This document shows, piece by piece, positions 1 through 64,000 of a stretch of DNA of 64,000 nt. The notes under the pieces are model-generated. The model was not told the origin of the DNA. It saw only the letters and a list, made by a program, of their open reading frames with translations, and did no database searches. Source of the DNA: Acidimicrobiia bacterium (GTDB taxonomy: Bacteria; Actinomycetota; Acidimicrobiia; IMCC26256; PALSA-555); the NCBI GenBank assembly GCA_009694295.1, contig SHVJ01000001.1, forward strand, positions 7,286 through 71,285. The letters are read 5' to 3'. How positions within the stretch are numbered: position 1 is the first letter of the stretch; the number at the start of each line of letters is the position of its first letter. The translations under genes and the position numbers were made by a program.

Positions 1-212
1 CAGTTGAACAGCGCGTGGATGGGGCCGCCGATCTTCTTGATGGCATCCGCCGTGGCGTCGGGATCCTTGAGATCCGCCGACTGGTAACTCGCCACCTTGA
101 CCGGCGGCTCCTTGAGGTCGAGCACGTGGATCTCGGCACCGAGGTTGGCGAGCTCGGTGACCGTGGCTGCCCCCATGCCCGCGCCCCCGCCACCGCTAAC
201 GATGACGCGCAT
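1..212 (-). CDS. SDR-family NAD(P)-dependent oxidoreductase, N-terminal fragment (gene continues beyond window start)
   Basis: Reverse-strand reading from ATG 212-210 gives MRVIVSGGGGAGMGAATVTELANLGAEIHVLDLKEPP..., a Gly-rich Rossmann N-terminus like hydroxysteroid-dehydrogenase-type SDRs. A GAGGGG run lies just upstream. Absent from the ORF track because there is no stop inside the window. Confidence 0.6.
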   Translation of the reverse strand, partial: MRVIVSGGGGAGMGAATVTELANLGAEIHVLDLKEPPVKVASYQSADLKDPDATADAIKKIGGPIHALFN

Positions 213-290
213 CCCCTCGTAATCCCAAAGCCCCATCGGATTCCCCCTTCACTGCGTACCGAGGCACCGACTCTACCGACCTGCAGCCAA

Positions 291-335
291 CGATCTGAAG
301 AGAGGCGATCTGAAGAGAGGCGATCTGAAGAGAGG
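291..335. repeat. Perfect 15-bp x3 tandem repeat CGATCTGAAGAGAGG
   Basis: Units at 291-305, 306-320 and 321-335 are identical and head to tail. They lie in a divergent intergenic region and are immediately followed by TAGGTT (336-341). Confidence 0.95.
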
Positions 336-341
336 TAGGTT
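336..341 (+). promoter_or_regulatory. -10-like TANNNT box (TAGGTT), 6 nt before GTG 348; putative leaderless promoter
   Basis: TAGGTT-CCGGGC-GTG. No separate Shine-Dalgarno run lies between the box and the start. Confidence 0.45.
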
Positions 342-347
342 CCGGGC

Positions 348-776
348 GTGGCTGACTCAACCGCCGAGGCCAACCGCGCGCTGATCCTCCAGTTCTGGGA
401 CGACCTCTATCGCCACGAGTTCGAAGCATGCGGCGCGTACTTCACCGACGACGGCGTCTACACCGACGTGCCCGTCGGCGAGGTCGGTGCAACCGGCCCT
501 GCCGAGGTTGCGGCGCGGCTGCGCCTCGGGCTCGAGCCGATCGACCGCAACGTGCACCACCTCCGGAGCCTCGTGTGCGACGGCGACGTCGTGATGACCG
601 AGCACGTCGAGGAGTGGTTCTGGAAGACGGGCGAGCATGTGGCGCTGCCATTCGTGTCGGTGATGGAGCTGCGCGACGGCTTGATCGCTCGCTGGTGGGA
701 CTACTTCAATCTGCCCACGCTGCTCGACGCCGCACCGCAGTGGTGGCTCGAGCACATCGCGAAGGGTTACAAGTAG
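348..776 (+). CDS. SnoaL/NTF2-fold protein, limonene-1,2-epoxide hydrolase-like
   Basis: 142-aa ORF. ALILQFWDDLY and LIARWWDYFNL segments are typical of the LEH/SnoaL-like family. Confidence 0.8.
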   Translation: MADSTAEANRALILQFWDDLYRHEFEACGAYFTDDGVYTDVPVGEVGATGPAEVAARLRLGLEPIDRNVHHLRSLVCDGDVVMTEHVEEWFWKTGEHVALPFVSVMELRDGLIARWWDYFNLPTLLDAAPQWWLEHIAKGYK

Positions 777-779
777 CGC

Positions 780-2291
780 TCAGCCGATCACCGGGGTACC
801 GGGCATCGGCAGATTGGCCGCGGCGGCCTTGAACTGCTCGGCGTCGATCTCCATCCAGAACCCAGCCTCGACCGCGGCGTCGGCCGACGCATTGAAAGCC
901 TCTGCGTAGTCGGCGTGCGCGGGATAGAGCTCGACAAGCTTCGCGTCGTCGAACGGGAGGGTACGACCGAACAGGACGCAAAGCCTCTCGCCCTTGCCAG
1001 GCTGCCCGGTCAATGTTGCGATCGGGACATCAACCTGGGGTGTACGGATGCCGCCCTTGGCGTTGCCGTGCTCATCGCGTGCGATCTCGTCGTCGCTGGT
1101 GATCGCCATTCGGGGCGAGCGCGGAGGCGCCGTGCCATCGCGTACCCAACGTTCGAGCTGGAACACCGCGGCATTCAGTACGGCGAACATCGGTCCGGCA
1201 TTGATCGGCGCGGTGCAGCCGAGTGGACCGCCGGTGATCGCCCGGACATCGAGGAGTTGAGCTTCGACCGTGCCGTCGTCGGCATCGCCGAAGCCAAGTG
1301 GTGCCGTATACGCGTCGGCATGCGACGTACCCGCCACTTCCCACAGCCGGATCTGCTTGGTGTCGCGCTGACGAGCCGCGAGGTACCCAAGCAGGGTGAG
1401 GTCGGTCTCCGTCTCGAACATCAACACGGGCACATCGACATCAGCGCGAATCAACGCCCCCTCGGGCATCCCATCGCGGGTGCCCGACCCCTTCGACTCA
1501 GTGAACCCCGCTGCGCTCCCGCCGCGGCTGTACACGAGGAATCCGTCGAACACGTGCGTGCGCGGGTGCACGGCGTTGATGTACGTGACCATGCGAAACG
1601 CCGACTGAGACTCACCCATCGCGATGACACGCTCCACCACGAGATCGCCCAGCGGCTTCGGCTCATCGCCAGTGCGGACGGCGACACCGGTCTGGGAGAA
1701 GATGTCATACGAGAACGCGTCACCGGGATGGTCGAGGTCCGCGTACCGCGCCGCGTCGGCCACCTTCAGCCCACCCGAAGGGATGGCCGCCGTCGCGCTC
1801 TCGCCGTCGCCTTGAATGCCAGCGGATTGGGCCGACACGCCGACCCAGGCCGCGCCGCTCCGGATGATCTGGGTGTGCGACGCCGTCCAAGCTGCGCCGG
1901 TATCGAAGCCGGCCGTCACATTCAGCCATTCGACGAACACCGTGCCGCTGAAATCGTCCGCCGACGCTGGGCGATACACGACGATTCGCGTCGCGAATGG
2001 TGCCGTGTCGGCTGGCTTCACCTTCCACTTGCCGTTGCGCGCGAGCTTGCCCACCGCGTCGAACGAAGTTGCCGTGCCGTCGAGGAAGAACTCCTCGCCG
2101 ACGTAGCCGGCGGCCGGGTTGAGGCTGGCCGCCACGAGGATCGGCTTCCCGCCGCCCCCGGTGATCGGTCCCGCGGCCGTGGGCTCGGGGACGGCCTCGT
2201 TCTTTCCGATGGGCGCCGACGCGCCGACGGGCACAGCCAGCGCTCCAAGCGTGAGAACGACCGTGGCAGCAAAGACTCGCTGACGCTTCAT
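780..2291 (-). CDS. Secreted protein of unknown function (alpha/beta-hydrolase-like family)
   Basis: 527-aa ORF. The internal ATG at 2291 gives a signal peptide MKRQRVFAATVVLTLGALAVPVGASAP. The long mature domain reads as real protein. The family call is from memory only. Confidence 0.65.
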   Translation of the reverse strand: MKRQRVFAATVVLTLGALAVPVGASAPIGKNEAVPEPTAAGPITGGGGKPILVAASLNPAAGYVGEEFFLDGTATSFDAVGKLARNGKWKVKPADTAPFATRIVVYRPASADDFSGTVFVEWLNVTAGFDTGAAWTASHTQIIRSGAAWVGVSAQSAGIQGDGESATAAIPSGGLKVADAARYADLDHPGDAFSYDIFSQTGVAVRTGDEPKPLGDLVVERVIAMGESQSAFRMVTYINAVHPRTHVFDGFLVYSRGGSAAGFTESKGSGTRDGMPEGALIRADVDVPVLMFETETDLTLLGYLAARQRDTKQIRLWEVAGTSHADAYTAPLGFGDADDGTVEAQLLDVRAITGGPLGCTAPINAGPMFAVLNAAVFQLERWVRDGTAPPRSPRMAITSDDEIARDEHGNAKGGIRTPQVDVPIATLTGQPGKGERLCVLFGRTLPFDDAKLVELYPAHADYAEAFNASADAAVEAGFWMEIDAEQFKAAAANLPMPGTPVIG

Positions 2292-2320
2292 GGCCGGAGA
2301 GTGTGCCAGCCTCCATGTCT

Positions 2321-2362
2321 TGGCGTCAGAAAACCCACCGCCACGGTGGTCTTCTGACGCCA
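2321..2362. promoter_or_regulatory. 42-nt near-perfect palindrome / hairpin in a divergent intergenic region
   Basis: TGGCGTCAGAA (2321-2331) pairs with TTCTGACGCCA (2352-2362). Inner stem CCACCG (2335-2340) pairs with CGGTGG (2344-2349). Confidence 0.6.
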
Positions 2363-2405
2363 AGACCCGGTCTGGAGGCCCGGGACCCGCTCACCCCACC
2401 CCCGG

Positions 2406-2411
2406 TAGCCT
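2406..2411 (+). promoter_or_regulatory. -10-like TANNNT box (TAGCCT), 8 nt before GTG 2420
   Basis: TAGCCT-CATTGGTC-GTG. The downstream reading begins a signal peptide VFRHFRNICLVALAIGSLVGSIAVPGGAAP. Confidence 0.4.
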
Positions 2412-2419
2412 CATTGGTC

Positions 2420-3470
2420 GTGTTTCGTCACTTTCGCAACATCTGTCTCGTCGCGCTCGCGATCGGATCGCTGGTCGGCTCGATCGCGGTGCCGGGGGGT
2501 GCCGCCCCGATCGACGACAAGCGGGCCCAGGCCGTCGCCCTCCAGGTCCAGATCACCGAGACCAACCAGACGCTCAGCGCACTCGGCGAGGAGTTCAACG
2601 GGGCGCAGCTCCGCCTCGACGAAGCCGAAGCCGCGCTCGCCGCGCTGCAAGTCCAGATCGACGCCACAAAGGCCGAGATCGCCCGCATCAAGGGCGTGCT
2701 CGCCGAGCGGGCCGCGGCGGTCTACAAGCGAGCCGCGTCGGGCGGCTCGACCGACGCGCTCGACATCGGCAACGCGCAAGAGTTCGCGAGTCGCGAGCAC
2801 TACGCATCAGCACAGGCCGACGACGACAACCGCCTCATCGACAACCTCAGACATCGCGAAGGATCAGCTTCGCGAGCAGCGCGGCACCGCGCGGACGATG
2901 CGCGACGCCGCGGCCACCGAGCACCAACGGCTCGCCGAGATGAAGACATCACTCGAAGCACTGTCGGCGCAGCAACAGCAATTGCTCGCACAGGTGCAAG
3001 GCGACGTCAAGCGGCTCATCCAAGAAGACCTCGAACGCAAGCAAGCCGAAGCAATCGCGATGGCGCACGGACGGTACGGCAACAACGTCGAGGCGTATCC
3101 CAACCTGCCGCCGCCTGGACCGTCCACCGCAATCGCGATCGCCTACGCATACCAGCAGATCGGCAAGCCGTACCTGTACGCCGGCATCGGCATCGATCGC
3201 TTCGACTGCTCAGGCCTCGTGATGATGGCCTTCCGATCGGCAGGCGTGTACCTCCCGCACTACTCCGGCGCGCAGTACCACATGCTCCCGCACTTACCGC
3301 TCGACGCGATGCAGCGCGGCGATCTTCTCTTCTGGGGTGGCGGTGGCAGCAGCCACGTCGCGATCCCTCTCGGCGACGGACAGATCATCGAGTCAGGCGG
3401 TACCGGTCACAACACGCACGTCGGACCGATCTGGGGTCATCCCTCAGGAGCAGCCCGCGTCACCCAGTAG
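2420..3470 (+). pseudogene. NlpC/P60 peptidoglycan endopeptidase with N-terminal coiled coil (RipA-like); reading frame broken near 2849-2852
   Basis: The signal peptide and coiled coil (QVQITETNQTLSALGEEFNGAQLRLDEAEAALAALQVQIDATKAEIARIKG ... NRLIDNL) are in the frame of ORF 2303..3490. The continuation (DIAKDQLREQRGTA ... YQQIGKPYLYAGIGIDRFDCSGLVMMAFRSAGVYLPHYSGAQY ... HVAI) is in the +1 frame of ORF 2499..3470. The switch lies inside AACCTCAGACATCGCG. Confidence 0.7.
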
Positions 3471-3502
3471 CGCAATCCGCTCGCACGTAGCACGATGTCC
3501 CC

Positions 3503-4435
3503 ATGCATGACTGCCCCGGTACCTGGCGTCGAACAACGATCGCTTTCGTCCTCGCGGGTGCACTTGCGCTCGGCGCACTCGTGGGACCCGTGGCCGCGGT
3601 GTCCACCAAGAAGAAGGCAGTGGTTGTGAAGCGCATCACGCTGACCCTGGTCGACGACAGCCGGCCAACCCCGGCGAACGGCGACTACGCCGGCGCACCC
3701 GACCGCACGCTCGAGACCGTGGTGTCGCTCCCGAAGGGCACGACCCGGAAGAAGCCACTGCCGCTCGTGTTGTTCGCCACCGGGATCGGGGGCACAGCCA
3801 CCAATTACGCCGACATGTACGACCACTGGGCGCGCGCCGGCTACATCGTGGCCGCCCCGTCGTTTCCACTCTCGAGCGAAGATTCGCCCGGCGGCACATC
3901 GGCCGCGGACCTCTCAAACCAGCCGGCCGACATGAGCTTCATCCTCGACGAGCTGCTCAGCCTGAACAGCGAACAAGGGTCAAAGCTGTTTGGGCTCATC
4001 GACGACGCCAGCCTCGGGGTGATCGGGAAGTCGCTCGGCGCGTTGACCGTGATGGATCTCATCTTCAATCCGACGTACCACGACGACCGGTTCGCAGCCG
4101 TCGTGATCTTGACGGGGCTCGCGACGGGCGGCGCTGACTTCAGCGCGTACGCCCCACCACTGCTGTTCGTCCACGGCGACGGCGACGAGACCGTGCCGTA
4201 CTCCAGCGGCCAAGATGCGTTCGCCAAGGCACAGTCACCCAAGTTCTTCGTGACGATCGCGGACGCGACGCATTCGAGCGCGTTCCACGGCGCGGACGAC
4301 CCGTCATCCACCGCGGTCGTGCGGAGCGTGACCGACTTCCTCGACAACTACCTCAAGGGCAAGAAGAACGCGCTGGCGAAGCTCGATGTGGACGGCAACG
4401 TCGCGGGCGTCGCGACGCTCGAGGCCAGCCCCTAG
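3503..4435 (+). CDS. Secreted alpha/beta hydrolase (dienelactone-hydrolase / PAF-acetylhydrolase-like)
   Basis: 310-aa ORF. Signal peptide RRTTIAFVLAGALALGALVGPVAAV and GKSLG nucleophile elbow, followed by GDGD and ATHSS segments. Confidence 0.8.
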   Translation: MHDCPGTWRRTTIAFVLAGALALGALVGPVAAVSTKKKAVVVKRITLTLVDDSRPTPANGDYAGAPDRTLETVVSLPKGTTRKKPLPLVLFATGIGGTATNYADMYDHWARAGYIVAAPSFPLSSEDSPGGTSAADLSNQPADMSFILDELLSLNSEQGSKLFGLIDDASLGVIGKSLGALTVMDLIFNPTYHDDRFAAVVILTGLATGGADFSAYAPPLLFVHGDGDETVPYSSGQDAFAKAQSPKFFVTIADATHSSAFHGADDPSSTAVVRSVTDFLDNYLKGKKNALAKLDVDGNVAGVATLEASP

Positions 4436-5262
4436 GTACTGACGTCGGCAAGCTCGCCACGGGCAGCGGCCGTGAACGGGAAACGCAGCTGGCGGAGATA
4501 GTCGTACTGGGGGACGGGTGTCGTCGTGCCGAACGCCGCGGGACGCTTGCCCTTGGGCATGTATGCCGTGCCGAAGATCTTGTCAACGACCGGGAGGCCA
4601 AAGTTCTTGTCGCGCGCCTCTTCATCGAGCGCATGGTGCCAGTGGTGCCACTCGGGCGTGTTGATCACCCAGCGCACGACCGGGAAGCGCAGTCGCACGT
4701 TCGCGTGCTGGAAGAGTGCGAGCAGGGTCACGAACACGGCGACGCCGGCGAACGCGCCGGCGTCGTAGCCCAGCACGAAGAGCGGCAGCACGGTCATTGC
4801 TTGCGTGAAGGCCGAGTCGATCGGGTGGAGTCGACCTGACGCGACCCAGTCCATCTGCTCGATGCTGTGGTGCACGGCGTGGAAACGCCAGAGGAACGGA
4901 ACCTGGTGCGTGAGTCGGTGGCCCCAATAGCTCCCTAGGAACACGAGCACGACCGCGAGCGGGATTGCCACTTCCGGAGCCAGCATGCTCTCCACGTCGT
5001 AGGCACGTACCCAAAGCAACGGGAGCGCGGCCGCTACGACCAGCACGATCGTGGCTGCCGTGACGAACAGGTTGTTCACCAGCAGGTGCGTCAGATCGGT
5101 GAGCAAGCCGCGGCGGAATACGCGCTGCGGGCGCAACGCGAACAGCTTCTCGATCGGCACGAACACCAGGAACAGGGCCGCGATGGCCACGACCGCGTTG
5201 GCGCGCACGAAGAGCGCGACGATGAGGGCAACTGCGAAGATGAGTCCGCTTCGTTTGGTCAC
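4432..5262 (-). CDS. Fatty-acid hydroxylase / sterol desaturase superfamily membrane protein
   Basis: His boxes HRLTH, HAVHH and WHHWHH with several TM segments. Preferred start is GTG 5262, preceded by GGGGGA. The ORF-track start at 5313 is a TTG inside the palindrome. Confidence 0.8.
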   Translation of the reverse strand: MTKRSGLIFAVALIVALFVRANAVVAIAALFLVFVPIEKLFALRPQRVFRRGLLTDLTHLLVNNLFVTAATIVLVVAAALPLLWVRAYDVESMLAPEVAIPLAVVLVFLGSYWGHRLTHQVPFLWRFHAVHHSIEQMDWVASGRLHPIDSAFTQAMTVLPLFVLGYDAGAFAGVAVFVTLLALFQHANVRLRFPVVRWVINTPEWHHWHHALDEEARDKNFGLPVVDKIFGTAYMPKGKRPAAFGTTTPVPQYDYLRQLRFPFTAAARGELADVST

Positions 5263-5267
5263 CGTTC

Positions 5268-5320
5268 CCCCTATTTGGTCACTCGACAACACATGTTGTT
5301 GTTCATTGACCAAATAGGGG
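5268..5320. promoter_or_regulatory. Perfect 14-bp inverted repeat CCCCTATTTGGTCA / TGACCAAATAGGGG (operator-like), 25-bp spacer
   Basis: Arms at 5268-5281 and 5307-5320. The spacer holds a nested palindrome ACAACA-CA-TGTTGT. A third direct TTTGGTCAC copy sits at 5254-5262. The 13-mer ATTTGGTCACTCG recurs at 62606-62594 on the minus strand. Confidence 0.6.
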
Positions 5321-5358
5321 ACTTGTCACGGCGGTACGAGGGGAGTGTGAGGGATCGG

Positions 5359-5364
5359 TAAGGT
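5359..5364 (+). promoter_or_regulatory. -10-like TANNNT box (TAAGGT), 6 nt before GTG 5371
   Basis: TAAGGT-CCGGCC-GTG. Confidence 0.45.
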
Positions 5365-5370
5365 CCGGCC

Positions 5371-5703
5371 GTGCTCATCAGCTTCGACATCGACGGCACC
5401 ATGGAGTTCGGGGAGCCGCCAGGGCCGGTTCCCGTGTCGTTCGTGCGTGAGCTCGCCGACGACGGTCACGTCATCGGGTCGGCGTCCGACCGCACCCGCA
5501 GCGATCAGTCACAGCTGTGGGAGAAGCACGGCATCGCCGTGGCGTTTGTTGGTGGGAAGCACCACCTTCACGAGGTGCGCGAGCAGTTCCCGGCGGAACG
5601 CCACGTGCACATCGGCGACACGCATGTCGACGAGCACTACGCGCTGCTCGCCGGTTTCGAGTTCTGCCAGCTCGACGACTGGGCGACGATCGCCCAACCC
5701 TGA
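5371..5703 (+). CDS. Small HAD-superfamily hydrolase-like protein
   Basis: 110 aa. N-terminal MLISFDIDGTMEF (HAD motif I, DxDGT), then SASDR and IGDTHVD segments. Confidence 0.7.
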   Translation: MLISFDIDGTMEFGEPPGPVPVSFVRELADDGHVIGSASDRTRSDQSQLWEKHGIAVAFVGGKHHLHEVREQFPAERHVHIGDTHVDEHYALLAGFEFCQLDDWATIAQP

Positions 5704-5718
5704 GTCAGGTCTGCACCC

Positions 5719-6615
5719 TCAGGAAAGACCGGACAACACGCCCTCGGTGTACGCGTCGGCCGCTTCGAGCATCGGATAGTGACCGACTCCCTCGAGCCGG
5801 ACGCGGTGCGCGTCGGCTCGCCGTGCGAGCAGCTCGTCGGTCATCGGCCAGACCGCGATCGGGTCGGCGTCGCCCCACACGATCGTGAGCGGCGCGGGAT
5901 GCCGCTCGATCGCCCCCGTCCAGCGCTCCTCGTGACGCCGTCGCTCCTCGATGTAGCGGATGAGTCGCGGGAGCAGTCGGTTGCCACCGTTGTGGGCAAC
6001 GAGCTCAGCCGCGGCACGCACGTGCTCAGGGTCGGGCCGCGAAGACGGTGATCCGGGCTGCGCCAGCGTTGCGGTCAGCGCGGCGTCGAGCGCATCGATG
6101 TTCGGCGCGGTGTCGTCGGTCAATGCCTCGTCGGGCAACGCGCAGAGGAACTGCTGCCCATCGGTGAGGTGCGCCTGCGCGAGATAGATGCTGCCGTTGG
6201 TGAGCACGCGGCGGTGCACTTCGAAGCCGAGATCACCATCGAGACTGCGGGCGAGCAGCTCGCCGGCCACGGAATCGCCCATGTCGTGGCTGAGGAGCTC
6301 GACGCCGGTGATCCCGTGTGCGGCCACCACCGCTTCCACGACATCTGCTTGGGCGAAGAGCGAGTACGCGCGATCGGGTTTGGATGACAGCCCGTAGCCG
6401 GGGAAGTCGAGCAGCACGACACGGCGATGTTCAGCGAGCGCAGGCAGAACCCCGACGTAGTCGATGCACGACGTGGGAAACCCGTGCAACACGAGCAACG
6501 GTGGCTTCTCGGTGTCGCCATCCGGGGCAACGTCGACCACGAACACGTCATTGCCGAGTGCGCGCTCGAACGCGCCGCGCGATCGCCACTCCTCGATCAG
6601 CGCGGCGGCGTCCAT
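5719..6615 (-). CDS. Alpha/beta hydrolase (epoxide hydrolase / haloalkane dehalogenase-like)
   Basis: LLVLHGFPTS (HGxP) and SHDMGD nucleophile segment. ATG 6615 is preceded by AGGATGGGG. The GTG at 6633 is the ORF-track alternative. Confidence 0.8.
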   Translation of the reverse strand: MDAAALIEEWRSRGAFERALGNDVFVVDVAPDGDTEKPPLLVLHGFPTSCIDYVGVLPALAEHRRVVLLDFPGYGLSSKPDRAYSLFAQADVVEAVVAAHGITGVELLSHDMGDSVAGELLARSLDGDLGFEVHRRVLTNGSIYLAQAHLTDGQQFLCALPDEALTDDTAPNIDALDAALTATLAQPGSPSSRPDPEHVRAAAELVAHNGGNRLLPRLIRYIEERRRHEERWTGAIERHPAPLTIVWGDADPIAVWPMTDELLARRADAHRVRLEGVGHYPMLEAADAYTEGVLSGLS

Positions 6616-6648
6616 GGCCCCATCCTGACGCACGCGGCTACACGCCGC

Positions 6649-6682
6649 CGATCGCCTGCAACCCGCGATCGCCTACAACCCG
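6649..6682. repeat. 17-bp x2 tandem repeat spanning the ccdA stop codon
   Basis: Minus-strand units are CGGGTTGTAGGCGATCG (6682-6666, contains the ccdA TAG) and CGGGTTGCAGGCGATCG (6665-6649, CAG at the same position). Confidence 0.9.
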
Positions 6683-7374
6683 CCAATCGAAGGCGTGAGC
6701 TTGGCGAGATACGACGTCACGTGCTTGTACAGCCCCGTCGTCAGCAGGATGCCGAGCACGACGAGCAGCACACCGGCAACCCGTTCGACCTTCGGGCCGA
6801 TGCGGCGCAATCGTTCGGCGAGCCAGGGTGACGACGCCAGGCCGAGCGCAGCCAGCAGGAACGGCACGCCGATCCCGAGTGCGTAGGCCAGGAGCAACAC
6901 GGCGCCGCGCCCGGCTTCACCTCCGCGTGCGGCGACGGTGAGCGCCGCGGCAAGCAGCGGACCGACGCACGGACTCCACGCCGCGCCGAAGGCAATTCCA
7001 ACTACGAACGGACGAAGCGGTCCGCCGAAGGTCGGCGCGTGCATCAGCCGTCGCTCGCGACTCAGCGGACCGCGAATCACACCCAGCAGCGCCAAACCCA
7101 TCACCATCACGAGCACGCCGCCGATGCGTTGCACCCAGTCCTGTACCTCGTGCAGCGAGGATCCGACCTGACCGGCCGCCGCGCCGAGCGCGGCGAAGAC
7201 CACCGCGAACCCGAGCACAAAGATGACCGTGGCCGGCACCGCGCGCGCCGCGTCGCGCTCCTGCGCGGCCTCGCCCGCAATGATCCCCAGGTACGCGGGC
7301 AACAGCGGCACGATGCAGGGCGCGAGGAACGACGCAACACCGGCACCGAACAGCACGACAAGCTCGCGCGCCAT
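6673..7374 (-). CDS. ccdA: Cytochrome c biogenesis / thiol-disulfide transporter CcdA (DsbD-core family)
   Basis: 233 aa, polytopic. Conserved Cys segments FLAPCIVPLLPAYLG and WSPCVGP. Confidence 0.85.
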   Translation of the reverse strand: MARELVVLFGAGVASFLAPCIVPLLPAYLGIIAGEAAQERDAARAVPATVIFVLGFAVVFAALGAAAGQVGSSLHEVQDWVQRIGGVLVMVMGLALLGVIRGPLSRERRLMHAPTFGGPLRPFVVGIAFGAAWSPCVGPLLAAALTVAARGGEAGRGAVLLLAYALGIGVPFLLAALGLASSPWLAERLRRIGPKVERVAGVLLVVLGILLTTGLYKHVTSYLAKLTPSIGGL

Positions 7375-7383
7375 GGTTGACGA

Positions 7384-8493
7384 TCAGGTCCCGAAGGTAA
7401 ACGCGAACGCTTCGAGGCCAGCACCGCGCGCCACGAGCCGAATCGTGTGCTCCTCCACCGACGGCGACAGCACCAGGCGGTAGAGGTCGTACGCCGCGAC
7501 TCGGATGAAGGTGTTGCCGTCGGCGTCGACCATGGTCTGCGAGGTGCGCTCCGACTCGTTGAGCGGACGGCCGTCGATCTCGATCAGCAGGTCGACGGGC
7601 ATGCCTGGTTGCGGACCGAGCACGAGGTTGACCTCACCCGCTCGGTAGCGCAACACGATCGCGGCACCCGCGGCATCTGATGTGACCTGCTCGTCGCCCG
7701 CGTTCCACGTTCCCTCGAGGCGCGCCTGGTCGATCGCCGGCGCGTCCGAACCCACGGGGTACGTCACGACACCGGGTTGGGCGGCGCTCCCGCGCAGGGT
7801 ACCGAGATACGTCTCGGGCGTGATGGTCGCAACCTGAGCCGTCTGTGTCGAGTCGTCATCGATCGGTTCGGCGGACGGCGCCGACTTCGGGATGCCCAAG
7901 AGCTTGCGGATCACGGACTCGGTCTCTGCGTAGGACCCTTCGCCGAAGTGCAGGTACCGCACGCGACCGCGGCGATCGGTGATGTATTTGGCCGGCCAGT
8001 ACTGGTTCGAGAACTGGTTCCAGATCGCCATGTTGTCGTCGAGCGCGACGGGGTAGTTCACGTGGAGGCGAGCCACCGCGTCGCGCACATTGTCGTGGTC
8101 CTTCTCGAACTCGAACTCCGGTGAGTGGATGCCCACGATGACCAGGCCGTCGTCGGCGTAGCGGTCGTACCAGGCTTCCAAGTGCGGCAGCGTGCGCACG
8201 CAGTTCACGCATGAGTACGTCCAGAAGTCGTACACGACCACCTTGTCGCGCAGATCAGCCTTCGAGAGTGGATCGCTGTTGATCCACCCTTCGGCCGCGT
8301 CGAGACTCGGCAGCTTCGGGCCGACCGGCAAGTTGGAGACGTCGGCGCGCGTGGCGAGGTCGCGGGGGTCGGCGGAGCTGGCGATGAACACCGCAGCCGC
8401 GGCTGCCACGGTGAGCGCGACGGCCACGAGCAAGTAGACGCGCCGCGAGCGCGGCGGCTCGGTGTGCGCCGGAACCCCACTCGCTTCGTCCAC
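7384..8493 (-). CDS. Membrane-anchored thioredoxin-fold protein with DipZ-like C-terminal domain
   Basis: TM anchor, CxxC in WTYSCVNCVRTLPH, and a beta-rich C-terminal domain as in the C-terminal part of mycobacterial DipZ. GTG 8493 is preceded by GGAGGA. Lies 9 nt upstream of ccdA. Confidence 0.8.
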   Translation of the reverse strand: MDEASGVPAHTEPPRSRRVYLLVAVALTVAAAAAVFIASSADPRDLATRADVSNLPVGPKLPSLDAAEGWINSDPLSKADLRDKVVVYDFWTYSCVNCVRTLPHLEAWYDRYADDGLVIVGIHSPEFEFEKDHDNVRDAVARLHVNYPVALDDNMAIWNQFSNQYWPAKYITDRRGRVRYLHFGEGSYAETESVIRKLLGIPKSAPSAEPIDDDSTQTAQVATITPETYLGTLRGSAAQPGVVTYPVGSDAPAIDQARLEGTWNAGDEQVTSDAAGAAIVLRYRAGEVNLVLGPQPGMPVDLLIEIDGRPLNESERTSQTMVDADGNTFIRVAAYDLYRLVLSPSVEEHTIRLVARGAGLEAFAFTFGT

Positions 8494-8566
8494 GCGCTTC
8501 CTCCGTCTCCTGCGACCCAATCATCCCAGGGCTGATCTTCCAAGCACTGGCACTGGTCTACGGAGC

Positions 8567-8594
8567 AGACGGCCGGTGAGACGGCCGGTGAGAC
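8567..8594. repeat. 12-bp tandem repeat AGACGGCCGGTG x2 plus partial AGAC
   Basis: Units at 8567-8578 and 8579-8590, partial unit at 8591-8594. One nt separates it from TACGGT (8596-8601). CACTGG x2 also occurs at 8545-8556. Confidence 0.9.
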
Positions 8595-8595
8595 A

Positions 8596-8601
8596 TACGG
8601 T
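8596..8601 (+). promoter_or_regulatory. -10-like TANNNT box (TACGGT), 7 nt before ATG 8609
   Basis: TACGGT-TGGGCAC-ATG. Confidence 0.45.
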
Positions 8602-8608
8602 TGGGCAC

Positions 8609-9394
8609 ATGGCTGCGGTCGAAGAGGTGCCGGTCGAAGAGGTGGTGCAACGCCTCGATACCGACGGGTACGCCATCATCGAAGGGCTCATCCCCCACGA
8701 CGAGGCGATCGCCATCGGGGTGGAGCTACGGCGGCTGCTCGATGGCGTGCCGGAGGGCCGCAACTTCTTCGAGGGGTTCCACACCCGCCGCCTCTATGCC
8801 ATCTACGCCAAGACCCGCATCCTCGACCCGCTCACGCTGCATCCACTCGTACTCGGCGCACTCGAGCGCGTGCTCGGTCCGCACTTCCAGCTGAGTGGGC
8901 CGACGGGGATTGAGATCGGTCCCGGCGAGGTGCAGCAGATCCTGCATCGCGACGAAGACATCTACCCGGTGCCCCGTCCGCACCCGCAACTCGTCACCAA
9001 CGTGATGTGGGCATTCGACGACTTCACCGAAGCAAACGGCGCGACTCGCGTCATTCCCGCGAGCCAGGACTCCGTGGAGCAACCTCCCGATGACGCGCCG
9101 ATGGTGTTCGCGGAGATGCCGGCTGGTTCCGCGATGATCTACGTGGGATCCGTCTGGCACGGTGGCGGCGCGAACGTCACCGATCGCACGCGGCTCGGCG
9201 CGGCGATCGAATACGCGGCGGGCTGGCTCCGCCAACAGGAGAACCACCTGGTAACGGTGTCGCCCGAGCTGATGCGCACGTTGCCGAAGCGACTACGCGA
9301 GCTCCTCGGGTACAACATCTACCCGCCGTTCGTCGGCTACGCGGACGGGCGCCATCCGGACAAGTATCCGTTCACTCAACGGCCTCCGGCCTGA
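8609..9394 (+). CDS. Phytanoyl-CoA dioxygenase (PhyH) family Fe(II)/2-oxoglutarate oxygenase
   Basis: GYAIIEGLI, HRDEDIYP (HxD), NGATRVIPASQ, WHGGGAN. The N-terminal extension of ORF 8462 is Arg/Pro junk. Confidence 0.8.
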   Translation: MAAVEEVPVEEVVQRLDTDGYAIIEGLIPHDEAIAIGVELRRLLDGVPEGRNFFEGFHTRRLYAIYAKTRILDPLTLHPLVLGALERVLGPHFQLSGPTGIEIGPGEVQQILHRDEDIYPVPRPHPQLVTNVMWAFDDFTEANGATRVIPASQDSVEQPPDDAPMVFAEMPAGSAMIYVGSVWHGGGANVTDRTRLGAAIEYAAGWLRQQENHLVTVSPELMRTLPKRLRELLGYNIYPPFVGYADGRHPDKYPFTQRPPA

Positions 9395-9402
9395 GCGAAC
9401 GG
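9368..9402. terminator. Palindromic hairpin element (copy X) between convergent PhyH and SDR genes
   Basis: CCGTTCACTCA-AC-GGCC-TCC-GGCC-TGAGCGAACGG. It overlaps the PhyH stop (TGA 9392-9394) and is homologous to the element at 10244-10282. Confidence 0.5.
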
Positions 9403-9441
9403 ATTCGTCACAAAGGTCAAGAGCTAGATCAAGAGCAGTTG

Positions 9442-10212
9442 CTAGGGCCAGGAAAGCCCAAATTGTGTGGAGTCGACGACTCTTCCGGTGACGCCGTCTG
9501 CGCGTTGGGCTGACAGGTAGGCGACGGCGGGCACAACGGCGTCGGGTTCCTTCCAGTCGTGGTCGGGGCCGAGCTCTTTGGCCGCGTGCTCGGTCTTCAC
9601 TGCGCCGGGACGCAGCGCGTTGATGGCGATGTTGAACGGCGTGAGCTCGACGGCCAGCGCGGTGCTGAACTTCTCCAACGCCGCCTTGGCGACGGAGTAG
9701 ATGAAGTAGCCGGGCGGCATGAACGGACCACTCGCCGGATCGGCCGCGCCCGACGAGATGTTGATGATGCTCCCGCCGCCACGCTCGCGCATCGGCTCGA
9801 CGGCGGCCTTCGTGCTCAGGTAGAGGCTGCGCACGTTCACGCGCATCGACGTGTCCCACTGCTCCGGCGTGCTGTCGACGAACGCGGCTCGCACCTCGGT
9901 CATCGAGTTGTTCACAAGCACGTCGAGCCCGCCGAACTCGGTGACGGCGGCGTCGATCAGCGCTTGCAGATCGGCCGCGTTGCCGATGTCACAACGCTGC
10001 GCGACAGCGGTGCCGCCAGCAGCCCGAATGGCTTCGACGGTTTCGTGGATCGTCCCGCCAAACCCGTCGGGACTCTTCGTCTCCGTACGCGCGGCAACAA
10101 CGACAGACGCGCCCAAATCCGCCAGACCAATTGCTAGTCCACGTCCAATTCCTCGCGACGCACCGGTGACGATCGCAACCTTGCCGTCAAGACGATTGGA
10201 AGTGGACATCAT
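9442..10212 (-). CDS. SDR-family oxidoreductase
   Basis: GKVAIVTGASRGIGRG, NNS and YSVAKAAL (YxxxK). The start is ambiguous among ATG 10212, ATG 10209 and GTG 10221. Confidence 0.85.
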   Translation of the reverse strand: MMSTSNRLDGKVAIVTGASRGIGRGLAIGLADLGASVVVAARTETKSPDGFGGTIHETVEAIRAAGGTAVAQRCDIGNAADLQALIDAAVTEFGGLDVLVNNSMTEVRAAFVDSTPEQWDTSMRVNVRSLYLSTKAAVEPMRERGGGSIINISSGAADPASGPFMPPGYFIYSVAKAALEKFSTALAVELTPFNIAINALRPGAVKTEHAAKELGPDHDWKEPDAVVPAVAYLSAQRADGVTGRVVDSTQFGLSWP

Positions 10213-10243
10213 CGGCCGCACTTGTCTCTTGGTTTTGGGCAGA

Positions 10244-10282
10244 GTTCGTTCGCTGAGGCCGGAGGCCTTTCAGCGAACGAAC
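10244..10282. terminator. Palindromic hairpin element (copy Y) downstream of the SRPBCC gene
   Basis: GTTCGTTCGCTGA (10244-10256) pairs perfectly with TCAGCGAACGAAC (10270-10282) around a GGCC-GGA-GGCC core. Confidence 0.55.
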
Positions 10283-10283
10283 A

Positions 10284-10751
10284 CTAGGAAAGGATCTCCT
10301 CGATGCGTTCGAGCGTCTTCTCCATGCTCTTCGCGGCGTGGCTTCCGCCCTTGGCCACCATGCCCTTCATGCCGGCCTCCTGGGAGATGTCCCAGCTCTC
10401 GCGAACCTTGGTGCCTCCGGCAACGGGCTCGAGCTCGTAGCGCCAGATGCGGCCGCCGAACCTCTTGAAGCGCTTCGGCCGCGGCTGCCACGCGATCTTC
10501 CGGTTCTCCTCGAACTCGACGACCGTGTTCCTCATCGTGTACGGGATACCCATCTTCATCTTCATGTCGAACGTAGAACCGAGCTTCAAGCGCTCCGACT
10601 TCTCGGACGGGTCGCGCACCGTGCCGGATCCGTCGATCTCACGATGACGGGCCGGATCGGCAAGGAGCTCGAAGATCTTCTCGGGTGGCGCGGGGATGAC
10701 CCGCTCCACGCTCACTGCTTCGTTTGCGTCAGTCACGTTTTCATCAGCCAT
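10284..10751 (-). CDS. SRPBCC (START / polyketide-cyclase-like) ligand-binding protein
   Basis: VERVIPAPPEKIFELLADPARHREIDGSG is a typical SRPBCC N-terminus. Start ATG 10751 with the TAGCCT box upstream. Confidence 0.75.
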   Translation of the reverse strand: MADENVTDANEAVSVERVIPAPPEKIFELLADPARHREIDGSGTVRDPSEKSERLKLGSTFDMKMKMGIPYTMRNTVVEFEENRKIAWQPRPKRFKRFGGRIWRYELEPVAGGTKVRESWDISQEAGMKGMVAKGGSHAAKSMEKTLERIEEILS

Positions 10752-11955
10752 GGGAACGCAGGCTAGACCTGTCGCCGTGGCTCCGCCCTTCGACCGCAAT
10801 GTGCTCCTCGCCAAGGGTCAGGAGCGCGCCGGTGGTCTCACCGATCTCGGGACTGGTCAATTCCTCGAGGGCATGGACCGGTTCGTCGACTCACTGAACG
10901 CCGAGGCACGGCTCAACGACATCGGCCGCTTCATCGCCGAGGAGCGCGTGCTCCTGCACGTCGTCAACCGGCTCCGCTACGTGCACGACCGCGAGCAGTA
11001 CCCCGAGATCGCGTCGGTCGAAGTGGTGACGCCCGTGTTCATCGTCGGTCTACCCCGAACCGGCACCACGATCTTGCACGACATCCTCAACCAGGATCCC
11101 GCCAACCGCGCGCCGCTCACGTGGGAGCTGATGTTTCCGTCGCCACCGCCCGAGGCGTCGCTCGGCAACAACGATCCGCGCGTCACCGCGTGCCAGGCCA
11201 CCATCCCGAGTGGCGACGAGCGATCGACATTGTTCGCCGCGATGCATCCGATGGGAGCCACGCTCTCGCAGGAATGTGTCGTGATGATGGGCGAAGCGAT
11301 GTGTACCGCGCTCTTCCACAACCAGTTCCGCGTGCCCTCGTACCAGGATTGGGTGGACACTGGGGCCGACTGGTCGGCCGTGTACGCGTTTCATCGCCGT
11401 CAGCTTCAACACCTGTGGTGGCACAAGCCCGGCGATCGTTGGATGCTCAAGACGGGTGGGCACATGTGGGGTCTCGAGCAGCTGCTGGCCGAGTACCCCG
11501 ACGCCCGCATCGTGTTCACGCATCGCGACCCGGTGAAGTCGATGACGTCGTACGCCAGCCTCACCGCGCTGGTGCGCTCAGCCGGGAGCGACGACGTGGA
11601 CCCGATCGAGATCGCGGCCGACTGGACCGCGCGCCTGAAGATGGTGCTCGAACGGTCGATGGCGGTGCGCGCGGCGCGCGAGTACCCCGACGCCGTGTTC
11701 TACGACATGTATTTCTCCGACTTCGTTGCCGACCAGTTCGCCGAGATCGAGAAGATCTACGACGCCCTCGACCTGCCGATGTCGGACGAGGGCGCCGCGG
11801 CCATGCGCGAGTACATCGCGGACCACCCGAAGGGCAAGGACGGCATCCACCGCTACGCACCCGAGGAGTTCGGGGTCGACCCCGACACCGTGCGCCGTGA
11901 GTTCGCGCCGTACATCGAACGGTTCGGACTCGAGCCGGAACCCGAGGACACCTGA
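10750..11955 (+). CDS. PAPS-dependent sulfotransferase family protein (paralogue 1)
   Basis: GLPRTGTTILHDIL 5'-phosphosulfate-binding loop. Paralogue of 60182..61456. Start uncertain: ATG 10750 shares the CCATGG with the divergent gene, and GTG 10777 is an alternative. Confidence 0.75.
   Translation: MGTQARPVAVAPPFDRNVLLAKGQERAGGLTDLGTGQFLEGMDRFVDSLNAEARLNDIGRFIAEERVLLHVVNRLRYVHDREQYPEIASVEVVTPVFIVGLPRTGTTILHDILNQDPANRAPLTWELMFPSPPPEASLGNNDPRVTACQATIPSGDERSTLFAAMHPMGATLSQECVVMMGEAMCTALFHNQFRVPSYQDWVDTGADWSAVYAFHRRQLQHLWWHKPGDRWMLKTGGHMWGLEQLLAEYPDARIVFTHRDPVKSMTSYASLTALVRSAGSDDVDPIEIAADWTARLKMVLERSMAVRAAREYPDAVFYDMYFSDFVADQFAEIEKIYDALDLPMSDEGAAAMREYIADHPKGKDGIHRYAPEEFGVDPDTVRREFAPYIERFGLEPEPEDT
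10760..10765 (-). promoter_or_regulatory. -10-like TANNNT box (TAGCCT on minus strand), 8 nt before ATG 10751
   Basis: Minus strand reads TAGCCT-GCGTTCCC-ATG. Confidence 0.4.
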
Positions 11956-12012
11956 GCCCTAGGATTCAGCTGCTCCCCAACACCCTGACACACCAACATG
12001 CAGGAGGCACTC

Positions 12013-12474
12013 ATGGCCGTCGCCGTCGGTGACGAAGCACCCGATTTCACGCTGAAGGACCAAGCTGGCGACGAGGTGACGCTCGCGAGCTTCCGGGGCA
12101 AGAAGAACGTGGTCATCGTCTTCTACCCGTTCACGTTCACCGGCGTGTGCCACGGCGAGATGTGCGACATCCGTGACAACCCGAAGAGCTACATGAACGA
12201 CGACACCCAGGTGCTCGCGATCTCTTGCGACTCGCGCCACGCGCAGAAGGTGTGGGCCGAGCAGGAGGGCTTCGACTTCCCGGTGCTCAGCGACTTCTGG
12301 CCCCACGGCGATGTCGCGAAGGCGTACGGCATCTTCAACGACACGCTCGGGTGCGCCATGCGCGGCACATTCGTCATCGACAAGGACGGGAAAGTCGTCG
12401 AGGCGTTCGAGTCCGGTGGACTCGGCGACGCGCGCGACAAGTCGGAGTACGAGGCCGCGCTCGGCAAGCTCTAG
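12013..12474 (+). CDS. ahpE: AhpE-like 1-Cys peroxiredoxin
   Basis: APDFTLKDQAGDEVTLASFRGKKNVVIVFYPFTFTGVCHGEMC. AGGAGG Shine-Dalgarno before ATG 12013. Confidence 0.85.
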   Translation: MAVAVGDEAPDFTLKDQAGDEVTLASFRGKKNVVIVFYPFTFTGVCHGEMCDIRDNPKSYMNDDTQVLAISCDSRHAQKVWAEQEGFDFPVLSDFWPHGDVAKAYGIFNDTLGCAMRGTFVIDKDGKVVEAFESGGLGDARDKSEYEAALGKL

Positions 12475-13260
12475 CTACCGCAGCACCGCGATCGCTGCGA
12501 GGCGGTCGTTGTTGCCGGCATCCACCACTTCGACGCGCGCGTAGTCGCCGACGGCATGCGCAGTCGCGCGCATCGGCCCGATCCGCACGGTGCGGAGATA
12601 ACGCACGTCAAGCTCCGCGGGCACGAACGCGTCCGGAAGACTCAGCGCGGCTTCCTCCGCGATGAGTGCGACCGCGCCACCCTGGATGGTGTCGACCCAA
12701 TTGAGGAGACGGGGATTGCGATCCGCTTCCATCACGCCGGGAGCGACCGTGCGTGCCGCGAGAATGTCGGTGATCGGCACGATCGGCGTCTGGTTGCGGC
12801 GGCGCTCCTTGCTGCCGGTGATCACTTGGGTCACGAACGAGTCCGCTTCGTCCTCCGGGCGGGGCGACGCCACGAAGGTGCCGACCACGAAGGCTGACGG
12901 CTCGTCGCTGCCATCGACGGTGAACGTGGCTTCGGTGAACGTCAGGACGCGACCGGTCTTGAGGATCTGGCCCGTGCCATGGATCTGTGTACCCACGGGG
13001 ATCGGTTGCACGACGCGCACGTTGAGATCCACGGTCATGCACACGCGCGGGAGGGTGCGTTCGGTGGCGAGCGCCCCGCAGAGCGAGTCGGCCCACGCGA
13101 GGAGCACCGACGGGCGGAGCACATCCGCGCCAGGAATGCAGAGCTGCTGCACCACGTCGGCCCGCCCGACCAACGTGTCTCCAGCAACCTCCATGTTCAG
13201 GCCGAGCTCGGAGGTGAACCCGATACCGCGTTCGCGTTGCGGCTCGTCTTCCTCGCTCAC
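12475..13260 (-). CDS. Double hotdog-fold PaaI-type thioesterase
   Basis: Two hotdog halves (GFTSELGLNMEV ... and NPRLLNWVDTIQGGAVALIAEEAA ...). The GTG 13260 start overlaps the P450 stop as GTGA. Confidence 0.7.
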   Translation of the reverse strand: MSEEDEPQRERGIGFTSELGLNMEVAGDTLVGRADVVQQLCIPGADVLRPSVLLAWADSLCGALATERTLPRVCMTVDLNVRVVQPIPVGTQIHGTGQILKTGRVLTFTEATFTVDGSDEPSAFVVGTFVASPRPEDEADSFVTQVITGSKERRRNQTPIVPITDILAARTVAPGVMEADRNPRLLNWVDTIQGGAVALIAEEAALSLPDAFVPAELDVRYLRTVRIGPMRATAHAVGDYARVEVVDAGNNDRLAAIAVLR

Positions 13261-14429
13261 CGTACGGGAACCGGCTCGAACACGACCGGGATCGATGGCG
13301 GACTGCGGAACGCGAAGCCCTCGATCTGCGGTGGTGGCGCGTCGGGATCGAGACGCAGGTTGGGCAGACGGTCGAGGACTGCGTTGAGCCCGATGCGCAG
13401 CTCGAGGCGCGCGAGGTGCATGCCCAGGCACTGATGTCGACCCGTGCCGAAGAAGAGATGGTTCTCGGGCGGACGGTCGATGTCCCACTCGTCAGAGCGC
13501 TCGTAATGCGATTCGTCGCGGTTCGCTGACGACGTCATGAGCATCAGCACCGATCCGGCCGGGATCGGGCATCCATCGATCTCAGTATCGGCGACCGCGT
13601 TGCGACTGATGACCGTGACCGATGTCTCCCAGCGCAACGTCTCTTCGATCACCGCCGGGATCAGATCGCGGTCGGCGACGACGCGCGCCAGCGCGTCAGG
13701 GTGCGTCAGCAGCGCGACGAAGCAATTGCCCATCGCCCGGAATGTCGTCTCCGCTCCTGCCGGGAGAAGCAGCCGGATGAAAGCCAGGATGCGATCGTTC
13801 GTGAGGCGTTTGCCGTCGACCTCCGCGGCGGCGAGGTCGCTGACGAGATCGTCGCCCGGGTTGTTCCGTCGTTCTTCGATGATCGGGAGCATGTATGCGA
13901 TGAGCGCGTCCGACGCGGCTTGGGCGCGCTCGGGCTCGACCGCGATCGACGTGATCCCATCGGCCCACTCCTGAAACTGCTCGTAGTCGTGCACAGGGAT
14001 GCCGAGAATCCCCGCGATCACTTGGACCGGGTACCGATGCGTGACGTCGTCGACGAGGTCGGCACGCCCCAACGGCGCGATGCGATCGAGCAGCGCGTTG
14101 ATGCTCGGCTCGATCAGCTCTGTGCCCCAGCGTTCCAACGCTGATGCGCGGAACGCCTTGACCACAAGGTCGCGATGATCCTTGTGCTCCTGGCCGTCCA
14201 TCCCGATCATGGCCTCACCCATGACGGCACCCATGATCTCGTTGTGGATGCTGCTGGAGAACGTGGCGGGGTCGCGCAGCACGGCTTCGACGTCGTCGCG
14301 ACGCAACACCATGAACGCCTCACGGTCCGCGTCGCCGCCGATCGACTGCACCGGACACTCCGAGCGCAGCTGCTGCCACAACGCATGCGGCTGTTCCATC
14401 AAGAAGTCCATGCCGATCGGATCCTGCAT
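13257..14429 (-). CDS. Cytochrome P450
   Basis: FGTGRHQCLGMHLA heme-thiolate loop and EETLRW (ExxR). Start ATG 14429 (MQDPIGMDFL). Confidence 0.9.
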   Translation of the reverse strand: MQDPIGMDFLMEQPHALWQQLRSECPVQSIGGDADREAFMVLRRDDVEAVLRDPATFSSSIHNEIMGAVMGEAMIGMDGQEHKDHRDLVVKAFRASALERWGTELIEPSINALLDRIAPLGRADLVDDVTHRYPVQVIAGILGIPVHDYEQFQEWADGITSIAVEPERAQAASDALIAYMLPIIEERRNNPGDDLVSDLAAAEVDGKRLTNDRILAFIRLLLPAGAETTFRAMGNCFVALLTHPDALARVVADRDLIPAVIEETLRWETSVTVISRNAVADTEIDGCPIPAGSVLMLMTSSANRDESHYERSDEWDIDRPPENHLFFGTGRHQCLGMHLARLELRIGLNAVLDRLPNLRLDPDAPPPQIEGFAFRSPPSIPVVFEPVPVR

Positions 14430-14436
14430 CGGCGGA

Positions 14437-14442
14437 ACGCTA
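14437..14442 (-). promoter_or_regulatory. -10-like TANNNT box (TAGCGT on minus strand), 7 nt before ATG 14429
   Basis: Minus strand reads TAGCGT-TCCGCCG-ATG, in the 32-bp gap after the DinB gene. Confidence 0.45.
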
Positions 14443-14461
14443 CCCCTTGGGCGCGCGGTGC

Positions 14462-15004
14462 TCAGTCGCCGGTGCGGCCATCGATCTGCTCGCGCATCAT
14501 GTCGAGATGGCCTGCGTGGCGCGCTGTCTCCTCGATCATGTGAACCATGATCCAACGCAAGGTCACTCGACCGTGGTGACGAGATTCGTTCGTGGAGACC
14601 TTGTCGAGCGATGGCGCGCCGGCCTGGATGCGCCGCGAGTGCTCACACTCGTCCCAATACGCGGCCACCACCGAGACGACCGTGTCGCCGCCCTCCACGA
14701 GGAACGACTGCTCGTTCGAAACGCTTGGACCCTCGTACTCGCCAGCGAACGTGTCCCGGAACCAACCCTCCTCGACCCAGGTGAGGTGCTTGATGATCCC
14801 GAGCAGGCTCATGCCCGTGGCCGTCACGACGCGCGACGCCTCTTCGAGCGACAGCCCATCCGCCTTGTTCACGATCACCTGGCGGTACCAGTCGAGGAAT
14901 CCGACCAACATCGCTCGCTCTGACGCGCGTACCCCGAGCGGGTCGTGGCTGACCTTGTTGCGCAGCGCGCGGACGATGCCGCGGAACTCCGAGCGCGCGC
15001 TCAT
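14462..15004 (-). CDS. DinB-family (DUF664 / mycothiol-transferase-like) protein
   Basis: LVGFLDWYRQ, IIKHLTWVEEGWF and EETARHAGHLDMMRE. Its start overlaps the upstream stop as ATGA. Confidence 0.8.
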   Translation of the reverse strand: MSARSEFRGIVRALRNKVSHDPLGVRASERAMLVGFLDWYRQVIVNKADGLSLEEASRVVTATGMSLLGIIKHLTWVEEGWFRDTFAGEYEGPSVSNEQSFLVEGGDTVVSVVAAYWDECEHSRRIQAGAPSLDKVSTNESRHHGRVTLRWIMVHMIEETARHAGHLDMMREQIDGRTGD

Positions 15005-15867
15005 GTGGGCAGCTTCGGTCGGATGTCGTGTTCGAGGAAGTCGACGACGGCGTTGGAGAACGCGTCGTTCTGGTCACCTGCAACCATGTGCGCAGCGCCG
15101 CCGACATCCACGAGCTTGGCGCCGGGGATAGCAGCGAGAAATGCCTGCGTGCCTTCCTCCGTCACCACATCGCTGAGCAAGCCGCGCACCAGCAGCGTGG
15201 GCACGTCGATGTTGTGGAGCGCGGCTTCGAACAGCGCCTGGAAGCTCTGTCCCGGCACCTCGCGCCGACCCCGGTCGATGAACTTCGGGTCCCAGTGCCA
15301 GTACCAGCGCCCGTCGGGCCGTTGACGAAGCACCTTCATGAGACCTGCCGGGTTGACGCGCTTGGTGCGGTTCGGCGTGTACGACGCGATTGCTTCCGCC
15401 GCATCATCGAGCGTGGCGAAACCGCCGAGACCCGACTGCATGAAGTCGTGGATGCGCTGCAAGCCCTCGGGATTGCTCTTGTGCGTGATGTCGACGATGA
15501 CGAGCCCGCTCGAGACGGCGCGGTCACTCCCACCTTCGGCACTGATCGCCGCCACACCTCCGAGCGACGCCCCAACGATCACGGGTGGGCGGCCGAGCTG
15601 GTCGGCGACGGCGATCGTGTCGGCCGCGTACGCAGTGAACGAGTAGTCGCCGTTCAGCGCCCATTCGCTGTCGCCGTGCCCGCGCAGATCCATCGACACC
15701 GCGCGCCAGCCGTGCTCGGCCAGCACCGCAGCAGTCTTCCCCCATGCATGCCGCGTCTGCCCACCGCCGTGCATGAGGAGGACCGGCCAAGCGTCGTCGT
15801 CACCCCACACATCGGCGACGAGATGCAACCCCTCGAATCCCGCGAACCGAACCACCTGCGATTCCAT
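15001..15867 (-). CDS. Alpha/beta hydrolase
   Basis: MESQVVRFAGFEGL ... LLMHGGGQTRHAW ... GASLGG nucleophile elbow. GGAGGTGATGGG before ATG 15867. Confidence 0.8.
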   Translation of the reverse strand: MESQVVRFAGFEGLHLVADVWGDDDAWPVLLMHGGGQTRHAWGKTAAVLAEHGWRAVSMDLRGHGDSEWALNGDYSFTAYAADTIAVADQLGRPPVIVGASLGGVAAISAEGGSDRAVSSGLVIVDITHKSNPEGLQRIHDFMQSGLGGFATLDDAAEAIASYTPNRTKRVNPAGLMKVLRQRPDGRWYWHWDPKFIDRGRREVPGQSFQALFEAALHNIDVPTLLVRGLLSDVVTEEGTQAFLAAIPGAKLVDVGGAAHMVAGDQNDAFSNAVVDFLEHDIRPKLPT

Positions 15868-15898
15868 CCCATCACCTCCTACCCGGCAGTTTGGCCGA

Positions 15899-16282
15899 CT
15901 ACCGCCCGAGGCATCGCAAGAGGCTGTTGGCGCCGTCGACGGTTGCTCCGAGGGCACGGACCTGTTCTGCCAGTGCACGGTCCGAGGTGATGACGGTCAC
16001 GTCGGCGGGCGCATCGAGATCGCGCACGAGCTCGACGATGCGGTCGTCGGCAGCGTTGCGCCCCGACCGACGCGCGTAGACCACCTCCACGCCATCGTGC
16101 GGACCCTCCGGAACATCAGGAAGCGGGCGACCGTCGAGCACGAGCGTCACCGCGTCGTGATCGGCGCGCGCTAGGCCTTGGAGGTCGCCCAACAGGCGGC
16201 GCACCGCACCATCACGATCGCGCCACCAACCGTCGGGCCGCGACCCGATCACATTCATCCCGTCGACCACGAGGCGCGCCAT
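15899..16282 (-). CDS. NYN-domain (YacP-like) predicted RNA-binding / RNase protein
   Basis: MARLVVDGMNVIGSRPDGWW ... ADDRIVELV ... VITSDRALAE. Confidence 0.7.
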   Translation of the reverse strand: MARLVVDGMNVIGSRPDGWWRDRDGAVRRLLGDLQGLARADHDAVTLVLDGRPLPDVPEGPHDGVEVVYARRSGRNAADDRIVELVRDLDAPADVTVITSDRALAEQVRALGATVDGANSLLRCLGR

Positions 16283-16325
16283 TCGCGCAAGATCCTCGCA
16301 TCGCCAGGGCCAGATCGCCCATTGG

Positions 16326-16331
16326 TAGGTT
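16326..16331 (+). promoter_or_regulatory. -10-like TANNNT box (TAGGTT), 9 nt before ATG 16341
   Basis: TAGGTT-GCGACACCG-ATG. Confidence 0.35.
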
Positions 16332-16340
16332 GCGACACCG

Positions 16341-17075
16341 ATGGTGATCCCGATCCACGACCTCAACCCGACGCGCCGACGCGCGTGGGTCACGCTGCTG
16401 ATCATCGCCATCAACGTCGTCGTGTACGTGGCGGTGCAACCGCACGGTGACGCAAACGATCAATACCGATTCAATGTGAGACACGCGGCGATCCCGTGCG
16501 AGATCAAAGAGCGGGAACCGGCGCAGATCCTGGAACTGAACGAACAAAACTGCGACTTGGAGTCGGAGTTCTCCCCGCAGTTCGCTCCCGACAAGAACAT
16601 CTGGCTTTCGATCCTGTTCTCGATGTTCCTGCACGGCTCGTTGATCCACATCGCCGGGAACATGCTGTTCCTCTGGATCTTCGGGAACAACGTCGAGGAC
16701 TACCTCAGCAAGATCGGATTCGTCCTCTTCTATCTGCTCGCGGGCGCCGCGGCGACGTTCTCGCACGTGCTGTACAACCCGTCGTCGCTGACCCCGGTGA
16801 TCGGCGCGTCGGGCGCGATCGCCGGCGTGATGGGCATGTACCTCGTGCTGTGGCCGCGGGCGAAGGTCGTCGTGCTCGTACCGTTCCTGGCGTTCATCCC
16901 ACTGCCGATCCCGGCGGCCGTCGTCCTCGTGATGTGGTTCGGGCTGCAGTTCCTCACTGGCGACGACTCAGGTGTGGCATGGGTCGCGCACGTGGGCGGC
17001 TTCGCCACCGGGGTGCTCATCGGTCTCGCAATGAAGAAGTTCAAGACGCCGTTCGCGGTGGAGGAAGTGGACTGA
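16341..17075 (+). CDS. Rhomboid-family intramembrane serine protease
   Basis: HGSLIHIAGNMLFLWIFG, GASGAIAG (catalytic Ser) and AHVGGFATG (catalytic His). Confidence 0.9.
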   Translation: MVIPIHDLNPTRRRAWVTLLIIAINVVVYVAVQPHGDANDQYRFNVRHAAIPCEIKEREPAQILELNEQNCDLESEFSPQFAPDKNIWLSILFSMFLHGSLIHIAGNMLFLWIFGNNVEDYLSKIGFVLFYLLAGAAATFSHVLYNPSSLTPVIGASGAIAGVMGMYLVLWPRAKVVVLVPFLAFIPLPIPAAVVLVMWFGLQFLTGDDSGVAWVAHVGGFATGVLIGLAMKKFKTPFAVEEVD

Positions 17076-17096
17076 CGGGCCGACCCACTCGCCTCG

Positions 17097-17903
17097 CTAT
17101 TCGTCGGTGTAGACGGGCGTGCGCCCTTCCTTCCACGCCGCGATCTTCTCTTCGAAGTTGTGCGTGGTGAGTCGCACGTAGAGCTGGGCGTGACCCTCGT
17201 GGTTCATCTGCGAGGTGAGGCTGCTGGCATCGAGGCTCGCCCACAGCAGCTGCTTGGTGATCTCCACGCCGACGTGACTGAACCCGATGAGTCCTTCGGC
17301 AATCTCGTAGCAACGGTCGAGCAGCTCGTCGCCCGGCACCACCTTGGACACGAGGCCAATCCGCTCGGCCTCCGCCGCATCGACGTCGCGGCCCGTGAGG
17401 AGGATGTCGAAGGCGCGTGCGAACCCGATCTGACGCGGAAGGAGGTAGCTGATGCCGAGCTCGGCCGACGTAAGTCCGTTGTTGATCCCCGCGGCGCGGA
17501 AGTAGGCGGTGTCGGAGGCGAGGCGCAGGTCGCACGCCGACGCAAGGCAGAAGCCGCCGCCAATCGCCGCGCCGTTCACCGCCGCGATCACCGGCTGGTG
17601 CATGTCGCGGACGGCGAGGATCACGTCGTCGAGCACCCTGAGTGCACGTCGGGCGATGCTCGTTCGCTTCAGCCCGTCGATGTTCGGCACCATGCCAGTG
17701 CCCACGAGATCAGCGCCGGAGCAGAACCCGTGGCCGGCCCCCGTGAGCACGACGACGCGGCATTCGTTATCGAGGCTGATCTCCCGCAGCGCGTCGCGCA
17801 ACGGCACCATCACGTCGAAGGCCATCGCGTTCATGCGCTCCGGGCGGTTGAGTGTGACGAGTGTGACTCCGGCTCGCGGTCGTTCGATCTGCAAGTACGA
17901 CAT
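17097..17903 (-). CDS. Enoyl-CoA hydratase/isomerase (crotonase) family
   Basis: VTLVTLNRPERMNAM, GAGHGFCSGADL, AAVNGAAIGGG. Confidence 0.9.
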   Translation of the reverse strand: MSYLQIERPRAGVTLVTLNRPERMNAMAFDVMVPLRDALREISLDNECRVVVLTGAGHGFCSGADLVGTGMVPNIDGLKRTSIARRALRVLDDVILAVRDMHQPVIAAVNGAAIGGGFCLASACDLRLASDTAYFRAAGINNGLTSAELGISYLLPRQIGFARAFDILLTGRDVDAAEAERIGLVSKVVPGDELLDRCYEIAEGLIGFSHVGVEITKQLLWASLDASSLTSQMNHEGHAQLYVRLTTHNFEEKIAAWKEGRTPVYTDE

Positions 17904-17910
17904 GGACGGG

Positions 17911-17916
17911 AGCATA
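17911..17916 (-). promoter_or_regulatory. -10-like TANNNT box (TATGCT on minus strand), 7 nt before ATG 17903
   Basis: Minus strand reads TATGCT-CCCGTCC-ATG. Confidence 0.45.
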
Positions 17917-17997
17917 TGTGGACCCGCCTCGGTAACCTCCTGCCCGCTCTCGGGCCACGGTTACCTGTCGCGCGGTCGACGTCCTACCGCGGCTCGG

Positions 17998-18003
17998 TAA
18001 ACT
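17998..18003 (+). promoter_or_regulatory. -10-like TANNNT box (TAAACT), 9 nt before ATG 18013
   Basis: TAAACT-CGGGGACAC-ATG. Confidence 0.35.
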
Positions 18004-18012
18004 CGGGGACAC

Positions 18013-18471
18013 ATGGAGAAGGTTGGCTTCGTCGGCGACGACATCGCGGAGGTCGTCGAGGCCTACGAGCAGCAGGTGCTGGGCAAGAAGAAGATCGAGG
18101 GACTCGAGCTCAGCCCGGCACAGGTCGACGCCGGGATCGGCGCGAGCATCCGACGCATGCAGGCGATGAATCGCATGGACATCCCGATGATGTGGCGCGC
18201 GGTGGTGCGCTCGGGGAGCAAGAAGTTCGGACCCGTCGTCTCGCTCATCCCGCCGCGCGGCAAGCCGGCGAGCGACGCGAGCGACATCCTCAGCGCAGCG
18301 CGTCTGTTCGCTCCGCAGATGGCCGCGGGACCCGAGAGCTTCGACTGCGCATTCGCACCCGATACGCCGTCGCGAAGCATCGTGGAGTTCGCCGTCGCCG
18401 CTGTTCGCGCAATCGGGTACACCGGCGACCTCCAGTGGACCGTCCGCGGCCGAGGCTTGTTACCCCAATAA
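18013..18471 (+). CDS. Hypothetical protein (152 aa)
   Basis: The ORF has non-repetitive, protein-like composition (MEKVGFVGDDIAEVVEAYEQQVLGKKKIEGLE...). No family recognised. It sits between two crotonase genes on the other strand. Confidence 0.55.
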   Translation: MEKVGFVGDDIAEVVEAYEQQVLGKKKIEGLELSPAQVDAGIGASIRRMQAMNRMDIPMMWRAVVRSGSKKFGPVVSLIPPRGKPASDASDILSAARLFAPQMAAGPESFDCAFAPDTPSRSIVEFAVAAVRAIGYTGDLQWTVRGRGLLPQ

Positions 18472-18484
18472 TTCCCGAGAGTGG

Positions 18485-19303
18485 TTACTGGTTTTTGAAA
18501 TCGGGTGGGCGCTTTTCGAGGAACGCCATGATGGCTTCGGTGGAGTCGCCGGTCATGCCGGCGAGCACCTGCGTGCGGTTCTCGAGATCGGCGGCGGCCT
18601 GACGGCCGGGAATCTCGAGCGCGGTCCACATCACTTCCTTGGTCTGGAAGATCGCCCACGGCGAGTTGGCGATGATCTCTTCGGCCTTCGACATCGCGGC
18701 TTCGAGCAGCTGTTCATCGGGGACGATCTGTGTGACCAACCCGATGCGCTCGGCTTCCGTGGCATCGATGATGCGCCCGGTGAGCATGAGCTCGTGCGCG
18801 CGTCCCGCACCAACGATGCGCGGCAGAAGCCAGCTCGTGCCGATATCGCACGCGGAGATCCCGATGCGGATGAACGCGACGTTGAAGCGCGCTGCCGTGC
18901 CCGCGATGCGGATATCGCATGCGAGGACGAGCGCGAGACCCCCGCCCGCGGCGGCGCCGTTCACCGCGGCGATCACCGGGATCTTCAGCCGTTGGAGCCT
19001 GGGTACGACGCCGGTGATCTTCTGCTGGATGCCCATGAACTGCTGGGCCCGACCCATGCCCTCGGTGCCGGGGACATCACCGCCAAACCCACCGAGATCG
19101 GCACCCGCACAGAAGCCGCGCCCGGCGCCGGTGAGGATCGCCACGCGCAACGTGGGGCGCGCGTCGATCTCGTCGCACGCGGCATAGATCCCGTCGATGA
19201 GCGCCTGGTTCATCGCGTTCAACTTGCTGGGACGGTTCAACGTGATGAGCGCCACGTCGTCGCGCGGGTACGAAACGACAACCGCTGGTTCTTCGTCGGG
19301 CAT
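18485..19303 (-). CDS. Enoyl-CoA hydratase/isomerase (crotonase) family
   Basis: VALITLNRPSKLNAM, GAGRGFCAGADL, AAVNGAAAGGG. AAGGAG before ATG 19303. Confidence 0.9.
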   Translation of the reverse strand: MPDEEPAVVVSYPRDDVALITLNRPSKLNAMNQALIDGIYAACDEIDARPTLRVAILTGAGRGFCAGADLGGFGGDVPGTEGMGRAQQFMGIQQKITGVVPRLQRLKIPVIAAVNGAAAGGGLALVLACDIRIAGTAARFNVAFIRIGISACDIGTSWLLPRIVGAGRAHELMLTGRIIDATEAERIGLVTQIVPDEQLLEAAMSKAEEIIANSPWAIFQTKEVMWTALEIPGRQAAADLENRTQVLAGMTGDSTEAIMAFLEKRPPDFKNQ

Positions 19304-19332
19304 GGCGTTCTCCTTGCTACCGATTGGCCAGG

Positions 19333-20157
19333 TCAAAAACTGGTCCAGCCGCCATCGACTGGAATGTTGACGCCGGTGATGTACGACGACTCATCGGACG
19401 CCAAGAACAGCGCGCACTGCGCAACCTCTTCGGGTTGCGCGCGCCGCTTGATGAGCAGCTTCGCCGTCACGTTGGCCAGGAACTCGGGCGTGTCGTAGCC
19501 CCATTCGGCGAGCCCCGGCGTCCACACCGATCCGGGTGAGATCGCGTTCACGCGGATGCCGACTGGCGCGTACTCGTCGGCGAGGCTGCGAGTGAGGCCG
19601 ATGACGCCGGCCTTGCCCGCGGCGTGCGCCATGCCGCCACCCATGTTCGGCAGGTATGTCGAGATCATCCCCGAGACGGACGCCGTGTTGATGACCGACG
19701 ACCACGCATCGCTGTCCGGATCCCTCTTGAGATGTGGGAACGCGTGCCGGCATCCCAGGTACACGCCGTTGAGCTCGAAGCCGATCGCATTGCGCCAACG
19801 TTCGAGGTCCATGTCCTCGACCATTGCGAAGTCGCCGCGCGCCGCGTTGTTGTAGAGCACATCGAGGCGTTCGAACCGTTCGATGGCTGTACCGATCCAC
19901 TCTTCGACGCCGGCTTCTTCAAAGACGTCGGCCTTGACCGCGACGACCTCGCCACCGGATTCAGCGGCGGTCGCGGCATGGTTCGCCTCGTCAGCCGCTT
20001 CCTTGGCGTTCCGCCCGTGCACGTCGCAGCCAACGACCTTCGCCCCGTGGGTCGCGAAGAGGATCGCCGCGGCGCGTCCCTGCCCGCTGCCGATGCCGCT
20101 GATCGCAGCGACCTTCCCCGCGAGGCGGGGGCCGAACGGCGTTGCGGCCGTCACCAC
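19333..20157 (-). CDS. SDR-family oxidoreductase
   Basis: GKVAAISGIGSGQGRA with a YxxxK region. GTG 20157 overlaps the TAG of the upstream LLM gene by 1 nt. Confidence 0.8.
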   Translation of the reverse strand: MVTAATPFGPRLAGKVAAISGIGSGQGRAAAILFATHGAKVVGCDVHGRNAKEAADEANHAATAAESGGEVVAVKADVFEEAGVEEWIGTAIERFERLDVLYNNAARGDFAMVEDMDLERWRNAIGFELNGVYLGCRHAFPHLKRDPDSDAWSSVINTASVSGMISTYLPNMGGGMAHAAGKAGVIGLTRSLADEYAPVGIRVNAISPGSVWTPGLAEWGYDTPEFLANVTAKLLIKRRAQPEEVAQCALFLASDESSYITGVNIPVDGGWTSF

Positions 20158-21095
20158 TACCGCACCTGCGACAGCACCTCGCCGGCGATGAGCTCGAGCG
20201 TGGCCGGCGCGGCGCGGTCGTGCAGGAAGAAGATGAACTCGGTAATCCCTTCGGCAACGTGCTCGCCGATGCGGTCGACGATCGCGTTGGGCGTCCCGAC
20301 GTAGCCGCCTTCGTGCAGCCCCCAACCTTGTCCGCCGAATCGTCGCTCTCCCTTGGCTTGGGCCTCGGCGAGCGCGGCGTCGTCGGGCGCGATCACCATG
20401 ACGGCCTCGATCGACCGCCGGATCGTCGCCGGGTCGCGTCCGATGCGCGCGCACTCCGCTTCCAGTACCGCGAGCTTGGGCGTGATCTCACCCAACGCGT
20501 ACGTCGGAACGTTCCACACGTCGGCGTACTTCGCGACCAGGGGCAGCGTGCGCTTCTCACCTACGCCACCTACGTAGATCGGCGGGCGCGGCTGTTGCAC
20601 GGGCAACGGGAGGTTGGGGTAGTCGTGGAGCTGGAAGTGCTTGCCGTCGAACGTCGTCTGCTCATTGGCGAACATGCTCGTGAGGATCTCGAGCGTCTCA
20701 CCCAAGATCTCAGAGCGCTCCGCAAACGTGCCCCAAGGGATTCCGGCGAGGTGGTGTTCGGGTTCGTACGAACCGCTGCCGATTCCCACGTTCACGCGGC
20801 CGTTCGAGATGGCGTCGAGCGTGGTCACCATCTTCCCCAGCACGGCCGGGTGGCGGAACGTCGCGCAGAGCACCATGTGGCCGACGCGAATGCGCGTCGT
20901 CTGCGCGAGCAGGGCGGTCGCGAGCGTCCACCCTTCGAATGCCGCAGTACCTGGCAGCTCCGGGCCGTAGAGGTGGTCGAAGCACCAGAACGAGTCGAAG
21001 CCGAGCTGCTCGCACAGCTGTGCGCGTTCGAGGATGTCGGAGTACTCGAACGCGAGCTGCGGAACGTAGATACCGAAACGAAGGTCGTTGCTCAC
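20157..21095 (-). CDS. Luciferase-like monooxygenase (LLM) class flavin/F420-dependent oxidoreductase
   Basis: MSNDLRFGIYVPQ ... LGFDSFWCFDHL ... RVNVGIGSG. GTG start at 21095. Confidence 0.85.
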   Translation of the reverse strand: MSNDLRFGIYVPQLAFEYSDILERAQLCEQLGFDSFWCFDHLYGPELPGTAAFEGWTLATALLAQTTRIRVGHMVLCATFRHPAVLGKMVTTLDAISNGRVNVGIGSGSYEPEHHLAGIPWGTFAERSEILGETLEILTSMFANEQTTFDGKHFQLHDYPNLPLPVQQPRPPIYVGGVGEKRTLPLVAKYADVWNVPTYALGEITPKLAVLEAECARIGRDPATIRRSIEAVMVIAPDDAALAEAQAKGERRFGGQGWGLHEGGYVGTPNAIVDRIGEHVAEGITEFIFFLHDRAAPATLELIAGEVLSQVR

Positions 21096-21101
21096 GGCGC
21101 C

Positions 21102-21107
21102 ACACTA
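21102..21107 (-). promoter_or_regulatory. -10-like TANNNT box (TAGTGT on minus strand), 6 nt before GTG 21095
   Basis: Minus strand reads TAGTGT-GGCGCC-GTG. Confidence 0.45.
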
Positions 21108-21118
21108 CGGGCCCTGCC

Positions 21119-21124
21119 TACGAT
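21119..21124 (+). promoter_or_regulatory. -10-like TANNNT box (TACGAT), 7 nt before GTG 21132 (alternative DLH start)
   Basis: TACGAT-GCCGCCT-GTG. It overlaps ATG 21123. Confidence 0.35.
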
Positions 21125-21743
21125 GCCGCCTGTGGCCGTCCCCTACTTCCTCGCCCGCCCGTCAGCAGAGCCGCCGTGGCCTGGAGTCGTCGTGTGCCTC
21201 GAGGGCTACGGCATGGATCAATGGTTGCTGCGCGTGTGCGAGCGGCTCGCCGCCGAGGGGTACGCGGCGATCGCGCCCGACATGTTCGCCCGCTTCGGTG
21301 GCAGCAACCGCGACGTCGGACCGAAGCACTTCATGGCGTTGAAGCCCGAGGATGCGCTCGCCGACATCACTGAATGCGTCGGTGAGCTCAAGCGCATCGG
21401 TGCCGCGAAGGTCGGCGTGACCGGCTTCTGCCTCGGTGGCCGGAACACATATCTCGCCGCAACGCAGGGTGCACCCGTCGACGCGGCCGCCGGGTTCTAC
21501 GGCGCGCAGATCTCGAAGGTGCTTGCCGAGCCAAGTTGTCCGTTGCTGCTGCTCTTCGGCGGCACCGACGAGTACATCCCGCCCGACGAGATCGCCGCCG
21601 TCGAAGCGCACCACGAAGGCAAGGTGATCGTGTATTCCGAAGCTGGCCACGGCTTCATGCACGAAGGCAACGAGCCCGACACCGCCGCGGCAAACGACGC
21701 CTGGCCCAAGCTGCTCGCCTTCTTCAGCGAACACCTGCGCTAG
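21123..21743 (+). CDS. Dienelactone hydrolase family protein
   Basis: This is the C-terminal third of ORF 20142..21743: PGVVVCLEGYGM ..., GVTGFCLGG nucleophile elbow, AGHGFMHE. Start is ATG 21123 or GTG 21132. The 5' part of the ORF is antisense to the LLM gene. Confidence 0.8.
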   Translation: MPPVAVPYFLARPSAEPPWPGVVVCLEGYGMDQWLLRVCERLAAEGYAAIAPDMFARFGGSNRDVGPKHFMALKPEDALADITECVGELKRIGAAKVGVTGFCLGGRNTYLAATQGAPVDAAAGFYGAQISKVLAEPSCPLLLLFGGTDEYIPPDEIAAVEAHHEGKVIVYSEAGHGFMHEGNEPDTAAANDAWPKLLAFFSEHLR

Positions 21744-22414
21744 AGCTCGACGCCCTCCGGCGGATGGGCTTCGCCGACGCGGCGGAAGGTGTTCACGTAT
21801 TCGATGACGAGTGCGGGGTGCTCGGCCCATTCGGTGAACTCCGGCGTGTCGGCACCGCCGAGGCGGTCCATCACCGGCTGGAGCATCCCTTCGTACGCGC
21901 GCTGCGGCGCGTCGGTGTCCATCTCGTAGAAGTGCATGAAGCGCGGACCGTTGCCGTCCCAGTCGGCGTCGACGCGCTCGTACGGCGTGATCATCGTGTA
22001 GCCCGGAACCGCCGCGGCGGCGATGTGGCGGATGTGGGTGTAGTCAGCCCAGTCGCGCAACGACTGCGCCTCGGCGGGTGTCGCGGCGCTGATGAGCACG
22101 AGCAACAACCCGAGTGTGGGTTTGCCCGTGATCACGCCTTGACCGGGCCGCGGGTAGCGATGGAAGTGCAGGCCCATCACGGTGGGGTCGGGTGCCGGCG
22201 GCGCAACGCCCGCACCTGCGAGCTCGCACACACCGAGCAGGCCCACCTCGGGCATGCGACTGCGCGGATGCCCGGGCACGTGGTCGTTCACCCACCACGT
22301 GACTCGCTCGACCCCCGGCTCCCGCAAGAGCACGGGCACGCGATCGGCTTCGTATTCGTCAGGCGCGGCGTTCGAGAGCTCGATGTAGAGCTCGGGCGTA
22401 ATCCGATCCTCCAA
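21740..22414 (-). CDS. Hypothetical protein (about 224 aa)
   Basis: Protein-like sequence starts at LEDRITPELYIELSN. The TTG 22414 is preceded by GGAGCGGGAAG. No family recognised. The upstream part of the 275-aa ORF is Arg/Pro/Ser junk. Confidence 0.5.
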   Translation of the reverse strand: MEDRITPELYIELSNAAPDEYEADRVPVLLREPGVERVTWWVNDHVPGHPRSRMPEVGLLGVCELAGAGVAPPAPDPTVMGLHFHRYPRPGQGVITGKPTLGLLLVLISAATPAEAQSLRDWADYTHIRHIAAAAVPGYTMITPYERVDADWDGNGPRFMHFYEMDTDAPQRAYEGMLQPVMDRLGGADTPEFTEWAEHPALVIEYVNTFRRVGEAHPPEGVEL

Positions 22415-22502
22415 CTTCCCGCTCCTGGTGCTTCGCACCGGGCCGCTCGGGCCACGGCTCGCTACGGCGCAGGGTACCTGCGCCGCGGGTGCTCGCCTCT
22501 GA

Positions 22503-23312
22503 CTACTTGCCCTGCCAGTTGGGTGACCGCTTCTCGACGAAGGCCAGCGGGCCTTCCTTGGCGTCATCGGTCGCGAACACCTTCTTGGAGATCTCCGACT
22601 CGATCGCGTACGCGTCGTCGAGGCTCCCGGCCGCGAAGCAGCGCAACGCGCTCTCCTTCGTGCCCTGGATCGCGAGCGGCGCGTTCACTGTGATGCGGCG
22701 TGCCCAATCACGGGCGCGCTCGACGAGTTCCTCGCGCGGCACGATCTCGTTGATCAGCCCGAGCTCGAGCGCGCGCTGTGCGGGGAGACCCTCGGCCGTA
22801 AGCAGGAACTCCATCGCCGCGGGCCATCCGAGCTGACGGGGCAGGCGCGCCGTCGTGCCGCCACCGGCAAACAACCCCCGCCGCGGCTCCATCACACCGA
22901 AGACGGCTTCGGGGCACGCGATGCGGATGTCGATGCCACCGAGCATCTCCATCCCGCCGGCCACACACGGACCGTTCACCGCCGCGATGATCGGCTTGTA
23001 CACCTGGAAGGAGCGGAACACTGCGTCGGTGCCCGCAGTGAGGGGCCGTCCGTCCATCTCGGTCTCGCCGCGCGCGACTCGTTCGCCGATCTCGGCGAAC
23101 ATCGGCACGAGGTCGCGCAGGTCGGCACCCGCGCAGTAGGAGTCGCCAACGCCGGTGAGAATCGCCACCCACGCGTCGTCGTCTTCCTTGAATCGGCGCC
23201 ACGCGAGCGCGAGATCGCCGAAGTGCTCGAAGTCGAGCGCGTTCTTGCGGTGCGGGCGGTCGATGGTGACCAGCACCACATGCGGGTCGACAGTCTCGTA
23301 ATGGATGGGCAT
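22503..23312 (-). CDS. Enoyl-CoA hydratase/isomerase (crotonase) family
   Basis: VVLVTIDRPHRKNAL, GVGDSYCAGADL, AAVNGPCVAGG. Confidence 0.9.
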   Translation of the reverse strand: MPIHYETVDPHVVLVTIDRPHRKNALDFEHFGDLALAWRRFKEDDDAWVAILTGVGDSYCAGADLRDLVPMFAEIGERVARGETEMDGRPLTAGTDAVFRSFQVYKPIIAAVNGPCVAGGMEMLGGIDIRIACPEAVFGVMEPRRGLFAGGGTTARLPRQLGWPAAMEFLLTAEGLPAQRALELGLINEIVPREELVERARDWARRITVNAPLAIQGTKESALRCFAAGSLDDAYAIESEISKKVFATDDAKEGPLAFVEKRSPNWQGK

Positions 23313-23321
23313 CCCGGGCGC

Positions 23322-23327
23322 AGCCTA
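23322..23327 (-). promoter_or_regulatory. -10-like TANNNT box (TAGGCT on minus strand), 9 nt before ATG 23312
   Basis: Minus strand reads TAGGCT-GCGCCCGGG-ATG. Confidence 0.35.
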
Positions 23328-23356
23328 CGCGCGCCACGCCCGGGTACACCGCCCGC

Positions 23357-23899
23357 CTAGATCTTCTTGCCCTTCTTCGCCTTGGCCAACAACTCGGCGG
23401 CCTGGTCCAGCAACTCTGGCGAGCACGGGGTTCCACCTTGCTCACCCAGGTAGCAGTAACCGTCGAGGCTCATCACCCAGCTGCCGCCGCTGAAGACGAC
23501 GTACTGGTCCTCGTGCGTGATGAGCGGAGGGCCATCCAGCGCTTCAGGGTCGAGGTAGATCCCGACGTCCACCTGCGCGAGCTTGCGGTTGACGAACGTG
23601 ATGCTGAGCGTCTTGCCGGTTGCAACCCCACCCGACCGCTCCAACGCGGCCTCCAGGTTCGCGATCACCTCGGGGTTCTCGTTGTCCTCGATGACCTCGA
23701 TCCGGGTCTCGAACGGAGCCCCCGGCTGGATGTAGGTCTCGTAGACCATGGTGATCTCGGCCTTCGCCGCCGCCTTGTCGAACTTCTTCTTCTTGGCAAT
23801 CGCGGTCCCGGTGAATACGAATGACGCCATACCGAGAACCAATAGCGCTGCGGTCACCCGCAACGTCCGTCGTGATGTCATTACCCCTCCCTCGCTCAT
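23357..23899 (-). CDS. Secreted / membrane-anchored hypothetical protein with Lys-rich ends
   Basis: Signal/anchor RRTLRVTAALLVLGMASFVFTGTAIA, then KKKKFDK ..., two Cys near the C-terminus, C-terminal KAKKGKKI. ATG 23899 overlaps the upstream stop as ATGA. ATG 23881 is an alternative start. Confidence 0.65.
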   Translation of the reverse strand: MSEGGVMTSRRTLRVTAALLVLGMASFVFTGTAIAKKKKFDKAAAKAEITMVYETYIQPGAPFETRIEVIEDNENPEVIANLEAALERSGGVATGKTLSITFVNRKLAQVDVGIYLDPEALDGPPLITHEDQYVVFSGGSWVMSLDGYCYLGEQGGTPCSPELLDQAAELLAKAKKGKKI

Positions 23900-24477
23900 G
23901 CGAACGTGATCTTGAACGTGACTCGCTCTGCATCGCCCGCGGTCAGCTCCGTGATCGAAAGCAAGCAGTCGTGCGTCGCGTCACACACTCGGTTCGTGGC
24001 GCCGAACGGCCCCGCGTTGACCGCTCGATCGGCGACAACCTTTCCCTTCTTGTTGGCTTTCACCGCTGTGGTCTTGACGGTGTCGCAGTCGACGCCGGCC
24101 AGCTCTCCCTCGTCGAGCCCGTTGTCGGGATCGTCGGGGTCGACGCACTGGACGATGCCAAGCGCGATCTTCTTCGTGAATCCCTTCGCAACAATGTGCA
24201 CGACGTCACCGTTCACCAGTCCGGTTGCCGGCGACGCTTTGCCCTTGCACTTCGGATTCAGCTCACCGCACTCGGCTTCCCCGGGCGCGTAGACCTTGTC
24301 TTCGGCCGGCTCCTTGCCCGTGCCGCCACCTCCGCCGGCCGCGGCGCCGCCAATCGATGTCGCCGTCACGAGGCCGAGCATGAGCAGCGCGACGAACAGG
24401 TACGCCGAGCGCCTCCCCCGGTGTGTGGTCCCCCGGTGTGTGGTCCCCCGGTGTGTGGTCATGCGTTGAGTGGTCAT
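23896..24477 (-). CDS. Secreted neocarzinostatin-family (Ig-like apoprotein fold) protein with TTHRG x3 N-terminal repeat
   Basis: The C-terminal ~115 aa align by eye to neocarzinostatin-type apoproteins: SPATGLVNGDVVHIVAKGF ... GIVQC ... DC ... VCDATHDCLLS ... VTFKITFA, with 4 Cys. TM/signal segment AYLFVALLMLGLVTA. ATG 24477 is preceded by GGGGGAAG and overlaps the oppF-like stop as ATGA. Confidence 0.7.
   Translation of the reverse strand: MTTQRMTTHRGTTHRGTTHRGRRSAYLFVALLMLGLVTATSIGGAAAGGGGGTGKEPAEDKVYAPGEAECGELNPKCKGKASPATGLVNGDVVHIVAKGFTKKIALGIVQCVDPDDPDNGLDEGELAGVDCDTVKTTAVKANKKGKVVADRAVNAGPFGATNRVCDATHDCLLSITELTAGDAERVTFKITFA
24415..24459. repeat. Perfect 15-bp x3 tandem repeat (CCCCCGGTGTGTGGT on plus strand) encoding TTHRG x3
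   Basis: Units at 24415-24429, 24430-24444 and 24445-24459. They are in-frame in the signal-peptide n-region of the 23896..24477 gene. Confidence 0.95.
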
Positions 24478-25544
24478 GCTTCCCCCTTGGTTTCTTCGAT
24501 CTTGGTCGGACCGGCGACCGGATGTGCCGCGGCTACCGGGATGTGGAGATGGCAACGCACCGTCGTGCCGCTCGATGTCTGCACGGGCGGTGGGTCCTCC
24601 GTACGACACACGTCCATCACGTCGGGACACCGCGGGTGGAAATGGCAACCCGACGGAGGTGAGGCGGGGTTGCCGACGTCACCCCGCACCGGGACCTTCG
24701 CGCGAGCGGTCCGACGCCGCGGATCGGGAAGCGGGATCGCCGCGAGCAACGCACGCGAATAGGGATGCGCGGGGCGCTCGTAGACCTCTTCGGCATCGCC
24801 GAGCTCGACGATGCGCCCCAGATACATGACCGCGATTCGGTGGCTGACGTGGCGCACGATGGCAAGGTCGTGCGAGATGAACAAGTACGCGACGCCGAGC
24901 TCCTCTTGGAGGTCCGCAAGAAGGTTGATCACCTGCGACTGGGTGGAGACGTCGAGCGAGCTGACCGGCTCGTCGCACACCAGCAGCTTCGGGTTTGGGG
25001 CAAGCGCGCGGGCGATCGCGATGCGCTGTCGTTGCCCGCCGGAGAACTCATGGGGATAGCGGCTCGTGACGCGACGGTCGAGACCGACGAGCGCCAAGAG
25101 CTCGGCCGCTCGCTGCTCGACCGCGGCACCGCGGAGCCCGTCGTGCACCCGCAGCGGTTCGCCGACGACCGCGCTCACGGTCTGGCGGGGATCGAGCGAT
25201 GTGAACGGGTCTTGGAAGACCATCTGGAGGTCTCGCCGCACACGGCGCAACCCCGCTCCAGACAAGGCGGTCAGATCCGTACCGGCGAATTCAACCGTCC
25301 CGCTGCTCGGTTCGATGAGGCGCATCACCAGCCGCGCGGTGGTGGACTTCCCCGATCCGCTCTCACCCACGAGGCCGAGCGTCTCGCCCGGTGCGATCGT
25401 GAAGTCGACACCGTCGACGGCTTGGATCGTGGCGAGTGTCCGGCGAAGCACGCGGCTGCGCACGGGGAAGCCCTTGCTCAGGCCACGGACCCGCAAGAGG
25501 GCGTCGGTGCCAGTCGAGGGGGTCATCGCTTCGGTCGCGGTCAC
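24474..25544 (-). CDS. Oligopeptide/dipeptide-type ABC transporter ATP-binding protein (OppF/DppF-like)
   Basis: GESGSGKST, FSGGQRQR, LLVCDEPVSSLD and a C-terminal CHFHPRC extension. GTG 25544 overlaps the upstream stop as GTGA. ATG 25526 is an alternative start. Confidence 0.9.
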   Translation of the reverse strand: MTATEAMTPSTGTDALLRVRGLSKGFPVRSRVLRRTLATIQAVDGVDFTIAPGETLGLVGESGSGKSTTARLVMRLIEPSSGTVEFAGTDLTALSGAGLRRVRRDLQMVFQDPFTSLDPRQTVSAVVGEPLRVHDGLRGAAVEQRAAELLALVGLDRRVTSRYPHEFSGGQRQRIAIARALAPNPKLLVCDEPVSSLDVSTQSQVINLLADLQEELGVAYLFISHDLAIVRHVSHRIAVMYLGRIVELGDAEEVYERPAHPYSRALLAAIPLPDPRRRTARAKVPVRGDVGNPASPPSGCHFHPRCPDVMDVCRTEDPPPVQTSSGTTVRCHLHIPVAAAHPVAGPTKIEETKGEA

Positions 25545-27493
25545 GTCGACCCGCCGAGCGTCAGCTCGTGGGCGCGCAGGCATCGAGCCAAGTGCGCGCT
25601 GGCGTCGAGCGCGCCGAGTGGCACGGCATCGATACGACAGGCGTCTTGTACGTACCGACAACGCGGGTTGAACCGACAGCCGGCCGGCCACTCGCCCGGC
25701 TGCGGCACCTGACCGGGAATCACCGCGAGCCGGGCGCCTACCTCCACGGCCTGTGGAAGCGATGCGATGAGCGCCTCGGTGTACGGGTGACGCGGGCACT
25801 CGAACAGCTCGGCTGCGCTCGCGTGCTCCACGATCTCGCCCGCGTACATCACGGCAACTTCGTCGCACATCTCGGCGACGATGCCAAGGTCATGCGTGAC
25901 GAACACGACCGCCATGTCGAAGTCGGATTGAAGCTCGCGCAGCAACTCCAAGAGCTGGGCCTGGATCGTGACATCGACCGCGGTCGTCGGCTCGTCGGCG
26001 ATGAGCAGCTTCGGCTTTCCCGAGAGCGCCATCGCGATCATCGCCCGCTGGCGCATGCCGCCAGACAGCTCATGGGGGTAGCTGCGCAGGCGCCGCCCGG
26101 GATCTGGGATCCCCACGCGTTCGAGGAGCTCGGTCGCCTTGAGCGTCGCGGCACGCCGACCGACCGCGTGGTGCGTGCGGATCGCTTCGATGAGCTGGTT
26201 GCCGATGGTAAATGCAGGATTGAGACTCGCCGTCGGGTCCTGGAAGACCATCGCGATCTCGCGACCACGGACCTCGCGCATCTCGGCGCGCGAGAGCCCG
26301 ACGAGCTCGCGTCCGGCAAGGCGGATGGAACCGGTGACGCGCGACGACCGCGGCGCCAGCAAGCCCATGGTCGACAGGGCCGACACGGTCTTGCCGCACC
26401 CGCTCTCGCCGACGAGCCCGAGCGTGCGACCCGCGTCGACGGAGAAGCCAGCGCCGTGGACGACAGTGCGCCACTCGCCGTCGGTGAAGAACTCGATGTG
26501 CAAGTCGCGCACGTCGAGGACCGGCCTGGGGCGGTCGTCGGGGATCGCGGGTGCGGCGACCGGCGCAGCGCCGGCGCGAAACCACCGGCGCCGAGGCGAC
26601 GCGCCGACGACGAGCGCGTCGCGCAGTCCGTCACCGATGAGGTTGAAGCACAGGACGGTGAGGGTGATCGCGATGCCCGGCGCGAAGATTCCGCCCGGCG
26701 CGTCGTAGACGAAGTTGAAGGCGCGCGACAGCATGCCGCCCCACGTGGGTGTCGGCGGCGGCGCACCGAGCCCAAGGAAACTCAGACCCGCCTCGAAGAG
26801 CAGCGCGAATCCGACAGCCTGCGATGCCTGCACGATCAACGGGGACGCGATGTTCGGCAACACGTGCCATGTGACGATTCGGGGAGCCGTGGTCCCGATC
26901 GAGCGCGACGCCTCGACGTAGCTCTCCGCGCGCACCGACAGCACTTGCCCTCGGATGAGCCGAATGAACCCGGGCACGAACACGATGGCGATCGCGATGA
27001 TCAGGATCATCTCGCTGTCACCGAGCAGCGAACGGACGACCAGCGCAAGGATCAACGGCGGGAAGGTGAACATCGCGTCCATCACTCGCATCACGATCGC
27101 GTCGGTCCAGCGGCCGTGATACCCGGCCACGAGCGCCAGAGGCAGCGAGACCAGGAGTGCCAGCAGGACCGCAACCACGGACACGCGGAGCGACACGCGC
27201 GCGCCGTAGAGGACGCGGGTGAAAACGTCGCGGCCGAGGTCATCGGTACCGAGCAGGTGGTCCCACGAGAGTCCCTCGAACGCTCGACGCGAGTTGCCGT
27301 CGGTCGGGTCGTACGGCGCGAGAACCCCCGCGAGGATCGCGAGCAAGGCGATCACCAAGAACAGGCCGAGCGCAACCATCGCGACTCGCTGCTGACGGAA
27401 GCGTTGCACGAGCTGCCGGATCGGTCCCGGGCTCGCGGGCGCCATCGCGGCCTCGGTCGCCCCATCGACGCGCGTGGGATCGACCGGGCTCAC
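25541..27493 (-). CDS. Fused ABC permease (OppC/DppC-like) and ATP-binding (OppD/DppD-like) protein
   Basis: 650 aa. The N-terminal ~300 aa are polytopic permease and the C-terminal half has [16 protein letters not shown] and [12 protein letters not shown]. The GTG start overlaps the oppB-like stop as GTGA. Confidence 0.9.
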
Positions 27494-28440
27494 GTCGCCC
27501 GCACCTTCGGGTTCAGCACGCCGTAGACGATGTCAACGACCAGGTTCACGAGCAGGAAGACGGTCGCGATCACGAGCACGCCTCCCTGGATCACCGGAAG
27601 GTCTGTCCGCCCGAAGCCCTCGATGATCAGGTACGTGCCGAGCCCGGGGAGGCTGAAGATGTACTCGATGATGATCGTGCCCCCGAGCAGGTAGCCGATC
27701 TGGAGGCCGAGGATGGTCACCGCGGGGGTCAGCGCGTTCTTCAGCGCGTGCTTGCCGATCACCCGGCGCTCGCGCAGTCCCGTGGCCCGCGCGGTGCGCA
27801 CATACTCCTGGCTCATCACGTCGATCACGGAACCGCGGACCTGGCGAGCGAGCGTGGCCGCGAGCGCGATCCCAAGCGCGATCCACGGCATGAGCAGCTT
27901 CTCGGCCCATTCGAGCGGCGACTCGGCAAAGTCCACGTACCCGATTGCCGGCAACACGTCGTTCTCGACCGCGAGCAGCACCACGAGCGCGGTCGCGATG
28001 AAGAAATCGGGGATCGCGATTCCGAGGCTGGAACCGAAGGTGATCACGCGGTCGACGACCGAGCCGGGCCTGGTGCCGGCGACGATCCCCAACGGCACGC
28101 CGATGAGCAAGGCGACGACGATCGCGCCGATCGCCACGCTCAGCGTCACGGGGAAGCGGTTCTGGATCTCACCGGTCACCTCGCGGCCGCTGAACAGCGA
28201 CTCCCCCAGATCGCCTTGCACCGCATCACCGAGCCAGCGGCCGTAGCGCTCGAAGAACGGCTCGTCGAGGTGGAGCTCGGCACTGATGTCCTGCACGCGT
28301 GCCTCCGGCGCGTTCAGCCCTCCCGCGAGCTCGCGCGCGGGGTTGCCACCGAGCAGAAGCACGAACGCGAAGATGATGAGACTGACAAGAAGCAACAGCG
28401 GAACGAGCGCGACAATTCGGCGCGCTACGAAGCCGCGCAC
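27490..28440 (-). CDS. ABC transporter permease (OppB/DppB-like)
   Basis: 316 aa, polytopic, with binding-protein-dependent transport signature region. Confidence 0.9.
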   Translation of the reverse strand: MRGFVARRIVALVPLLLLVSLIIFAFVLLLGGNPARELAGGLNAPEARVQDISAELHLDEPFFERYGRWLGDAVQGDLGESLFSGREVTGEIQNRFPVTLSVAIGAIVVALLIGVPLGIVAGTRPGSVVDRVITFGSSLGIAIPDFFIATALVVLLAVENDVLPAIGYVDFAESPLEWAEKLLMPWIALGIALAATLARQVRGSVIDVMSQEYVRTARATGLRERRVIGKHALKNALTPAVTILGLQIGYLLGGTIIIEYIFSLPGLGTYLIIEGFGRTDLPVIQGGVLVIATVFLLVNLVVDIVYGVLNPKVRAT

Positions 28441-28443
28441 GAA

Positions 28444-30030
28444 CTAGTCCTTGCTGGCGTTCTTCGCGAGCGTCACCTTGGTGAGGTCGATCGGCGTGCA
28501 CGAGCCCGGTGGGGCGCGCAGGTCGCCACCTACCCGCGTCTCATCCCAGGCGATGTTGCGGGGCGTGAACACGATCGGCGCCTCGAGCGCGTTGTCGACC
28601 AGGATCGCAACGGCCTGGTGCATGAGGCTCGCGAACTCCGCCGGATTACTCGTACTGCGCGCGCGCGTCGCGAGGTCCGTGATCTCGGGGTTCTCGGCGC
28701 CGTTGAACGCAGCGACGAAGCGGCCCAATCCGAACTGCTCGATGACCTGACCGGGCGCATCGAGCTGCGCGGGTCGGGAGTGCAAGAAGGCGTTGCCCTG
28801 CCGTTGCACGTAGTACTCGGTGGGGATGTCGGTGACCCGCTTGATGTTGGCGATGATGCCGACTTTCTTCAGTTGCTGCTGCACAAGTTCCGCCGAGCGG
28901 TCCAGGAACGGGATCCCGCCGCCAGGGCTGTAGAGATCGAACTCGAAGCCGTCGGGCATGCCCGCTTCCTCGAGGAGCTCGCGGGCGCGCTCGAGGTCGT
29001 GCGGGTAGCGCTCGATCTGCGTCGGGTCGTACGACGGCGTGCCCTCGGGGAACGGGAACCATGCGATCTGCCCGCGGCCGAGGAAGACCGCGTCGTTGAT
29101 CTCGTCGCGATCGATCGCGTAGTTCACCGCCTGGCGCAGCAGTGGGTTGTCGAAGGGCGGCACGCCGGTGCGGAACTGCACGACCACGTAGTTCGGCGCG
29201 GCGATGGTGGGGAACGAGGTGGCCACGCCGACATCGTCCTGGCGCTCCAATCGGTCGAGCGAATCCTCCTGCACGATGATCACGTCGATGTCGCCAGCGA
29301 GGAGCGCGTTCACGCCCGCCGATCCCGTCGGCGCCTGCACGAAGTCGATGCCGGGCAGCGTGACGAGCGACGGATCGTGGAACTTCTTGTTGGGCCGCAG
29401 TGAGATGATCCGCCCCGGCTCGAAGTTCTCGAACGTGTACGGACCCGCGCCGATGGGCTTCTCGTCGGCACTCTCGGCGTCGATCGACTTGGGCGCAACG
29501 ATCATTCCTTCGCGCTGCGACAGCACGAGTGGCAGCACGCCACCGGTGTCGTCCTCGAGGTTGAGCTGCACGGTGAGGTCGTCGACCACCTCGATCGTGT
29601 CGACGACCCGCAACGCCTCACCGGTCTGCTCGCCCCGCTTGAGGTACTCAAGCCCCTTCTTCACCGCTTCGGCGTCGAAGGCCTCGCCGTTTTGGAAGGT
29701 CAATCCCGCGCGCAGGTGCAACGTGAAGGTACGGCCGTCGAGCTCCCAGCTCTCGGCGAGGCCGGGGATCGGGTTGCCGTCGGCGTCGATGTCGGTGAGG
29801 GATCCGTAGATCCAGTGCATGACGATGTTGTCGCAGCCGTTCGTGCTCTCGGCTGGGTCGAGATGCCCGGAGAGCTGGGTCTCCATCTGGACCGCGTAGC
29901 GGAGAAACTGGTCGGAGGCGCTGCCGCCGCCACCCGAGGTGGAGCATGCAGCGGCCACGAGCGTGATGGCGACCACAAGGCGGGCGAGGCGCGCTGGGCG
30001 TTCGCCGCCGATCTGGAACCTGGTTGGCAT
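28444..30030 (-). CDS. ABC transporter substrate-binding lipoprotein, family 5 (peptide/nickel type)
   Basis: Start ATG 30030 is preceded by GGGGGGAAGG. Lipobox LVAAAC. The mature part is typical SBP_bac_5 length and composition. Confidence 0.85.
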   Translation of the reverse strand: MPTRFQIGGERPARLARLVVAITLVAAACSTSGGGGSASDQFLRYAVQMETQLSGHLDPAESTNGCDNIVMHWIYGSLTDIDADGNPIPGLAESWELDGRTFTLHLRAGLTFQNGEAFDAEAVKKGLEYLKRGEQTGEALRVVDTIEVVDDLTVQLNLEDDTGGVLPLVLSQREGMIVAPKSIDAESADEKPIGAGPYTFENFEPGRIISLRPNKKFHDPSLVTLPGIDFVQAPTGSAGVNALLAGDIDVIIVQEDSLDRLERQDDVGVATSFPTIAAPNYVVVQFRTGVPPFDNPLLRQAVNYAIDRDEINDAVFLGRGQIAWFPFPEGTPSYDPTQIERYPHDLERARELLEEAGMPDGFEFDLYSPGGGIPFLDRSAELVQQQLKKVGIIANIKRVTDIPTEYYVQRQGNAFLHSRPAQLDAPGQVIEQFGLGRFVAAFNGAENPEITDLATRARSTSNPAEFASLMHQAVAILVDNALEAPIVFTPRNIAWDETRVGGDLRAPPGSCTPIDLTKVTLAKNASKD

Positions 30031-30071
30031 CCTTCCCCCCGGTTGCCGGATGCTGGCGCAGTATCGCATGC

Positions 30072-30093
30072 CCGTCAACACGCGCGTCGACGG
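30072..30093. promoter_or_regulatory. 22-bp near-palindrome CCGTCAAC-ACGCGC-GTCGACGG (operator-like, site 1)
   Basis: 9 of 11 positions are self-complementary. It lies 42-63 nt upstream of the oppA-like ATG 30030. Confidence 0.5.
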
Positions 30094-30133
30094 AAGGCCC
30101 CGAGCCCCTGAGCAGCAAGGGATCGTCCTGATA

Positions 30134-30155
30134 CGGTCAACGCGACTGTTGACTG
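30134..30155. promoter_or_regulatory. 22-bp palindrome CGGTCAAC-GCGACT-GTTGACTG (operator-like, site 2)
   Basis: The core GTCAAC-N6-GTTGAC is perfect. It lies 29-50 nt upstream of the amidohydrolase GTG 30184. Its centre is 62 bp from site 1. Confidence 0.5.
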
Positions 30156-30183
30156 GCGTGCTGGCGACCGAGGGGGGTGCCTA

Positions 30184-31425
30184 GTGGGCGACGTGATGGT
30201 CATTGACGGCGACGGCCACCTCATGGAGCCGCCCGACATGTGGTCGGCCCGCATGGACGCCAAGAAGTGGGGTGACTCGATCCCGCACTTCGACGCTGAA
30301 GGCACCTTCTGGATCGGCGGCGTCGCTCGGATCGGTGGTCCGGGGATGCACGAGGAGGTCGCCCGGATCAACGGCGTGACCGTCGAGGAGCTCTTCGAGT
30401 CGTACGCGCGCACGACGTCGTCGACCGACACCGCGGGTGGGCACGACCCGCAGGCGCGCCTGCGGTCGATGGACGCCGACGGGATCGACGTGGCCGTGAT
30501 GTACCCCACGAAGTCGCTCCAGTTCGGGCCGAGCGACCCGATCCCTGCGATCCGCGACAACCCCGAGTTCGTGCTCGCCTGCCACCGCGCGTACAACGAC
30601 TGGGCGTCCGAGTACTGCACGACCGCGCCCGACCGACTGTTCGCCATCGCCGCGGTACCGCTCCAGGACATCGCGCTCGCGGTCGCGGAGGCCGAGCGCG
30701 CCGTCAACACGCTCGGGCTCAAGGGCGTGGCCATCCGGCCGTCGGCCACCCAATTTTCCGATGCTGGGGACGACCTGCCGTTCAGCAACCGCGTGTACGA
30801 CCCGTTCTGGGCCGCGTGCCAAGACCTCGACATCCCGGTTGGCCTCCACCCGATCGTGCACGTCGACACGCCGGGCGCGTGTCGCAAGTTCGGCCTCGTG
30901 CGCGACAGTCCGAGCCTGAACATGACGAACTCGGCCGTCGACGAGAACCACGGTGGCTCAGCGATGGGTCAGGCGATCGGCAACCCCGTCGACATGATCG
31001 TGAGCATGGGGCGACTGCTCATGGGCGACGTGTGCGAGCGGTTCCCAAGGTTGCGATTCATCTTCTTGGAGTCGGGTGGCGGGTGGTGCGCGACGCAGCT
31101 CGAGCGCATGGACGAACAGCTCGAAGCGTTCCCGCTCGAAGGCCGTCGACTCTCGATGATGCCGAGCGAGTACTTCCGTCGGCAGTGCTACGTCTCGTTC
31201 GATCCGGGTGAGTGGAACCTCGCCGCGTCGGCGGAGTTCATCGGCGCCGATCGCATCATCTGGGCCTCGGACTACCCGCATCCCGAGTACACGCCCGAAG
31301 TCGTGCCGAAGCTGAAGGCGGCGATCTCCACGCTCCCCGCCGACTCACAGCGCAAGATCCTCGGCGCCAACGCGGCCGACGCCTACCGGTTGCCAGTCGG
31401 CCGCACGGCCTCGGTTGCACGATGA
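30184..31425 (+). CDS. Amidohydrolase-2 (ACMSD-type metal-dependent hydrolase/decarboxylase) family, paralogue 1
   Basis: VIDGDGHLMEPPDMW N-terminus and WASDYPHPE near the C-terminus. GAGGGGGG lies before the GTG start. Confidence 0.85.
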   Translation: MGDVMVIDGDGHLMEPPDMWSARMDAKKWGDSIPHFDAEGTFWIGGVARIGGPGMHEEVARINGVTVEELFESYARTTSSTDTAGGHDPQARLRSMDADGIDVAVMYPTKSLQFGPSDPIPAIRDNPEFVLACHRAYNDWASEYCTTAPDRLFAIAAVPLQDIALAVAEAERAVNTLGLKGVAIRPSATQFSDAGDDLPFSNRVYDPFWAACQDLDIPVGLHPIVHVDTPGACRKFGLVRDSPSLNMTNSAVDENHGGSAMGQAIGNPVDMIVSMGRLLMGDVCERFPRLRFIFLESGGGWCATQLERMDEQLEAFPLEGRRLSMMPSEYFRRQCYVSFDPGEWNLAASAEFIGADRIIWASDYPHPEYTPEVVPKLKAAISTLPADSQRKILGANAADAYRLPVGRTASVAR

Positions 31426-32585
31426 GCAAGCGGTCGGTCGAGATCGACACCAGCGATCTCGATCAGTGGTGTGGAAAGTCGATGGGGGGCGGGCAGCTGC
31501 GCGACCCGATCAGCAACACCGACATCCGCCGGTGGGTGCAGGGTATGCAGTACCCAAACCCACTGCATTACGACGACGACTACGCGGCGGCGAGCCGATT
31601 CGGGCGTCTCGTGGCGCCGCAGTCGTTCATGGTCAACTGCGACATCGGGCATGGGTCGATGCCGTCGGTGTTCGGCAAGATCCCGGGCACGCACATGATC
31701 TTCGGCGGCGACGAATGGTGGTTCTACGGACCGCGCGTCTTTGCCGGCGACCAGATCACGATCGAGCGTCAGCACCTCGACTACCGCGTGGCGGAGACGA
31801 AGTTCGCCGGACCCACGGTCTTCGGCCGCGGCGACAACACGCACCGCAACCAGCGCGGCGAAGAGGTGTCGAAGCAACGGTCGACATCGGTCCGTTACCT
31901 CGCCGAAGAAGCACGGAAGAGGGGGTTCTTCGGCGAGGCCGCGCCGCGCCCAACGTGGACTCGCGAGCAGCTCGACGACCTCGCGGCGCGGCGCATGGAT
32001 TGGATCCGCAGCGGCCTCGGCGGCACGTCGCCGAGCTTCGCGGATGTCGACCTCGGCACGAAGCTCCCCACGTGCCCGATCGGTCCGCACACCACGCAAT
32101 CGTTCGTGACCGAGTGGCGCTCGTTCATCTCGGTGGTGTGGGGTTCGACACGCGACCTCTGGGCCGACTTCAGCGGCCTCGACGGTGGGTGGCTGCCCGA
32201 GATGTCGCGCGACGAGGAGGCAGCAAAAATCAACCCGGCACTCGGGGACGGCATGTACGCCGGCGCGTCGCGGGGGCATACAGATGGCGACGCCGCGGCG
32301 ATCATCGGGATGCCCCGGGGCTACGGCTACGGGGCATCGATGGGAGCGTGGGCGTTGAACTACGTGGCGTTCTGGGCCGGTGACGCTGGCTTCATCCGCC
32401 ACTCGAACATCCAATATCGGTTCCCACCGTTCGAAGACGACGCCACGCTGCTCGACGGTGAAGTGGTGAACAAGGAGCGCGACACGACGCTCGGTGTTCC
32501 GATTGTGACCGTCGACCTCACGATGACGAACCAGGACGGCGCGGTGCTCGCCAAGGGACCCATCGAGGTGGAGCTCCCCGAGTGA
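31422..32585 (+). CDS. Double hotdog MaoC-like (FAS1-type dehydratase N-domain) hydratase
   Basis: IRRWVQGMQYPNPLHYDDDYAAASRFGRLVAPQSF and a C-terminal hotdog segment. ATG 31422 overlaps the upstream stop as ATGA. Confidence 0.75.
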   Translation: MSKRSVEIDTSDLDQWCGKSMGGGQLRDPISNTDIRRWVQGMQYPNPLHYDDDYAAASRFGRLVAPQSFMVNCDIGHGSMPSVFGKIPGTHMIFGGDEWWFYGPRVFAGDQITIERQHLDYRVAETKFAGPTVFGRGDNTHRNQRGEEVSKQRSTSVRYLAEEARKRGFFGEAAPRPTWTREQLDDLAARRMDWIRSGLGGTSPSFADVDLGTKLPTCPIGPHTTQSFVTEWRSFISVVWGSTRDLWADFSGLDGGWLPEMSRDEEAAKINPALGDGMYAGASRGHTDGDAAAIIGMPRGYGYGASMGAWALNYVAFWAGDAGFIRHSNIQYRFPPFEDDATLLDGEVVNKERDTTLGVPIVTVDLTMTNQDGAVLAKGPIEVELPE

Positions 32586-34213
32586 CCTGGCCGACGCGCG
32601 TCACGCCGGCCGACCTCGCGGCGCGCTACGTGGAGCGCGGCCACTGGGACGACCGCACGCTGGGCCAGCTGCTCGACGGCTACCTGCGCGCGGAGCCCGA
32701 TCTCGAGTTCCGCATCTGGTCCGACACCCGCCCGTACCGCGGCACATACCGGTCCGTGCACGAGCTCTCGGCACGCGTTGCAGGCGGGCTTGCGGCACGC
32801 GGGGTCGGCCCGGGCGACGTCGTCGCATTCCAGATGCCGAACTGGGTGGAAGCCGCAGCCACGTTCTGGGGTTTGAGCCTGCTCGGCGCGGTGATCGTGC
32901 CGATCGTGCACTTCTACGGACCGAAGGAGGTGGCGTTCATCCTCCAGGAGTCGGGTGCCCGTGTTCACCTGAGCGCAGACCAGTTCGGGCACGCGAACTT
33001 CCTCGACGCACTCGACGCAGTGCTCCCCCAGACGCCCGACGTCGAAGAGGTGTACGTGGCCGGCGACAGCGCGGGGTCGCACACCCCGTTCGCCACGTTG
33101 CTCGACGCCGATCCGCTTCCGGCGCCGATCCAGGTCGACCCGGCGGCGCCCGCGTTCATTGCCTACACGTCGGGCACCACCGCCAGCCCAAAGGGAGTGG
33201 TGCACTCGCACCGCAGTGCCGGTGCGGAGGTGCGCGACAAGATCGACTTCCGGGTGCTGCCGAAAGGCGATCCACCGAACCTCGTCGGCGCGCCGATCAG
33301 TCACGCCATCGGCATGCTCGGCGCGTTGCTCGCACCGCTCGCGTGGCGCGAGCCCGTACACGTCATCGACGTGTGGGACCCATCCAAGGTCTTGGCTGCG
33401 ATGGCGGAGGCTCACCTCTGCTCCGGGAGCGGGTCACCGTTCTTCCTCGCGAGCCTGCTCGATTGCCCCGACTTCACCGACGAGCACCTGAAGCTCATCC
33501 GTCACGTCGCGATCGGCGGCGCGCCGGTGCCGGCGGCGTTTGCCGAGCGCGTCACCGAGCTCGGCATCTCCATCGTGCGCGGCTACGGCTCCACGGAGCA
33601 CCCGTCGACCACGAGCACCTTGCACGAAGTGGATTCACTCGAAGCGCGCATCTACAGCGACGGCCGTCCGCAGCCGGGCATCGAGGTGCGCATCGCTGAC
33701 GACGACGGGCGGCCGGTGTCACCGGGCGAGTGGGGCGAGATCCAGTCGCGCGGCCCCGACCTGTGCACGGGGTACACCGATCCGGCGCTCACCGCCGACG
33801 CCTTCGACGCCGACGGCTGGTACGCCACGGGCGACATCGGCTTCCTCGACGACGACGGCTATCTGCACGTGACCGACAGGAAGAAGGACATCATCATCCG
33901 CGGCGGCGAGAAGGTCAGCGCCAGCGAGGTGGAGGAACTGCTTCACCGCATGGGCGGCGTCGCCGAATGTGCGGTGGTTCCCGCACCAGACGCGCGCCTC
34001 GGTGAGCACGGCTGCGCGTACTTCCGCATGCTCGAAGGCCACGACGCACCCGACCTCGACAAGCTGCGCGCCCACCTCGACGAAGCCGGCCTGGCGCGTC
34101 AGAAGTGGCCAGAAGAAGTGCGAGTCGTCGACGACTTCCCAAGAACCCCAAGCGGCAAGATCAAGAAGTACGAGCTGCGCAACCAGCTGCGGGACGAAAC
34201 GGCGAGGAAATAG
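32582..34213 (+). CDS. AMP-dependent acyl-CoA synthetase/ligase
   Basis: IAYTSGTTASPKGVVHSH, YGSTE, TGDIGFLDDDGYLHVTDRKKDIIIRGGEKV. The GTG start overlaps the upstream stop as GTGA. Confidence 0.9.
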   Translation: MTWPTRVTPADLAARYVERGHWDDRTLGQLLDGYLRAEPDLEFRIWSDTRPYRGTYRSVHELSARVAGGLAARGVGPGDVVAFQMPNWVEAAATFWGLSLLGAVIVPIVHFYGPKEVAFILQESGARVHLSADQFGHANFLDALDAVLPQTPDVEEVYVAGDSAGSHTPFATLLDADPLPAPIQVDPAAPAFIAYTSGTTASPKGVVHSHRSAGAEVRDKIDFRVLPKGDPPNLVGAPISHAIGMLGALLAPLAWREPVHVIDVWDPSKVLAAMAEAHLCSGSGSPFFLASLLDCPDFTDEHLKLIRHVAIGGAPVPAAFAERVTELGISIVRGYGSTEHPSTTSTLHEVDSLEARIYSDGRPQPGIEVRIADDDGRPVSPGEWGEIQSRGPDLCTGYTDPALTADAFDADGWYATGDIGFLDDDGYLHVTDRKKDIIIRGGEKVSASEVEELLHRMGGVAECAVVPAPDARLGEHGCAYFRMLEGHDAPDLDKLRAHLDEAGLARQKWPEEVRVVDDFPRTPSGKIKKYELRNQLRDETARK

Positions 34214-34708
34214 CTAGTCGCCCTTGCCGCACTTCCAGCCGCTCAGCGAGGCCCGCAATCCCGCGGCGAGGTCTTGCCGCTCCTTGGCGGTGAGCTTGGC
34301 GTCGGCGTGCAGGCCGAACCACGTGTAGTAGCCGGGCGGCATCGAGCGACCAACGGTCTCGGCCGCGTCGCCGCCACCCTCGCCGCCACCCTCGCCGCCC
34401 CCGGTGCTCTTCGTGCAGTCGGAGAAGTTGAGCGTGTCGCGGCCCTCGTCCACGTGGTTCTTGATCCACCACGACAGCGGCGCGATGTCCTCGAACCAGG
34501 GGGTCTCGGTCTCGTTGCTATGGCAGTCGAAGCAAGCGACCTTCGCGAGGGCGCGCGTACGTGGGCTGTCCCACGTCGGCTCTTGCTTGACCGGCGGGTT
34601 GTCCACCCGGATCGGGATGAGCTGGAGCAGCCCGAAGGCCAACGCCAGGACGGCGATCACCGCGAGGACGCCACGACGGGTGAAGCGAGGTTTCGACCAC
34701 GTGACCAT
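34214..34708 (-). CDS. Membrane-anchored haem-binding-domain protein (CxxCH)
   Basis: TM anchor VLAVIAVLALAFGLL, then CFDCHSNETETPWFEDIAPLSWWIKNHV (CxxCH) and an internal GGGEGGGEGGG. Confidence 0.7.
   Translation of the reverse strand: MVTWSKPRFTRRGVLAVIAVLALAFGLLQLIPIRVDNPPVKQEPTWDSPRTRALAKVACFDCHSNETETPWFEDIAPLSWWIKNHVDEGRDTLNFSDCTKSTGGGEGGGEGGGDAAETVGRSMPPGYYTWFGLHADAKLTAKERQDLAAGLRASLSGWKCGKGD
34369..34402. repeat. 12-bp tandem repeat (CGCCGCCACCCT x2 plus partial) encoding GGGEGGGEGGG
   Basis: Units at 34369-34380 and 34381-34392, degenerate partial unit at 34393-34402. In-frame in the 34214..34708 gene. Confidence 0.85.
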
Positions 34709-34719
34709 GGCTGCATCAT

Positions 34720-34739
34720 GTCGGTGCACGGGCACCGAC
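34720..34739. promoter_or_regulatory. Palindrome GTCGGTGC-ACGG-GCACCGAC
   Basis: Perfect 8-bp arms, 12-31 nt upstream of ATG 34708, in the divergent region shared with the SDR gene at 34842. Confidence 0.35.
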
Positions 34740-34841
34740 GGCAGGGTCGAAAGTCCAAAGTCTTCGGCAAATCTCCCGGCGGTCTCGGCGCCTCGATCGG
34801 CGCGTCCGCGGCAGACTCTTCCTCACGCTGAGGAGGACGCA

Positions 34842-35624
34842 ATGTTGTTGGACGGCAAGGTGATGGTGGTCTCGGGCGTCGGCCCTGGGCTGGGACGCGA
34901 GATCGCTGCGGCAGCGGTGCGCGAGGGCGCATCCGTGATGATGGGCGCCCGCACCCAAGCGAACCTCGAGGCCGCGGCAGCCGAGATCGACCCGTCGGGC
35001 AAGCGCGTTGGCTGGCAGGTCACCGACATCACGAACGCGGAGCAGTGCGCCGCCCTCTCGAATGCCGCGGTCGAGAAGTTCGGCAAGCTCGACGCGCTGG
35101 TGAACTGCGCGGCCTTCGATTCCGTGTTCGGCGGTGTCGAGGAGGCCAACTTCGACGAGTGGCGTCAGGTGTTCGACACCAACGTGATCGGCACGCTCCA
35201 AGTGACCCAGTCGGCGATCCCCCACCTCAAGAAGAACGGTGGCGCGATCGTGTTCATCGGGTCGCAAGGGATGTTCTGGCCGCCGAAGGGCTTCTTCCAG
35301 ACCGCGTACCAATCGTCGAAGGCGGGACTGGTGTCAGCGATGTACCACCTCGCCAACGAGCTCGGCGCCGACAAGATCCGCGTGAACACCGTCGTGCCCA
35401 CATGGATGTGGGGCCCGCCGGTCGAGGGCTACGTGAAGATGACGGCCGACGCGCAGGGCATCCCGCCCGAGCAGGTCATCGCGGGGATCACGCAGAGCAT
35501 GCCGTTGGGCGAGATCCCCTCCGATGGCGACGTCGCCGAAGCCGTCATCTTCTTCGCGTCCGATCGCGCCCGCATGATCACCGCGCAGACGCTCATGGTG
35601 AACGCCGGCGAGTTCCCCCACTAA
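34842..35624 (+). CDS. SDR-family oxidoreductase
   Basis: MLLDGKVMVVSGVGPGLGREIA with GAGGAGGA before ATG 34842. The 5' part of ORF 34404 is non-coding. Confidence 0.85.
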   Translation: MLLDGKVMVVSGVGPGLGREIAAAAVREGASVMMGARTQANLEAAAAEIDPSGKRVGWQVTDITNAEQCAALSNAAVEKFGKLDALVNCAAFDSVFGGVEEANFDEWRQVFDTNVIGTLQVTQSAIPHLKKNGGAIVFIGSQGMFWPPKGFFQTAYQSSKAGLVSAMYHLANELGADKIRVNTVVPTWMWGPPVEGYVKMTADAQGIPPEQVIAGITQSMPLGEIPSDGDVAEAVIFFASDRARMITAQTLMVNAGEFPH

Positions 35625-35695
35625 TTTGCTCGTTCTCGTGACGCTTCCGGTTGCCCTGACCACCGATTGCGTCACGAAAAGCAGCAGTGGGGCGG

Positions 35696-36082
35696 CTACT
35701 CGTAGACCTCGGGGTGGTCGAGGGGGTGGCGGAGCCAGTCGAGCATCTGACGGAGCTGGTCGTACGCGGCGAGACGCGCGTCGTCCGAGCCGTCGGCTTC
35801 GGCCTGGTCGCACACGTCGTTGAGTCGACGCGTCATCGTGGGGCCGAGCTCGAGCAGCCCGCCACTCCCGCCGGTCGCCCACTTGGCAAGCACGTAGTGA
35901 CACAGCGCGCCGACCGGCAGGTGCAGGTTCTCGCTCAGGGTGCGGATCGTCGCCAGCGGATCGACGTGCGCGTAGAGCGCGAGGTCGATCTTGAAATTGG
36001 CGTCGGGATCGTCAGCGCTCGGTGGCTCGGTCCACGGCTGGAGCTCAACCGTAACGTCGCCAGTATGAGCGGTATTGGTCAT
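35696..36082 (-). CDS. Hypothetical protein (128 aa), translationally coupled to amidohydrolase paralogue 2
   Basis: MTNTAHTGDVTVELQPWTEPP ... LHLPVGALCHYVLAKWATGGSGGLLELG. ATG 36082 overlaps the upstream stop as ATGA. The rest of the 380-aa ORF is antisense junk. Confidence 0.55.
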   Translation of the reverse strand: MTNTAHTGDVTVELQPWTEPPSADDPDANFKIDLALYAHVDPLATIRTLSENLHLPVGALCHYVLAKWATGGSGGLLELGPTMTRRLNDVCDQAEADGSDDARLAAYDQLRQMLDWLRHPLDHPEVYE

Positions 36083-37302
36083 GCGTCGAGCGCGTAGAGG
36101 GCCGCGGTGTTGGCGCCGGCGATGAGCTCGCGTTGGTCGTCGCCGAGTGTCTCCATCGCTTCGTCGAGCTCGCGGGTGGTGCCGGGGTACTTGGCGTCGG
36201 GGTGCGGGTAGTCGGATGCCCACACGATGCGATCGGCACCGACGAGCGGTGAGTTGGCGGTAAACGCCAGCGTTGACTCGTCGGGGTCGAAGCTGATCCA
36301 ACACTGACGTCGGAAGTAGGTGGACGGCTCCTCGTTCAGCCACGGCACGTCGAAGCCGAACTCGTGGAAGTGATGGTCGAGCCGCTCGAGCCACGGCACG
36401 ATCCAACCGCCGTTCGACTCCAGGAACACAACGCGCAGGTCGGGGAAGCGTTGGAGAACGCCGCCGCCGATCATGAACGCAATCGTGGTCATCATGTCGA
36501 CCGGGTTCGAGATCGCCTGCGCGAAGAAGTTGTTGTCGTAACCGATCGTCATGCCGGGCATCGGCGGCTTGAGGTCCATCTCGCCGCGCATCCACGGGGT
36601 GTCGAAGCGCAGCTCGTTGATACGCAACCCGCGACACGCGCCCGGCATGTCGCCAGCGAGCAACGGGTGGAAGCCGATGGCCACGTTCGCGTCGCACGCC
36701 GCCTTCCAGATCGGGTCGTATGCACGATCCGAAAGTGGCTTCCAGTCGAGCGTGGGGTTCGGACGCAGGAACGCGGCAACCATCGGTCGCGTCGCGCCCG
36801 ACCGGCGGATCTCGGCCGCGGCGAGCTCGGCATCCCACTGCGGCACGACGGCCGCGCCATAGAGCCGGCCGTCACTCTCACCGCAGTGGTCAGCGAGCCA
36901 GTCGTTGTACGCACGCGCCGTCGCCAGCGCCACATCGCGATCGGGATAGCCGGAGAGACCGAGCAGCATCGTGGGATAGAGGACCGACACGTCGATCATG
37001 TCTTCGTCCATCGCAGCGAGGCGCTCTTTGGTGTCGTAGGCGCCACCGGGGATCTGCGAGTACCGCATCTGCCCGGTCCAGGCTTGCTGCTTCTCTTCGT
37101 CGGTGAAGCCTGCGACGGCGGCGGCGGCATACACGTTGGCCGGCTCGCGCCCGTCGCCCATCACAACCCACTCGAGGCCTTTGGCGTCGGTCTCGACGTG
37201 CCACACCTTGTCGCGGAACCCGTGCGGCGCGTAGTTCTGGAGACCCGTCGGGTGCTCGACGAGATGCCCGTCGGCGTCGAGATACCGCAGGTCGTCGCCC
37301 AT
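36079..37302 (-). CDS. Amidohydrolase-2 family, paralogue 2
   Basis: YLDADGHLVEHP N-terminus and WASDYPHPDAKYPG. GAGGGGGAG lies before ATG 37302. Confidence 0.85.
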   Translation of the reverse strand: MGDDLRYLDADGHLVEHPTGLQNYAPHGFRDKVWHVETDAKGLEWVVMGDGREPANVYAAAAVAGFTDEEKQQAWTGQMRYSQIPGGAYDTKERLAAMDEDMIDVSVLYPTMLLGLSGYPDRDVALATARAYNDWLADHCGESDGRLYGAAVVPQWDAELAAAEIRRSGATRPMVAAFLRPNPTLDWKPLSDRAYDPIWKAACDANVAIGFHPLLAGDMPGACRGLRINELRFDTPWMRGEMDLKPPMPGMTIGYDNNFFAQAISNPVDMMTTIAFMIGGGVLQRFPDLRVVFLESNGGWIVPWLERLDHHFHEFGFDVPWLNEEPSTYFRRQCWISFDPDESTLAFTANSPLVGADRIVWASDYPHPDAKYPGTTRELDEAMETLGDDQRELIAGANTAALYALDA

Positions 37303-37338
37303 GAATGCTCCCCCTCATCGCGTTGCTGAGGCGAACGG

Positions 37339-37344
37339 TAGCGT
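37339..37344 (+). promoter_or_regulatory. -10-like TANNNT box (TAGCGT), 8 nt before GTG 37353
   Basis: TAGCGT-CCGGCCTC-GTG. Confidence 0.4.
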
Positions 37345-37352
37345 CCGGCCTC

Positions 37353-38420
37353 GTGAGCGACACCCAGGTCGTCGTGGGCATCTTCTACCCGAGCAATTGG
37401 TTCGGCGATGCCGACGGCTTCGCACGCGAGGTGGCTGCGCTCAAGGCGCTCGACCCCCGCGTTCGAGTGATCACCGAGCGATACGACGAGACGCACGAGC
37501 TGCGCAGTGCACGCGGCACGCCGGGTGCCAAGGATCAGAATCTCCGGGGCCGAGCGCCCGCGCTCACCAAGGCCCAGCGCAAGGCCTTCGCCATGATCAA
37601 CGTGGCGGTGGCGATCGACTTGCCCTACGACGTGGCGACCCACGCTCCCAACCTCGTCTGGGTGCAGTCGGTGGGAGCCGGCACCGGCCAGCTCCAATCG
37701 GCCGGTCTCGCCGACGTGGGTGTCCGCCTCACATCTGCCGCGGGGGTGAACGCGGTTGGGATCGCCGAGTTCGCGCTCGCGCGCGTGCTCCAGCACTGGA
37801 AGCGCCTCCCGGTGCTCGACGCCGCGCGCGAGCGGCACGAGTGGATGCCGGTCTACGGCCGCCAACTTGCCGGCAGCACGCTCGGGCTGATCGGTCTCGG
37901 CGCAATCAACTCGGCGGTCGCGAGCCGCGCGAAAGCGTTCGGCATGCGCGTGCTCGCGACACGTCGATCGGCCACGCCCGGTGCGACGGCACTCGATATC
38001 GACGAGCTGTTCCCACCCGGCGACCTGCACGCCATGCTCGTACAGTGCGACGCAGTTGTCGCCGCAGTACCTGAGACGCCGGAGACCACCGGGATGATGG
38101 ACGCCGCCGCGTTCGCGGCGATGCAGCAGGGTTCGTTCTTCTGCAACGTCGGCCGAGGTTCGTTCGTCGACGAACCCGCGCTGATCCACGCGCTCGAGAG
38201 TGGGCATCTAGGTGCTGCGGCGATCGATGTCGCGAGTGTCGAGCCGTTGCCGGGCGATCACCCGCTGTGGGATGCGCCGAACCTCTACATCTCGCCGCAC
38301 GCCGCGGCCGTGCCGGGCGCGCTCTTCGTCAACCTGCATGAGCTCTTCCGGGAGAATCTCACCCGCTTTCTCGCGAACGAACCGCTCCGCAACGAGGTCG
38401 ACCTCGCGCGCGGCTACTGA
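37353..38420 (+). CDS. D-isomer-specific 2-hydroxyacid dehydrogenase family (NAD-binding)
   Basis: GSTLGLIGLGAINSAVASRAKAFG (GxGxxG) ... FFCNVGRGSFVDE ... ISPHAA. The ORF-track start at 37305 would abut the divergent gene. Confidence 0.8.
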   Translation: MSDTQVVVGIFYPSNWFGDADGFAREVAALKALDPRVRVITERYDETHELRSARGTPGAKDQNLRGRAPALTKAQRKAFAMINVAVAIDLPYDVATHAPNLVWVQSVGAGTGQLQSAGLADVGVRLTSAAGVNAVGIAEFALARVLQHWKRLPVLDAARERHEWMPVYGRQLAGSTLGLIGLGAINSAVASRAKAFGMRVLATRRSATPGATALDIDELFPPGDLHAMLVQCDAVVAAVPETPETTGMMDAAAFAAMQQGSFFCNVGRGSFVDEPALIHALESGHLGAAAIDVASVEPLPGDHPLWDAPNLYISPHAAAVPGALFVNLHELFRENLTRFLANEPLRNEVDLARGY

Positions 38421-38431
38421 TTCTTTCCGAC

Positions 38432-38504
38432 CAGCACTTGCCTAACTCGCACTTGCCCGGCTCACATTTGCCCGCTCACACTTGCCCGGCTCACACCTGG
38501 AGGA
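38432..38504. repeat. About five degenerate tandem copies of a 14-15-bp unit (consensus CTCACACTTGCCCGG) in the mscL leader
   Basis: CAGCACTTGCCTAA (38432-38445), CTCGCACTTGCCCGG (38446-38460), CTCACATTTGCCCG (38461-38474), CTCACACTTGCCCGG (38475-38489), CTCACACCTGGAGGA (38490-38504). The last unit contains the GGAGGA Shine-Dalgarno. Confidence 0.85.
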
Positions 38505-38508
38505 AGCC

Positions 38509-38898
38509 ATGCCCTCGAACATGACCAAGGAGTTCAAGGACTTCATCTCTCGCAGCAACGTGATCGATCTCGCCGTTGGCATCGTGATCGGCGCCGCATT
38601 CACCGTCGTCATCCAGTCGTTTGTGAACGACATCCTCAACGCATTCATCGGCGCGGTGGTGGGCAAGCCCAACTTCGACGACCTCACGCTCTCGATCGGC
38701 GATGGCGTGATCCGTTACGGGAGCTTCCTCACCGCGGTCATCAGCTTCCTGATCGTCGGGCTTGCGCTGTTCCTCGTCGTGAAAGCGATCAACGGCATGC
38801 GCAAGCAGGAAGAGGCCGAGCCCGGGCTGTCAGAGAAGGACGTGCTCGTGGAGATCCGCGACCTACTTGCAGGTCGAGGTGGTCAGCCGCCGAGCTGA
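38509..38898 (+). CDS. mscL: Large-conductance mechanosensitive channel MscL
   Basis: MPSNMTKEFKDFISRSNVIDLAVGIVIGAAFTVVIQSFVNDILNAFIGAVVGKPNF. GGAGGA before ATG 38509. Confidence 0.9.
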   Translation: MPSNMTKEFKDFISRSNVIDLAVGIVIGAAFTVVIQSFVNDILNAFIGAVVGKPNFDDLTLSIGDGVIRYGSFLTAVISFLIVGLALFLVVKAINGMRKQEEAEPGLSEKDVLVEIRDLLAGRGGQPPS

Positions 38899-39764
38899 TG
38901 AAGGCGGATGACAGCGTTCTGTCCGGTGCCCCACGGTGACGCGGCAACCGCTTGCACCAACCGGAGCGCGGAGTCGCCCCGCGCCAGTGCGTCGAGGATT
39001 GCCGGGTAGTGGCCGTTGTGGAGCGTGATGACGGTCGCGTCGAGACCAACCTCGTCGGTCGGGTAGCCCTTCACGCCCACTGAGTTGACGTTGTGGGCGC
39101 CGGGCGCGCCTTGTGTGGTGGCCAACGGGTTGCGGGCGGACGCAACGTTCGATTCCGCTTCGATCCAGGCGACGAGTCCAAGCAGGTTCTCGCTCGTCAC
39201 GGGAGCACCGAGGCGGTCGAGCAACAGCACGCACCAAAGGGTGCGCCGGTGCCCGCCCTGCGCAAGCGCCGCGACGAGCTCCGCCTTCTTCGCGGCGGCG
39301 GCATCGAGGTTGAACTTCACCTCGTCACGGTGCTGCACCGCGGCGGTTGCTGCGGCCTTGGCGGCTGAGCGGGTGGCGCTTGCTTGTTCTGGTGCGAGGT
39401 CCTTGAGCAGCGCGCTGGTGGCTGCGCTCAAGACGTCGCCGGTCCCCACGCTGGGAGCGGACGCGCCTTCGGCGTGCGTGCGCTCCTCTTCGGCGGCGGC
39501 CGCCGTAGCTGCGGTGAACGTGGCAACCACCTTGGCTTCGGCATCCGGGAGCACGTAGGTGTTGATGCGGATCGCGGCGTCTGCAACGACGATCTGCTGG
39601 GCGATCTGGGCCGCGGCACCGGGATCGGCATCACGCACCGGGCCGGCGGTGGCGGTCGGCGCGCCGAATGAGAGGGCGACGGTCGCGATCGCGATCGCGG
39701 CCACCACCATGGCGACGAACGCGACCGTGCCGCGCCCACGCCTCACCACTGCCATACCGGTCAT
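38883..39764 (-). CDS. Membrane-anchored / secreted hypothetical protein (Ala-rich coiled region plus conserved C-terminal domain)
   Basis: Anchor VAFVAMVVAAIAIATVAL. C-terminal domain ...WIEAESNVASARNPLATTQGAPGAHNVNSVGVKGYPTDEVG... GGGAGG before ATG 39764. The 3' end overlaps mscL by 16 nt, convergently. Confidence 0.6.
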   Translation of the reverse strand: MTGMAVVRRGRGTVAFVAMVVAAIAIATVALSFGAPTATAGPVRDADPGAAAQIAQQIVVADAAIRINTYVLPDAEAKVVATFTAATAAAAEEERTHAEGASAPSVGTGDVLSAATSALLKDLAPEQASATRSAAKAAATAAVQHRDEVKFNLDAAAAKKAELVAALAQGGHRRTLWCVLLLDRLGAPVTSENLLGLVAWIEAESNVASARNPLATTQGAPGAHNVNSVGVKGYPTDEVGLDATVITLHNGHYPAILDALARGDSALRLVQAVAASPWGTGQNAVIRLHQLGG

Positions 39765-39857
39765 TCGGGGCCTCCCATGCCTCGCATGAGAGGCATCGGC
39801 CGGTCCCCGACAGGCCTTGAGGGGAAAGGGGTGTGGTCAGGGCAGGAGCCCTGGCGC

Positions 39858-39908
39858 GCCTTCTGGGTCGATGGGCCTTCTGGGTCGATGGGCCTTCTAG
39901 GTCGACGG
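39858..39908. repeat. 17-bp x3 tandem repeat spanning the PBP stop codon
   Basis: Plus-strand units are GCCTTCTGGGTCGATGG (39858-39874 and 39875-39891, identical) and GCCTTCTAGGTCGACGG (39892-39908). On the minus strand the gene-proximal unit carries TAG where the two distal units carry CAG. Confidence 0.9.
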
Positions 39909-41963
39909 GGTGGTCGAGGGCACGGTGACGGGCGGCACTGTCACCTCCGGGATGACGATGACCGGCCCGGCGGTCGTGGGCGTGGTCGGCGGGGCGACGC
40001 CCGGCACTCCCCGGCCCTTCTCAGAGACGTAGGCCCCCTGGCGGTCGCAGAACGGACCCGGGTCGGGGAACTCGGCGAAGGGGAGCGCAAAGAGTGCGGT
40101 CTCCATGAACGCCCTGAAGATGCGCGCCGGGATCTGGCCGCCGAACCCGGCACCGGGCACCTGCGCGAGTGCGTTGCCGTGCCAGATGAAGACCGCGAGC
40201 TGCGGGGTGAAACCGAGGAAGTTCGCGTCGGCCTTGTTGTCGGTCGTGCCGGTCTTGCCCGCGACCGGTCGGCTGCTGTTCAATCGCGCCGCCGTACCAG
40301 TGCCGCTCGTGATCACGCCGCGCAACATGTCGGCTTCGCACGCGGCGGCCTCTTCACTGATCGCGCGCGTCCCTTCCACGTCCTTCGCGGCGTCGAAGAC
40401 CACCCGTCCGTCGGCGGCCACGATCTTGCTCACGAACAACGGCGGGTGGTGCACGCCACCGTTGGCGATCGTGGACGCCACCGTCGCCATCTCCAACGGT
40501 GTCGTCTCGATCGTCCCTAGCGTCAACGTGAGGATCGGCTTCAACGTCTCTTGGGTGATCCCCATCTTCTGGGCCGTCTCCATAACGTTGAGCAGTCCGG
40601 TTGCGAGCTCCAACCGGGCGAACGCACAGTTGACGGAGTGCGCTGTTGCCGAGCGCAAGGTCATACGACCGGTCCCACGTTCGGCGTTCTGGGTTTTGCC
40701 GAGCGCACCGAACTCACACGGCGACGATCCGCTGATCGTGTCCTTCGGCGAGAACCCGTGTTCGATCGCCGAGGCCAGTGTGATCACCTTCCACGTGGAG
40801 CCCGCCTGGCGTCCCGGGTACGTCGTGGCGATGTTGTACTGACTCTGCACGAACGCCGGACCAGCGATCATCGCCTTCACTTCACCGGTGTTGGGATCCA
40901 TGGCGATCATCGCGCCGGTGAATCCCGGCTTCTCCGGCAGAATCTCGTCCATCGCTTCTTGCGCGAACTTCTGCTTCACGGGGTCGAGCGTGGCCGTGAT
41001 CTGCAACCCACCGGTCAGCACACGAGTTCGCCGGATCGGTTCCGTCTTGCCGAGCACCGCATACACCGGGTCGTTGATCAGCCGATCTTGCACCTCTTCG
41101 GCCCACGCATTGCGCGGTCGGAGCTCGGCATCGGGCTTGATCGACGGCAGTGGCTCCTGCTCGGCGACGACGGCCTCCGCGCGCGTGATGTAGTCCTGGC
41201 TGACCATTTGGCTCAACGCGATCGTTCGGCGGGCACGCGCGCGCTCGGGACTTGTGAACGGGTTATCGCCCTCGGGGTTGGCGATGAGACCCGCGAGCAG
41301 CGCGGCTTGCGCGATGGTCACGTCGGCGAGCTGCGGAGGATACGGACCGAAGGCGCCCTCCTGGAGGAAGAAACGCTCCACCGCGGCCTTCACTCCGTAC
41401 GACCCTTGTCCGAAGTACACGGTGTTCAGGTACTGCTCGAGGATCTTGCGCTTCGAGATCTGATCGGTGAGCCGGACCGCGAGGAGGACTTCGCGCACCT
41501 TGCGGTTGAGGTCGCGCTCTGACGTGAGGATGCGGTTCTTCACGAGCTGTTGGGTGATCGTCGACCCCCCTTCCTCGATCTCACCCGACGTCACGTTGCG
41601 TGCGAACGCTCGCGCCACCGCATTGAAGTCGACGCCCTCATTGGTCCAGAACGTCTGGTCTTCGACCGCAACGACCGCTTGTTGGAGGATCTTGGGAACG
41701 GCGCTGAGGCGAACCTCTTGTCGGTTCAGCGACCCGAGCACCGCGATCACGTTCCCCTTCGAGTCGTACACCGTCGAGCGCTGCTTGAGCTCGCGCAACG
41801 TGATGCTGCTGTCGAACTCCTGGGCGCGGAACAGGATCCCGGTGCTCATCACGAGAGCGGCGATGAACATGCCGACGACGACACCACCAACGATGACCGT
41901 CGTGAGGAACGCCCGAACGGGTGACTGCTCAGCCATCTCGGCGAGTCGCCGGTAAGGCTGCAC
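39897..41963 (-). CDS. Class A penicillin-binding protein (GT51 transglycosylase plus transpeptidase)
   Basis: EDQTFWTNEGVD, GGSTITQQLVKN, STWK (SxxK), KTGTTD. N-terminal TM and Pro/Thr/Val-rich C-terminus. GTG start at 41963. Confidence 0.9.
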   Translation of the reverse strand: MQPYRRLAEMAEQSPVRAFLTTVIVGGVVVGMFIAALVMSTGILFRAQEFDSSITLRELKQRSTVYDSKGNVIAVLGSLNRQEVRLSAVPKILQQAVVAVEDQTFWTNEGVDFNAVARAFARNVTSGEIEEGGSTITQQLVKNRILTSERDLNRKVREVLLAVRLTDQISKRKILEQYLNTVYFGQGSYGVKAAVERFFLQEGAFGPYPPQLADVTIAQAALLAGLIANPEGDNPFTSPERARARRTIALSQMVSQDYITRAEAVVAEQEPLPSIKPDAELRPRNAWAEEVQDRLINDPVYAVLGKTEPIRRTRVLTGGLQITATLDPVKQKFAQEAMDEILPEKPGFTGAMIAMDPNTGEVKAMIAGPAFVQSQYNIATTYPGRQAGSTWKVITLASAIEHGFSPKDTISGSSPCEFGALGKTQNAERGTGRMTLRSATAHSVNCAFARLELATGLLNVMETAQKMGITQETLKPILTLTLGTIETTPLEMATVASTIANGGVHHPPLFVSKIVAADGRVVFDAAKDVEGTRAISEEAAACEADMLRGVITSGTGTAARLNSSRPVAGKTGTTDNKADANFLGFTPQLAVFIWHGNALAQVPGAGFGGQIPARIFRAFMETALFALPFAEFPDPGPFCDRQGAYVSEKGRGVPGVAPPTTPTTAGPVIVIPEVTVPPVTVPSTTPST

Positions 41964-41969
41964 AACCAG

Positions 41970-41975
41970 ATGATA
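41970..41975 (-). promoter_or_regulatory. -10-like TANNNT box (TATCAT on minus strand), 6 nt before GTG 41963
   Basis: Minus strand reads TATCAT-CTGGTT-GTG. Confidence 0.45.
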
Positions 41976-41982
41976 CGAGAGC

Positions 41983-42018
41983 GGGTGGCGTCAGACTCTT
42001 CAAACCCGGACGCCACCC
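41983..42018. promoter_or_regulatory. Perfect 10-bp inverted repeat GGGTGGCGTC / GACGCCACCC with 16-nt spacer
   Basis: Arms at 41983-41992 and 42009-42018. Relative to the putative PBP transcription start this covers about -20 to -55. Confidence 0.5.
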
Positions 42019-42031
42019 AAGTCTTGATGGG

Positions 42032-42059
42032 CAGGTTCTGAGAGCCAGGTTCTGACAGG
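42032..42059. repeat. 14-bp x2 direct repeat CAGGTTCTGAGAGC / CAGGTTCTGACAGG
   Basis: The 10-bp core CAGGTTCTGA is repeated exactly, in a locally lower-GC intergenic region upstream of the aldo/keto reductase gene. Confidence 0.8.
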
Positions 42060-42146
42060 AGATCCTCATGCGATTCGCGCTGAAAACAGCACCGCAACAC
42101 ACCCAGTGGAAGGACATGCTGACATGAACGACACGAGGAGTCGACG

Positions 42147-43076
42147 ATGACCGAGAAGATGCGCCGGATCGGTGAGCTGGAGGTGTCGGTTGCCGGCCTC
42201 GGCTGCAACAACTTCGGCATGCGCATCGACGAAGACGCAAGCCAGGCCGTCGTCGACGCTGCGATCGACGCGGGCATCAACTTCTTCGACACCGCCGACC
42301 TCTACGGGGGTATGAAATCGGAGGAGTTCCTCGGTCGCTCCCTGGGTGCTCGCCGCGACGGCGTGGTGGTCGCGACCAAGTTCGGGATGCTCAAGCCGCC
42401 GGAGGAGAGTGGTCTCACGGGCGGCAGCCCCGAGTGGGTGGTGCAGGCCTGCGAAGACAGCCTGCGCCGTCTCGGCACCGATCGCATCGATCTCTATTGG
42501 CTGCACGCGCCCGACGCCGAGACTCCGATCGGCGACACCCTCGAGGCGCTCAATTCGTTGGTGCAGGCGGGCAAGGTGCGCGAGATCGGTTGCTCCAACT
42601 TCTCCGAGGCGCAGCTCGACGAAGCCGCAGCCGCAGCCGAGGAGCGCGGCGTGCGACCGTTTGCCACGGTGCAGAACGACTACAGCCTGCTCCAGCGTGA
42701 ACCGGAGAAGGAAGTGCTTCCTGCGTGTGCGCGGCTCGGTATCGCGTTCGTGCCGTACTTCCCACTCGCAAGCGGGCTACTCACTGGCAAGTACAAGCGG
42801 GGTGAGGCACCGCCTGAGGGCACACGATTGGCGCAATGGGGCGCGCCGTCGGACGAGCGCTTTGATGTCGTCGAGAGGCTCGAAGCGTTCGCCGAGTCAC
42901 ACGGCCACACGATCCACGAGCTCGCGCTCTCGTGGCTGGCAACAAAGTCCGCGGTGGCCAGCATTATCGCAGGCGCCACCAAACCCGAGCAGGTACGCAC
43001 CAACGTCGCTGCGACGACCGCGTGGGAACTCAGCGCCGAAGAACTCGCGGAGGTTGATCGACTGACTTCGACCTAG
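42147..43076 (+). CDS. Aldo/keto reductase
   Basis: GLGCNNFGMRID ... GINFFDTADLYGG ... IDLYWLHAPD. GAGGAG before ATG 42147. Confidence 0.9.
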   Translation: MTEKMRRIGELEVSVAGLGCNNFGMRIDEDASQAVVDAAIDAGINFFDTADLYGGMKSEEFLGRSLGARRDGVVVATKFGMLKPPEESGLTGGSPEWVVQACEDSLRRLGTDRIDLYWLHAPDAETPIGDTLEALNSLVQAGKVREIGCSNFSEAQLDEAAAAAEERGVRPFATVQNDYSLLQREPEKEVLPACARLGIAFVPYFPLASGLLTGKYKRGEAPPEGTRLAQWGAPSDERFDVVERLEAFAESHGHTIHELALSWLATKSAVASIIAGATKPEQVRTNVAATTAWELSAEELAEVDRLTST

Positions 43077-43882
43077 ACCGCTTTCCGATAGCGGGCGACG
43101 GCCATCGGAGCGAACACGGCCACGATGCCGACGCACCATGCGAGAGCGATGAGCACGTCAGAGCTCGTTGGCCCACCGATGGTGAGGTCGCGCACCGCCT
43201 CGACGACCACCGACACCGGTTGATGCTCGGCATACACCTGGAGCCAGTCGGGCATGGTGTGGAGCGGCACGAATGCCGTCGACGGGAAGACGAGCAGCGC
43301 CAAGATCGGGAACGACGCGGCTTGTGTCGTTTCAGCGTCTCGTACCGACAGGCCGATGATCGCGAACACCCACGACAACGAGTATGAGAACAGCACCACC
43401 ATGGCGATGCCGGCGATCACCGCAAGCGCTTCGGTGTGCGGTCGCCAACCGACCAGGTATCCGATCGCGCACATGAGCAGCACCACGAGGATGTTCCGGA
43501 CAAGGTCGGCCAGGGTGCGCCCGATGAGGACGGCCGAGCGCGCCATCGGAAGCGATCGGAAGCGCTCGACCAGACCCTTGTTCAAGTCGTCGGCCAAGCC
43601 GATCCCCGTGGTGAGCGAACCGAACACGACCGTCTGGATGAATACGCCCGGCATCAAGAAGTCGACGTATGGCACGCCGGAAACGCCGCCGATGGCTCCG
43701 CCGAACACGTAGCGGAACATCAAGACGAAGATCACTGGCTGGATCGTCGCCAGCACCAGTAGCTGTGGGTTGCGTCGGATGTTGACCAGGTTGCGCCACA
43801 TCATTGTGAGCGCGTCGGCAACGGGCCGCGGTCGGGCGTCACTCATGACGGGTACGGGCGATGTGGTGGCGGTGGTCGTCAT
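43073..43882 (-). CDS. ABC-2 type exporter permease (DrrB-like)
   Basis: 269 aa, about 6 TM. The start overlaps the ATPase stop as ATGA. Confidence 0.85.
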   Translation of the reverse strand: MTTTATTSPVPVMSDARPRPVADALTMMWRNLVNIRRNPQLLVLATIQPVIFVLMFRYVFGGAIGGVSGVPYVDFLMPGVFIQTVVFGSLTTGIGLADDLNKGLVERFRSLPMARSAVLIGRTLADLVRNILVVLLMCAIGYLVGWRPHTEALAVIAGIAMVVLFSYSLSWVFAIIGLSVRDAETTQAASFPILALLVFPSTAFVPLHTMPDWLQVYAEHQPVSVVVEAVRDLTIGGPTSSDVLIALAWCVGIVAVFAPMAVARYRKAV

Positions 43883-44877
43883 GCGGTCTTGTGCTTTCCA
43901 CGTCGGGCGAGGTCAGCTTCGGATACGTCGTCCTCGACAGGTGGCTCTTCGGCAGCGTGACCTGTCAGCGCGAGGAATACGTCGTCGAGCGTGGGCTCGC
44001 GTAACGCCATGCTCGTCGGCTCCAGGTGCGCCCCATCGATCACGCGAACGGTCTCGAGCATCGCCGGCGCGCCGTCACTCACGCTCACCTTCAGCCGCGA
44101 ACCGTCGCGCGCGACTGTACCGACGTGAGCCAGTCGTTCCGAGGCTGTGGTCGCTGCGGTCTCGTCACGGAACGCAACTTCGATGACGGTGCTACCGAAG
44201 CGCCCCTTCAGCGCCGCCGACGTTCCCTCGGCAATCACCGACCCATGGTCGATCACCACGATGTTGTTCGCGAGCTGGTCGGCTTCCTCCAAGTACTGCG
44301 TGGTGAGAAGCACAGTGGTGCCCTTGCCCACCAGCCGCTGGATCACCGTCCAGAGATCGGTTCGGCCCTTCGGATCAAGCCCGGTCGTCGGCTCATCGAG
44401 GAAAAGAACCGGTGGGCGATGCACGAGGGCCAGCGCGAGATCGAGCCGACGGCGCATCCCGCCGCTGAACGTGCGCACCAGTCGGTTGCCGGCGTGCGCG
44501 AGTGAGAACTGCTCAATGAGCTCGTCGCTCCGACTCTTGATGTCGCCGGTTGACATGTGTGTGAGGCGGCCGACCAGCCTGAGGTTCTCGTGCGCAGTGA
44601 GGTTCTCGTCGACGGCTGCGTTTTGTCCGGCGAGACCGATCGATGCACGAACACGGGCCGCGTCGTCGCGGACATCGCGACCCAACACTATTGCTCGACC
44701 CGAATCGGGGCGCAGCAGCGTCGTGAGGATGCGCACCGCCGTGGTCTTGCCCGCGCCGTTCGGCCCGAGGAGCCCGAGCACCTCTCCTTCGGGAACCGAG
44801 AACGACACATCCTTGAGCGCCTCGAGCACGCCATATCGCTTGACCAAGTGCTCAGCCACGATTGCGGGCTCGGCCAT
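43879..44877 (-). CDS. ABC exporter ATP-binding protein (DrrA-like)
   Basis: GPNGAGKTT, FSGGMRRR, VLFLDEPTTGLD. Confidence 0.9.
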   Translation of the reverse strand: MAEPAIVAEHLVKRYGVLEALKDVSFSVPEGEVLGLLGPNGAGKTTAVRILTTLLRPDSGRAIVLGRDVRDDAARVRASIGLAGQNAAVDENLTAHENLRLVGRLTHMSTGDIKSRSDELIEQFSLAHAGNRLVRTFSGGMRRRLDLALALVHRPPVLFLDEPTTGLDPKGRTDLWTVIQRLVGKGTTVLLTTQYLEEADQLANNIVVIDHGSVIAEGTSAALKGRFGSTVIEVAFRDETAATTASERLAHVGTVARDGSRLKVSVSDGAPAMLETVRVIDGAHLEPTSMALREPTLDDVFLALTGHAAEEPPVEDDVSEADLARRGKHKTA

Positions 44878-44884
44878 CCCGGCG

Positions 44885-44890
44885 ATGCTA
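44885..44890 (-). promoter_or_regulatory. -10-like TANNNT box (TAGCAT on minus strand), 7 nt before ATG 44877
   Basis: Minus strand reads TAGCAT-CGCCGGG-ATG. Confidence 0.45.
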
Positions 44891-44903
44891 TGACCACCTC
44901 AGG

Positions 44904-45773
44904 ATGACGAGCGGACTAGACCTCGACGGCCGGGTGGCGATCGTGACCGGCGCGGGGCGCGGTCTTGGGCGGGCGCACGCGCTCGCCCTCGCCGATGCCG
45001 GCGCCCGGGTGGTCGTGAACAACAGATCGCCCGAAGCAGCCGGCGCCGTCGCGGCCGAGATCCGCGCTGCTGGCGGCTCCTCGCTCGCTCACTCGGGCGA
45101 CGTTGCTGACTGGTCGGTCGCCGAGGCGCTCGTGGCGCAGGCCATCGCCGAGTTCGGCGACCTCCACATCCTCGTGAACAACGCAGGCATCACCCGCGAC
45201 CGTATGAGCTTCAACATGACCGAGGACGAGTGGGACGACGTCGTGCGCGTCAACCTGAAGGGGCACTTCGCCCCCAGCCGGTTCGCTGGCACGTACTGGC
45301 GCGAGCAGGGCACCGCACCGGGGCGCCGCATCGTGAACACCGTGAGTGAAGGAGGGTTGTTCCCTGCGCGGGGCCACGCCAACTACTCGGCGGCCAAGGC
45401 GGGGATCCTCGGCATCACGCTGGAGCTTGCCTCCGAGCTCGCCAAGTACGGAGCGACCGTGAACGCGATCGCCATGCGCGCCCGCACGCGCATGACCGAG
45501 GCGATGGGGTTCGACGCGCCCGAGTCGGGCCTCGACCGGTACGACCCGGCCCACACCTCCAAGGCGGTGACATGGTTGTGCAGCGACGACGCCGCTGACG
45601 TGACCGGCCAGGTGCTGCTGGTGGTGGGAAGCCGGGTCAGCGTGATCGGCCCGCTGGCGGTGAGCAACCGTGTCGAGCTGTCGGACGAGTGGACCGCGGC
45701 CGATCTTGGCGCCGCTAAGTCCACTCTCTTCCCCTCAGGTGGCGCCAACGTCATCCCCTCGCCGCCCGGCTGA
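44904..45773 (+). CDS. SDR-family oxidoreductase
   Basis: LDGRVAIVTGAGRGLGRAHA, NNAG, YSAAKAGI. Confidence 0.85.
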   Translation: MTSGLDLDGRVAIVTGAGRGLGRAHALALADAGARVVVNNRSPEAAGAVAAEIRAAGGSSLAHSGDVADWSVAEALVAQAIAEFGDLHILVNNAGITRDRMSFNMTEDEWDDVVRVNLKGHFAPSRFAGTYWREQGTAPGRRIVNTVSEGGLFPARGHANYSAAKAGILGITLELASELAKYGATVNAIAMRARTRMTEAMGFDAPESGLDRYDPAHTSKAVTWLCSDDAADVTGQVLLVVGSRVSVIGPLAVSNRVELSDEWTAADLGAAKSTLFPSGGANVIPSPPG

Positions 45774-45807
45774 GCCATCCACCGCCAGGAGGATCGCCGT
45801 CGATACG

Positions 45808-46473
45808 TTGGACCTCGTGGCCGAACCGGAGATCCATCTGTCGAAGAAGTTCTTCCGAGCAACGGACTGGGCCGCCACGCGCCATGCCGAACGCGCCCCT
45901 GATCCCGCGCGCGCCGCGCCGTCGCTCGGACAGGTGCTAGGCATCGCCTCGCTGCTCCTCGATGACGGCGCGAACGAACGCGAAGCCATCGCCGCGGTGT
46001 TGCTCGACGCGGTCGGCGATGCGGAAGTGCCGATCGACGAGTTTCGCGAACGCTTCGGCAAGAAGGTCGCGAAGTTGGTGGCCGTCGCCGCTGACGCGCG
46101 CACCGACGCTGGTCGCGGCGACCGACGCCTCGACGCCAACACCTGGCGCGAGCGCCGCATCCGCTCACTCGCGTCGCTCCAAAGAGAGGACGACACCGGC
46201 CTCGTGCGCGTTCGCGCCGCCGACGCGCTACGCGACCTGCGGGCATTCCAGACCGAGCTGCGCCGCCACGGCAGCATCGCCTTCGCCCGGTTCCCGACTC
46301 CGCCCGCCGAGCAGCTCGATCATTACCGCACCCTCGTCGCGGCCTACGCCGAGCTCATCCCCCGCAGCCGAATCGACACCGCCCTCCAGAGCGCCCTCAA
46401 TGAGATGGAGCGACTCGTCGAGCTCGACACCGCAACCGCCGCCTGGCGCGTCGCCCACGTCGACGCCGCGTAA
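45808..46473 (+). CDS. HD-domain-like protein (RelA/SpoT-hydrolase-type fold) with apparently degenerate catalytic residues
   Basis: The layout ...AAVLLDAVGDAEVPIDEFRERFGKKVAKLV... matches the LLHDvvEDt...FG..V..LV pattern but has LD in place of HD. TTG 45808 is preceded by GGAGGA. Confidence 0.5.
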   Translation: MDLVAEPEIHLSKKFFRATDWAATRHAERAPDPARAAPSLGQVLGIASLLLDDGANEREAIAAVLLDAVGDAEVPIDEFRERFGKKVAKLVAVAADARTDAGRGDRRLDANTWRERRIRSLASLQREDDTGLVRVRAADALRDLRAFQTELRRHGSIAFARFPTPPAEQLDHYRTLVAAYAELIPRSRIDTALQSALNEMERLVELDTATAAWRVAHVDAA

Positions 46474-46495
46474 ACACTCTGCCGCTCCGGCGTCG

Positions 46496-46501
46496 TACGC
46501 T
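46496..46501 (+). promoter_or_regulatory. -10-like TANNNT box (TACGCT), 8 nt before ATG 46510
   Basis: TACGCT-GGGAGCCC-ATG. Confidence 0.4.
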
Positions 46502-46509
46502 GGGAGCCC

Positions 46510-47688
46510 ATGGACCTCGACTTCGCGGCGTTTGACGCGGACAACCACTATTACGAGGCCCTAGACGCGTTCACTCGTCATCTCGACCCGAAGTTGGGCT
46601 GGCGCTGCGTGCAATGGGCGGAGATCGACGGGCGTCGGTACCACGTCGTCGGCGGCCAGGTGAGCCGAGCGGTCGTCAACCCCACCTTCGACCCGATCGC
46701 CAAGGCCGGCGCGATGCACGACTACTTCCGCGGCAACCCCGACCTCAAGAGCCCGCTCGAGTTCCTGCGCGACCGCGAGCCGATCCGACCCGAATACCGC
46801 GACCGCGACGCGCGCCTCACCACGATGGACGAGCAGGGCATCGAGAAGATCTGGCTGTTCCCGACGCTCGGCATTCTCTACGAGGAACTGCTCAAGCACG
46901 ACCCCGAGGCAGTCGCGATCACGTTCACCGCGTTCAACCGGTGGCTCGACGAAGACTGGGGCTGCAACTACCGCGACCGCATCTACGCCGCGCCATATGT
47001 GTCGCTGTGCGACGTCGATTGGGCGGTACGTGAGCTTGAATGGGCGATCGAGCGCGACGCGCGCGTCGTCGTCATGCGCCCCGCGGCGCCCACCACCGCA
47101 ACGGGTCAGCTCTCACCGGGCGATCCTGTGTTCGATCCGTTCTGGGCACGCGCCAACGAAGCCGGCATCACCGTCGTCGTACACGCGGGCGACAGCGGGT
47201 ACTCGAGCCAGGGCTACGCGAAGGACGGCTTCTCCGCCACGTTCGAGGGCGCGGGACGGCCGTCGATCAAGGTGCTCGCCATCGAACGCGCCGCATACGA
47301 CTTCCTGCTGTCGCTCTCGTTCGACAAGCTGTACGAGCGGTTCCCGAACCTGCGGGTCGCGTCGGTCGAGAACGGCTCGGAGTTCCTCCCCGACTTGTTC
47401 CGCAAGCTCAACTCGCAGACCCGCAAGATGCCCGGCTTCTTCGGCGACCACCCGGCCGAGTCGTTCCGACAGCACGTGTGGATCAACCCGTTCTGGGAAG
47501 ACGACGTATACGAGGTTGTCGATCTCATGGGCGCTGACCGCGTGATCTTCGGTTCCGACTGGCCGCACATCGAAGGCATGCCGAAGCCGCTCGACTACGT
47601 CACCGAGCTCAAGGAGCTCGACGACACCGCTCAGCGCCTGATCCTGCGCGACAACGCGCTGACGCTGAACGAACGCTCACCGGCGTAG
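46510..47688 (+). CDS. Amidohydrolase-2 family, paralogue 3
   Basis: AFDADNHYYEA N-terminus and FGSDWPHIEG near the C-terminus. Confidence 0.85.
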   Translation: MDLDFAAFDADNHYYEALDAFTRHLDPKLGWRCVQWAEIDGRRYHVVGGQVSRAVVNPTFDPIAKAGAMHDYFRGNPDLKSPLEFLRDREPIRPEYRDRDARLTTMDEQGIEKIWLFPTLGILYEELLKHDPEAVAITFTAFNRWLDEDWGCNYRDRIYAAPYVSLCDVDWAVRELEWAIERDARVVVMRPAAPTTATGQLSPGDPVFDPFWARANEAGITVVVHAGDSGYSSQGYAKDGFSATFEGAGRPSIKVLAIERAAYDFLLSLSFDKLYERFPNLRVASVENGSEFLPDLFRKLNSQTRKMPGFFGDHPAESFRQHVWINPFWEDDVYEVVDLMGADRVIFGSDWPHIEGMPKPLDYVTELKELDDTAQRLILRDNALTLNERSPA

Positions 47689-47690
47689 CC

Positions 47691-48359
47691 GTGGCCGGGG
47701 TCACGGACTGGGCCCGCACGGTGGGCAATACCGTTCGTTCATTCCCGCGTTCGCTCCCGTCGGGCACCCTGCCCTACCTGGCGCGCTCGATGCGCGAGCT
47801 CCGCAAGGTGCGAACGCCGGGCGACGCGGTCGCGGCGTTCGAGACCGAGACCGAGCGTCTGCTCGGGGTGATCATGCCGAAAATCGTGGAGCGACCGCTC
47901 CCGGTGCGGACCGTCGCGTCAGCGAAGGCGCTGGTCGCCGCCACCGGCGGCATGGCTGCGGCTGGTCAAGAGATCGAAGCGCTGGGCGTGCTCATCTCGG
48001 GTGGCTCCGCGTTACCGCCCGCTCTGCCGATCATGTTGGGCACACTCCTGCTCGCGCTCGCGACTGAGATGTCGGTCGCCGCGTCGCTGCGCGTGCACGA
48101 CCTGGAGGCCGCGGGCATCGAACCCGATGCGAACGCCGTCGCGCGCGACGTGATGATCGCGATGACGGGCGGCACCGACAGCGACCTGGGCACGGGGAGC
48201 GCCATCACCAAGAACCTGGTCAAAGCGATCGTGACGCGCGTGCTCTCCCGTTGGTCGAAGTCGCTGGTGCCCGTGGTGGGCATCCTGCACTCGAGCTGGG
48301 ACGCCCAACGCACGATCGACGCGATCCGAGCGAGGCCGTTACCCGAACCGAAGCTTTAG
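47691..48359 (+). CDS. Hypothetical protein (222 aa, hydrophobic central segment)
   Basis: The GTG start lies 2 nt after the upstream stop. Contains PPALPIMLGTLLLALATEMSVAA. No family recognised. Confidence 0.5.
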   Translation: MAGVTDWARTVGNTVRSFPRSLPSGTLPYLARSMRELRKVRTPGDAVAAFETETERLLGVIMPKIVERPLPVRTVASAKALVAATGGMAAAGQEIEALGVLISGGSALPPALPIMLGTLLLALATEMSVAASLRVHDLEAAGIEPDANAVARDVMIAMTGGTDSDLGTGSAITKNLVKAIVTRVLSRWSKSLVPVVGILHSSWDAQRTIDAIRARPLPEPKL

Positions 48360-49261
48360 GCGGTCGCGCGCTCCCTGGCTGTTGCGAGGGTGGGTGATTC
48401 ACCGATGGCCCACCGTGCGGTGCTCACGAACGCGCGCGTTGCGGGACGCACGCCAACCGGACCGGCGAACGGCGGGATCACGAGTCCGAGCTCGAGCTGC
48501 GCGGTGAGCGGGAGCAGCTCGATCGCAGCCGCGGCAACGAGGGTGTACACGGGCCGGACGCGCCACGGCATCGGCGGCACCATGAGCCAGCGAGCGGCGG
48601 CGCGCGCGTCGCTCGTGGCGTGCAGCTCGTACGACGCGAGCAGCGTGCGCAGCTCGGCGGCGGTCGTCGGCACGGGATCGGCACCGAACGCGCGCGCCAC
48701 GACCGCCATCTCGTTCACATACCGGTCGACGTCCTCATCGGCGAGCGGTGCGGAGCCGTACCGCCGGTACGCGGCAATGAAGCTGTCGATCTCGGTCGCG
48801 TGCACCCACGCGAGAAGGATCGGCTCGTTCGCCGAGTAGGCCCGGCCGTCAGGTGCGATCCCGCGCACGCGCTCATGGACCTTCTTGACGAGTGCCACGG
48901 CAGCCTCGGCCTCTTCGCTCGTACCGTACGTGGTCGCCGCGATGAACCGGCTCGTGCGATGCAAACGACCCCAAGGATCGTGGCGGTAGTCGGAGTGTTC
49001 GGCAACGCCGGCCATCGCCAAGGGATGCAGCGTCTGGTACAGGAGCGCGCGCAGCCCACCGATGAGCGACGAGATGTCGGCGTGCAATCGCCACGCCACC
49101 GACGCGGGACCGAACCACCCGGCATCACCCGTCGCATCGACGACCGGACCACGCGGGTTCCCCGCCACTCGGCCGCGCACAGCCTGGGCTACGACGTCGC
49201 GCACACGGTCGGATGCGGCGCCCACCACACCCAACGGATCGATCGGAAGCCTCAACTCCAT
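48356..49261 (-). CDS. MpaB/DUF2236-family oxygenase-like protein
   Basis: FGPASVAWRLHADISSLIGGLRALLYQTLHPLAMAGVAEHSDYRHDPWGRLHRTSRF. Confidence 0.75.
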   Translation of the reverse strand: MELRLPIDPLGVVGAASDRVRDVVAQAVRGRVAGNPRGPVVDATGDAGWFGPASVAWRLHADISSLIGGLRALLYQTLHPLAMAGVAEHSDYRHDPWGRLHRTSRFIAATTYGTSEEAEAAVALVKKVHERVRGIAPDGRAYSANEPILLAWVHATEIDSFIAAYRRYGSAPLADEDVDRYVNEMAVVARAFGADPVPTTAAELRTLLASYELHATSDARAAARWLMVPPMPWRVRPVYTLVAAAAIELLPLTAQLELGLVIPPFAGPVGVRPATRAFVSTARWAIGESPTLATARERATA

Positions 49262-49280
49262 CCCTCAATCATGACCGCCC

Positions 49281-49286
49281 TAGCCT
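49281..49286 (+). promoter_or_regulatory. -10-like TANNNT box (TAGCCT), 8 nt before ATG 49295
   Basis: TAGCCT-GTGCCCCC-ATG. Confidence 0.4.
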
Positions 49287-49294
49287 GTGCCCCC

Positions 49295-50439
49295 ATGCTG
49301 GGCGTTCGTTCACGTTCGATGATCGCACTCGCCACCATCACGATGAGCGGCACGATGAGCGGCACGATGAGCGGCACGATGAGCGGACACAGCAGTCCTC
49401 GGCGACGACAGCAAAGGCTGCGCCCAAGACCGCTTGCCCATCGACCCAGCCGTCAGCAGGAACCATCGTCCCTGGAGACACGGTGGGACTGGCCGTATCT
49501 GCTGGTCCAACGTTCAAGCCGACCGAAGAGGTCGATCACGACTTTGACCTCGTCGAGGCGACGGGCGCGCAATGGGTGCGCTTCGACATCGCGTGGTACC
49601 AGGTCCAGCCGACCGGTCCAAACGACTGGAAGTGGGACGCCGTCGACACCGCTGTCGATTCCGCGAACGATCATGGTCTCAACATGTTGTTCACCGTGGG
49701 GTACACCCCAGCGTGGGCAAGGGCATCCAGCGCAAGGAATCAGCACTTCCCGCCGACCCGCGCGCACCTTCCCGACTTCGCGACGTTCGTCGGTGCGCTC
49801 GCGGAACGGTACGCATCACAGGGTGTTCGGACATACGAGATCTGGAACGAACCGAATCTTCCTCAGTTCTGGAAGCCAACGCCCAAACCCGGCGCCTACA
49901 CCAGGTTGTTGAAGGTCGCTCACGGCGTAATCTCAGATGTGGATCCAAGCCTGATGGTGGTAAGTGGTGGCTTGGGACCGACCGAAGATCTCGACGAAAC
50001 CACCGCGACAGGGAGTCGCTACGGCGAGCGAGCGTTTCTCGAAAGGATGTACCGCGCGGGCGCCAAGCCGTACTTCGATGCCTTTGGACACCACCCGTAT
50101 GCCAATCCCAGCCCGCTCGACTCCAACCTTGCCTTCTGCCACACCGCGGCACTCCACGACGTGATGGTCGAGCACAGCGACGGAACGACACCCATCTGGG
50201 CTACCGAAGCCGGTGCGTATACGGGGGACCCAAACGCCGTCCCGGAACCCGATCAGGCCGAGAACATCCGCGAGATGGTGACCCTGTGGCAGCAATGGCC
50301 CTTCGCAACCGGTCCGTTCTTCGTGTACACGCTGACCGACCCGCCGTCTCCGGAATGGGCCTATGGGCTTCTGCGCGCGGACTACACCCCCAAGCTCGCG
50401 TACCAATGGCTGAGGGACACGATCGCCGACTCGCCTTGA
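49295..50439 (+). pseudogene. Clan GH-A (GH5-like) glycoside hydrolase; signal peptide and catalytic domain are in different frames (break at 49386/49387)
   Basis: From ATG 49295 the frame reads MLGVRSRSMIALATITMSGTMSGTMSGTMSG. The catalytic domain (TQQSSATTAKAAPK ... GAQWVRFDIAWYQVQP ... YEIWNEPN ...) is in the frame of ORF 49213..50439. One extra C after the last repeat unit would join them as ...MSGTQQSS... Confidence 0.55.
49339..49386. repeat. Perfect 12-bp x4 tandem repeat CACGATGAGCGG
   Basis: Units at 49339-49350, 49351-49362, 49363-49374 and 49375-49386. They encode (MSGT)n in the ATG 49295 frame and (HDER)n in the ORF 49213 frame. Confidence 0.95.
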
Positions 50440-50463
50440 CCGTGCACGTGCGCGCCGACACCC

Positions 50464-50508
50464 AGGGCTGGTTCACGTGGGGCTGGTTCACGTAGGGCTC
50501 GGGCACGT
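50464..50508. repeat. 15-bp x3 tandem repeat (AGGGCTGGTTCACGT / GGGGCTGGTTCACGT / AGGGCTCGGGCACGT)
   Basis: Units at 50464-50478, 50479-50493 and 50494-50508. Each ends in CACGT, and a further CACGTG lies at 50447-50452. Three nt separate the repeat from TACCCT. Confidence 0.9.
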
Positions 50509-50511
50509 CAG

Positions 50512-50517
50512 TACCCT
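50512..50517 (+). promoter_or_regulatory. -10-like TANNNT box (TACCCT), 6 nt before ATG 50524
   Basis: TACCCT-CTGCCG-ATG. Confidence 0.45.
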
Positions 50518-50523
50518 CTGCCG

Positions 50524-52104
50524 ATGCCGGGGTGGAACTTCGCTGCTGTGTGGCACGGGATCGCTCAGGCGGTCCCCGACCGCGACGCGCTCGTATGCGG
50601 CGATCGGCGCGTGTCGTGGGGTGAGTGGGACGATCGCGCCGCGCGACTGGCCTCGTACCTCTGGGACCACGGGCTGCGGCCCGGCGACAAGGTGGCGCTC
50701 GCCTGCACGAACCGACCCGAGTATCTCGAGACGTACTTCGCGGCACTGAAGCTCGGGTGTGCCCCGGTGAACGTGAACTACCGGTATGTGGTCGAAGAGG
50801 TGCGGTACGTCCTCGACAACTCCGACGCCAAGGCAATCGTGCACGATCCCGACTTTGCCGCCACCGTGCGGGCCGCGATCGCCGAGCTCCCCGCGGATCG
50901 CCGCCCGTTGCGGCTGGAAACAGGAGCGCCATACGAAGACGCGATCGCTGCCGCATCACCCAATGGTGAATGGCAAGCGCGCGAACCCGACGGCGACGAC
51001 CTTGTCTTCCTCTACACCGGCGGCACCACCGGCATGCCGAAGGGCGTCATGTGGCGCAACGACGACCTGTACCACGCGAACTGGGAGATGGCGCGCCCGG
51101 GTACGACGCCACCCGACCCGATTGCTGCTGCTGCCGCCGGGAAACGCACAGGCACGTGCTTGCCGGCGTGCCCGCTGATGCACGGCACGGGCATGAACAT
51201 CGCGCTCAGCACGCTGGCCGGTGCGGCCACGGTTGTGCTGATTGAACGGATCGGCCTCGACCCTGAGCTTCTCTGGAGCGAGATCGAACGCAACGACGTC
51301 GCCGTCCTCACCATCGTGGGCGACCCCTTCGCGCGCCCGTTGCTCGCCGCACTCGACAAGGAGCCGAATCGGTGGGATCTCTCGTGTCTGCGCGTGATCA
51401 CATCATCGGGCGCCACGTGGAGCCCGGAGGCGAAGTCGGGATTGCTGCGCCACTTGCCGACGGTTCGGCTCATCGACGCACTCGGCGCGTCCGAAGGCTT
51501 GATGACCCGCTCCGAATCCACCTCGAGCAGCGCGATCGCACCAGCCAGCTTTGCAGTCAGCGAGCGCGTGAAGGTGCTCGATGAACACACGGGCGCCGAG
51601 GTCGGCCAGGGAAGTGGTGAAGTCGGATTGCTCGGGGTGACCGGACACATCCCGCTCGGGTACTACAAGGACGACGCCAAGACGGATGCCACGTTCCGAG
51701 TCGTGGACGGCGTGCGCTATTCGATCCCTGGCGACTATGCGACCGTCGAATCCGACGGCACGATCCGACTGCTCGGTCGCGGTTCTGCGTGCATCAATAC
51801 CGGTGGCGAGAAGGTGTACCCCGAGGAAGTCGAGGGCGTGCTGCGCGAGCATCCAGACGTCTTCGACTGCGTGATCGTGGGCGTCCCCGACGAGCGCTTC
51901 GGCGAGATGGTGGTCGCGTTGGTGCAACCAGCACCCGGCACTCCGCTCGACGACGCGGCGATTGCCGAGTGGAGTCGCGATCGCATCGCGGGTTACAAGC
52001 GGCCGAAGCGTTGGTTCGTCGTCGAGTCGCTCGATCGCAACGCTGCCGGCAAGGCGAACTACCCGAAGCTGCGAGCCCTCGCCGCCGACCTGGTCGGGAC
52101 CTAG
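50524..52104 (+). CDS. Acyl-CoA synthetase (FadD-like AMP-binding enzyme)
   Basis: FLYTGGTTGMPKGVMW and a GEKVYPEEVE region, 526 aa. Confidence 0.9.
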   Translation: MPGWNFAAVWHGIAQAVPDRDALVCGDRRVSWGEWDDRAARLASYLWDHGLRPGDKVALACTNRPEYLETYFAALKLGCAPVNVNYRYVVEEVRYVLDNSDAKAIVHDPDFAATVRAAIAELPADRRPLRLETGAPYEDAIAAASPNGEWQAREPDGDDLVFLYTGGTTGMPKGVMWRNDDLYHANWEMARPGTTPPDPIAAAAAGKRTGTCLPACPLMHGTGMNIALSTLAGAATVVLIERIGLDPELLWSEIERNDVAVLTIVGDPFARPLLAALDKEPNRWDLSCLRVITSSGATWSPEAKSGLLRHLPTVRLIDALGASEGLMTRSESTSSSAIAPASFAVSERVKVLDEHTGAEVGQGSGEVGLLGVTGHIPLGYYKDDAKTDATFRVVDGVRYSIPGDYATVESDGTIRLLGRGSACINTGGEKVYPEEVEGVLREHPDVFDCVIVGVPDERFGEMVVALVQPAPGTPLDDAAIAEWSRDRIAGYKRPKRWFVVESLDRNAAGKANYPKLRALAADLVGT

Positions 52105-52156
52105 CGACTGCTTCTGCGCAGCATCTCGTCGCCGGCCCGATGATCGTGGGTGTCCT

Positions 52157-53185
52157 TCACTGATCTGCAGTGACCTCAGGGTCCCAATCGCGGGTCTCGA
52201 GCAGCTCCTTCACGCGGCTGACGAACGAGGCGGCATACGCGCCGTCGATCGCTCGATGATCGAACGAGAGACCGAGCATCCCCACCGGATGGATGGCAAT
52301 CCCCTCGCCGCCATCACCCGTCGGGATCATCACCGGGCGCCGACGCACGGTGTCGGTCGCCAGGATCCCCACTTGCGGTTGGTTGATGATCGGTACCGAG
52401 ATGAGCGTGCCGCTCGGACCGGGGTTGGTGATCGTGAACGTCCCGCCGGCCACTTCGTCAGGCTGCAGGCGATTGCTCCGGGCGCGCTCGGCGAGGTCGG
52501 CAACCGCGCGGGCGATGTCGACCAGTGGCCGACGTCCGGCATCGTGCACGACAGGGACGATCAACCCTGCGTGGTCGAGATCGACGGCGAAACCCAGGTG
52601 CACGTCGTGGCGAACGAGCAGACCGTCGTCGACGACCGACGCGTTCACGTGCGGAAACTCAGCGAGCGCGTCGACCACGGCGCGCGCCACGAACGGCAGA
52701 TAGGTGAGCGAGAAGCCCTCGCGTTCGCGCCACGCAGCCCCGTGCACGCGGCGAACGCGATCGACCCGTTCGAAGTCGGTCTCGACAGCACAGAAGGCGT
52801 GCGCGGCTGTGGTGATCGACTCGCGGAGGTTCCCAGCGATGCGCCGCCGCATCGCGCTGAAGGGCACGAGCGTCTCGCGCTCGGTCGCAACGGTCGGTGG
52901 GCTCGAAACGGGCAACGCTGGTTCCGGCTCCGGCGTCGACGGTGGCAGAGCTTCGGATTCCGGAACGGGTTCGGGCGCCACCGCCAGTCGGCTCGGGGCG
53001 TCGGTCCGGATCGGAACCGGCGGCGGGGGCTCGCTCGCCGTCCGGGCGGCGACAGCAGCCTGCACGTCGTCGCGCGTGATCCGTCCGCCGGCGCCGGTTC
53101 CCTCGATCGTCGACGCGTCGAGGCCTTGCTCTTCGAGCAATCGCCGGACCACCGGTGAGTGAAAGCCGCTCCTGGCACGCCGCAT
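52157..53185 (-). CDS. 2-oxoacid dehydrogenase E2 acyltransferase lacking a lipoyl domain (E3-binding domain plus catalytic core only)
   Basis: Starts directly with the peripheral-subunit-binding domain SPVVRRLLEEQGLDASTIEGTGAGGRITRDDV, then a Pro/Ala/Glu linker and a catalytic core with DHRAIDG. ATG 53185 has the TACGGT box 7 nt upstream. Confidence 0.8.
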   Translation of the reverse strand: MRRARSGFHSPVVRRLLEEQGLDASTIEGTGAGGRITRDDVQAAVAARTASEPPPPVPIRTDAPSRLAVAPEPVPESEALPPSTPEPEPALPVSSPPTVATERETLVPFSAMRRRIAGNLRESITTAAHAFCAVETDFERVDRVRRVHGAAWREREGFSLTYLPFVARAVVDALAEFPHVNASVVDDGLLVRHDVHLGFAVDLDHAGLIVPVVHDAGRRPLVDIARAVADLAERARSNRLQPDEVAGGTFTITNPGPSGTLISVPIINQPQVGILATDTVRRRPVMIPTGDGGEGIAIHPVGMLGLSFDHRAIDGAYAASFVSRVKELLETRDWDPEVTADQ

Positions 53186-53192
53186 CCCGATC

Positions 53193-53198
53193 ACCGTA
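53193..53198 (-). promoter_or_regulatory. -10-like TANNNT box (TACGGT on minus strand), 7 nt before ATG 53185
   Basis: Minus strand reads TACGGT-GATCGGG-ATG. Confidence 0.45.
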
Positions 53199-53226
53199 TC
53201 CAGAGCGAGCCCTGGGGCGCGTGCCC

Positions 53227-55356
53227 ATGCGGGACGTATCCTCCCCGACGTTGAAACTCCGTGAATGGATCACCAGGCATCACCGCGGCGTCCCCCTGGC
53301 TGAGGCCGTCGACGACTTTCGCCTCGCGTGCATCTCACGGGCGATCGACGACCGCGAGATCACGCTGCGCCAGCAGAGCCGCGTCTTCTTCCAGATCTCG
53401 GGTGCCGGCCATGAGGCGCTGCTGCTCGCGTTCGCTCGGGAGCTGCGCGCGGGCTACGACTGGTTCTTCCCCTACTACCGCGACCGCGCGCTCGTGCTGG
53501 GGCTCGGCGTCACGCCGTACGAGCTCCTCCTCCAGGCGGTCGGGTCCTCCGACGACCCCGCATCGGGTGGTCGTCAGATGCCGTGTCACTGGGGAGACAC
53601 CGAGCGACACATCGTCACGCAGTCGAGCGCAACGGGGAGCCAATGCCTGCCCGCGATCGGGTGCGCGGAAGCGTCGAGGTACATCGTGCGCCGCAATCTT
53701 CCCGGCTGCGTTGCGTACGGAGATGAAGTCACGTACGTGTCTCTCGGTGAGGGCGCCACGTCGCAAGGCGAGTTCTGGGAGAGCTTGACCACCGCGTGCC
53801 GACTCGCACTCCCGGTGCTCTACGTCGTCGCCGACAACGGGTACGCCATCTCGACGCGTTCCAACGAGCAGGCGCCCGCGCCGATCTCAGAGCTCGTCCT
53901 CGGGTTCCGCGGGCTGCGCGTCACCAAGCTCGACGGCCGCGACTACTTCGAGAGTCGGAGCAAAGCCGCCGAGGCAGTGGCGCGCGTGCGTTCCGGTGAA
54001 GGGCCCGGTCTCGTGCACGCGCTTGTGACGCGCCCGTACTCACACTCGCTGTCGGACGACCAGAAGAAGTACCGCCCACACGCCGAGCTCGAAGACGAAG
54101 CCGAGCACGACCCGATCAAGGTGCTCGAGGAAGAGCTCATAGGGTGTGGCGCGCTCAGCCAGGAGCAGGCCACCGAGATCCACGAGAGCGCGGTCGCCCT
54201 CGTTGCCGAGGCCGCGCGCCAGGCATTGGAAGCGCCGCGGCCCGATCCCGAGACCGTGAGGGAGCACCTGTTTGCGCCACCCACGGTCACGGAGGTGCCA
54301 CCCGACCCGGCGCCGCCCGGTGACGGAACCGAGGAGGAGGTCGTGACGTTCGGCGAGGCCATCCGCCTCACGTTGCACGAGCAGATGGCGCTCGACGAAC
54401 GCATCCGCGTGTTCGGCGAAGACGTTGCCGACGGCGACCCGCACGCGCTCGAGGAGGTTCCGGGCAAGGGCGGCGTATTCGGCATCACGTTCGGTCTCCA
54501 ACGCGAGTTCGGCCAGTCGCGTTGCTTCAACACGCCGCTCGCCGAGGCGAACATCGTCGGGCGCGCGGTTGGCGAGGCGATTCGCGGTCTGCGCCCGAGC
54601 CCGGAGATCCAGTTCTTCGATTACATCTGGACCGCCATGCAACAGATCAAGACGGAGGCCACCACGATCCGCTGGCGCAGCAACGGTGCGTTCTCGTGCC
54701 CGATGGTGCTGCGCGTACCGATCGGCGGATACCTCACGGGCGGTTCGATCTGGCATTCGCAATGCGGCGAGTCGATCTTCGCCCACATCCCCGGGCTCCA
54801 CGTGGTGTTCCCGTCGCGCGCGCGTGACGCGGCGGGCCTGCTGCGCACCGCGTTCCGCGGCGAGGATCCGGTGCTGTTCCTCGAGCACAAGCACCTCTAC
54901 CGGCAGGGCTACAACCGCGACCCGATGCCGCCGCCCGACTGGTTGCTGCCGTTCGGTCGCGGCACTGTGGTGAACCCAGGGAGCGACGTCACGGTCGTGA
55001 CGTGGGGAGCCACCGTGCATCGCGCACAGCTCGCGGCACACGAGCTCGACCCCGAGGGTTGGAAAGTGGAGATCATCGACCTGCGTTCGATCGTGCCCTG
55101 GGACCACGAGATCGTGGCCGAGTCGGTAGCCAAGACGGGCCGCGTGCTCGTGCTCCACGAGGACACGCACACCGCCGGCTTCGGTGGCGAGATCGCGGCG
55201 TGGATCGCCGACGAGTGCTTCGAGGATCTCGACGCGCCAGTCATGCGCCTCTCCGCGCTCGACACCCCCGTCGGCTACGAACCGACCCTCGAAGACGCGA
55301 TCCTCCCCCAGGTCGCCGACATCCAGCGCGACCTGACGACTCTTCTTGCCTACTGA
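53227..55356 (+). CDS. Fused alpha/beta E1 component of a TPP-dependent 2-oxoacid (or acetoin-type) dehydrogenase
   Basis: About 709 aa. The alpha part has FQISGAGHEA ... YYRDRA ... and the beta part has RCFNTPLAEANIVG ... VVFPSRARDAAGLL. The start is taken as ATG 53227 and is uncertain. Confidence 0.85.
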   Translation: MRDVSSPTLKLREWITRHHRGVPLAEAVDDFRLACISRAIDDREITLRQQSRVFFQISGAGHEALLLAFARELRAGYDWFFPYYRDRALVLGLGVTPYELLLQAVGSSDDPASGGRQMPCHWGDTERHIVTQSSATGSQCLPAIGCAEASRYIVRRNLPGCVAYGDEVTYVSLGEGATSQGEFWESLTTACRLALPVLYVVADNGYAISTRSNEQAPAPISELVLGFRGLRVTKLDGRDYFESRSKAAEAVARVRSGEGPGLVHALVTRPYSHSLSDDQKKYRPHAELEDEAEHDPIKVLEEELIGCGALSQEQATEIHESAVALVAEAARQALEAPRPDPETVREHLFAPPTVTEVPPDPAPPGDGTEEEVVTFGEAIRLTLHEQMALDERIRVFGEDVADGDPHALEEVPGKGGVFGITFGLQREFGQSRCFNTPLAEANIVGRAVGEAIRGLRPSPEIQFFDYIWTAMQQIKTEATTIRWRSNGAFSCPMVLRVPIGGYLTGGSIWHSQCGESIFAHIPGLHVVFPSRARDAAGLLRTAFRGEDPVLFLEHKHLYRQGYNRDPMPPPDWLLPFGRGTVVNPGSDVTVVTWGATVHRAQLAAHELDPEGWKVEIIDLRSIVPWDHEIVAESVAKTGRVLVLHEDTHTAGFGGEIAAWIADECFEDLDAPVMRLSALDTPVGYEPTLEDAILPQVADIQRDLTTLLAY

Positions 55357-55375
55357 GGCAGTCCCTACTCGCCGG

Positions 55376-55381
55376 TAACCT
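55376..55381 (+). promoter_or_regulatory. -10-like TANNNT box (TAACCT), 6 nt before ATG 55388
   Basis: TAACCT-GAGTTC-ATG. Confidence 0.45.
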
Positions 55382-55387
55382 GAGTTC

Positions 55388-57037
55388 ATGACCCCGGGGT
55401 TCGATCGGACGGCGATGCTCGGTCGGCTGGCCGACGAGCCGTTCGACGTGCTGGTGATCGGCGGCGGCATCACCGGGACCGGTTGTGCGCTCGACGCCGC
55501 GAGCCGCGGGCTACGCACCGCGCTCGTCGAACGCGACGACTTCGCGTCGGGCACCTCGTCGAAGTCGTCGAAGCTCGTGCACGGCGGGATCCGCTACCTC
55601 CAGCAGCGCGAGTTCGGGCTGGTGTACGAGGGCCTGCGTGAACGTCATATTGCACTCGAGAACGCGCCGCACCTCGTGCGCCTGCTGCCGTTCCTCATCC
55701 CGATCTTCGCTCGCGACGGGCTCATCGATCGTCGAATCGCGCGCGCTCTCGGCGTCGCGATGTGGATGTACGACATTGCCGGCGGCTTCCGCATCAAGAA
55801 GAAGCACCAACGCATCAGCGCCGACGAAGCGATCGCTCACATGCCCACGCTGCGCCGGGACAACGTTGCCGGGTCGTACCTCTACTACGACGCGCACGCC
55901 GACGACGCGCGGCTCACACTGTGTCTTGCCCGCACGGCTGCTTCACACGGCGCGGCCGTCGCCAATTACACGCGTGTCACCGGCCTCCTGAAGGACGACG
56001 CCGGGATGGTGCGCGGCGCGCGGGTCGTCGCCAACGATCGCGAGATCGAAGTGCGAGCCCGGGTGGTGATCAACGCCGCCGGAGTCTGGGCCGACGAGGT
56101 GCGCGCATACGACGAAGGTGCCGACCCTGAGTCCATCCGCCCGGCCAAGGGCATCCACATCACCGTGCCGTGGGAGAAGGTCCGCAACGACATCGCGGCG
56201 ATCGTCCCCGTGCCCAAAGACCGGCGCTCGGTGTTCGTCGTGCCGTGGGGCGACTTCACGTACATCGGTACCACCGACACTGATTACGACGGCCCGATCG
56301 ACGACCCGCAGTGCACTCCTGCCGACGTCGAGTACCTGCTGAACGCGGTCAACCGCGCGATCGTCGAGCCGCTGACCCCGAGCGATGTGCTCAGTACGTG
56401 GGCCGGGTTGCGACCGTTGCTGCGGGAAGCAGGGAGCACGCGCACCGCCGACCTGTCGCGTCGGCACAAGGTTCGGGTTTCCGAGACCGGGGTGATCACG
56501 ATCACCGGCGGCAAGCTCACGACATACCGCCGCATGGCGGCCGACACGGTTGACCAAGCGGCGCGCATCGTGGGGCAGCGAAGGGCGAAGTGCCGCACGA
56601 AGAACCTCCAGCTCCTCGGCGCCGTCGGATTCGAAGTGCCCCCCGACACGCCCGAGCCGAGCCTGCACGATCACCTCGCCGGCCGCTTCGGCACCGAGGC
56701 GGCCGAGGTCCACGAGCTGCTGCGCGCCGACCCCTCGCTCGGTGAGGCGCTCGTCCCCGGGCTGCCCTACCTGCGCGCAGAGGCCATCCACGCGGTTCGC
56801 CACGAGATGGCCACCACCCTCGACGACGTGCTCTCGCGCCGCACCCGGGCCCGGCTGCTGGCGCGCGACGCGTCCGCCGACGCGGCCACGACGGTCGCCG
56901 AGCTGCTCGGGCCCGAGTTGGGCTGGTCCGCCGACGAAGTGGCCCGGCAGGCCGCGACCTACCGAGCTGCCGTCGCCCACGAGCGCGAGTCGGCCGGTCT
57001 CCCCGAGACCGCCCTCGACGCCACACTGGGAGCGTGA
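55388..57037 (+). CDS. glpD: FAD-dependent glycerol-3-phosphate dehydrogenase
   Basis: FDVLVIGGGITGTGCALDAASRGLRTALVERDDFASGTSSKSSKLVHGGIRYL. Confidence 0.9.
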   Translation: MTPGFDRTAMLGRLADEPFDVLVIGGGITGTGCALDAASRGLRTALVERDDFASGTSSKSSKLVHGGIRYLQQREFGLVYEGLRERHIALENAPHLVRLLPFLIPIFARDGLIDRRIARALGVAMWMYDIAGGFRIKKKHQRISADEAIAHMPTLRRDNVAGSYLYYDAHADDARLTLCLARTAASHGAAVANYTRVTGLLKDDAGMVRGARVVANDREIEVRARVVINAAGVWADEVRAYDEGADPESIRPAKGIHITVPWEKVRNDIAAIVPVPKDRRSVFVVPWGDFTYIGTTDTDYDGPIDDPQCTPADVEYLLNAVNRAIVEPLTPSDVLSTWAGLRPLLREAGSTRTADLSRRHKVRVSETGVITITGGKLTTYRRMAADTVDQAARIVGQRRAKCRTKNLQLLGAVGFEVPPDTPEPSLHDHLAGRFGTEAAEVHELLRADPSLGEALVPGLPYLRAEAIHAVRHEMATTLDDVLSRRTRARLLARDASADAATTVAELLGPELGWSADEVARQAATYRAAVAHERESAGLPETALDATLGA

Positions 57038-58542
57038 CGCCAATTTCTCTGATGGGGGCCCCGACTCCGCCGATCGCGTTCGGGGGCGATGCCGCCGACG
57101 TGACCGCGCGACTCAATGCCGCGTTCGTCGACGTCGACGCGGCGCTGCTGGAGCGTCTGCGGGGCGCGTGCGGAGAGGTCACGGTCGAGGCCGCAGCGCT
57201 CGCGGAAGCGAGCCGAGACTGGTGGCCGCTGGCGATGGTGTGGGCGCTGGATGGCCAAGTCGCCGCACGGGCCGCGGCAGTCGCGCGCCCGACATCGGTC
57301 GCCGAGATCGCCGCGGTGTTGCAGATCGCCAACGAGTCGCGCGTGCCCGTGACGCCGGCCGCCGGGAGGTCTGGCGTGTGTGGCGCGAGCGTGCCGATCC
57401 ACGGCGGCATCGTGCTGGATCTGTGCGCGTTGTCCGGCATCGTCGATGTCGACCACGAATCGATGGTGCTCAACGTGCGTGCGGGAACGTTCGGCACACC
57501 GCTCGAAGACGAGCTGCGTTCGTCGTATGGCGTCACGGTGGGGCACTGGCCCCAGTCGATGGACCTCTCGACCGTGGGTGGCTGGCTCGCGTGCCGCGGC
57601 GCCGGTCAGCACTCCACCCGGTACGGAAAGATCGAAGACATCGTCGTCGGGCTCGACGTGGTGCTCGCCGACGGTCGCACGATCACCACCGGTGGTGCAC
57701 CACGGGCCGCGGTTGGCCCAGACCTCACCCAGCTGTTCGTCGGCAGCGAGGGAACGCTCGGCGTGATCACGAGCGCGCGACTCAAGCTCCACCCGACGCC
57801 GGTCGCCACCCGCACAGCTGCGTTCGGCTTCCCGTCGTTTCGCGAAGGCCTCGACGCGTGTCGACGACTCATGCATCGCGGCGCAACTCCCGCCGTCCTT
57901 CGCCTCTACGACGCGATCGAAGGTGAGCGGAACTTCCAGACCGGTGGGCACCACCCACTGCTCGTCCTCGACGAGGGCGATCCGACGATCATCGATGCGG
58001 TGATGGCGGTAGTCGCCGAAGAGTGTTCGTCCGCCGCACCGCTCGACGCCGCGCTCGTCGACCGCTGGCTCGAGCACCGCAACGACGTCAGCGCGGTCGA
58101 AGCGCTGATCTCGAAGGGGTACGTGGTCGACACCATGGAGATCGCGGCACGCTGGCGTGATCTCCCGGCGATCTACGATGCCGCGAGTTCGGCGATCGCC
58201 GGCGTCGAGCACACGCTCGTGGCGTCGGCACATCAGTCGCACTCCTACGGCGACGGCGCCTGCCTCTACTTCACGTTCGCCGGGCAGCCACCGGTCGATG
58301 GACGCGACGCTTACTACCGCGCCGCGTGGGATGCGGGCACGAACGCGGTCCTCGCCAATGGCGGCGCGCTCAGCCATCACCACGGGATCGGTCTCAACCG
58401 GGCCCGGTTCGTACGCGAAGCACTGGGCGACGCGTTCGACGTCCTCGTCGCCGCGAAGCACGCCCTCGACCCGAACGGCATCCTCAACCCCGGCAAGCTC
58501 GGACTCCCCAGCCCGTTCGGCCCATCCCCCGCCTGGCCATGA
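57034..58542 (+). CDS. FAD-linked oxidase (VAO/GlcD superfamily, alkyl-DHAP-synthase-like)
   Basis: VTPAAGRSGVCGASVP ... GTVGGWLACRGAGQHSTRYGKIEDIV ... HHHGIG. The GTG start overlaps the glpD stop as GTGA. Confidence 0.8.
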   Translation: MTPISLMGAPTPPIAFGGDAADVTARLNAAFVDVDAALLERLRGACGEVTVEAAALAEASRDWWPLAMVWALDGQVAARAAAVARPTSVAEIAAVLQIANESRVPVTPAAGRSGVCGASVPIHGGIVLDLCALSGIVDVDHESMVLNVRAGTFGTPLEDELRSSYGVTVGHWPQSMDLSTVGGWLACRGAGQHSTRYGKIEDIVVGLDVVLADGRTITTGGAPRAAVGPDLTQLFVGSEGTLGVITSARLKLHPTPVATRTAAFGFPSFREGLDACRRLMHRGATPAVLRLYDAIEGERNFQTGGHHPLLVLDEGDPTIIDAVMAVVAEECSSAAPLDAALVDRWLEHRNDVSAVEALISKGYVVDTMEIAARWRDLPAIYDAASSAIAGVEHTLVASAHQSHSYGDGACLYFTFAGQPPVDGRDAYYRAAWDAGTNAVLANGGALSHHHGIGLNRARFVREALGDAFDVLVAAKHALDPNGILNPGKLGLPSPFGPSPAWP

Positions 58543-59978
58543 TTCTGGTCGTCGACGTGGGGACGTCGTCGGTTCGTGGTGTGGTGGTCGACGGCGATGC
58601 GCGGATCGTGGCGGAGCACCGGCGGCCGTTGTTGCCGTCGTCGCCGGCCCCCGGACTCGTGGAGTTCGACGCCGCCGCGATGGCCGACGTCGTGCTCGAC
58701 GTGGCGCGCGCCGCTATCGATGAAGTCGGCGCCGTCGCCGCGGTGGGCGTCGCCAACCAGCGCGGCTCGGCCATCGTGTGGGATCGCGCCACCGGCGAGC
58801 CACTTGGACCGGGTATCGGGTGGCAGGACCTCCGCACCGTCGTGCGCTGCCTCGAGCTCCGCGGTTCCGATGTGCGCGTTGGGCCAAACCACTCGGCAAC
58901 CAAGTTCGAGACGCTGCTCGACGCGGCCGATCCCGACCGCAGTCGCGATCTGTGCGTGGGCACCGTCGACTCGTGGGTTGCGTGGACCCTTTCGGGCGGC
59001 GCGGTACACGTGACCGATGCGTCGAACGCGCTCATCACCGGCATGCGCACCGCGACCAACGAGACCTGGGACGCGTCCGTACTGGAGATCCTGCGCATCC
59101 CGGAACCTGCGTTGCCCACGGTCGTCGACTCGTCCGGCGAGGTGGGCGAGGCGAGTGCTTTGCCGGGCGCGCCGCCTATCACCGGATTGCTGGGCGATCA
59201 GCAAGCGTCGCTGCTCGGCCAGGGCTGCGTGCACCACTGCGACGCCAAGATCACCTTTGGTACCGGCGGAATGCTCGATGTCGTGCTCGGCCCCGATCGA
59301 CCGAAGTTCGATCTCCGCGGCGATGCTGGGACGTTCCCGATCGTGACGCGCCGCGTCGACGGCACCGACCTGTGGGGTCTCGAAGCGGTGATGCTGTCGG
59401 CCGGCACGAACATCGAGTGGCTGCGTGACGATCTCGGACTCGTGAGCTCGGCGGGGGAGACCGACGCGATCGCCGCAAGCTGCGCCGACACCGGCGACGT
59501 TTGGTACGTACCCGCACTCCTCGGTCTCGGCACGCCCCGCTGGGACTTCGGAGCCCGCGGCACATTGGTCGGTCTCACACGCGGCACCGAGCGCGCCCAC
59601 GTGGTGCGCGCCGTGCTCGAAGGAGTCGCGCATCGAGGCGTCGATCTGATCGAAGCGGCCGAAGCCGATAGTGGCTGTCGCATCGAGGTCGTGCGGGTCG
59701 ACGGCGGGATGACGGCCAACACCACATTTCTTCAAGCGCTAGCCGACGCGGCACAACGTCCGGTGGAAGTCGCCCCCGTCCGCGAGGCCACCGCACTCGG
59801 CGCCGCGTTCGCGGCCGGTCCCGCCGTCGGACGCTGGGTCGACGACGACGCCGTCGCAGCAACATGGAGCCCCGGCGCGCGCGTCGATCCCCAGCGGTCC
59901 CTCGACCGCGATCGTTGGCGCGACGCGGTCGATCGCGCGGAGCACTGGCTCCCCGACCTTTCGGCGATCGACTTCTAA
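58539..59978 (+). CDS. FGGY-family carbohydrate kinase, glycerol-kinase-like
   Basis: MILVVDVGTSSVRGVVVD ... VGVANQRGSAIVWDRATGEPLGPGIGWQDLRT. ATG 58539 overlaps the upstream stop as ATGA. Confidence 0.85.
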   Translation: MILVVDVGTSSVRGVVVDGDARIVAEHRRPLLPSSPAPGLVEFDAAAMADVVLDVARAAIDEVGAVAAVGVANQRGSAIVWDRATGEPLGPGIGWQDLRTVVRCLELRGSDVRVGPNHSATKFETLLDAADPDRSRDLCVGTVDSWVAWTLSGGAVHVTDASNALITGMRTATNETWDASVLEILRIPEPALPTVVDSSGEVGEASALPGAPPITGLLGDQQASLLGQGCVHHCDAKITFGTGGMLDVVLGPDRPKFDLRGDAGTFPIVTRRVDGTDLWGLEAVMLSAGTNIEWLRDDLGLVSSAGETDAIAASCADTGDVWYVPALLGLGTPRWDFGARGTLVGLTRGTERAHVVRAVLEGVAHRGVDLIEAAEADSGCRIEVVRVDGGMTANTTFLQALADAAQRPVEVAPVREATALGAAFAAGPAVGRWVDDDAVAATWSPGARVDPQRSLDRDRWRDAVDRAEHWLPDLSAIDF

Positions 59979-60012
59979 GTCACTCGGCTCCCGTCACTCG
60001 GCCGTCACCGGG
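59979..60012. repeat. Degenerate tandem repeat GTCACTCGGCTCCC / GTCACTCGGCC / GTCACCGGG
   Basis: It starts immediately after the kinase stop (TAA 59976-59978). Confidence 0.7.
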
Positions 60013-60168
60013 TTGCACAAGCCGTGTCCCGCCCTGCAGTCCGTCCCGGACGCGCGGCGATGTCGGATCCCCCTCCACGCTCCTCGTCGCGGTGGCCGGG
60101 CGGTGGGCTGCGGCGGTGCACCCCGTGCCGCACCGTCGCAGCCCTCAGTTCTGCAGGAAGCTCGCCGG

Positions 60169-60174
60169 TACGCT
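60169..60174 (+). promoter_or_regulatory. -10-like TANNNT box (TACGCT), 7 nt before GTG 60182
   Basis: TACGCT-GCCGCTC-GTG. Confidence 0.45.
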
Positions 60175-60181
60175 GCCGCTC

Positions 60182-61456
60182 GTGAGCCTCCGTCCGGCGT
60201 CGATCCACATCGATGACCTCGCCGACCCGCAGTTCACGCCGCAGATCGCCGAGATGATGCAGGCGGTCGAGCCGATCGCGGCCGCGCTCGACTTCGCACC
60301 CGATGCGCTCATCGTTCAAGCGCAGGCCGACACCGGACTCGACCACTTCGGCGACGAGGCCTTCCGCGAACCACTTGCCGTCATCCTCGGAGCGCTCGAC
60401 GCGCAACCGGAACGCTCAGCGATGGGACGGGTGAGCACGCACGCTCAGGTGTCGCAGCTCTTGCGAAACCGCCTGCTCGTCGAGGATCTCGTGCGCCAGC
60501 ACCCGGAGATCCTCGACGAGAAGATCGAACGGCCGATCGTGATCGCCGGTCAGCCGCGTACCGGCACGACACACCTGCACAACCTCATCGCGTCCGACCC
60601 CGCCATGCGGTCATTGCCTTACTGGGAAAGCCTCGAACCCGTGCTGCCAGCCGACGAGCGGGCCATGGTGGCCGCCGGTGGCGAAGACCCGCGCCGCGAG
60701 CGCACCGGTGCCGGACTCGGGATCCTCGACGAGGCGATGCCGAACTTCAAGCGCATGCACGAGATGACGGTCGATCACGTGCACGAAGAGATCCAACTGC
60801 TCGCGATCGACTTCTCCACGATGCTCTTCGAGACGATGGGCGTGCTGCCCGCGTGGAAGGAGTGGTACGTCACGCACGACCAGACACCCCATTACGAGTA
60901 CCTGCGCATGGTGCTCCAAGTGCTCCAGTGGCAGCGAAGCGTCGGCAGCCGATGGGTGCTCAAGTCGCCGCAGCATCTCGAGCAGTTTCGGGCCCTGGTG
61001 CGTATCTTCCCCGACGCCACGTTTGTGGTCCCGCACCGCGATCCCGTGGCGGTGATCGCATCGAACGCCACGATGCTGGCGTACACCGCGCGTCTCAGCC
61101 ACTCGATCGTCGACCCTGTGTACATCGGTCAGTACTGGTCGGATCGCATCGAGGAGATGCTGCGGGCGGGCATGCGCGACCACGATCTGCTTCCGTCCGA
61201 TCGCACGATCGACGTGGCCTTCGACGAGTTCATGGCCGACGACGTAGCCATGGTCGAACGCATCTACGAGGTCGCCGAGCAGCCGTTCACCCCCGACGTG
61301 CGAGCGGCTATGGACGCATTCATGGTGGAGCACCCTCGCGGACGTCACGGAGGAGTGCTCTACGACCTCCAAGGTGATTTCGACATCGACCCCGCCGAAC
61401 GCCGAGAGGCAATGCGGGACTACACCGACCGCTTCAACGTGACCTTGGAGAGCTAG
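60182..61456 (+). CDS. PAPS-dependent sulfotransferase family protein (paralogue 2)
   Basis: IVIAGQPRTGTTHLHNLI 5'-PSB loop, collinear with 10750..11955. The 5' part of ORF 59864 overlaps the kinase gene and the intergenic region. Confidence 0.8.
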   Translation: MSLRPASIHIDDLADPQFTPQIAEMMQAVEPIAAALDFAPDALIVQAQADTGLDHFGDEAFREPLAVILGALDAQPERSAMGRVSTHAQVSQLLRNRLLVEDLVRQHPEILDEKIERPIVIAGQPRTGTTHLHNLIASDPAMRSLPYWESLEPVLPADERAMVAAGGEDPRRERTGAGLGILDEAMPNFKRMHEMTVDHVHEEIQLLAIDFSTMLFETMGVLPAWKEWYVTHDQTPHYEYLRMVLQVLQWQRSVGSRWVLKSPQHLEQFRALVRIFPDATFVVPHRDPVAVIASNATMLAYTARLSHSIVDPVYIGQYWSDRIEEMLRAGMRDHDLLPSDRTIDVAFDEFMADDVAMVERIYEVAEQPFTPDVRAAMDAFMVEHPRGRHGGVLYDLQGDFDIDPAERREAMRDYTDRFNVTLES

Positions 61457-62550
61457 CGGATCTTCGGAACGTCCTTGAGCTTGACGACCTTGGTCTCCGG
61501 TCGATCGGGTGTGTCGCTCGGGTAAAACCAGCGGAACCAGATACGCCCGCGCGGGTGGCCCGCGGTCGACAGCCAGTTGGGGTGACCCGGGTCAGTCTCC
61601 GACACCACGAGTGTCCACGAACCGTCGGCTTCGTACGTCGTCTGCGCGCCGTTGATCGTGACGCGCTCGTAGTCGTAGTTGTACGTGTGCATGAACTGGT
61701 TCCAGAGGCAGCAGTTCCAGAACGCGCACTCTGGTGACCGACCCGTGATCACGAGCGCTTCGTCGGGCGCGAGGTCGAAGCTCCCCATCGCGTACGCGGC
61801 ATCGCCCGCGGCCCAACCGAACGTGACCTTCTGCACCGGGTACGGCTCGTCGATGTGGTTGGGCTCACCGAGACCGAGCGGCACCATCTGCGCCTGATCC
61901 TTGATCCAGGTGAGCGCAGCTCGGAATCGGCGCGCGAGATCGGCGTCGTTCTCGCGATACGTGGACGGCGGGTCGATCGACTGGATGTGCCACGTGCAGC
62001 GCTTCCCTCGGAATGGATCCTTCAGGTAGTCGCGCGTGATGGCAGCCACCGCGTCGTCATCGAGCTGGATGAACGGTCCCTTCCACTCAGCCGGCCGCTC
62101 GCGCGCCATCCAGAACTCGAACGTGCCGTCGGGCCCGATGTCGAGGTCATCGCGATCGTTCACGCTCCCGACGATGCGTTCGGAGTAGTGACCGTCACGC
62201 GGGCCGCCATAGACGGTGAGCGAGAGGTACGCCGCGTCGCCGATCTGGCCCGTGACGCGGTACACGACCGCGGGATCCATCGGCGCGAACTGGTAGAACG
62301 CGTCGGCGTTGTCGCCACCCCACTTCTTGTAGTGACCGACGATGTCGACGAACCGCGGGTTGGCCGGGTCACCCCAGACCTGCGTGTCGAGCGCGACCTG
62401 GAGGATCGAGAAGATCCACTTGTATCCCTCGAGCACTTGCTGGTCGTCGCCCAGCGCGTTCGGTCCCTCGAAGAACCGCTCGTCGAGCGTCTTCAGCGTG
62501 TCGATGAGCTCGTGGACCACAACGGTCGTCTCGTACTGCTTGTCGGCCAT
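61453..62550 (-). CDS. DUF1214-type protein of unknown function
   Basis: MADKQYETT ... EGYKWIFSILQVAL ... WGGDNADAFYQFAPMD ... The family call is from memory. GAGAAGGA before ATG 62550. Confidence 0.65.
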   Translation of the reverse strand: MADKQYETTVVVHELIDTLKTLDERFFEGPNALGDDQQVLEGYKWIFSILQVALDTQVWGDPANPRFVDIVGHYKKWGGDNADAFYQFAPMDPAVVYRVTGQIGDAAYLSLTVYGGPRDGHYSERIVGSVNDRDDLDIGPDGTFEFWMARERPAEWKGPFIQLDDDAVAAITRDYLKDPFRGKRCTWHIQSIDPPSTYRENDADLARRFRAALTWIKDQAQMVPLGLGEPNHIDEPYPVQKVTFGWAAGDAAYAMGSFDLAPDEALVITGRSPECAFWNCCLWNQFMHTYNYDYERVTINGAQTTYEADGSWTLVVSETDPGHPNWLSTAGHPRGRIWFRWFYPSDTPDRPETKVVKLKDVPKIR

Positions 62551-62565
62551 GGCCCGATCCTTCTC

Positions 62566-62605
62566 TTTGGTCACTGGGTAGCGCCAGCTTGACCGAGTGA
62601 CCAAA
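62566..62605. promoter_or_regulatory. Perfect 10-bp inverted repeat TTTGGTCACT / AGTGACCAAA (operator-like), 20-bp spacer
   Basis: Arms at 62566-62575 and 62596-62605, between the MOSC stop and the DUF1214 ribosome-binding site. The minus strand reads ATTTGGTCACTCG, identical to 5273-5285. Confidence 0.6.
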
Positions 62606-63088
62606 TCAGCCCGGCGAGATCACATCGCCGATCTGGATGGTGCCGTCGTCGAGGATCTCGGCGCGTAGGCCACCGCGGTCGAGGAGCGCCGGGCGTACCC
62701 CAGGGCGGGTCAGCTCTTCGAGGTACACGCACGGGTGGGAGAGGTCGAAGCCTCGGAAGCGCACACCGCCCACGACGAACTCCTGGCCCACCAGGTCGTT
62801 GAGGCGCACTCCCTCGGTCACGATGTTGCGACGCGTCTCCTGCTCGGTGAGCTCGATCCCGTGCTCCGCGACCGCGCCCTGCACGGCTTCGCGCTCGATC
62901 AGCGTGACGGCGCGCTGCGCGTTCTCGATGCGGACGCCTGAGTACTTGCCCGCTTCGTTGGCGTACCGATCGCCTTCGAGGCCCTTGCCGGCGAGCGCAC
63001 GAACTTCGTCGCGCGACTCCATCGGTCTGCCTTCACCCGGCGCGACGTAGATCCCGACGACTCGTCCCTCGAACATGTCGGCGGCCAT
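62606..63088 (-). CDS. MOSC-domain protein
   Basis: GLEGDRY ... RAVTLIEREA ... RRNIVTEGVRLNDLVGQEFVVGGVRFRG ... PCVYLE. Start at ATG 63088 or 63076. Confidence 0.8.
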   Translation of the reverse strand: MAADMFEGRVVGIYVAPGEGRPMESRDEVRALAGKGLEGDRYANEAGKYSGVRIENAQRAVTLIEREAVQGAVAEHGIELTEQETRRNIVTEGVRLNDLVGQEFVVGGVRFRGFDLSHPCVYLEELTRPGVRPALLDRGGLRAEILDDGTIQIGDVISPG

Positions 63089-63105
63089 GTCCCCAGTGTG
63101 TCTCG

Positions 63106-63657
63106 TCAGGACCAAATGGGGAGCGCAATTCGCCCCCAGGCGTGATCGCGCACGCACGGACCTTCGTACTCGATGCGGTCGTCGTCGATGATGATCTCGC
63201 CGTGGATCGTGCCCGCCTGCGAGTAACGCGTGCCGTTCGCAACGTCGATCTCGGTGGCCTCCGCGGAGAACTCCCACTCAAGGTCGAGACCGACGGGGAT
63301 GCGCTCACCCAGGTCGTCGTCGCGCGTGTCAACGCTCAGACCAAACGCTTCCAGCGAGATGCTCCAGTGCTCGAACGGCGTCTCACACGTCAACGACGCC
63401 CACAACCCGTCGCCGCGCAGATCGAGCGAGTCGTCACGCTTCGGCGGCGCCACATCCTCGTCGCGCACGATGACGATGCCGATCTCGCGACCGACGATCT
63501 GGGTCCAGAACCAACATCTGCGAATCTCGGGCACGCGTGTGAGCCGGACCAGACCTCCGACACCGTCGGTACTCGCGAGGTCGAAGCCCCACGTCTCGAG
63601 CCAGCCCTCGTCGGTGACGCCTGGATGCGGCCGGTCATCGTTGGGTTTCAACGCCAT
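63106..63657 (-). CDS. Hypothetical protein (183 aa, beta-rich, acidic)
   Basis: Non-repetitive ORF MALKPNDDRPHPGVTDEGWLETWGFDLAS... No family recognised. Confidence 0.55.
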   Translation of the reverse strand: MALKPNDDRPHPGVTDEGWLETWGFDLASTDGVGGLVRLTRVPEIRRCWFWTQIVGREIGIVIVRDEDVAPPKRDDSLDLRGDGLWASLTCETPFEHWSISLEAFGLSVDTRDDDLGERIPVGLDLEWEFSAEATEIDVANGTRYSQAGTIHGEIIIDDDRIEYEGPCVRDHAWGRIALPIWS

Positions 63658-63662
63658 CCCGC

Positions 63663-63668
63663 TACATT
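63663..63668 (+). promoter_or_regulatory. -10-like TANNNT box (TACATT), 7 nt before ATG 63676
   Basis: TACATT-GTCAGCA-ATG. Confidence 0.45.
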
Positions 63669-63675
63669 GTCAGCA

Positions 63676-64000
63676 ATGGGCGGAAAGACCGAATCGTGGC
63701 GAGCGCCCGCGGGAAGATCGTTCACCCTCAACGCCGATGGCGTAGAGATCCACGCCGACGAATGGCTCCCGGCGGCCCCGATTGCCGATGCTGCGCCCGT
63801 GCTGCTCGTCCACGGGCTGGGCGCGAACACGCTCTCCTGGGAGCCGATCGGGCAGCCCCTGGCCGATGCGCTCGGCACCACCGTCACCGCCATCGACCTG
63901 ATCGGCTTCGGCCGCACCCGCGTGCCCGAACGCACAGCGTCGATTGCGACGAACCGCCAGCTCGTGACCGCTGTCCTCGAAGCGCTCGGACCGTCGACCG
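63676..64000 (+). CDS. Alpha/beta hydrolase, N-terminal fragment (runs off window end)
   Basis: My own translation: MGGKTESWRAPAGRSFTLNADGVEIHADEWLPAAPIADAAPVLLVHGLGANTLSWEPIGQPLADALG... It is open to the window end and is not in the ORF track. Confidence 0.7.
   Translation, partial: MGGKTESWRAPAGRSFTLNADGVEIHADEWLPAAPIADAAPVLLVHGLGANTLSWEPIGQPLADALGTTVTAIDLIGFGRTRVPERTASIATNRQLVTAVLEALGPST

Follow-up and report, generated by a model that had tools for sequence, protein, structure and literature searches.

Do short head-to-tail repeats at gene starts, stop codons and secretion signals of a free-living, uncultured actinobacterium act as slippage-driven switches, or did they merely accumulate where small insertions are tolerated? 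The question was raised by a 64-kb stretch of Acidimicrobiia DNA (hereafter the window), for which an original prediction, made by reading the sequence, had listed 12 such arrays at "functionally sensitive positions" and proposed a contingency-locus logic based on copy-number change.

Detection and density of the arrays

Tandem Repeats Finder (TRF), run on the window with a main cut-off score of at least 50 and also at 80 and 30, called 13 arrays at a score of at least 50 and five at a score of at least 80; five arrays had 100% unit identity. The arrays are real: nine of the 12 first listed were called at a score of at least 50, as head-to-tail copies of units of at least ~10 bp, alongside four additional arrays at 8616, 23379, 28987 and 34045. 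The other three of the list (9417, 42032 and 59979) were not called by TRF even at a score of 30. Read directly, they were exact words of 8–10 nt with one recurrence each, and by our own estimate about two such recurring 10-mers are expected by chance per 64 kb of this composition. At 9417–9440, first listed as two imperfect copies of 12 bp, only TCAAGAGC recurred, at chance level, and at 59979–60012, first listed as about three copies of ~12 bp, GTCACTCGGC recurred once 14 nt away, followed by a partial third copy, which is near chance. The candidate at 42032–42059 (14 bp × 2, 12 of 14 matches, sequence only) lies in the spacer between divergent PBP and aldo/keto reductase genes and was marginal on its own; the sister species, represented by a syntenic contig (L019) with ~86% nucleotide identity to the window, has a single copy there and a shorter spacer. 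All three are marginal, at chance level. The view that the units are not one dispersed element held, since they were mutually unrelated (best pairwise similarity within a shuffled null) and had no extra copies elsewhere in the window, in which no Rfam matches were found either.

Whether the density of arrays is high depended on the reference. It was far above that of dinucleotide or triplet-block shuffles (13 vs 1.2 arrays at a score of at least 50, and 5 vs ~0.01 at a score of at least 80), but ordinary overall among related Acidimicrobiia, of which 1.1–1.8 Mb of loci served as comparators (1.15 Mb for the count of all arrays and 1.78 Mb for a near-perfect class). At a score of at least 50, the window held 13 arrays per 64 kb vs 12.0 in the comparators, and vs 7.9–8.6 in those that were GC-matched. 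Only the near-perfect class, defined after seeing the data as a period of 10–20, at least 2.8 copies and a score of at least 80, was enriched, with 5 per 64 kb in the window vs 0.68 in the comparators (~7-fold). Near-perfect arrays were clumped among the comparators, with three in 11.6 kb of locus L083, two each in L005, L016 and L036 and none in most loci, and local density in some relatives equalled or exceeded that of the window. Over the 30 kb common to both, the window had seven arrays at a score of at least 50 and three at a score of at least 80, vs three and none in the sister. The clade thus carries tandem duplications at lineage-dependent densities.

Placement of the arrays

Array positions were non-random, as originally predicted, with nine of 16 arrays wholly or mostly outside called genes in a window that is ~90–95% coding and only 5–10% non-coding. 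These positions are better read as tolerated than as functionally sensitive, since the comparators showed the same bias, with 87 of 150 arrays at non-coding or gene-boundary sites; the distribution of arrays is biased towards insertion-tolerant positions. Units of 17 bp were found in the window only at or after stop codons. Four or five arrays stopped 12–15 nt short of a start codon, flush with a −10-like hexamer or a Shine-Dalgarno sequence, a placement tighter than uniform positioning within spacers predicts and one that the comparators did not show.

Three arrays had been predicted to abut a −10 box. The array at 291–335 (15 bp × 3.0, 100% matches, CGATCTGAAGAGAGG; TRF, sequence and Pfam) lies between divergent genes for an SDR (minus strand, start at or before 248) and a SnoaL-like protein (GTG at 348), and is followed immediately by TAGGTT (336–341), 6 nt ahead of the SnoaL-like start codon. 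Relatives L169 and L170 lack the array at this locus and keep TAGCCT 6 nt ahead of an ATG. The array at 8567–8594 (12 bp × 2.3, 100% matches, AGACGGCCGGTG; TRF and sequence) is also flanked by divergent genes, for a thioredoxin-like protein (minus strand) and PhyH (ATG at 8609), with TACGGT (8596–8601) 7 nt ahead of the PhyH start; relatives L167, L169 and L170 have a single copy of a conserved GACGGCC block at the site. On the plus strand, 50464–50508 (15 bp × 2.4–3, imperfect; TRF, sequence and Pfam) occupies part of the 84-nt spacer from a GH5 gene to an AMP-binding enzyme gene (ATG at 50524), of which the start is preceded at 6 nt by TACCCT (50512–50517). At all three, therefore, TANNNT lies 0–3 nt past the array and 6–7 nt ahead of the start codon, and relatives keep this layout for two of the three genes (SnoaL and PhyH), so that a −10 role is plausible, but a sigma-70 consensus scan found no promoter-like site at these arrays. 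The arrays end 12–15 nt ahead of the start codons of genes that are apparently leaderless, judging from predicted start sites. As they are upstream of the −10 and not between −35 and −10, gain or loss of a unit would leave the nearest ~30 bp unchanged.

Low-complexity and tandem-repeat protein tails evolve by in-frame repeat expansion, and three window arrays likewise lie in frame in a tail or linker (VEEVP at 8616, TTHRG at 24414 and GGGE at 34368), whereas most of the strong arrays in the window are non-coding. These perfect coding arrays, all with unit lengths divisible by 3, occupy an N-terminal tail, the n-region of a signal peptide and a linker rich in Gly, respectively. The array at 8616–8644 (plus strand, 15 bp × 1.9; TRF and N-terminal comparison) spans PhyH codons 3–12 and forms a peptide repeat in the N-terminal tail, which reads MAAVEEVPVEEVV in the window and MATVERAVEPSVDEVV in homologues. 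That at 34368–34399 (minus strand, 12 bp × 2.7, 100% matches; TRF, sequence and Pfam) encodes the low-complexity linker of a Haem_bd-domain protein, the gene for which is replaced by unrelated sequence in the sister. Two arrays had been placed in signal-peptide n-regions, of which the one at 24414–24475 stood. Located on the minus strand, it comprises 3.1 perfect copies of 15 bp (TRF 24414–24460, 100%) plus one or two degenerate units, and TRF, translation, Pfam and homologue alignment show that its product, MTTQR-MTTHRG-TTHRG-TTHRG, is part of the signal-peptide n-region of a secreted protein of the neocarzinostatin family. The start codon for this protein (ATG at 24477) overlaps the stop of an upstream ABC ATPase gene. 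The sister has three degenerate units vs three perfect and one or two degenerate ones in the window, and the n-region is short in more distant homologues; the locus shows repeated turnover, in which an old degenerate array was re-amplified. The other proposed n-region array, at 49339–49386 (plus strand, 12 bp × 4.0, 100% matches, CACGATGAGCGG; TRF and sequence), has an MpaB-like gene on one side (minus strand, start at 49261) and a GH5 glycosidase gene on the other, and reads as HDER × 4 in the GH5 frame and as TMSG × 4 in the frame of the ATG at 49271. It was rejected as a signal-peptide n-region, since it is not in the frame of the GH5 catalytic domain and lies upstream of the start in the ENA gene call (GTG at 49483).

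Two arrays span stop codons, as predicted. On the minus strand, 6649–6683 (17 bp × 2.1; TRF, sequence and Pfam) covers a DsbD_TM gene's TAG stop (6673–6675, minus) together with the spacer to an alpha/beta-hydrolase gene (ATG at 6615), with CAG in the distal and TAG in the proximal unit. The array at 39858–39909 (minus strand, 17 bp × 3.1; TRF and sequence) begins within the final codons and the TAG stop (39897–39899) of a class A PBP gene and extends into the spacer before a gene of 293 aa, CAG again replacing TAG in the distal units; the sister has a stop at the same position without an array. In several lineages the PBP gene carries arrays at its 3′ end, with units that are unrelated, and in the comparators the Pro/Thr-rich C-terminal tail of the PBP orthologue contains in-frame repeat arrays. 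The array at 38435–38496 (plus strand, 15 bp × 4.2, imperfect, 83% matches, CACTTGCCCGGCTCA; TRF, sequence and Pfam) takes up most of the 88 nt that separate a 2-hydroxyacid dehydrogenase gene from mscL (ATG at 38509). A Shine-Dalgarno sequence had been assigned to this repeat, given as starting at 38432, but GGAGGA (38499–38504) sits just 3′ of the array and outside it. The segment 38421–38880 is missing entirely from the sister.

Age and copy number across assemblies

At sites homologous to the arrays, the sister and relatives with a PhyH protein 85–88% identical to that of the window had one copy or none, and only the 24414 locus departed from this pattern. The arrays are lineage-specific and evolutionarily young. 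The single-copy or empty sites in the closest relatives, together with the turnover at 24414, support the proposal that the arrays, which have expanded or contracted over evolutionary time, are probably products of slippage or tandem duplication.

Variation on the shorter scale implied by the term VNTR-like was not seen. Copy number or spacing was the same as in the window for seven arrays in ENA assembly ERZ1305449, two in Logan assembly SRR8561390 and three in Logan assembly SRR31412735. In the ENA assembly, the 8567 copy number, the 50464 and 39858 arrays, the spacing at 38435, 6649 (57 nt) and 49339 (221 nt), and the length of the neocarzinostatin-family protein (193 aa) all agreed with the window; among Logan contigs, the 8567 copy number was the same in L172, and the arrays at 50464 (L162, SRR31412735), 38435 and 39858 (both L001) were identical. 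These three contigs matched the window throughout, save for a single-nucleotide indel in L172 that lies outside any array. For eight arrays, no copy-number difference was found in the checked assemblies, all of which are consensus contigs that hide minority variants and perhaps derive from one clonal population. As far as these assemblies show, copy number is stable.

Origin of the arrays and comparison with known repeat systems

Logan contigs assembled at k=31 break inside perfect arrays (L162 at 49357, L173 at ~24443 and L161 at 317), so such arrays are hard for assemblers, and spurious duplications or wrong copy numbers might be suspected. However, independent assemblies reproduced the array sequences and spacing, and the breaks at 49357 and 24443 fall exactly where the repeated 31-mers would place them; an assembly or sequencing artefact is largely refuted and has next to no probability in our judgement. 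We consider it probable instead that the arrays are young, independent tandem duplications that arose by slippage in uncultured, deep-lake Acidimicrobiia of Lake Baikal and were filtered by purifying selection. A first duplication would arise by replication slippage or short-homology misalignment, and later slippage between identical units could add copies. Purifying selection would then retain insertions of 12–17 bp only where they are tolerated: in intergenic spacers up to, and not into, a −10 or Shine-Dalgarno element, just past stop codons, and in N-terminal tails, signal-peptide n-regions and low-complexity linkers. The arrays would on this account be near-neutral polymorphisms that are now fixed, and not evolved switches; both the slippage mechanism and near-neutrality are inferred. 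Counting against it, the near-perfect class is well above the average of relatives and denser than in the sister, which leaves some lineage-specific factor, either mutation rate or selection, to be accounted for, and the flush placement 12–15 nt before starts is tighter than uniform expectation. A mutational bias towards short tandem duplications in this lineage and some others of its clade, for example if the replisome slips readily or insertion loops are poorly repaired, would make the arrays marks of mutation pressure and not of function. It would fit the clumping of near-perfect arrays by lineage, the sparser arrays of the sister over the same genes and the recurrence of unrelated units at the PBP 3′ end. 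We regard this as improbable: it rests on 64 kb of genome and a class defined after seeing the data, and it overlaps with slippage followed by selection and does not exclude it.

It is unlikely, if somewhat less so, that the arrays at 291, 8567, 50464, 38435 (mscL) and 24414 especially undergo frequent copy change that tunes transcription or secretion. In favour of such tuning, perfect units lend themselves to slippage, the 24414 locus has been re-amplified over evolutionary time, near-perfect arrays are enriched, and an array flush upstream of TANNNT, 6/7 nt from the start, recalls the repeat 12 bp upstream of leaderless lpdA in Mycobacterium tuberculosis. Against it, eight arrays showed no copy-number difference in other assemblies, and units of 12–15 bp are too short for a promoter, with the −10 outside them and the adjoining ~30 bp unaffected by copy changes. 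Moreover, relatives lack the arrays, so that the repeat state has no conserved function tied to it. More doubtful still is the narrower idea that 12–15 bp repeats at the −10s of leaderless genes and in an n-region are candidate high-frequency copy-number rheostats of transcription or secretion in these free-living bacteria.

Contingency tracts have units of 1–8 nt in many copies, placed inside frames, where they cause frameshifts, or between −35 and −10, where they alter spacing, and they are found mainly in surface and host-interaction genes. The classical cases are the simple sequence repeats of Haemophilus, Neisseria and Campylobacter (see also PMC3315296). The window arrays are likewise tracts of repeats close to a gene start or promoter and could change length through slipped-strand mispairing, but their units are of 12–17 nt in 2–4 copies and the geometry is not of the on/off type. 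Units within genes are of 12 or 15 bp and preserve the reading frame, which rules out on/off switching; the 17-bp arrays start at stops, and those on the promoter side are upstream of TANNNT. Their neighbours are housekeeping or metabolic genes and not typical surface, host-interaction or restriction-modification classes (by Pfam, SnoaL-like, PhyH, DsbD_TM, alpha/beta hydrolase, mscL, PBP, GH5 and AMP-binding, the last of acyl-CoA ligase type), and among the array-linked proteins only the neocarzinostatin-family one is secreted.

The MIRU-VNTR and ETR loci of the M. tuberculosis complex, reportedly described by Supply and colleagues in 2000, have units of ~40–100 bp, form related dispersed sequence families and are defined by variation between strains. 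Like the window arrays, they are mostly intergenic tandem repeats in an actinobacterium, with copy change by slippage or recombination. Unlike these related, dispersed units in the intergenic parts of operons, those of the window are 12–17 bp long, no more similar to each other than shuffled sequence and unique in the window, and they do not vary in the data available. Promoter tandem repeats (PTRs) of M. tuberculosis, at dop, lpdA-glpD2 and cysG-efpA, have units of 54–58 bp described as repeated promoter elements, and their copy number differs between strains and also within cultures (Modlin et al., mSystems 2025, PMC12817950). They give rise to phase variation beside leaderless genes, and the lpdA repeat, 12 bp upstream of its leaderless gene, changes expression (PMC12817950). 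Given these reports and the classical MIRU-VNTR, the statement that GC-rich actinobacteria are not usually described as having such logic is outdated. PTRs and the window arrays share a GC-rich actinobacterial host, presumed slippage and head-to-tail repeats right upstream of leaderless genes (12 bp for lpdA; 12–15 nt in the window, with leaderless starts predicted), and 291, 8567 and 50464 end within the ~12–29 bp upstream of a leaderless start typical of PTRs, taking inferred transcription starts. They differ in unit size, the 12–17 bp of the window excluding the −10 and the 12–15 bp promoter-side units having no −10-like hexamer. Copy-number variation and the lpdA expression effect were shown in M. 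tuberculosis, whereas no variation was seen in the assemblies checked here. Since the lpdA repeat alters expression in M. tuberculosis (PMC12817950), the arrays described here may, by analogy, also affect expression.

We found no evidence that the window arrays act as switches, and the finding is largely ordinary. Its present value is modest, as a clear example of young tandem duplications gathering only at tolerated positions, and the lineage-dependent array densities could serve as strain markers for Baikal Acidimicrobiia. If the arrays vary within populations and affect expression, regulation resembling phase variation would exist also outside pathogens, in oligotrophic freshwater actinobacteria and with units far smaller than known so far. 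Were the rheostat reading true, it would extend the promoter tandem-repeat phase variation of M. tuberculosis to non-pathogenic environmental actinobacteria with much shorter units.

Array content and density

Tandem Repeats Finder (TRF) recovered nine of the 12 short tandem arrays of the original prediction at a score of at least 50, five of them with 100% unit identity. At 9417, 42032 and 59979 (arrays are named by their start coordinates in the window) it remained silent even at a score of 30, each of these sites being an 8-10 nt word that recurs once; we estimate that chance alone would yield about two such 10-mer recurrences in 64 kb at this base composition (66.8% G+C). TRF also reported arrays beyond those predicted at 8616 (15 bp, 1.9 copies), 23379, 28987 and 34045. 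As predicted, the units were mutually unrelated and had no further copies elsewhere in the window, which rules out a single dispersed element; a known RNA was likewise ruled out, with zero Rfam matches.

The prediction of an unusual repeat density held against shuffled sequence and for near-perfect arrays, and failed for the total count. The window contained 13 arrays at a score of at least 50 versus 1.2 in shuffles, and five at a score of at least 80 versus about 0.01, an excess that is common to all real genomes. Compared with 1.15 Mb of related loci, total density was ordinary (13 versus 12.0 per 64 kb), with 7.9-8.6 per 64 kb in GC-matched comparator loci. For arrays of period 10-20, at least 2.8 copies and a score of at least 80, a class defined post hoc with the data already seen, the window had five versus 0.68 per 64 kb in comparators (1.78 Mb). 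Arrays of this class were clumped among the comparator loci, with three in 11.6 kb of L083, two each in L005, L016 and L036, and none in most others; the window therefore lies at the high end of its clade without being unique. In the 30 kb common to the window and its sister contig (CAMDCC010000008.1), the window had seven arrays scoring at least 50 and three scoring at least 80, and the sister three and none. Near-perfect arrays were approximately sevenfold denser in the window than on average in the clade.

Placement relative to genes and expression signals

Genes near the arrays were placed using third-position GC, Pfam domains and gene calls on retrieved contigs. Exact-protein look-ups of array-flanking genes returned only window-matching contigs (with a 1-nt indel in one of them, L172) or the sister at ~86% nucleotide identity; a 180-aa gene had no exact match, probably owing to a different start in the gene call. 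The best 120 matches to a concatenated PhyH and SnoaL protein query were all PhyH.

Nine of 16 arrays lay wholly or mostly outside called genes in a window that is ~90-95% coding. The same bias was found among comparator arrays, 87 of 150 of which were at non-coding or boundary sites, and it fits duplications that arise widely and are removed by selection where they disrupt genes. The perfect arrays within genes were those at 8616, in an N-terminal tail, at 24414, in the n-region of a signal peptide, and at 34368, in a linker rich in Gly; each had a unit length that is a multiple of three. The five strong, clearly non-coding arrays (291, 8567, 38435, 49339 and 50464) had units of 12 or 15 bp, again divisible by three, for which coding offers no reason; comparator periods were most frequently 15, 18 and 12. 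Two arrays had been predicted to span stop codons, and both do: the 17-bp arrays at 6649-6683 and 39858-39909 each begin at a stop codon. In both, the gene-proximal unit carries TAG where the distal unit or units carry CAG, the sole mismatch in 6649 and one of two in 39858.

The proposal that three arrays abut a -10 box is plausible. Hexamers of the form TANNNT (TAGGTT, TACGGT and TACCCT) follow the arrays at 0-3 nt and precede by 6-7 nt the start codons of a SnoaL-like gene (window 336-350), a PhyH gene (8596-8611) and an AMP-binding gene (50512-50526), and the layout is conserved in relatives L169 and L170 for SnoaL and PhyH. In leaderless actinobacterial genes the hexamer sits at this distance from the start codon, and by motif spacing these three genes would fit leaderless transcripts. 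A generic sigma-70 scan gave no hit at the hexamers, and no consensus promoters or terminators were found at the arrays by this E. coli-like scan, which is insensitive to actinobacterial -10-only promoters. The Shine-Dalgarno sequence that had been assigned to the 38435 array instead sits just downstream of it, 5' of mscL. In total, four to five window arrays tightly abut a -10 or Shine-Dalgarno element. An array end 12-15 nt before the start was rejected as a clade-wide rule, the distribution of distances in comparators being flat, so we treat the tight abutment as unexplained or as a small-sample effect.

Of two arrays placed in signal-peptide n-regions, 24414 was upheld and 49339 was rejected, since the GH5 domain and the leader-like peptide are read in different frames, homologue alignments are confined to sequence 3' of the array, and the start called in the ENA assembly is 49483. 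Within 49271-49483, frame 1 carries the GH5 catalytic domain and frame 2 the only leader-like N-terminal peptide (ATG at 49271), with the four-copy 12-bp array at the junction of the two; the junction sequence was confirmed by a Logan contig of SRR31412735 (L162). Homologues have a signal peptide or membrane anchor at the equivalent of this interval. A frameshifted leader is possible in this gene, as is a downstream start at GTG 49483.

Comparison across assemblies and relatives

Contigs matching the window were found in Logan assemblies of SRR8561390, a Lake Baikal metagenome sampled in winter at a depth of 1250 m (PMC7678222), and SRR31412735, and in ENA assembly ERZ1305449. The nearest relatives of the class A PBP gene were uncultured Acidimicrobiia MAGs, and a JGI metagenome scan with PBP found none above 74% amino-acid identity. 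The closest other species among those available was the sister contig (isolate MaH-09apr19-113; ~86% nucleotide identity), syntenic with the window over 19.0-49.2 kb. The public title of this Acidimicrobiia-like MAG is 'Bifidobacterium breve' and those of several related MAGs 'Bifidobacteriaceae', evidently taxonomic mislabellings.

Array sequences and spacing recurred in independent assemblies, and an assembly artefact was rejected on these grounds. ERZ1305449 had equal gene spacing or protein length at 6649, 8567, 24414, 38435, 39858, 49339 and 50464; SRR8561390 was identical over 38435 and 39858, and SRR31412735 over 50464, 8567 and 8616. The predicted copy-number change was thus absent among these three consensus assemblies, which possibly represent one clonal population and in which consensus masks minority alleles. 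Their sole difference was a run of four G at 8050-8053 that is five G in L172 (SRR31412735), the only mismatch in 2746 nt; the extra G frameshifts a thioredoxin-like gene, cutting its gene call to 215 aa, and reflects either a genuine polymorphism of the homopolymer or a mistake in assembly. Logan contig ends at 49357 and ~24443 were considered as copy-number alleles and rejected, being accounted for by repeated 31-mers. A Logan contig of SRR8561390 has its left end at 317, within the 291 array, where three copies of a 15-mer create no repeated 31-mer and simple one-, two- or four-copy alleles also fail to explain the end; it could be due to low coverage or an unresolved variant branch.

At several sites, relatives lacked the array. 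The sister PBP gene has its TAG stop at the equivalent position with no array after it (39858), the 42032 word is single-copy there with a shorter spacer, and the SDR-SnoaL intergenic region is array-free in two relatives (291). At 8567, three relatives (L167, L169 and L170; PhyH protein 85-88% identical) carry one copy of the conserved block TACGGAGCnGACGGCC, part of which the window duplicates. The intergenic block TCTACGGAGCnGACGGCC 5' of PhyH (8555-8575) is kept in the same three relatives and is partly duplicated by the 8567 array; an operator or promoter role is possible for it. Segment 38421-38880, comprising mscL and an 88-nt upstream spacer that is mostly the 15-bp 38435 array, is absent from the sister as a clean insertion/deletion, the 2-hydroxyacid dehydrogenase gene there directly adjoining a 293-aa gene. 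At 34368, the Haem_bd-domain gene with its GGGE repeat (34214-34735) is swapped in the sister for unrelated sequence of different length.

The imperfect coding repeat at 34045 is conserved in the sister and is thus old and stable. The sister counterpart of 24414 comprises three degenerate 15-bp units (MTTDRQITHRQTNQRG); in the window, three perfect units stand there together with one or two degenerate ones, and the n-region is short in more distant homologues. Array 24414 is an old one that has undergone re-amplification. In several other lineages, the orthologous PBP gene has tandem arrays of unrelated units at its 3' end or shortly beyond it (L012:3873-3925, L037:2783-2896, L083:6468-6528, L085:7775-7828, L111:1245-1298 and L117:6145-6202), the same relative position as 39858, which suggests a recurrent array hotspot in the Pro/Thr-rich C-terminal tail of PBP.

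Origin and possible function of the arrays

Slippage or tandem duplication combined with purifying selection is the most economical account of the arrays. Replication slippage or short tandem duplication would make the initial copies, more slippage would follow between identical units, and purifying selection would determine which products survive. The original prediction had instead interpreted the arrays as contingency-like loci. A switch function is unlikely on geometric grounds, because 12- and 15-bp units keep the reading frame and because arrays on the promoter side are located 5' of the -10, so that gain or loss of a unit spares the nearest ~30 bp and shifts only more distal DNA. The flanking genes, by Pfam, also do not belong to classes typical of contingency loci, which further argues against a switch. 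By analogy, graded copy-number effects may occur: in Mycobacterium tuberculosis, the leaderless lpdA gene has a tandem repeat 12 bp upstream whose copy number alters expression and varies within cultures (PMC12817950). Unlike the window arrays, those repeats have promoter-sized units of 54-58 bp (PMC12817950), and with them a precedent for the functional idea has been published for GC-rich actinobacteria, in which the original prediction took contingency-locus logic to be not usually described. Consensus assemblies and sequence comparison gave no evidence of hypervariability or function. The arrays are real, young tandem duplications, ordinary for the most part and sited where they are tolerated, and are moderately enriched in this lineage.

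Follow-up and report, generated by a model that had tools for sequence, protein, structure and literature searches.

What is the inverted repeat that occupies the spacer between the divergent genes for a fatty acid hydroxylase (FA_hydroxylase, minus strand) and a DUF7124 protein (plus strand) in this Acidimicrobiia genome? A sequence-only reading of the 64-kb stretch of DNA analyzed here, which we call the window, had taken it as one of three promoter loci at which a single dimeric regulator, encoded elsewhere, co-controls four genes. Our main result is that this promoter-regulon reading is not the best supported one. What we propose in its place concerning function draws on sequence and modeled folds; for now the practical value is modest, whether the sites prove to be hairpin elements or operators.

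The repeat itself, hereafter locus 1, is a perfect 14-nt inverted repeat, as had been described, with CCCCTATTTGGTCA at 5268–5281 and TGACCAAATAGGGG at 5307–5320. When mismatches are allowed, the arms grow to 24 nt (5268–5291/5297–5320, 88% complementary) around a 5-nt gap. The spacer and its edges hold the following features:

5254–5262, minus strand: third copy of TTTGGTCAC, reading GTGACCAAA, the GTG start followed by Thr and Lys codons
5266–5271, minus strand: Shine-Dalgarno (SD)-like GGGGGA that precedes the hydroxylase GTG by 3 nt (assigned from sequence and fold)
5268–5320, no strand assigned: locus 1 palindrome, with perfect outer arms, an inner stem ACAACA/TGTTGT and a 5-nt center
5271–5306, minus strand: putative 11-codon open reading frame within the palindrome (MNNNMCCRVTK-stop), whose TAG stop overlaps the SD
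5359–5371, plus strand: TAAGGT, 6 nt and the GTG start of the DUF7124 gene, by sequence a leaderless-type −10/start arrangement

The hydroxylase GTG lies at minus-strand positions 5262–5260, and its 276-aa product matches a deposited protein at 100% identity from end to end. Folded as RNA, locus 1 reaches −39.3 kcal/mol on the minus strand (z −4.95) and −37.4 kcal/mol on the plus strand (z −3.6). Judging from the spacing, the palindrome would sit at about −51 to −103 relative to the DUF7124 gene, before which relatives carry TAAAGT or TATCCT in place of TAAGGT in an unchanged arrangement. Consensus scans found no sigma-70-like promoter at locus 1, nor at the second site described below.

Is the recurrence of the motif more than chance? 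The earlier estimate that fewer than one copy of the 8-mer should occur proved sound: ATTTGGTC has four matches against 0.70 expected, and 0 of 100 shuffles reach four. The longer TTTGGTCAC, found at locus 1 at 5254–5262 and 5274–5282, is seen four times in the window against 0.175 expected, and TTTGGTCA five times against 0.49, with a maximum of three in 200 shuffles; across 390 kb of related Acidimicrobiia loci, TTTGGTCA likewise occurs at 0.49 per 64 kb. The 8/9-mer enrichment in the window is 10- to 20-fold. The 13-mer ATTTGGTCACTCG (5273–5285) does have its second occurrence on the minus strand at 62606–62594. Exact 13-mer pairs are, however, abundant in the window (515, versus about 292 in shuffles), so this repeat alone is not evidence. 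One-mismatch and position-weight scans found no sites within the window beyond the known arms.

The proposal that the motif marks gene boundaries non-randomly holds for two loci and fails for two copies that are coding. A copy had been placed on the hydroxylase start; it is indeed present at 5254–5262, but it consists of the start codon and the Thr-Lys codons, and its counterpart in the relative L001 is GTGACCAAG, with V-T-K conserved. The reported recurrence GACCAAATGGGG was likewise found at 63110–63121, within the following feature:

63109–63122, minus strand: locus 3, TCCCCATTTGGTCC, coding the C-terminal P-I-W-S of a DUF7065-like open reading frame, with the TGA (63108–63106) directly after

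The ortholog in L011 reads CCCCATCTGGTCGTAA, in which the amino acids are the same and synonymous bases differ. We rejected locus 3 as a member of the family of elements proposed below, as it encodes a conserved protein C terminus (PIWS-stop) and its resemblance is probably coincidental.

Such coding coincidences would inflate the count, and two of the six counted copies (5254–5262 and 63109–63122) are explained in this way. One could accordingly suppose that the palindromes share no function, being independent intergenic hairpins that have a 9–13-mer in common through chance, local gene conversion or inverted duplication. The frequency of exact 13-mer pairs fits this account, as do other long palindromes, unrelated in sequence, in similar positions: one at 10244–10282 begins a single nucleotide past a stop codon, and one at 2317–2366 precedes a gene and has GGAGG after it. 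Yet once the coding copies are set aside, the two hairpins still contribute four TTTGGTCA arms, where about 0.5 are expected per window, and two comparisons with other genomes given below also speak against it. We regard this account as quite improbable; the outer stem TTTGGTCAC shared by the two palindromes is real and not a product of chance.

The second palindrome, locus 2, escaped the sequence-only reading, which had noticed the 13-mer there and overlooked a 10-nt inverted repeat: TTTGGTCACT at 62566–62575 and AGTGACCAAA at 62596–62605, with 20 nt between them. Its surroundings are as follows:

62548–62565, minus strand: DUF1214 SD GAGAAGGA (62565–62558), a 7-nt spacer and the ATG (62550–62548), directly 3′ of the hairpin
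62566–62605, minus strand: locus 2 hairpin, in which TTTGGTCACT pairs with AGTGACCAAA; the arm ATTTGGTCACTCG lies at 62606–62594
62606–62608, minus strand: TGA stop of the MOSC gene, whose A at 62606 is the first base of the 13-mer, so that the stop abuts the 5′ arm

Locus 2 thus begins at the stop codon of MOSC and ends at the ribosome-binding site of DUF1214, which places it between two genes on the same strand and not at a promoter. Comparison of GTGACCAAAGAGAAGGA at locus 2 with GTGACCAAATAGGGGGA at locus 1 gives 14 of 17 positions alike, and a similar SD, GTGACCAAAKAGRRGGA, directly continues the 3′ arm at both loci. The locus 2 fold consists of a 10-bp stem plus inner pairs, with a z of only −1.3 against shuffles in an 86-nt context. 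These are the two clear copies in about 67 kb of the genome read (64 kb + 3.2 kb). Neither palindrome is an assembly artifact, since the independent Logan assembly of SRR8561390 reproduces 59899–64000 at 100% identity, locus 2 included (contig L192), and also contains locus 1 from 5273 onward.

We compared both sites with related genomes, among which the best match in the searched collection is 92%. None of 46 orthologous MOSC/DUF1214 loci carries the hairpin, and dozens of genomes have the MOSC-DUF1214 synteny without it; DUF1214 orthologs have a TAGCCT/TAGCGT box there instead, separated from the ATG by 8 nt. The locus 1 palindrome was not found in hydroxylase orthologs at or below 82% identity. 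The closest genome, GCA_945889545.1, holds only remnants at both loci: at locus 2, TGACCAAAGAGAA stands directly at the stop codon and 35 bp are absent, and at locus 1 a 40-bp block is absent. L001 and L011 keep remnants. That this sister genome lost most of both hairpins and kept the genes is compatible with hairpins that share no function, whereas L176, an 87% relative, retains TGACCAAATAGGAGGA at the same place, that is, the right arm plus the SD, at a divergence where neutral sites should be saturated. One further candidate for a diverged copy, L191 3734–3779, was rejected because its fold is not significant. As a separate observation, boxes of the form (C/A)TCACA-N17-T(G/C)ACA(T/A) are suggestive in five relatives; we rejected a promoter built from them, as they are degraded in L186 and L191.

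The area around the hydroxylase start raises the possibility of a translational switch specific to this gene. Three complementary boxes lie there (5254–5262, 5274–5281 and 5307–5314), and the copy at 5254–5262 might take the place of the 3′ arm as pairing partner of the 5′ arm. Under this explanation, the 5′ arm would have two possible partners, the 3′ arm, in which case the SD would be hidden, and the start-codon copy GUGACCAAA. Ribosomes translating the 11-codon frame, which has its TAG stop across the SD and 8 nt ahead of the GTG, would unfold the hairpin and tie hydroxylase expression to their passage; locus 2 would be unrelated or secondarily copied. The very stable locus 1 fold agrees with such a switch, and hairpins over the start codon also appear in L001 (z −4.6 in a 76-nt context) and L009 (z −3.2). 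However, significant hairpins at the hydroxylase start are confined to three of seven lineages and are sensitive to window length, the L001 value falling to −1.8 in a 101-nt context; we consequently rejected conserved RNA structure at this start as evidence. The upstream frame has neither an SD nor a convincing leaderless promoter, and comparison with the upstream frames of relatives, which are heterogeneous, revealed no convincing conservation. Physiological temperature would not suffice to melt a stem of about −39 kcal/mol, and the switch accounts neither for the recurrence of the arm at locus 2 nor for its presence in a second lineage. We consider it very improbable.

That second lineage emerged from a metagenome scan with the pattern ATTTGGTCACTCG-N15-30-TGACCAAA, which returned five matches from 241 million records. 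A perfect copy, CCCCATATTTGGTCACTCG...CGAGTGACCAAAT, with 15-nt arms, lies on L178, a separate Acidimicrobiia contig (GC 0.68) whose MBL-fold gene has its nearest proteins in Acidimicrobiia. Overall, its arms are about 20 nt around a 3-nt center and it folds at −49.5 kcal/mol (z −7.0). L178 and locus 1 have about 20 nt in common, which exceeds what the search pattern demanded and counts against an absence of shared function, and they also have the flank CCCC-TA in common. The L178 copy begins 12 nt after a stop codon and marks the exact point where homology to relatives stops and inserted DNA starts. An open reading frame 48 nt downstream, a 38-aa fragment, has AbiEi_4 as its sole Pfam match, at an E of 0.066 that is below threshold; a protein search returned no homologs of this fragment, and tblastn against plasmids no match. 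A second match, L180, is part of a promoter, that of a DUF6088/AbiEii toxin-antitoxin operon, whose −35/−10 spacer contains GTGACCAAA. Its architecture differs, with TTTGGTCAC at the inner end of 31-nt arms, and it may be one of the few chance matches expected for the pattern. Matches L179 and L181, one coding and the other low in GC, were taken as chance, and so were the at least 120 matches of a 16-base hairpin pattern in viral contigs, where a stricter 20-base palindrome gave none. Searching plasmids by blastn with the locus 1 and L178 palindromes returned noise only, and a literature search on the motif strings returned primers and unrelated sequences only.

These matches bear on the principal rival, a revised form of the regulator proposal in which a trans-acting DNA-binding protein encoded outside the window recognizes the arm of about 13–20 bp, (CCCC)nTATTTGGTCACTCG. 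By analogy with AbiEi-type antitoxins on pairs of 23-bp inverted repeats, two protomers would occupy the two inverted arms; binding would affect the hydroxylase and DUF7124 genes at locus 1, and at locus 2 it would provide a roadblock or an internal operator ahead of DUF1214. In its favor, the extended arm is identical at separate loci and in a second lineage, L178, and half-site spacing is narrow (32–34 bp center to center), though the spacers are unrelated. Locus 1 (24-nt arms, 5-nt gap) and L178 (about 20-nt arms, 3-nt gap) fit the AbiEi/Rv2827c layout (PMC7319586), and both the AbiEi_4 match 48 nt downstream in L178 and the L180 match in the DUF6088/AbiEii promoter point the same way. Pfam scans of all window open reading frames detected no recognizable DNA-binding regulator, as the earlier proposal had assumed; equally, neither an AbiEi-like nor any other regulator gene lies near the window sites.

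Several observations weigh against an operator. Two of the three supposed loci are not promoters, which leaves the co-control of four genes by one dimer at promoters unsupported; no recognizable promoter accompanies the window sites, and locus 2 sits between a stop codon and an SD. The 8-mers lie 24–26 bp apart, a geometry that does not match a simple dimer site. Orthologous loci lack conserved sites (0/46 for MOSC/DUF1214), and the characterized Rv2827c repeat, CACTTGAGTTTGGAAACGGG, differs in sequence. The link to AbiEi could not be extended from the L178 fragment by protein or plasmid tblastn searches, its Pfam match is below threshold, and L180 differs in architecture and may be chance. 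Finally, an operator does not require, and would not explain, interiors that are unrelated between elements yet self-complementary. We regard an operator as unlikely, while treating it as the most serious competitor.

We tentatively favor, at somewhat less than an even chance, a reading in which the two sites belong to a small, lineage-restricted family of palindromic hairpin elements that are transcribed as stem-loops just 5′ of ribosome-binding sites. Members would be palindromes of 40–53 bp (locus 1, 5268–5320; locus 2, 62566–62605) present in some Acidimicrobiia lineages only, with a conserved outer arm of about 13–20 nt matching the consensus given above and an interior that would vary in sequence from copy to copy while keeping its self-complementarity. 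Locus 1 has the inner stem ACAACA/TGTTGT, L178 has GGGCC/GGCCC plus CC/GG, and locus 2 has GGT/ACC plus AGC/GCT; because these interiors are unrelated yet self-complementary, a folded strand or an inverted duplication suits them better than a protein contact surface. Position speaks for this reading as well: locus 2 and the L178 copy follow stop codons, the 3′ arms of both window loci lead into similar SDs, and the unrelated palindromes at 10244–10282 and 2317–2366 occupy comparable places. So does the lack of a recognizable regulator in the window and of a sigma-70-like promoter at either locus. The elements are most likely transcribed along with their spacers, and they would most probably act in cis as stable RNA stem-loops rather than as promoter operators, protecting mRNA ends, gating access to the SD, or both. 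At locus 1, if the whole palindrome is transcribed, the model pairs the four G of the hydroxylase SD (5268–5271) with the CCCC of the 5′ arm (5317–5320). The shared stem would reflect common descent through copying or mobilization of a REP- or MITE-like kind, past mobility being conjectural, and any recognizing protein would be encoded elsewhere in the genome. Absence from the 46 orthologous MOSC/DUF1214 loci, remnants in the closest genome, the part retained in L176 and the position of the L178 copy at the edge of an insertion describe an evolution typical of dispensable inserted elements.

This hairpin family has evidence against it as well. Only two clear copies occur in the roughly 67 kb read, and the scan of 241 million records with a strict pattern gave very few matches, so that a high-copy REP-type family is not demonstrated; the sequence read contains neither target-site duplications nor a GTAG/CGTC tag nor a transposase; and the interiors are not homologous, unlike simple copies of one transposable element. 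The locus 2 fold is unexceptional, locus 1 lies between divergent genes, and a protein-binding site would account just as well for an arm of 13–20 nt that is strictly conserved across lineages. A more far-reaching version, which we consider improbable, treats the elements as palindromic insertions in Acidimicrobiia that carry a sequence tag and form a class not described before; an enzyme or regulator dedicated to binding hairpins or palindromes would recognize them, perhaps in connection with AbiEi-type toxin-antitoxin cassettes. Insertion would take place downstream of a stop codon and ahead of the following gene, with a ribosome-binding site supplied by the element; DUF1214 at locus 2 would in this way have changed from an ancestral leaderless gene with its own TAGCCT promoter into an SD-led, operon-coupled gene.

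Acidimicrobiia are a class known almost only from metagenomes. If the elements are mobile or copied hairpins, they would extend REP-like intergenic palindromes to this class and would offer an example of translation-start rewiring, from leaderless to SD-led. If they are operators, they would be the first candidate regulon motif for the group, tying a membrane lipid hydroxylase to MOSC/DUF1214.

How do these palindromes compare with known systems? Rfam searches of the whole window gave no match at gathering thresholds, and sensitive mode at both loci gave noise only (E above 5). They resemble integron attC sites in their conserved outer inverted repeats, their variable self-complementary center and their position directly after a stop codon, and the L178 element stands at a junction with an inserted toxin-antitoxin-type gene. 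They differ in having no RYYYAAC/GTTRRRY core (the arms are ATTTGGTCAC...GTGACCAAAT) and no integrase in the window, and MOSC and DUF1214 are not cassettes, since they keep their synteny in dozens of genomes that lack the element.

The resemblance to AbiEi operators (S. agalactiae PabiE and M. tuberculosis Prv2827c) lies in layout, a palindromic region of 50–60 bp; there, each 23-bp inverted repeat takes up one monomer of AbiEi or Rv2827c, and the two repeats stand 3 or 13 bp apart (PMC7319586). Two external matches, L178 and L180, adjoin AbiEi-like genes, a link that consists of the sub-threshold Pfam match in the former and one possibly chance match in the latter. The window, by contrast, has no AbiEi/AbiEii gene, its sites are not at a promoter, and the repeat sequence differs.

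Like the hairpins of high-GC Actinobacteria that lack a U-tract, locus 2, L178 and 10244–10282 start 0–12 nt after a stop codon without one; those hairpins normally have idiosyncratic sequences, whereas the stem here is shared. Locus 1 departs from this pattern, lying between divergent genes, where a terminator is not expected. A scan for intrinsic terminators found nothing at the palindromes, whose 3′ flanks read GAGAAGG, AGGGGGA and GAAGAAA. Given that mycobacterial RNA polymerase requires a U-tract for termination (PMC3993855), the post-stop hairpins are more likely RNA-stabilizing or processing structures.

A MITE-like target-site duplication is absent at locus 1 (GTTC...ACTT) and at L178, and locus 2 has only an ambiguous TG(A). 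The GTAG/CGTC tag used as a REP criterion (PMC3733652) is also absent, the element flanks being CCCCT|A, GGCTG|A and CCCAT|A. Further differences from REP/REPIN sequences, which RAYT transposases mobilize and which number tens to hundreds per genome, are arms of 14–24 nt instead of the usual 5–13 bp, interiors unrelated between copies, an apparently low copy number and the lack of a RAYT gene in the sequence read; the REP survey itself reports no Actinobacteria (PMC3733652). The likeness is that these are short extragenic palindromes, plausibly transcribed, with a recurring conserved stem, whose presence and decay vary between related genomes. REP sequences, too, are frequently located immediately after coding regions or in the spacers within operons, where they are thought to stabilize mRNA (PMC3733652, PMC3337134; discussed in PMC3993855).

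Every sequence named in the sequence-only reading was found at its coordinates in the window (G+C ~66%), and its recurrence is not a matter of chance: expected counts of 0.70 for ATTTGGTC, 0.175 for TTTGGTCAC, and 0.49 for TTTGGTCA compare with 4, 4, and 5 observed copies, and the last motif stands at chance level (0.49 per 64 kb) in 390 kb of related genomes. The exact 13-mer repeat alone is weak evidence, because the window holds 515 such pairs compared with ~292 in shuffles. A weight-matrix scan of the window returned no site beyond the known ones, and the 3.2 kb past its end held no additional site. The Logan assembly of run SRR8561390, which is independent, is identical to the window over 59899-64000 and reproduces locus 1, the palindrome at 5268-5320, from 5273 onward, with the contig end falling inside the palindrome; by this assembly the palindromic structures are real. 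Two Logan contigs end in this palindrome or its ortholog, L193 (SRR8561390) at position 1, equivalent to window 5273, and metagenome contig L176 at position 1; one begins with ATTTGGTCAC, the other with TGACCAAATAGG, and short-read assemblies seem to break at the structure.

Pfam assigns all four genes that had been proposed as targets of one dimeric regulator. With the ORF upstream of MOSC, they are:

4432-5262, minus strand, FA_hydroxylase (Pfam)
5371-5703, plus strand, DUF7124 protein of 110 aa with a DxDGT start (Pfam)
61453-62550, minus strand, DUF1214 (Pfam)
62606-63088, minus strand, MOSC (Pfam)
63106-63657, minus strand, DUF7065-like ORF, upstream of MOSC

Translated from GTG 5262 on the minus strand, FA_hydroxylase comprises 276 aa and matches a deposited Acidimicrobiia MAG protein at 100% identity. 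Locus 1, which separates this gene from the divergent DUF7124 gene, is a palindrome of 53 bp whose 24-nt arms are 88% complementary and flank a 5-nt centre. On the minus strand, the sense of the hydroxylase mRNA, it reads CCCCUAUUUGGUCA-AUGA-ACAACA-ACAUG-UGUUGU-CGAG-UGACCAAAUAGGGG, then GAACG, then GUG ACC AAA, an order in which the 3' arm continues into the Shine-Dalgarno sequence (SD) GGGGGA. Folding is predicted to yield -39.3 kcal/mol for the minus strand (z -4.95) and -37.4 for the plus strand (z -3.6). The supposed third copy of the motif at 5254-5262 is present, but it consists of the hydroxylase start codon plus Thr-Lys and is coding. A putative 11-codon ORF, MNNNMCCRVTK, lies inside the palindrome (5271-5306, minus strand); its stop codon, TAG, shares bases with the hydroxylase SD, as does an in-frame TGA with the GTG start.

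In five relatives, the region 5' of the hydroxylase contains a shared (C/A)TCACA-N17-T(G/C)ACA(T/A) and, after another 8-9 nt, a GTTGGWTGAT box aligned with the locus 1 5' arm of the window. If the former is a promoter, the hydroxylase 5' UTR would begin with the palindrome as its first ~50 nt; a consensus promoter scan found no promoter there. These conserved boxes (window 5323-5351 and hydroxylase loci L001, L004, L007, and L009; first box (C/A)TCACA(CT)) have promoter-like spacing with an atypical -10, and they degrade in L186 and L191. On the other side, the DUF7124 gene start (5359-5371) comprises TAAGGT, 6 nt, and GTG, an arrangement common to relatives and suggestive of a leaderless transcript; the palindrome would then lie at about -51 to -103.

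At locus 2, only one arm had been recognised; there is in fact a full hairpin (62566-62605), in which TTTGGTCACT (62566-62575) pairs with AGTGACCAAA (62596-62605). On the minus strand, the MOSC TGA stop is followed by arm ATTTGGTCACTCG, the interior, arm AGTGACCAAA, SD GAGAAGGA, a 7-nt spacer, and the DUF1214 ATG, the first base of the canonical arm ATTTGGTCACTCG being the A of the TGA. Judged by this gene order, locus 2 is an intercistronic element and not a promoter site. Locus 3 (63109-63122), another proposed regulator site, codes for P-I-W-S, the final residues of the DUF7065-like ORF; the ortholog in near relative GCA_945889545.1 (L011) keeps the residues with other synonymous bases, CCCCATCTGGTCGTAA, and we set this site aside as a probable coincidence.

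A scan of the genome collection with DUF1214 yielded 46 orthologous loci (L010-L055); the locus 2 hairpin is absent from all of them, many with MOSC directly upstream. Most lack an SD and instead show TAGCGT, TAGCCT, or TAGAAC at a distance of exactly 8 nt 5' of the ATG, as is typical of leaderless genes in actinobacteria. In the window (62548-62565), the box is lost and SD GAGAAGGA stands in its place; the way in which DUF1214 translation is initiated appears to have changed in this lineage. The GCA_945889545.1 sequence at locus 2, GGGC-TGACCAAAGAGAA, equals that of the window minus 35 bp, with the 3' arm kept. At locus 1, the same genome (L001) is syntenic, lacks a 40-bp block (loop plus 3' arm), and retains TTTGGT...GTGACCAAG, while L176, an 87% relative, keeps TGACCAAATAGGAGGA before the GTG, where its contig starts exactly. 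With identities of 88.8, 86.7, and 87.2%, the branching among the three hydroxylases is an unresolved trichotomy, and the simplest history would place the palindrome in their common ancestor, with partial deletion in GCA_945889545.1. More distant hydroxylase orthologs are without the locus 1 palindrome. Records L011, L017, L019, and L020 bear 'Bifidobacterium breve' or 'uncultured Bifidobacteriaceae' titles, taxonomic labels that look wrong; their genes are of Acidimicrobiia type and orthologous to the window at 76-90% identity.

Scanning metagenomes with ATTTGGTCACTCG-N15-30-TGACCAAA (21 specified bases) gave five matches; a pattern of this strength is expected to meet a few palindromic sequences by chance, and two matches (contigs L179 and L181) look like such cases. 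The element on contig L178 (GC 0.68), AACCCCATATTTGGTCACTCGCC-TGGGCCATAGGCCC-GGCGAGTGACCAAAT, has perfect 15-nt arms, an interior that is palindromic too, a fold of -49.5 kcal/mol (z -7.0), and ~20 nt in common with locus 1, beyond what the pattern requires. It lies 12 nt 3' of the stop codon of an MBL-fold gene whose nearest homologues are Acidimicrobiia proteins; relatives of this gene have different downstream DNA without such an element, homology stopping just before it. The downstream ORF, cut by the contig end, has AbiEi_4 as its sole Pfam hit (E 0.066). The L177 match adjoins the ATG of a small HTH-like ORF, and that on L180 falls within a toxin-antitoxin operon promoter (DUF6088/AbiEii) and is built differently, its arms being 31 nt long with TTTGGTCAC at their inner end. 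This L180 promoter (1075-1165; DUF6088 is AbiEi-like) is a palindrome carrying several TGACCAAA boxes and a near-consensus TTGCTA-N16-TATAAT promoter; it is probably the operator of the antitoxin itself. Other palindromes lie downstream of relatives of the L178 MBL-fold gene: TGGTGTGCCATTTGTT...AACAAACGGCATACCA in L182/L183 (~3190-3235) and, in L184 (~3255-3275), ACGAACATCTGTTCGA, which resembles an actinobacterial LexA box. In L191, a 4-Mb Acidimicrobiia-like genome, CGTTTGGGCAG...AAGTGACCAAACG (3734-3779) lies 20 nt 3' of a Peptidase_S8 stop, with a half-site spacing of 34 bp and a fold that is not significant; it could be a decayed family member.

An arm of 13-20 nt strictly conserved across loci and lineages requires either recent copying or a sequence-specific protein, and two of the five external matches adjoin AbiEi-like genes. 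In their arm-gap-arm layout, locus 1 and L178 also match AbiEi-type operators, 23-bp inverted repeats set 3 or 13 bp apart and bound by one monomer per repeat (PMC7319586). An operator of an unseen regulator nevertheless seems to us somewhat unlikely: the known Rv2827c repeat is a different sequence, the window contains no AbiEi-like gene, and attempts to extend the AbiEi link gave nothing further.

We lean, tentatively, toward a small family of palindromic hairpin elements that would affect mRNA in cis, preferred over a promoter operator because of their whole-length palindromy, their position, and their coming and going among relatives; the single-regulator interpretation is only partly supported. 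Each element is palindromic end to end, with only the outer 13-20 nt in common and unrelated interiors (ACAACA/TGTTGT in locus 1, GGGCC/GGCCC in L178, and GGT..ACC with AGC..GCT in locus 2). Two of the three clear elements lie between genes of one strand and begin 0-12 nt past a stop codon, and both window elements adjoin a similar SD, GTGACCAAAKAGRRGGA. Elements appear and vanish among close relatives while the genes stay, and that of L178 marks an edge of inserted DNA; that the elements share no function at all we consider improbable. A translational switch specific to the hydroxylase is the least probable of the readings weighed here.

Two further palindromes in the window are:

10244-10282, minus strand, perfect 13-nt inverted repeat GTTCGTTCGCTGA...TCAGCGAACGAAC with a palindromic centre
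2317-2366, perfect 15-nt inverted repeat GTCTTGGCGTCAGAA...TTCTGACGCCAAGAC with palindromic interior CCACCG/CGGTGG

The first, which lacks a U-tract, starts 1 nt after the Polyketide_cyc2 TAG stop and ~30 nt before an SDR gene; the second occupies the spacer upstream of an Abhydrolase_10 gene and is followed by GGAGG, a similar hairpin-then-SD-like order in unrelated sequence. These unrelated long palindromes, in equivalent places of the same genome, add to the positional argument for the hairpin family. A perfect 15-nt inverted repeat, CTCGTCGAGGATCTC...GAGATCCTCGACGAG, also occurs within the Sulfotransfer_3 coding region (60476-60520).

Among the curated families that could be tested, none fits the elements. 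A GTAG or CGTC tag is the defining mark of REP families, whose survey reported none from Actinobacteria (PMC3733652); the window elements carry neither tag and are therefore not members of those families. Mycobacterial hairpins lacking a U-tract did not terminate transcription in vitro, and the authors of that work suggest a possible role in RNA stabilisation, one that REP elements may have too (PMC3993855).

Follow-up and report, generated by a model that had tools for sequence, protein, structure and literature searches.

The window, by which we mean the whole 64-kb stretch of DNA analysed here, contains a gene for an E2-type acyltransferase and, head to head with it, a gene for the E1 component of a 2-oxoacid dehydrogenase. 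The E2 gene (52157..53185, reverse strand) encodes a protein of 342 aa (MSO78035.1) in which Pfam recognises E3_binding and 2-oxoacid_dh alone, with no match to Biotin_lipoyl. A peripheral-subunit (E3/E1) binding domain (residues 9-42, 53060..53161; PF02817, 50.4 bits) is followed by a Pro/Ala-rich flexible linker (residues 43-102, 52880..53059), which in relatives can be as short as about 6 or as long as about 150 residues, and by a CAT-fold catalytic domain (residues 103-331, 52193..52879; PF00198, 218 bits) with the catalytic motif DHRAIDG, including His310 and Asp314 (52244-52258). Just downstream of the catalytic domain is a Trp334-Asp-Pro insertion (52178-52186), recognised by alignment with Corynebacterium glutamicum E2p, in which 'ETRDWDP' of the window protein aligns with 'ETANFEG', so that 'DWD' stands opposite Phe-Glu-Gly. 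A -10-like box, TACGGT (53193..53198, reverse strand), lies 7 nt ahead of ATG 53185, an arrangement of the leaderless type. The window contains just 60 matches to the pattern TANNNT, compared to 226 +/- 14 in shuffled sequence, an approximately four-fold depletion, and at the window frequency the chance of finding such a box 6-8 nt ahead of a given start is ~0.0014; because it would be so rare near starts by chance, ATG 53185 is strongly supported as the start of the E2.

The E1, a thiamine-diphosphate enzyme with fused alpha and beta parts, is encoded on the forward strand up to position 55356 and carries E1_dh, Transket_pyr and Transketolase_C on a single chain, of 701 aa if read from TTG 53251 (53251..55356) or 709 aa if read from ATG 53227. 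TTG 53251 is more probably the start, since orthologues open with (M/V)KLREWLTGHHRG and a -10-like TATCCT box (53237..53242, forward strand) lies 8 nt upstream of it. The distance from the E2 start to the E1 start is 41 nt for ATG 53227 and 65 nt for TTG 53251, and either gap is too short to encode a lipoyl domain, which takes about 80 aa. Orthologues of this E1 fall into more than 120 clusters at identities of at least 74%. Its alpha-part residues His273 (54043-54045) and Ser274 align with His291-alpha and Ser292-alpha of human BCKDH, and the histidine of the WHSQ motif in its beta part (residue 510 of the full-length chain, 54754-54756) aligns with Geobacillus E1 His128-beta; the histidines at these two positions are required for reductive acylation of a lipoyl domain. 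The alpha part scores higher against the branched-chain enzymes (150 bits for Thermus E1b, 108 bits for human BCKDH) than against PDH (85 and 68 bits); the beta part does not discriminate between PDH and BCKDH structures, with about equal scores.

On the far side of the E2, and convergent with it, lies an acyl-CoA synthetase gene (50524..52104, forward strand; AMP-binding, NF005863 597 bits), which is also found near the E2 in loci L001, L003, L005 and L088. Downstream of the E1, on the forward strand, follow a GlpD-like FAD dehydrogenase (55388..57037; DAO and DAO_C; PRK12266 334 bits, below its cut-off of 360), an alkyl-DHAP-synthase-like flavoenzyme (57034..58542; FAD_binding_4 and FAD-oxidase_C) and a GlpK-like FGGY kinase with an altered substrate pocket (58539..59978; FGGY_N/C; TIGR01311 373 bits, below its cut-off of 590). 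The three are coupled by a GTGA overlap at 57034 and an ATGA overlap at 58539, and a TAACCT box (55376..55381), 6 nt before ATG 55388, marks a separate transcription start for what we regard as a neighbouring module. Beyond them is a Sulfotransfer_3 gene (60182..61456, forward strand), syntenic in L001, L003, L004 and L005, with its true start at GTG 60182, 7 nt downstream of a TACGCT box. The preliminary description of this DNA had read the E2 as opening directly with the E3-binding domain in front of a full catalytic core, had taken the TACGGT box as backing for the short N-terminus and the closeness of the opposing E1 as an obstacle to a lipoyl domain, and had assigned to glpD its own box and its translational coupling to a VAO-family oxidase and an FGGY kinase. 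Our analysis upholds all of these, whichever start is used for the E1.

The search for a lipoyl domain elsewhere at the locus used a lipoyl-domain HMM trained on 72 canonical relatives, which recognised 70 out of 80 loci for canonical E2s as well as both of the alphaproteobacterial partner E2s discussed below. When all six frames of the window were translated, including those upstream of the E2, it gave no lipoyl domain (best E = 2.7), and it gave none either in the loci read up to ~10 kb to each side of ten related lipoyl-less E2 genes. Pfam scans of 47 window ORFs found neither an E3 nor a separate lipoyl carrier, as had been described, and no E3 gene adjoined the E2/E1 pair in any neighbourhood examined.

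The short N-terminus is not peculiar to this assembly. All 19 aligned clade relatives of the E2 share the start MRxSRGGF-SPVVRRLL, and the E2s of the wider set are also lipoyl-less. Within the alignment, binding-domain residues R14, R15, G34, R35 and R38 are invariant, as are TFTITNPGP and DHRAxDG with the catalytic His and Asp. In the core clade, dN/dS is 0.15-0.30 for the binding domain and 0.15-0.25 for the catalytic domain, compared to 0.4-1.1 for the linker; the two domains are under purifying selection. In all 11 gene neighbourhoods examined, a lipoyl-less E2 (263-402 aa) and the fused E1 are arranged head to head. The loss of the lipoyl domain is real and conserved across Acidimicrobiia, and the E2/E1 pair is a conserved unit around which the other genes change between lineages.

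As to its origin, the window E2 is 55% identical to a canonical E2 of Acidimicrobiia, the catalytic domains of lipoyl-less and canonical E2s being 55-60% identical, and both kinds carry DW(E/D) as a C-terminal insertion, with binding domains that are nearly identical. Judged by these relationships, the E2 is shown to be a paralogous copy of the lipoylated E2 native to the class (of sucB/dlaT type, encoded beside lipB-lipA) and to have lost the lipoyl domain; it retains the peripheral-subunit-binding domain, an acyltransferase domain with its catalytic set intact and, at the C-terminus, the actinobacterial aromatic insertion. It has kept 78 of the 108 positions at which canonical E2s are conserved. 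Among those altered in the core clade are N111, E118, H119 and R122 of catalytic-domain helix 1, each at least 96% conserved in canonical E2s, and these changes could reflect an altered partner or acceptor. Neighbour-joining bootstrap support is 94% for the core clade and just 31% for monophyly of all lipoyl-less E2s, and therefore the lipoyl domain may have been lost more than once.

The closest solved structures are the actinobacterial E2p proteins (C. glutamicum AceF and Mycobacterium tuberculosis DlaT; PDB 6zzi-6zzl and 9y7v; 204 and 198 bits), which share with the window E2 the binding domain, the catalytic motifs and the aromatic-acidic three-residue insertion before the C-terminal helix. 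They differ in having one to three N-terminal lipoyl domains, where the window E2 has none, and in having Phe rather than Trp as the aromatic residue of the insertion. A single-chain E1 of the same kind (37-38% identity) adjoins its E2 in Alphaproteobacteria (Sinorhizobium meliloti pSymB and Paracoccus pAK1), but there the E2 (378-396 aa) lies downstream of the E1, is encoded in the same direction and comprises lipoyl, binding and catalytic domains; at just 36% identity to the lipoylated partner from Sinorhizobium, the window E2 is not its orthologue. A further comparison is with OdhA/Kgd of the hybrid PDH-ODH complex in Corynebacterium and Mycobacterium, members of the same phylum, which likewise has an E2-type catalytic domain without a lipoyl domain of its own. 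In OdhA, however, the E2o domain forms one chain with a homodimeric E1o and lacks a peripheral-subunit-binding domain, whereas the window E2 is a separate polypeptide with a binding domain, beside a heterotetramer-type E1 with fused alpha and beta parts; the OdhA chains in PDB are distant matches to it (at most 65 bits). OdhA depends on the lipoyl groups of the single lipoylated E2p in trans, and both OdhA and the E2 C-terminal insertion with which it is associated have been reported for Acidimicrobiia (bioRxiv 10.1101/2020.07.24.212647). With that insertion present in the window E2, the OdhA precedent, already raised in the preliminary description, fits better than was noted there.

By this analogy, and with moderate confidence, we propose that the pair constitutes a dedicated E1/E2 arm, probably of the branched-chain type, which would use in trans the lipoyl domains of a canonical E2. 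The binding domain of the E2 would dock the fused E1 and probably E3 as well. The E1 would decarboxylate a 2-oxoacid, which to judge from similarity is most likely branched-chain or short and aliphatic, and would reductively acylate a lipoyl-lysine on the cell's canonical E2. The acyl-lipoyl arm would then enter the active site of the lipoyl-less E2, where the acyl group would pass to CoA, and would be re-oxidised by E3. Such a scheme would carry the OdhA logic over to a heterotetramer-type E1 and a free-standing E2. A gene for a LipB-LipA fusion comes directly after the canonical lipoylated E2 in all of 80 Acidimicrobiia loci, and none of the 80 contains an alpha/beta E1 within 10 kb, so that the canonical E2 looks like a shared lipoyl hub; co-residence of lipoylated E2, E3, AceE and OdhA with the pair is evidenced at the level of the class and not from pair-carrying genomes. 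As hints to the substrate, we count the higher branched-chain scores of the E1 alpha part and the acyl-CoA dehydrogenase genes that flank the pair in three loci.

The arm could instead come from another carrier, for which the candidates are an E3 bearing a lipoyl domain at its N-terminus, a free-standing lipoyl protein and GcvH. E3s with an N-terminal lipoyl domain occur in Streptococcus pneumoniae and Neisseria, and such proteins coexist with short E2s. In S. pneumoniae the short E2 of acetoin/PDH type (PRK14843, PRK11857) is also without a lipoyl domain, which there has been relocated to the N-terminus of the adjacent E3. The short-E2 models PRK11857 and PRK14843 (308 and 347 positions) do match the window E2, at 128-154 bits, far below their cut-offs, and our search for carriers covered loci rather than whole genomes. 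In those loci, however, no lipoyl domain appears in any frame and an E3 is consistently absent beside the pair (in the window, both are missing within about 10 kb), and a trans-lipoyl system, OdhA with E2p, is already documented for the class. We consider a different carrier unlikely.

The preliminary description had left open whether the E2 works with lipoyl domains in trans or independently of lipoyl altogether. In the latter case it would be a CoA-dependent acyltransferase for some other acceptor, for example in lipid metabolism, with the binding domain merely docking E1 or another partner. The class-wide loss of the lipoyl domain, the lineage-specific changes in helix 1 together with a clade signature AAHAFCAVE, and the recurrence of lipid-related neighbours (acyl-CoA synthetase, WS/DGAT, patatin, PAP2 and the AGPS-like cassette) would suit such an enzyme. 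We favour the trans-lipoyl option because the E1 retains the two histidines for lipoyl acylation; the full His/Asp/Thr catalytic set and the conserved canonical positions also speak against lipoyl independence, which we rate as perhaps slightly less probable than a different carrier. Moreover, strict pairing with E1 would be pointless if no acyl group passed from E1 to E2, and the lipoyl arm is the sole known vehicle for that passage.

Lower again we place a mixed core, in which lipoyl-less and canonical E2s would form heterotrimers, like mammalian E3BP in E2 cores, so that the lipoyl arm would come from a neighbouring subunit of the trimer itself, and the paralogue would mainly add an E1-docking site. 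The similarity of the two catalytic domains, the common insertion and the near-identical binding domains are consistent with co-assembly, but purifying selection on the paralogue's catalytic residues would be needless in a pure adaptor, and a mixed core would in any case be a variant of the trans-lipoyl proposal and not a true alternative to it.

A metabolic link to the downstream trio, with the pair and trio acting on a C3 keto-compound derived from glycerol, G3P or DHAP, had also been suggested, and was not borne out. The pair and trio are adjacent and syntenic in the core clade (the window and L001-L005), with 31 nt from the E1 stop to the glpD start in the window, but these loci are closely related (E1 77-84% identical), which makes the synteny weak evidence, and in L004 three other genes intervene between E1 and glpD. 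Beyond the core clade the pair lies beside WS/DGAT-AurF-patatin genes, PutA or acyl-CoA dehydrogenases, without the trio. Conversely, an overlapping glpD/VAO/FGGY three-gene cassette without E1 or E2 is found on a Paracoccus jeotgali plasmid, and close homologues of the flavoenzyme (47-51% identity) on proteobacterial and actinobacterial replicons of Burkholderia, Cupriavidus and Arthrobacter. With the separate -10 boxes added, we find the glycerol link very improbable; the trio is an independent cassette, a neighbour of the pair by chance in one lineage. An artefact, by mis-assembly or decay of a truncated E2, is effectively refuted: although many short E2 database entries (at most 55% identity) are contig-end truncations, such as P0081, the junction region 51157-53481 is 100% identical in a second, separate assembly of run SRR8561390, the start, -10 box and synteny are all conserved, and dN/dS is far below 1 for both E2 domains.

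The trio is of interest in itself. The solved structures nearest to the flavoenzyme are alkyl-DHAP synthases (best PDB 2uuu and 4bby), and it shares with eukaryotic AGPS not only the fold but also the catalytic residues Arg419, Tyr578 and the HHH615-617 loop, while the N-terminal 130-200 residues of the eukaryotic enzyme are missing. This putative AGPS-like activity would be found in a bacterial three-gene cassette, whose other members are a dehydrogenase of GlpD type and an atypical FGGY kinase. By alignment with E. coli GlpK, the kinase is without the glycerol-binding residues, Glu84 being replaced by Gly, Tyr135 by His and Phe270 by Met.

The acyltransferase E2 (52157-53185, minus strand, 342 aa) consists, in the Pfam search, of an E3_binding domain (PF02817, residues 9-42, 50 bits) and a catalytic domain (PF00198, residues 103-331, 218 bits), with no match to Biotin_lipoyl (PF00364); the catalytic domain carries DHRAIDG, with His310 and Asp314 invariant in the aligned clade. 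Measured against the canonical dihydrolipoamide acyltransferase (E2) of 2-oxoacid dehydrogenase complexes, it has the CAT-fold domain and the peripheral-subunit-binding domain and lacks the N-terminal lipoyl domain, which bears out the preliminary description of a protein that starts directly with the E3-binding domain and has a full catalytic core. A lipoyl-domain HMM built from 72 canonical relatives and used in six-frame searches gave no match in the translations of the window and of loci L001-L006, nor in the remaining lipoyl-less E2 loci. The same HMM detected 70 of the 80 canonical E2 loci, the other ten being cut by contig ends, and also both alphaproteobacterial partner E2s considered below, so a lipoyl domain in a corrected upstream frame of E2, raised earlier as a possible objection, was searched for with a working control and did not appear. 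The statement that neither E3 (lpd) nor a separate lipoyl carrier is encoded in the window also stands, since Pfam found neither among 47 of its ORFs and the lipoyl HMM was negative.

Only 41-65 nt, depending on the E1 start chosen, separate E2 from the head-to-head gene for the fused alpha/beta E1 (53227 or 53251 to 55356, plus strand), leaving no room for a lipoyl domain on E2, as had been noticed before. The window comes from an Acidimicrobiia metagenome-assembled genome and has a GC content of ~0.67; a scan of it for consensus promoters and terminators gave nothing informative. TANNNT hexamers number 60 on its two strands, compared with 226 ± 14 in dinucleotide-preserving shuffles, a depletion of about four-fold, and one of them, TACGGT (53193-53198, minus strand), lies 7 nt before ATG 53185. 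The placement of this box and the rarity of its type give good support to ATG 53185 as the true start of E2, in agreement with the use made of the box in the preliminary description. GTG 53194 was rejected as the start, as it falls within the -10 box and the orthologues start at the methionine equivalent to the ATG. Comparable -10-like boxes stand 6-8 nt ahead of the starts of the acyl-CoA synthetase gene (50512-50517), the glpD-like gene (55376-55381) and the sulfotransferase gene (60169-60174), and these starts are of the leaderless type. Several of the remaining TANNNT hexamers stand at this distance from start codons, an indication that leaderless transcription is widespread, and boxes of this kind are useful for fixing true gene starts in this genome. 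For E1, TTG 53251 is probably the start rather than ATG 53227, because its orthologues start (M/V)KLREWLTGHHRG and a TATCCT box (53237-53242) precedes that codon by 8 nt; with this start, the divergent promoter region between E2 and E1 would measure 65 bp and hold two back-to-back -10 boxes.

The short form of E2 is not peculiar to one assembly. The protein is identical to MSO78035.1, encoded on a 107.7-kb contig, the segment 51157-53481 is exactly reproduced in an independent assembly of run SRR8561390, and all 19 aligned members of the core clade, the close relatives sharing the short N-terminus, start MRxSRGGF(L/H/Q)SP(V/A)VRRLL, directly at the binding domain. Among relatives with at least 58% identity to E2, almost none has a lipoyl domain. 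Compared with core-clade relatives, the binding domain has dN/dS values of 0.15-0.30 and is by this measure under purifying selection; the catalytic domain has values of 0.15-0.25. Evolution of the Pro/Ala linker is close to neutral, and its length ranges from ~6 to ~150 residues among relatives. A neighbour-joining tree supports the core clade with a bootstrap value of 94%, and the monophyly of all lipoyl-less E2s weakly, at only 31%. Short E2 entries of lower identity are interspersed among the canonical E2s in this tree; for that reason those at 50-57% identity, of which at least one (P0081) is a contig-end fragment, were not accepted as a wider lipoyl-less family. Judged by these comparisons, the truncation is an evolved feature.

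As for its origin, E2 is 55% identical to the canonical Acidimicrobiia E2 P0053 and only 36% identical to the partner E2 of the Sinorhizobium/Paracoccus type, and among solved structures it comes closest to the E2p proteins of M. tuberculosis and C. glutamicum. In the alignment with C. glutamicum E2p, 'ETRDWDP' of the window E2 is matched to 'ETANFEG', with Trp334-Asp-Pro against Phe-Glu-Gly; D333, W334 and E337 do not vary, either within the clade or among the canonical Acidimicrobiia E2s. A three-residue aromatic insertion before the C-terminal helix keeps actinobacterial E2p trimeric, and its occurrence together with OdhA has been reported for Actinomycetales and Acidimicrobiia (bioRxiv 10.1101/2020.07.24.212647). 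Because of the difference in identity, the closest structures and this insertion shared with the actinobacterial E2p, we regard E2 as a paralogue, with the lipoyl domain lost, of the E2p belonging to this class itself. It retains TFTITNPGP and 78 of the 108 positions conserved at 90% or more in canonical E2s, and four positions of helix 1 conserved in the latter are altered in the core clade. In the WS/DGAT-linked lineage, the E2s of L091 (9065-9859) and L093 (9016-9807) are only 263-264 aa long as called; they almost lack the linker, and their catalytic domain has a deletion of ~9 residues corresponding to residues ~152-160 of the window E2. The starts called for them lie inside the binding domain and may make these proteins too short.

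Pfam places E1_dh, Transket_pyr and Transketolase_C in the single E1 polypeptide, and its orthologues in the Acidimicrobiia form more than 120 clusters of 672-728 aa at 74-93% identity. The thiamine-diphosphate motif is kept, GEG...DNGYAIS aligning with GEG...NNGYAIS of human BCKDH; His273/Ser274 align with human BCKDH His291/Ser292-alpha, and the His of WHSQ with Geobacillus His128-beta. We take the equivalents of His273 and of the WHSQ His to be required for reductive acylation of a lipoyl domain. The alpha part of E1 scores higher with branched-chain E1s (150 and 108 bits) than with PDH E1s (85 and 68 bits), and the scores of the beta part do not discriminate between the two types. From the alpha similarity and the frequent acyl-CoA dehydrogenase neighbours, we favour a branched-chain or short aliphatic 2-oxoacid as the probable substrate.

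A 2-oxoacid dehydrogenase complex of the textbook kind has at its centre an E2 bearing its own lipoyl arm. The simplest and most likely reading of our findings is that the E2/E1 module still works via a lipoyl arm, which would be provided in trans by the canonical E2, and that E2 would use its retained binding domain to hold the fused E1, and probably E3, near that arm. The supply of a lipoyl arm in trans has been shown for OdhA (bioRxiv 10.1101/2020.07.24.212647). With the histidines of E1 and the catalytic set of E2 kept, and with this analogy, the trans-lipoyl half of the earlier reading is supported as the most likely mechanism; its glycerol half did not fare as well, as described below. 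OdhA and the window E2 are alike in having an E2 catalytic domain without a lipoyl domain of its own. In OdhA, however, this domain lies in one chain with a homodimeric E1o of the 2-oxoglutarate dehydrogenase type, whereas here two genes, one on each strand, encode E2 and E1 separately and E1 is of the alpha/beta heterotetramer type; matches of E2 to OdhA chains are weak. The window E2 thus differs in being free-standing, in retaining its docking domain and in being paired with a fused heterotetramer-type E1. Fused E1s with 37-38% identity to the window E1 occur in Sinorhizobium and Paracoccus, where they are followed on the same strand by an ordinary lipoylated E2.

A genome collection was scanned with a query mixing lipoyl-less and canonical E2s and with peptide patterns shared by both. 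All 80 loci among the matches listed hold canonical E2s at no more than 55% identity, lipoyl-less clade members being absent from those matches, and in each of these 80 Acidimicrobiia species representatives a LipB-LipA fusion, a single gene for octanoyltransferase and lipoyl synthase, comes after the canonical E2. The fusion gene of a further locus, L006 (1153-2874), encodes 573 aa. An alpha/beta E1 was found within 10 kb of the canonical E2 in none of these 80 listed loci. The evidence that a lipoylated E2, E3, AceE and OdhA occur in one genome with the pair is at the level of the class. In L024 (6422-10550) two adjacent long ORFs each have a lipoyl domain and are possibly tandem E2-type genes.

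Eleven neighbourhoods of the pair were compared: the window, the core-clade loci L001, L003, L004 and L005, the further loci L091, L092, L093 and L099, and two JGI places without DNA. In all of them the gene facing E1 head to head encodes an E2 of 263-402 aa made up of binding and catalytic domains only. The surroundings vary. In the core clade the pair is flanked by glpD, VAO, FGGY and sulfotransferase genes, and in L004 an ApbE flavin transferase, a ferric-reductase-like membrane protein and a 130-aa hypothetical protein (5785-7837) lie between E1 and the glpD-like gene; in L091 and L093 the neighbours are WS/DGAT, AurF and patatin, in L092 PutA, and in three other loci acyl-CoA dehydrogenases, short-chain dehydrogenases and ferredoxin. 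The glpD-VAO-FGGY trio occurs alone, in the same order and with its genes overlapping, on a plasmid of Paracoccus jeotgali, adjoining an ABC transporter, aldehyde and alcohol dehydrogenases and enoyl-CoA hydratases; its flavoenzyme (L097, 6965-8497) is 53.5% identical to that of the window, and close homologues of the flavoenzyme, at 47-51% identity, are found on Burkholderia, Cupriavidus and Arthrobacter replicons. Because the neighbours of the pair vary and the trio also occurs alone, the two are separable units. The survey of co-occurrence suggested earlier gave a divided answer: lipoyl-less E2 and fused E1 go together in all 11 neighbourhoods, but the glpD trio is with them only in core-clade loci. 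A metagenome scan with the clade-specific pattern AAHAFCAVE yielded four loci; one DNA-pattern match, in L087 (3301-3327), shows no E2 similarity at E ≤ 1e-20, probably arose by chance and was discarded.

In the window the trio comprises a GlpD-like dehydrogenase (55388-57037), a VAO-family flavoenzyme (57034-58542) and an FGGY kinase (58539-59978), all on the plus strand, and the TAACCT box of the first gene and the GTGA and ATGA overlaps noted earlier are all present. The flavoenzyme has the VAO-type FAD domain and cap domain of alkyl-DHAP synthase (AGPS) and keeps the catalytic Arg419, Tyr578 and HHH615-617 loop of that enzyme; D-lactate/glycolate oxidase relatives score lower and are distinct from this pattern. 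The GlpD-like enzyme has DAO + DAO_C architecture and scores 334 bits with PRK12266, the cut-off being 360, and the kinase reaches 373 bits with the GlpK model TIGR01311, below the cut-off of 590. Of the residues that we take to bind glycerol in E. coli GlpK (Arg83, Glu84, Tyr135, Asp245 and Phe270), the kinase keeps the Arg and the Asp and has Glu84 changed to Gly, Tyr135 to His and Phe270 to Met. As these pocket substitutions are conserved in the kinases of the cassette orthologues, Paracoccus included, free glycerol is unlikely to be the substrate; a substituted glycerol or another polyol is probably what the cassette acts on, and it may have a role in alkylglycerol or ether-lipid metabolism, giving a lead towards such metabolism in bacteria.

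These neighbours invite a different consideration, to which we give very little weight. Docked to E1 through its binding domain, E2 might do without an arm altogether, as a CoA-dependent acyltransferase whose acceptor is not a lipoyl group, and feed lipid enzymes. The enzymes fed would be the recurring lipid neighbours, namely acyl-CoA synthetase, WS/DGAT, patatin and PAP2; in this lineage the neighbours include the alkyl-DHAP-synthase-like cassette, whose kinase and dehydrogenase may then act on alkyl- or acyl-glycerols, not glycerol. If true, the locus would belong to an undescribed ether/neutral-lipid pathway of bacteria, with 2-oxoacid dehydrogenase components making up part of it; the histidines kept in E1 are those that we associate with lipoyl acylation. 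The C3 substrate derived from glycerol, G3P or DHAP that was proposed earlier found no support, the pair standing beside unrelated genes elsewhere and the trio alone in P. jeotgali.

Returning to operation through a lipoyl arm in trans, the arrangement is an OdhA-like lipoyl-less acyltransferase in a new form, conserved across the Acidimicrobiia. A literature search found no description of naturally lipoyl-less E2s, of fused E1s or of the glpD/AGPS-like/FGGY trio, the OdhA papers apart. With OdhA the Actinobacteria had already broken once the rule that an E2 carries its own arm; this locus suggests a second and different break in the Acidimicrobiia, where an armless, free-standing E2 that keeps its docking and catalytic domains is strictly paired with a fused E1 and the only lipoylated E2 found in the loci of this class adjoins the lipoylation genes, away from any alpha/beta E1. 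Should the trans-lipoyl model hold, several E1 arms would draw on one lipoyl hub and substrate-specific acyltransferases could be separate from the arm, which would bear on the assembly and evolution of these complexes and on the reason for the reduction of E2 cores to trimers in actinobacteria.

A few further genes deserve mention. An acyl-CoA synthetase (50524-52104, plus strand) lies on the other side of E2. Beyond the trio lies a sulfotransferase of the Sulfotransfer_3 family (60182-61456, plus strand), whose mechanically called ORF (59864-61456) is over-extended, the true start being GTG 60182; a second Sulfotransfer_3 gene is found at 10696-11955. With a fatty-acid hydroxylase, a PhyH dioxygenase, a P450 and a FAS1-type dehydratase also present (4432-5313, 8462-9394, 13257-14555 and 31212-32585), the window is rich in lipid and oxygenase genes.
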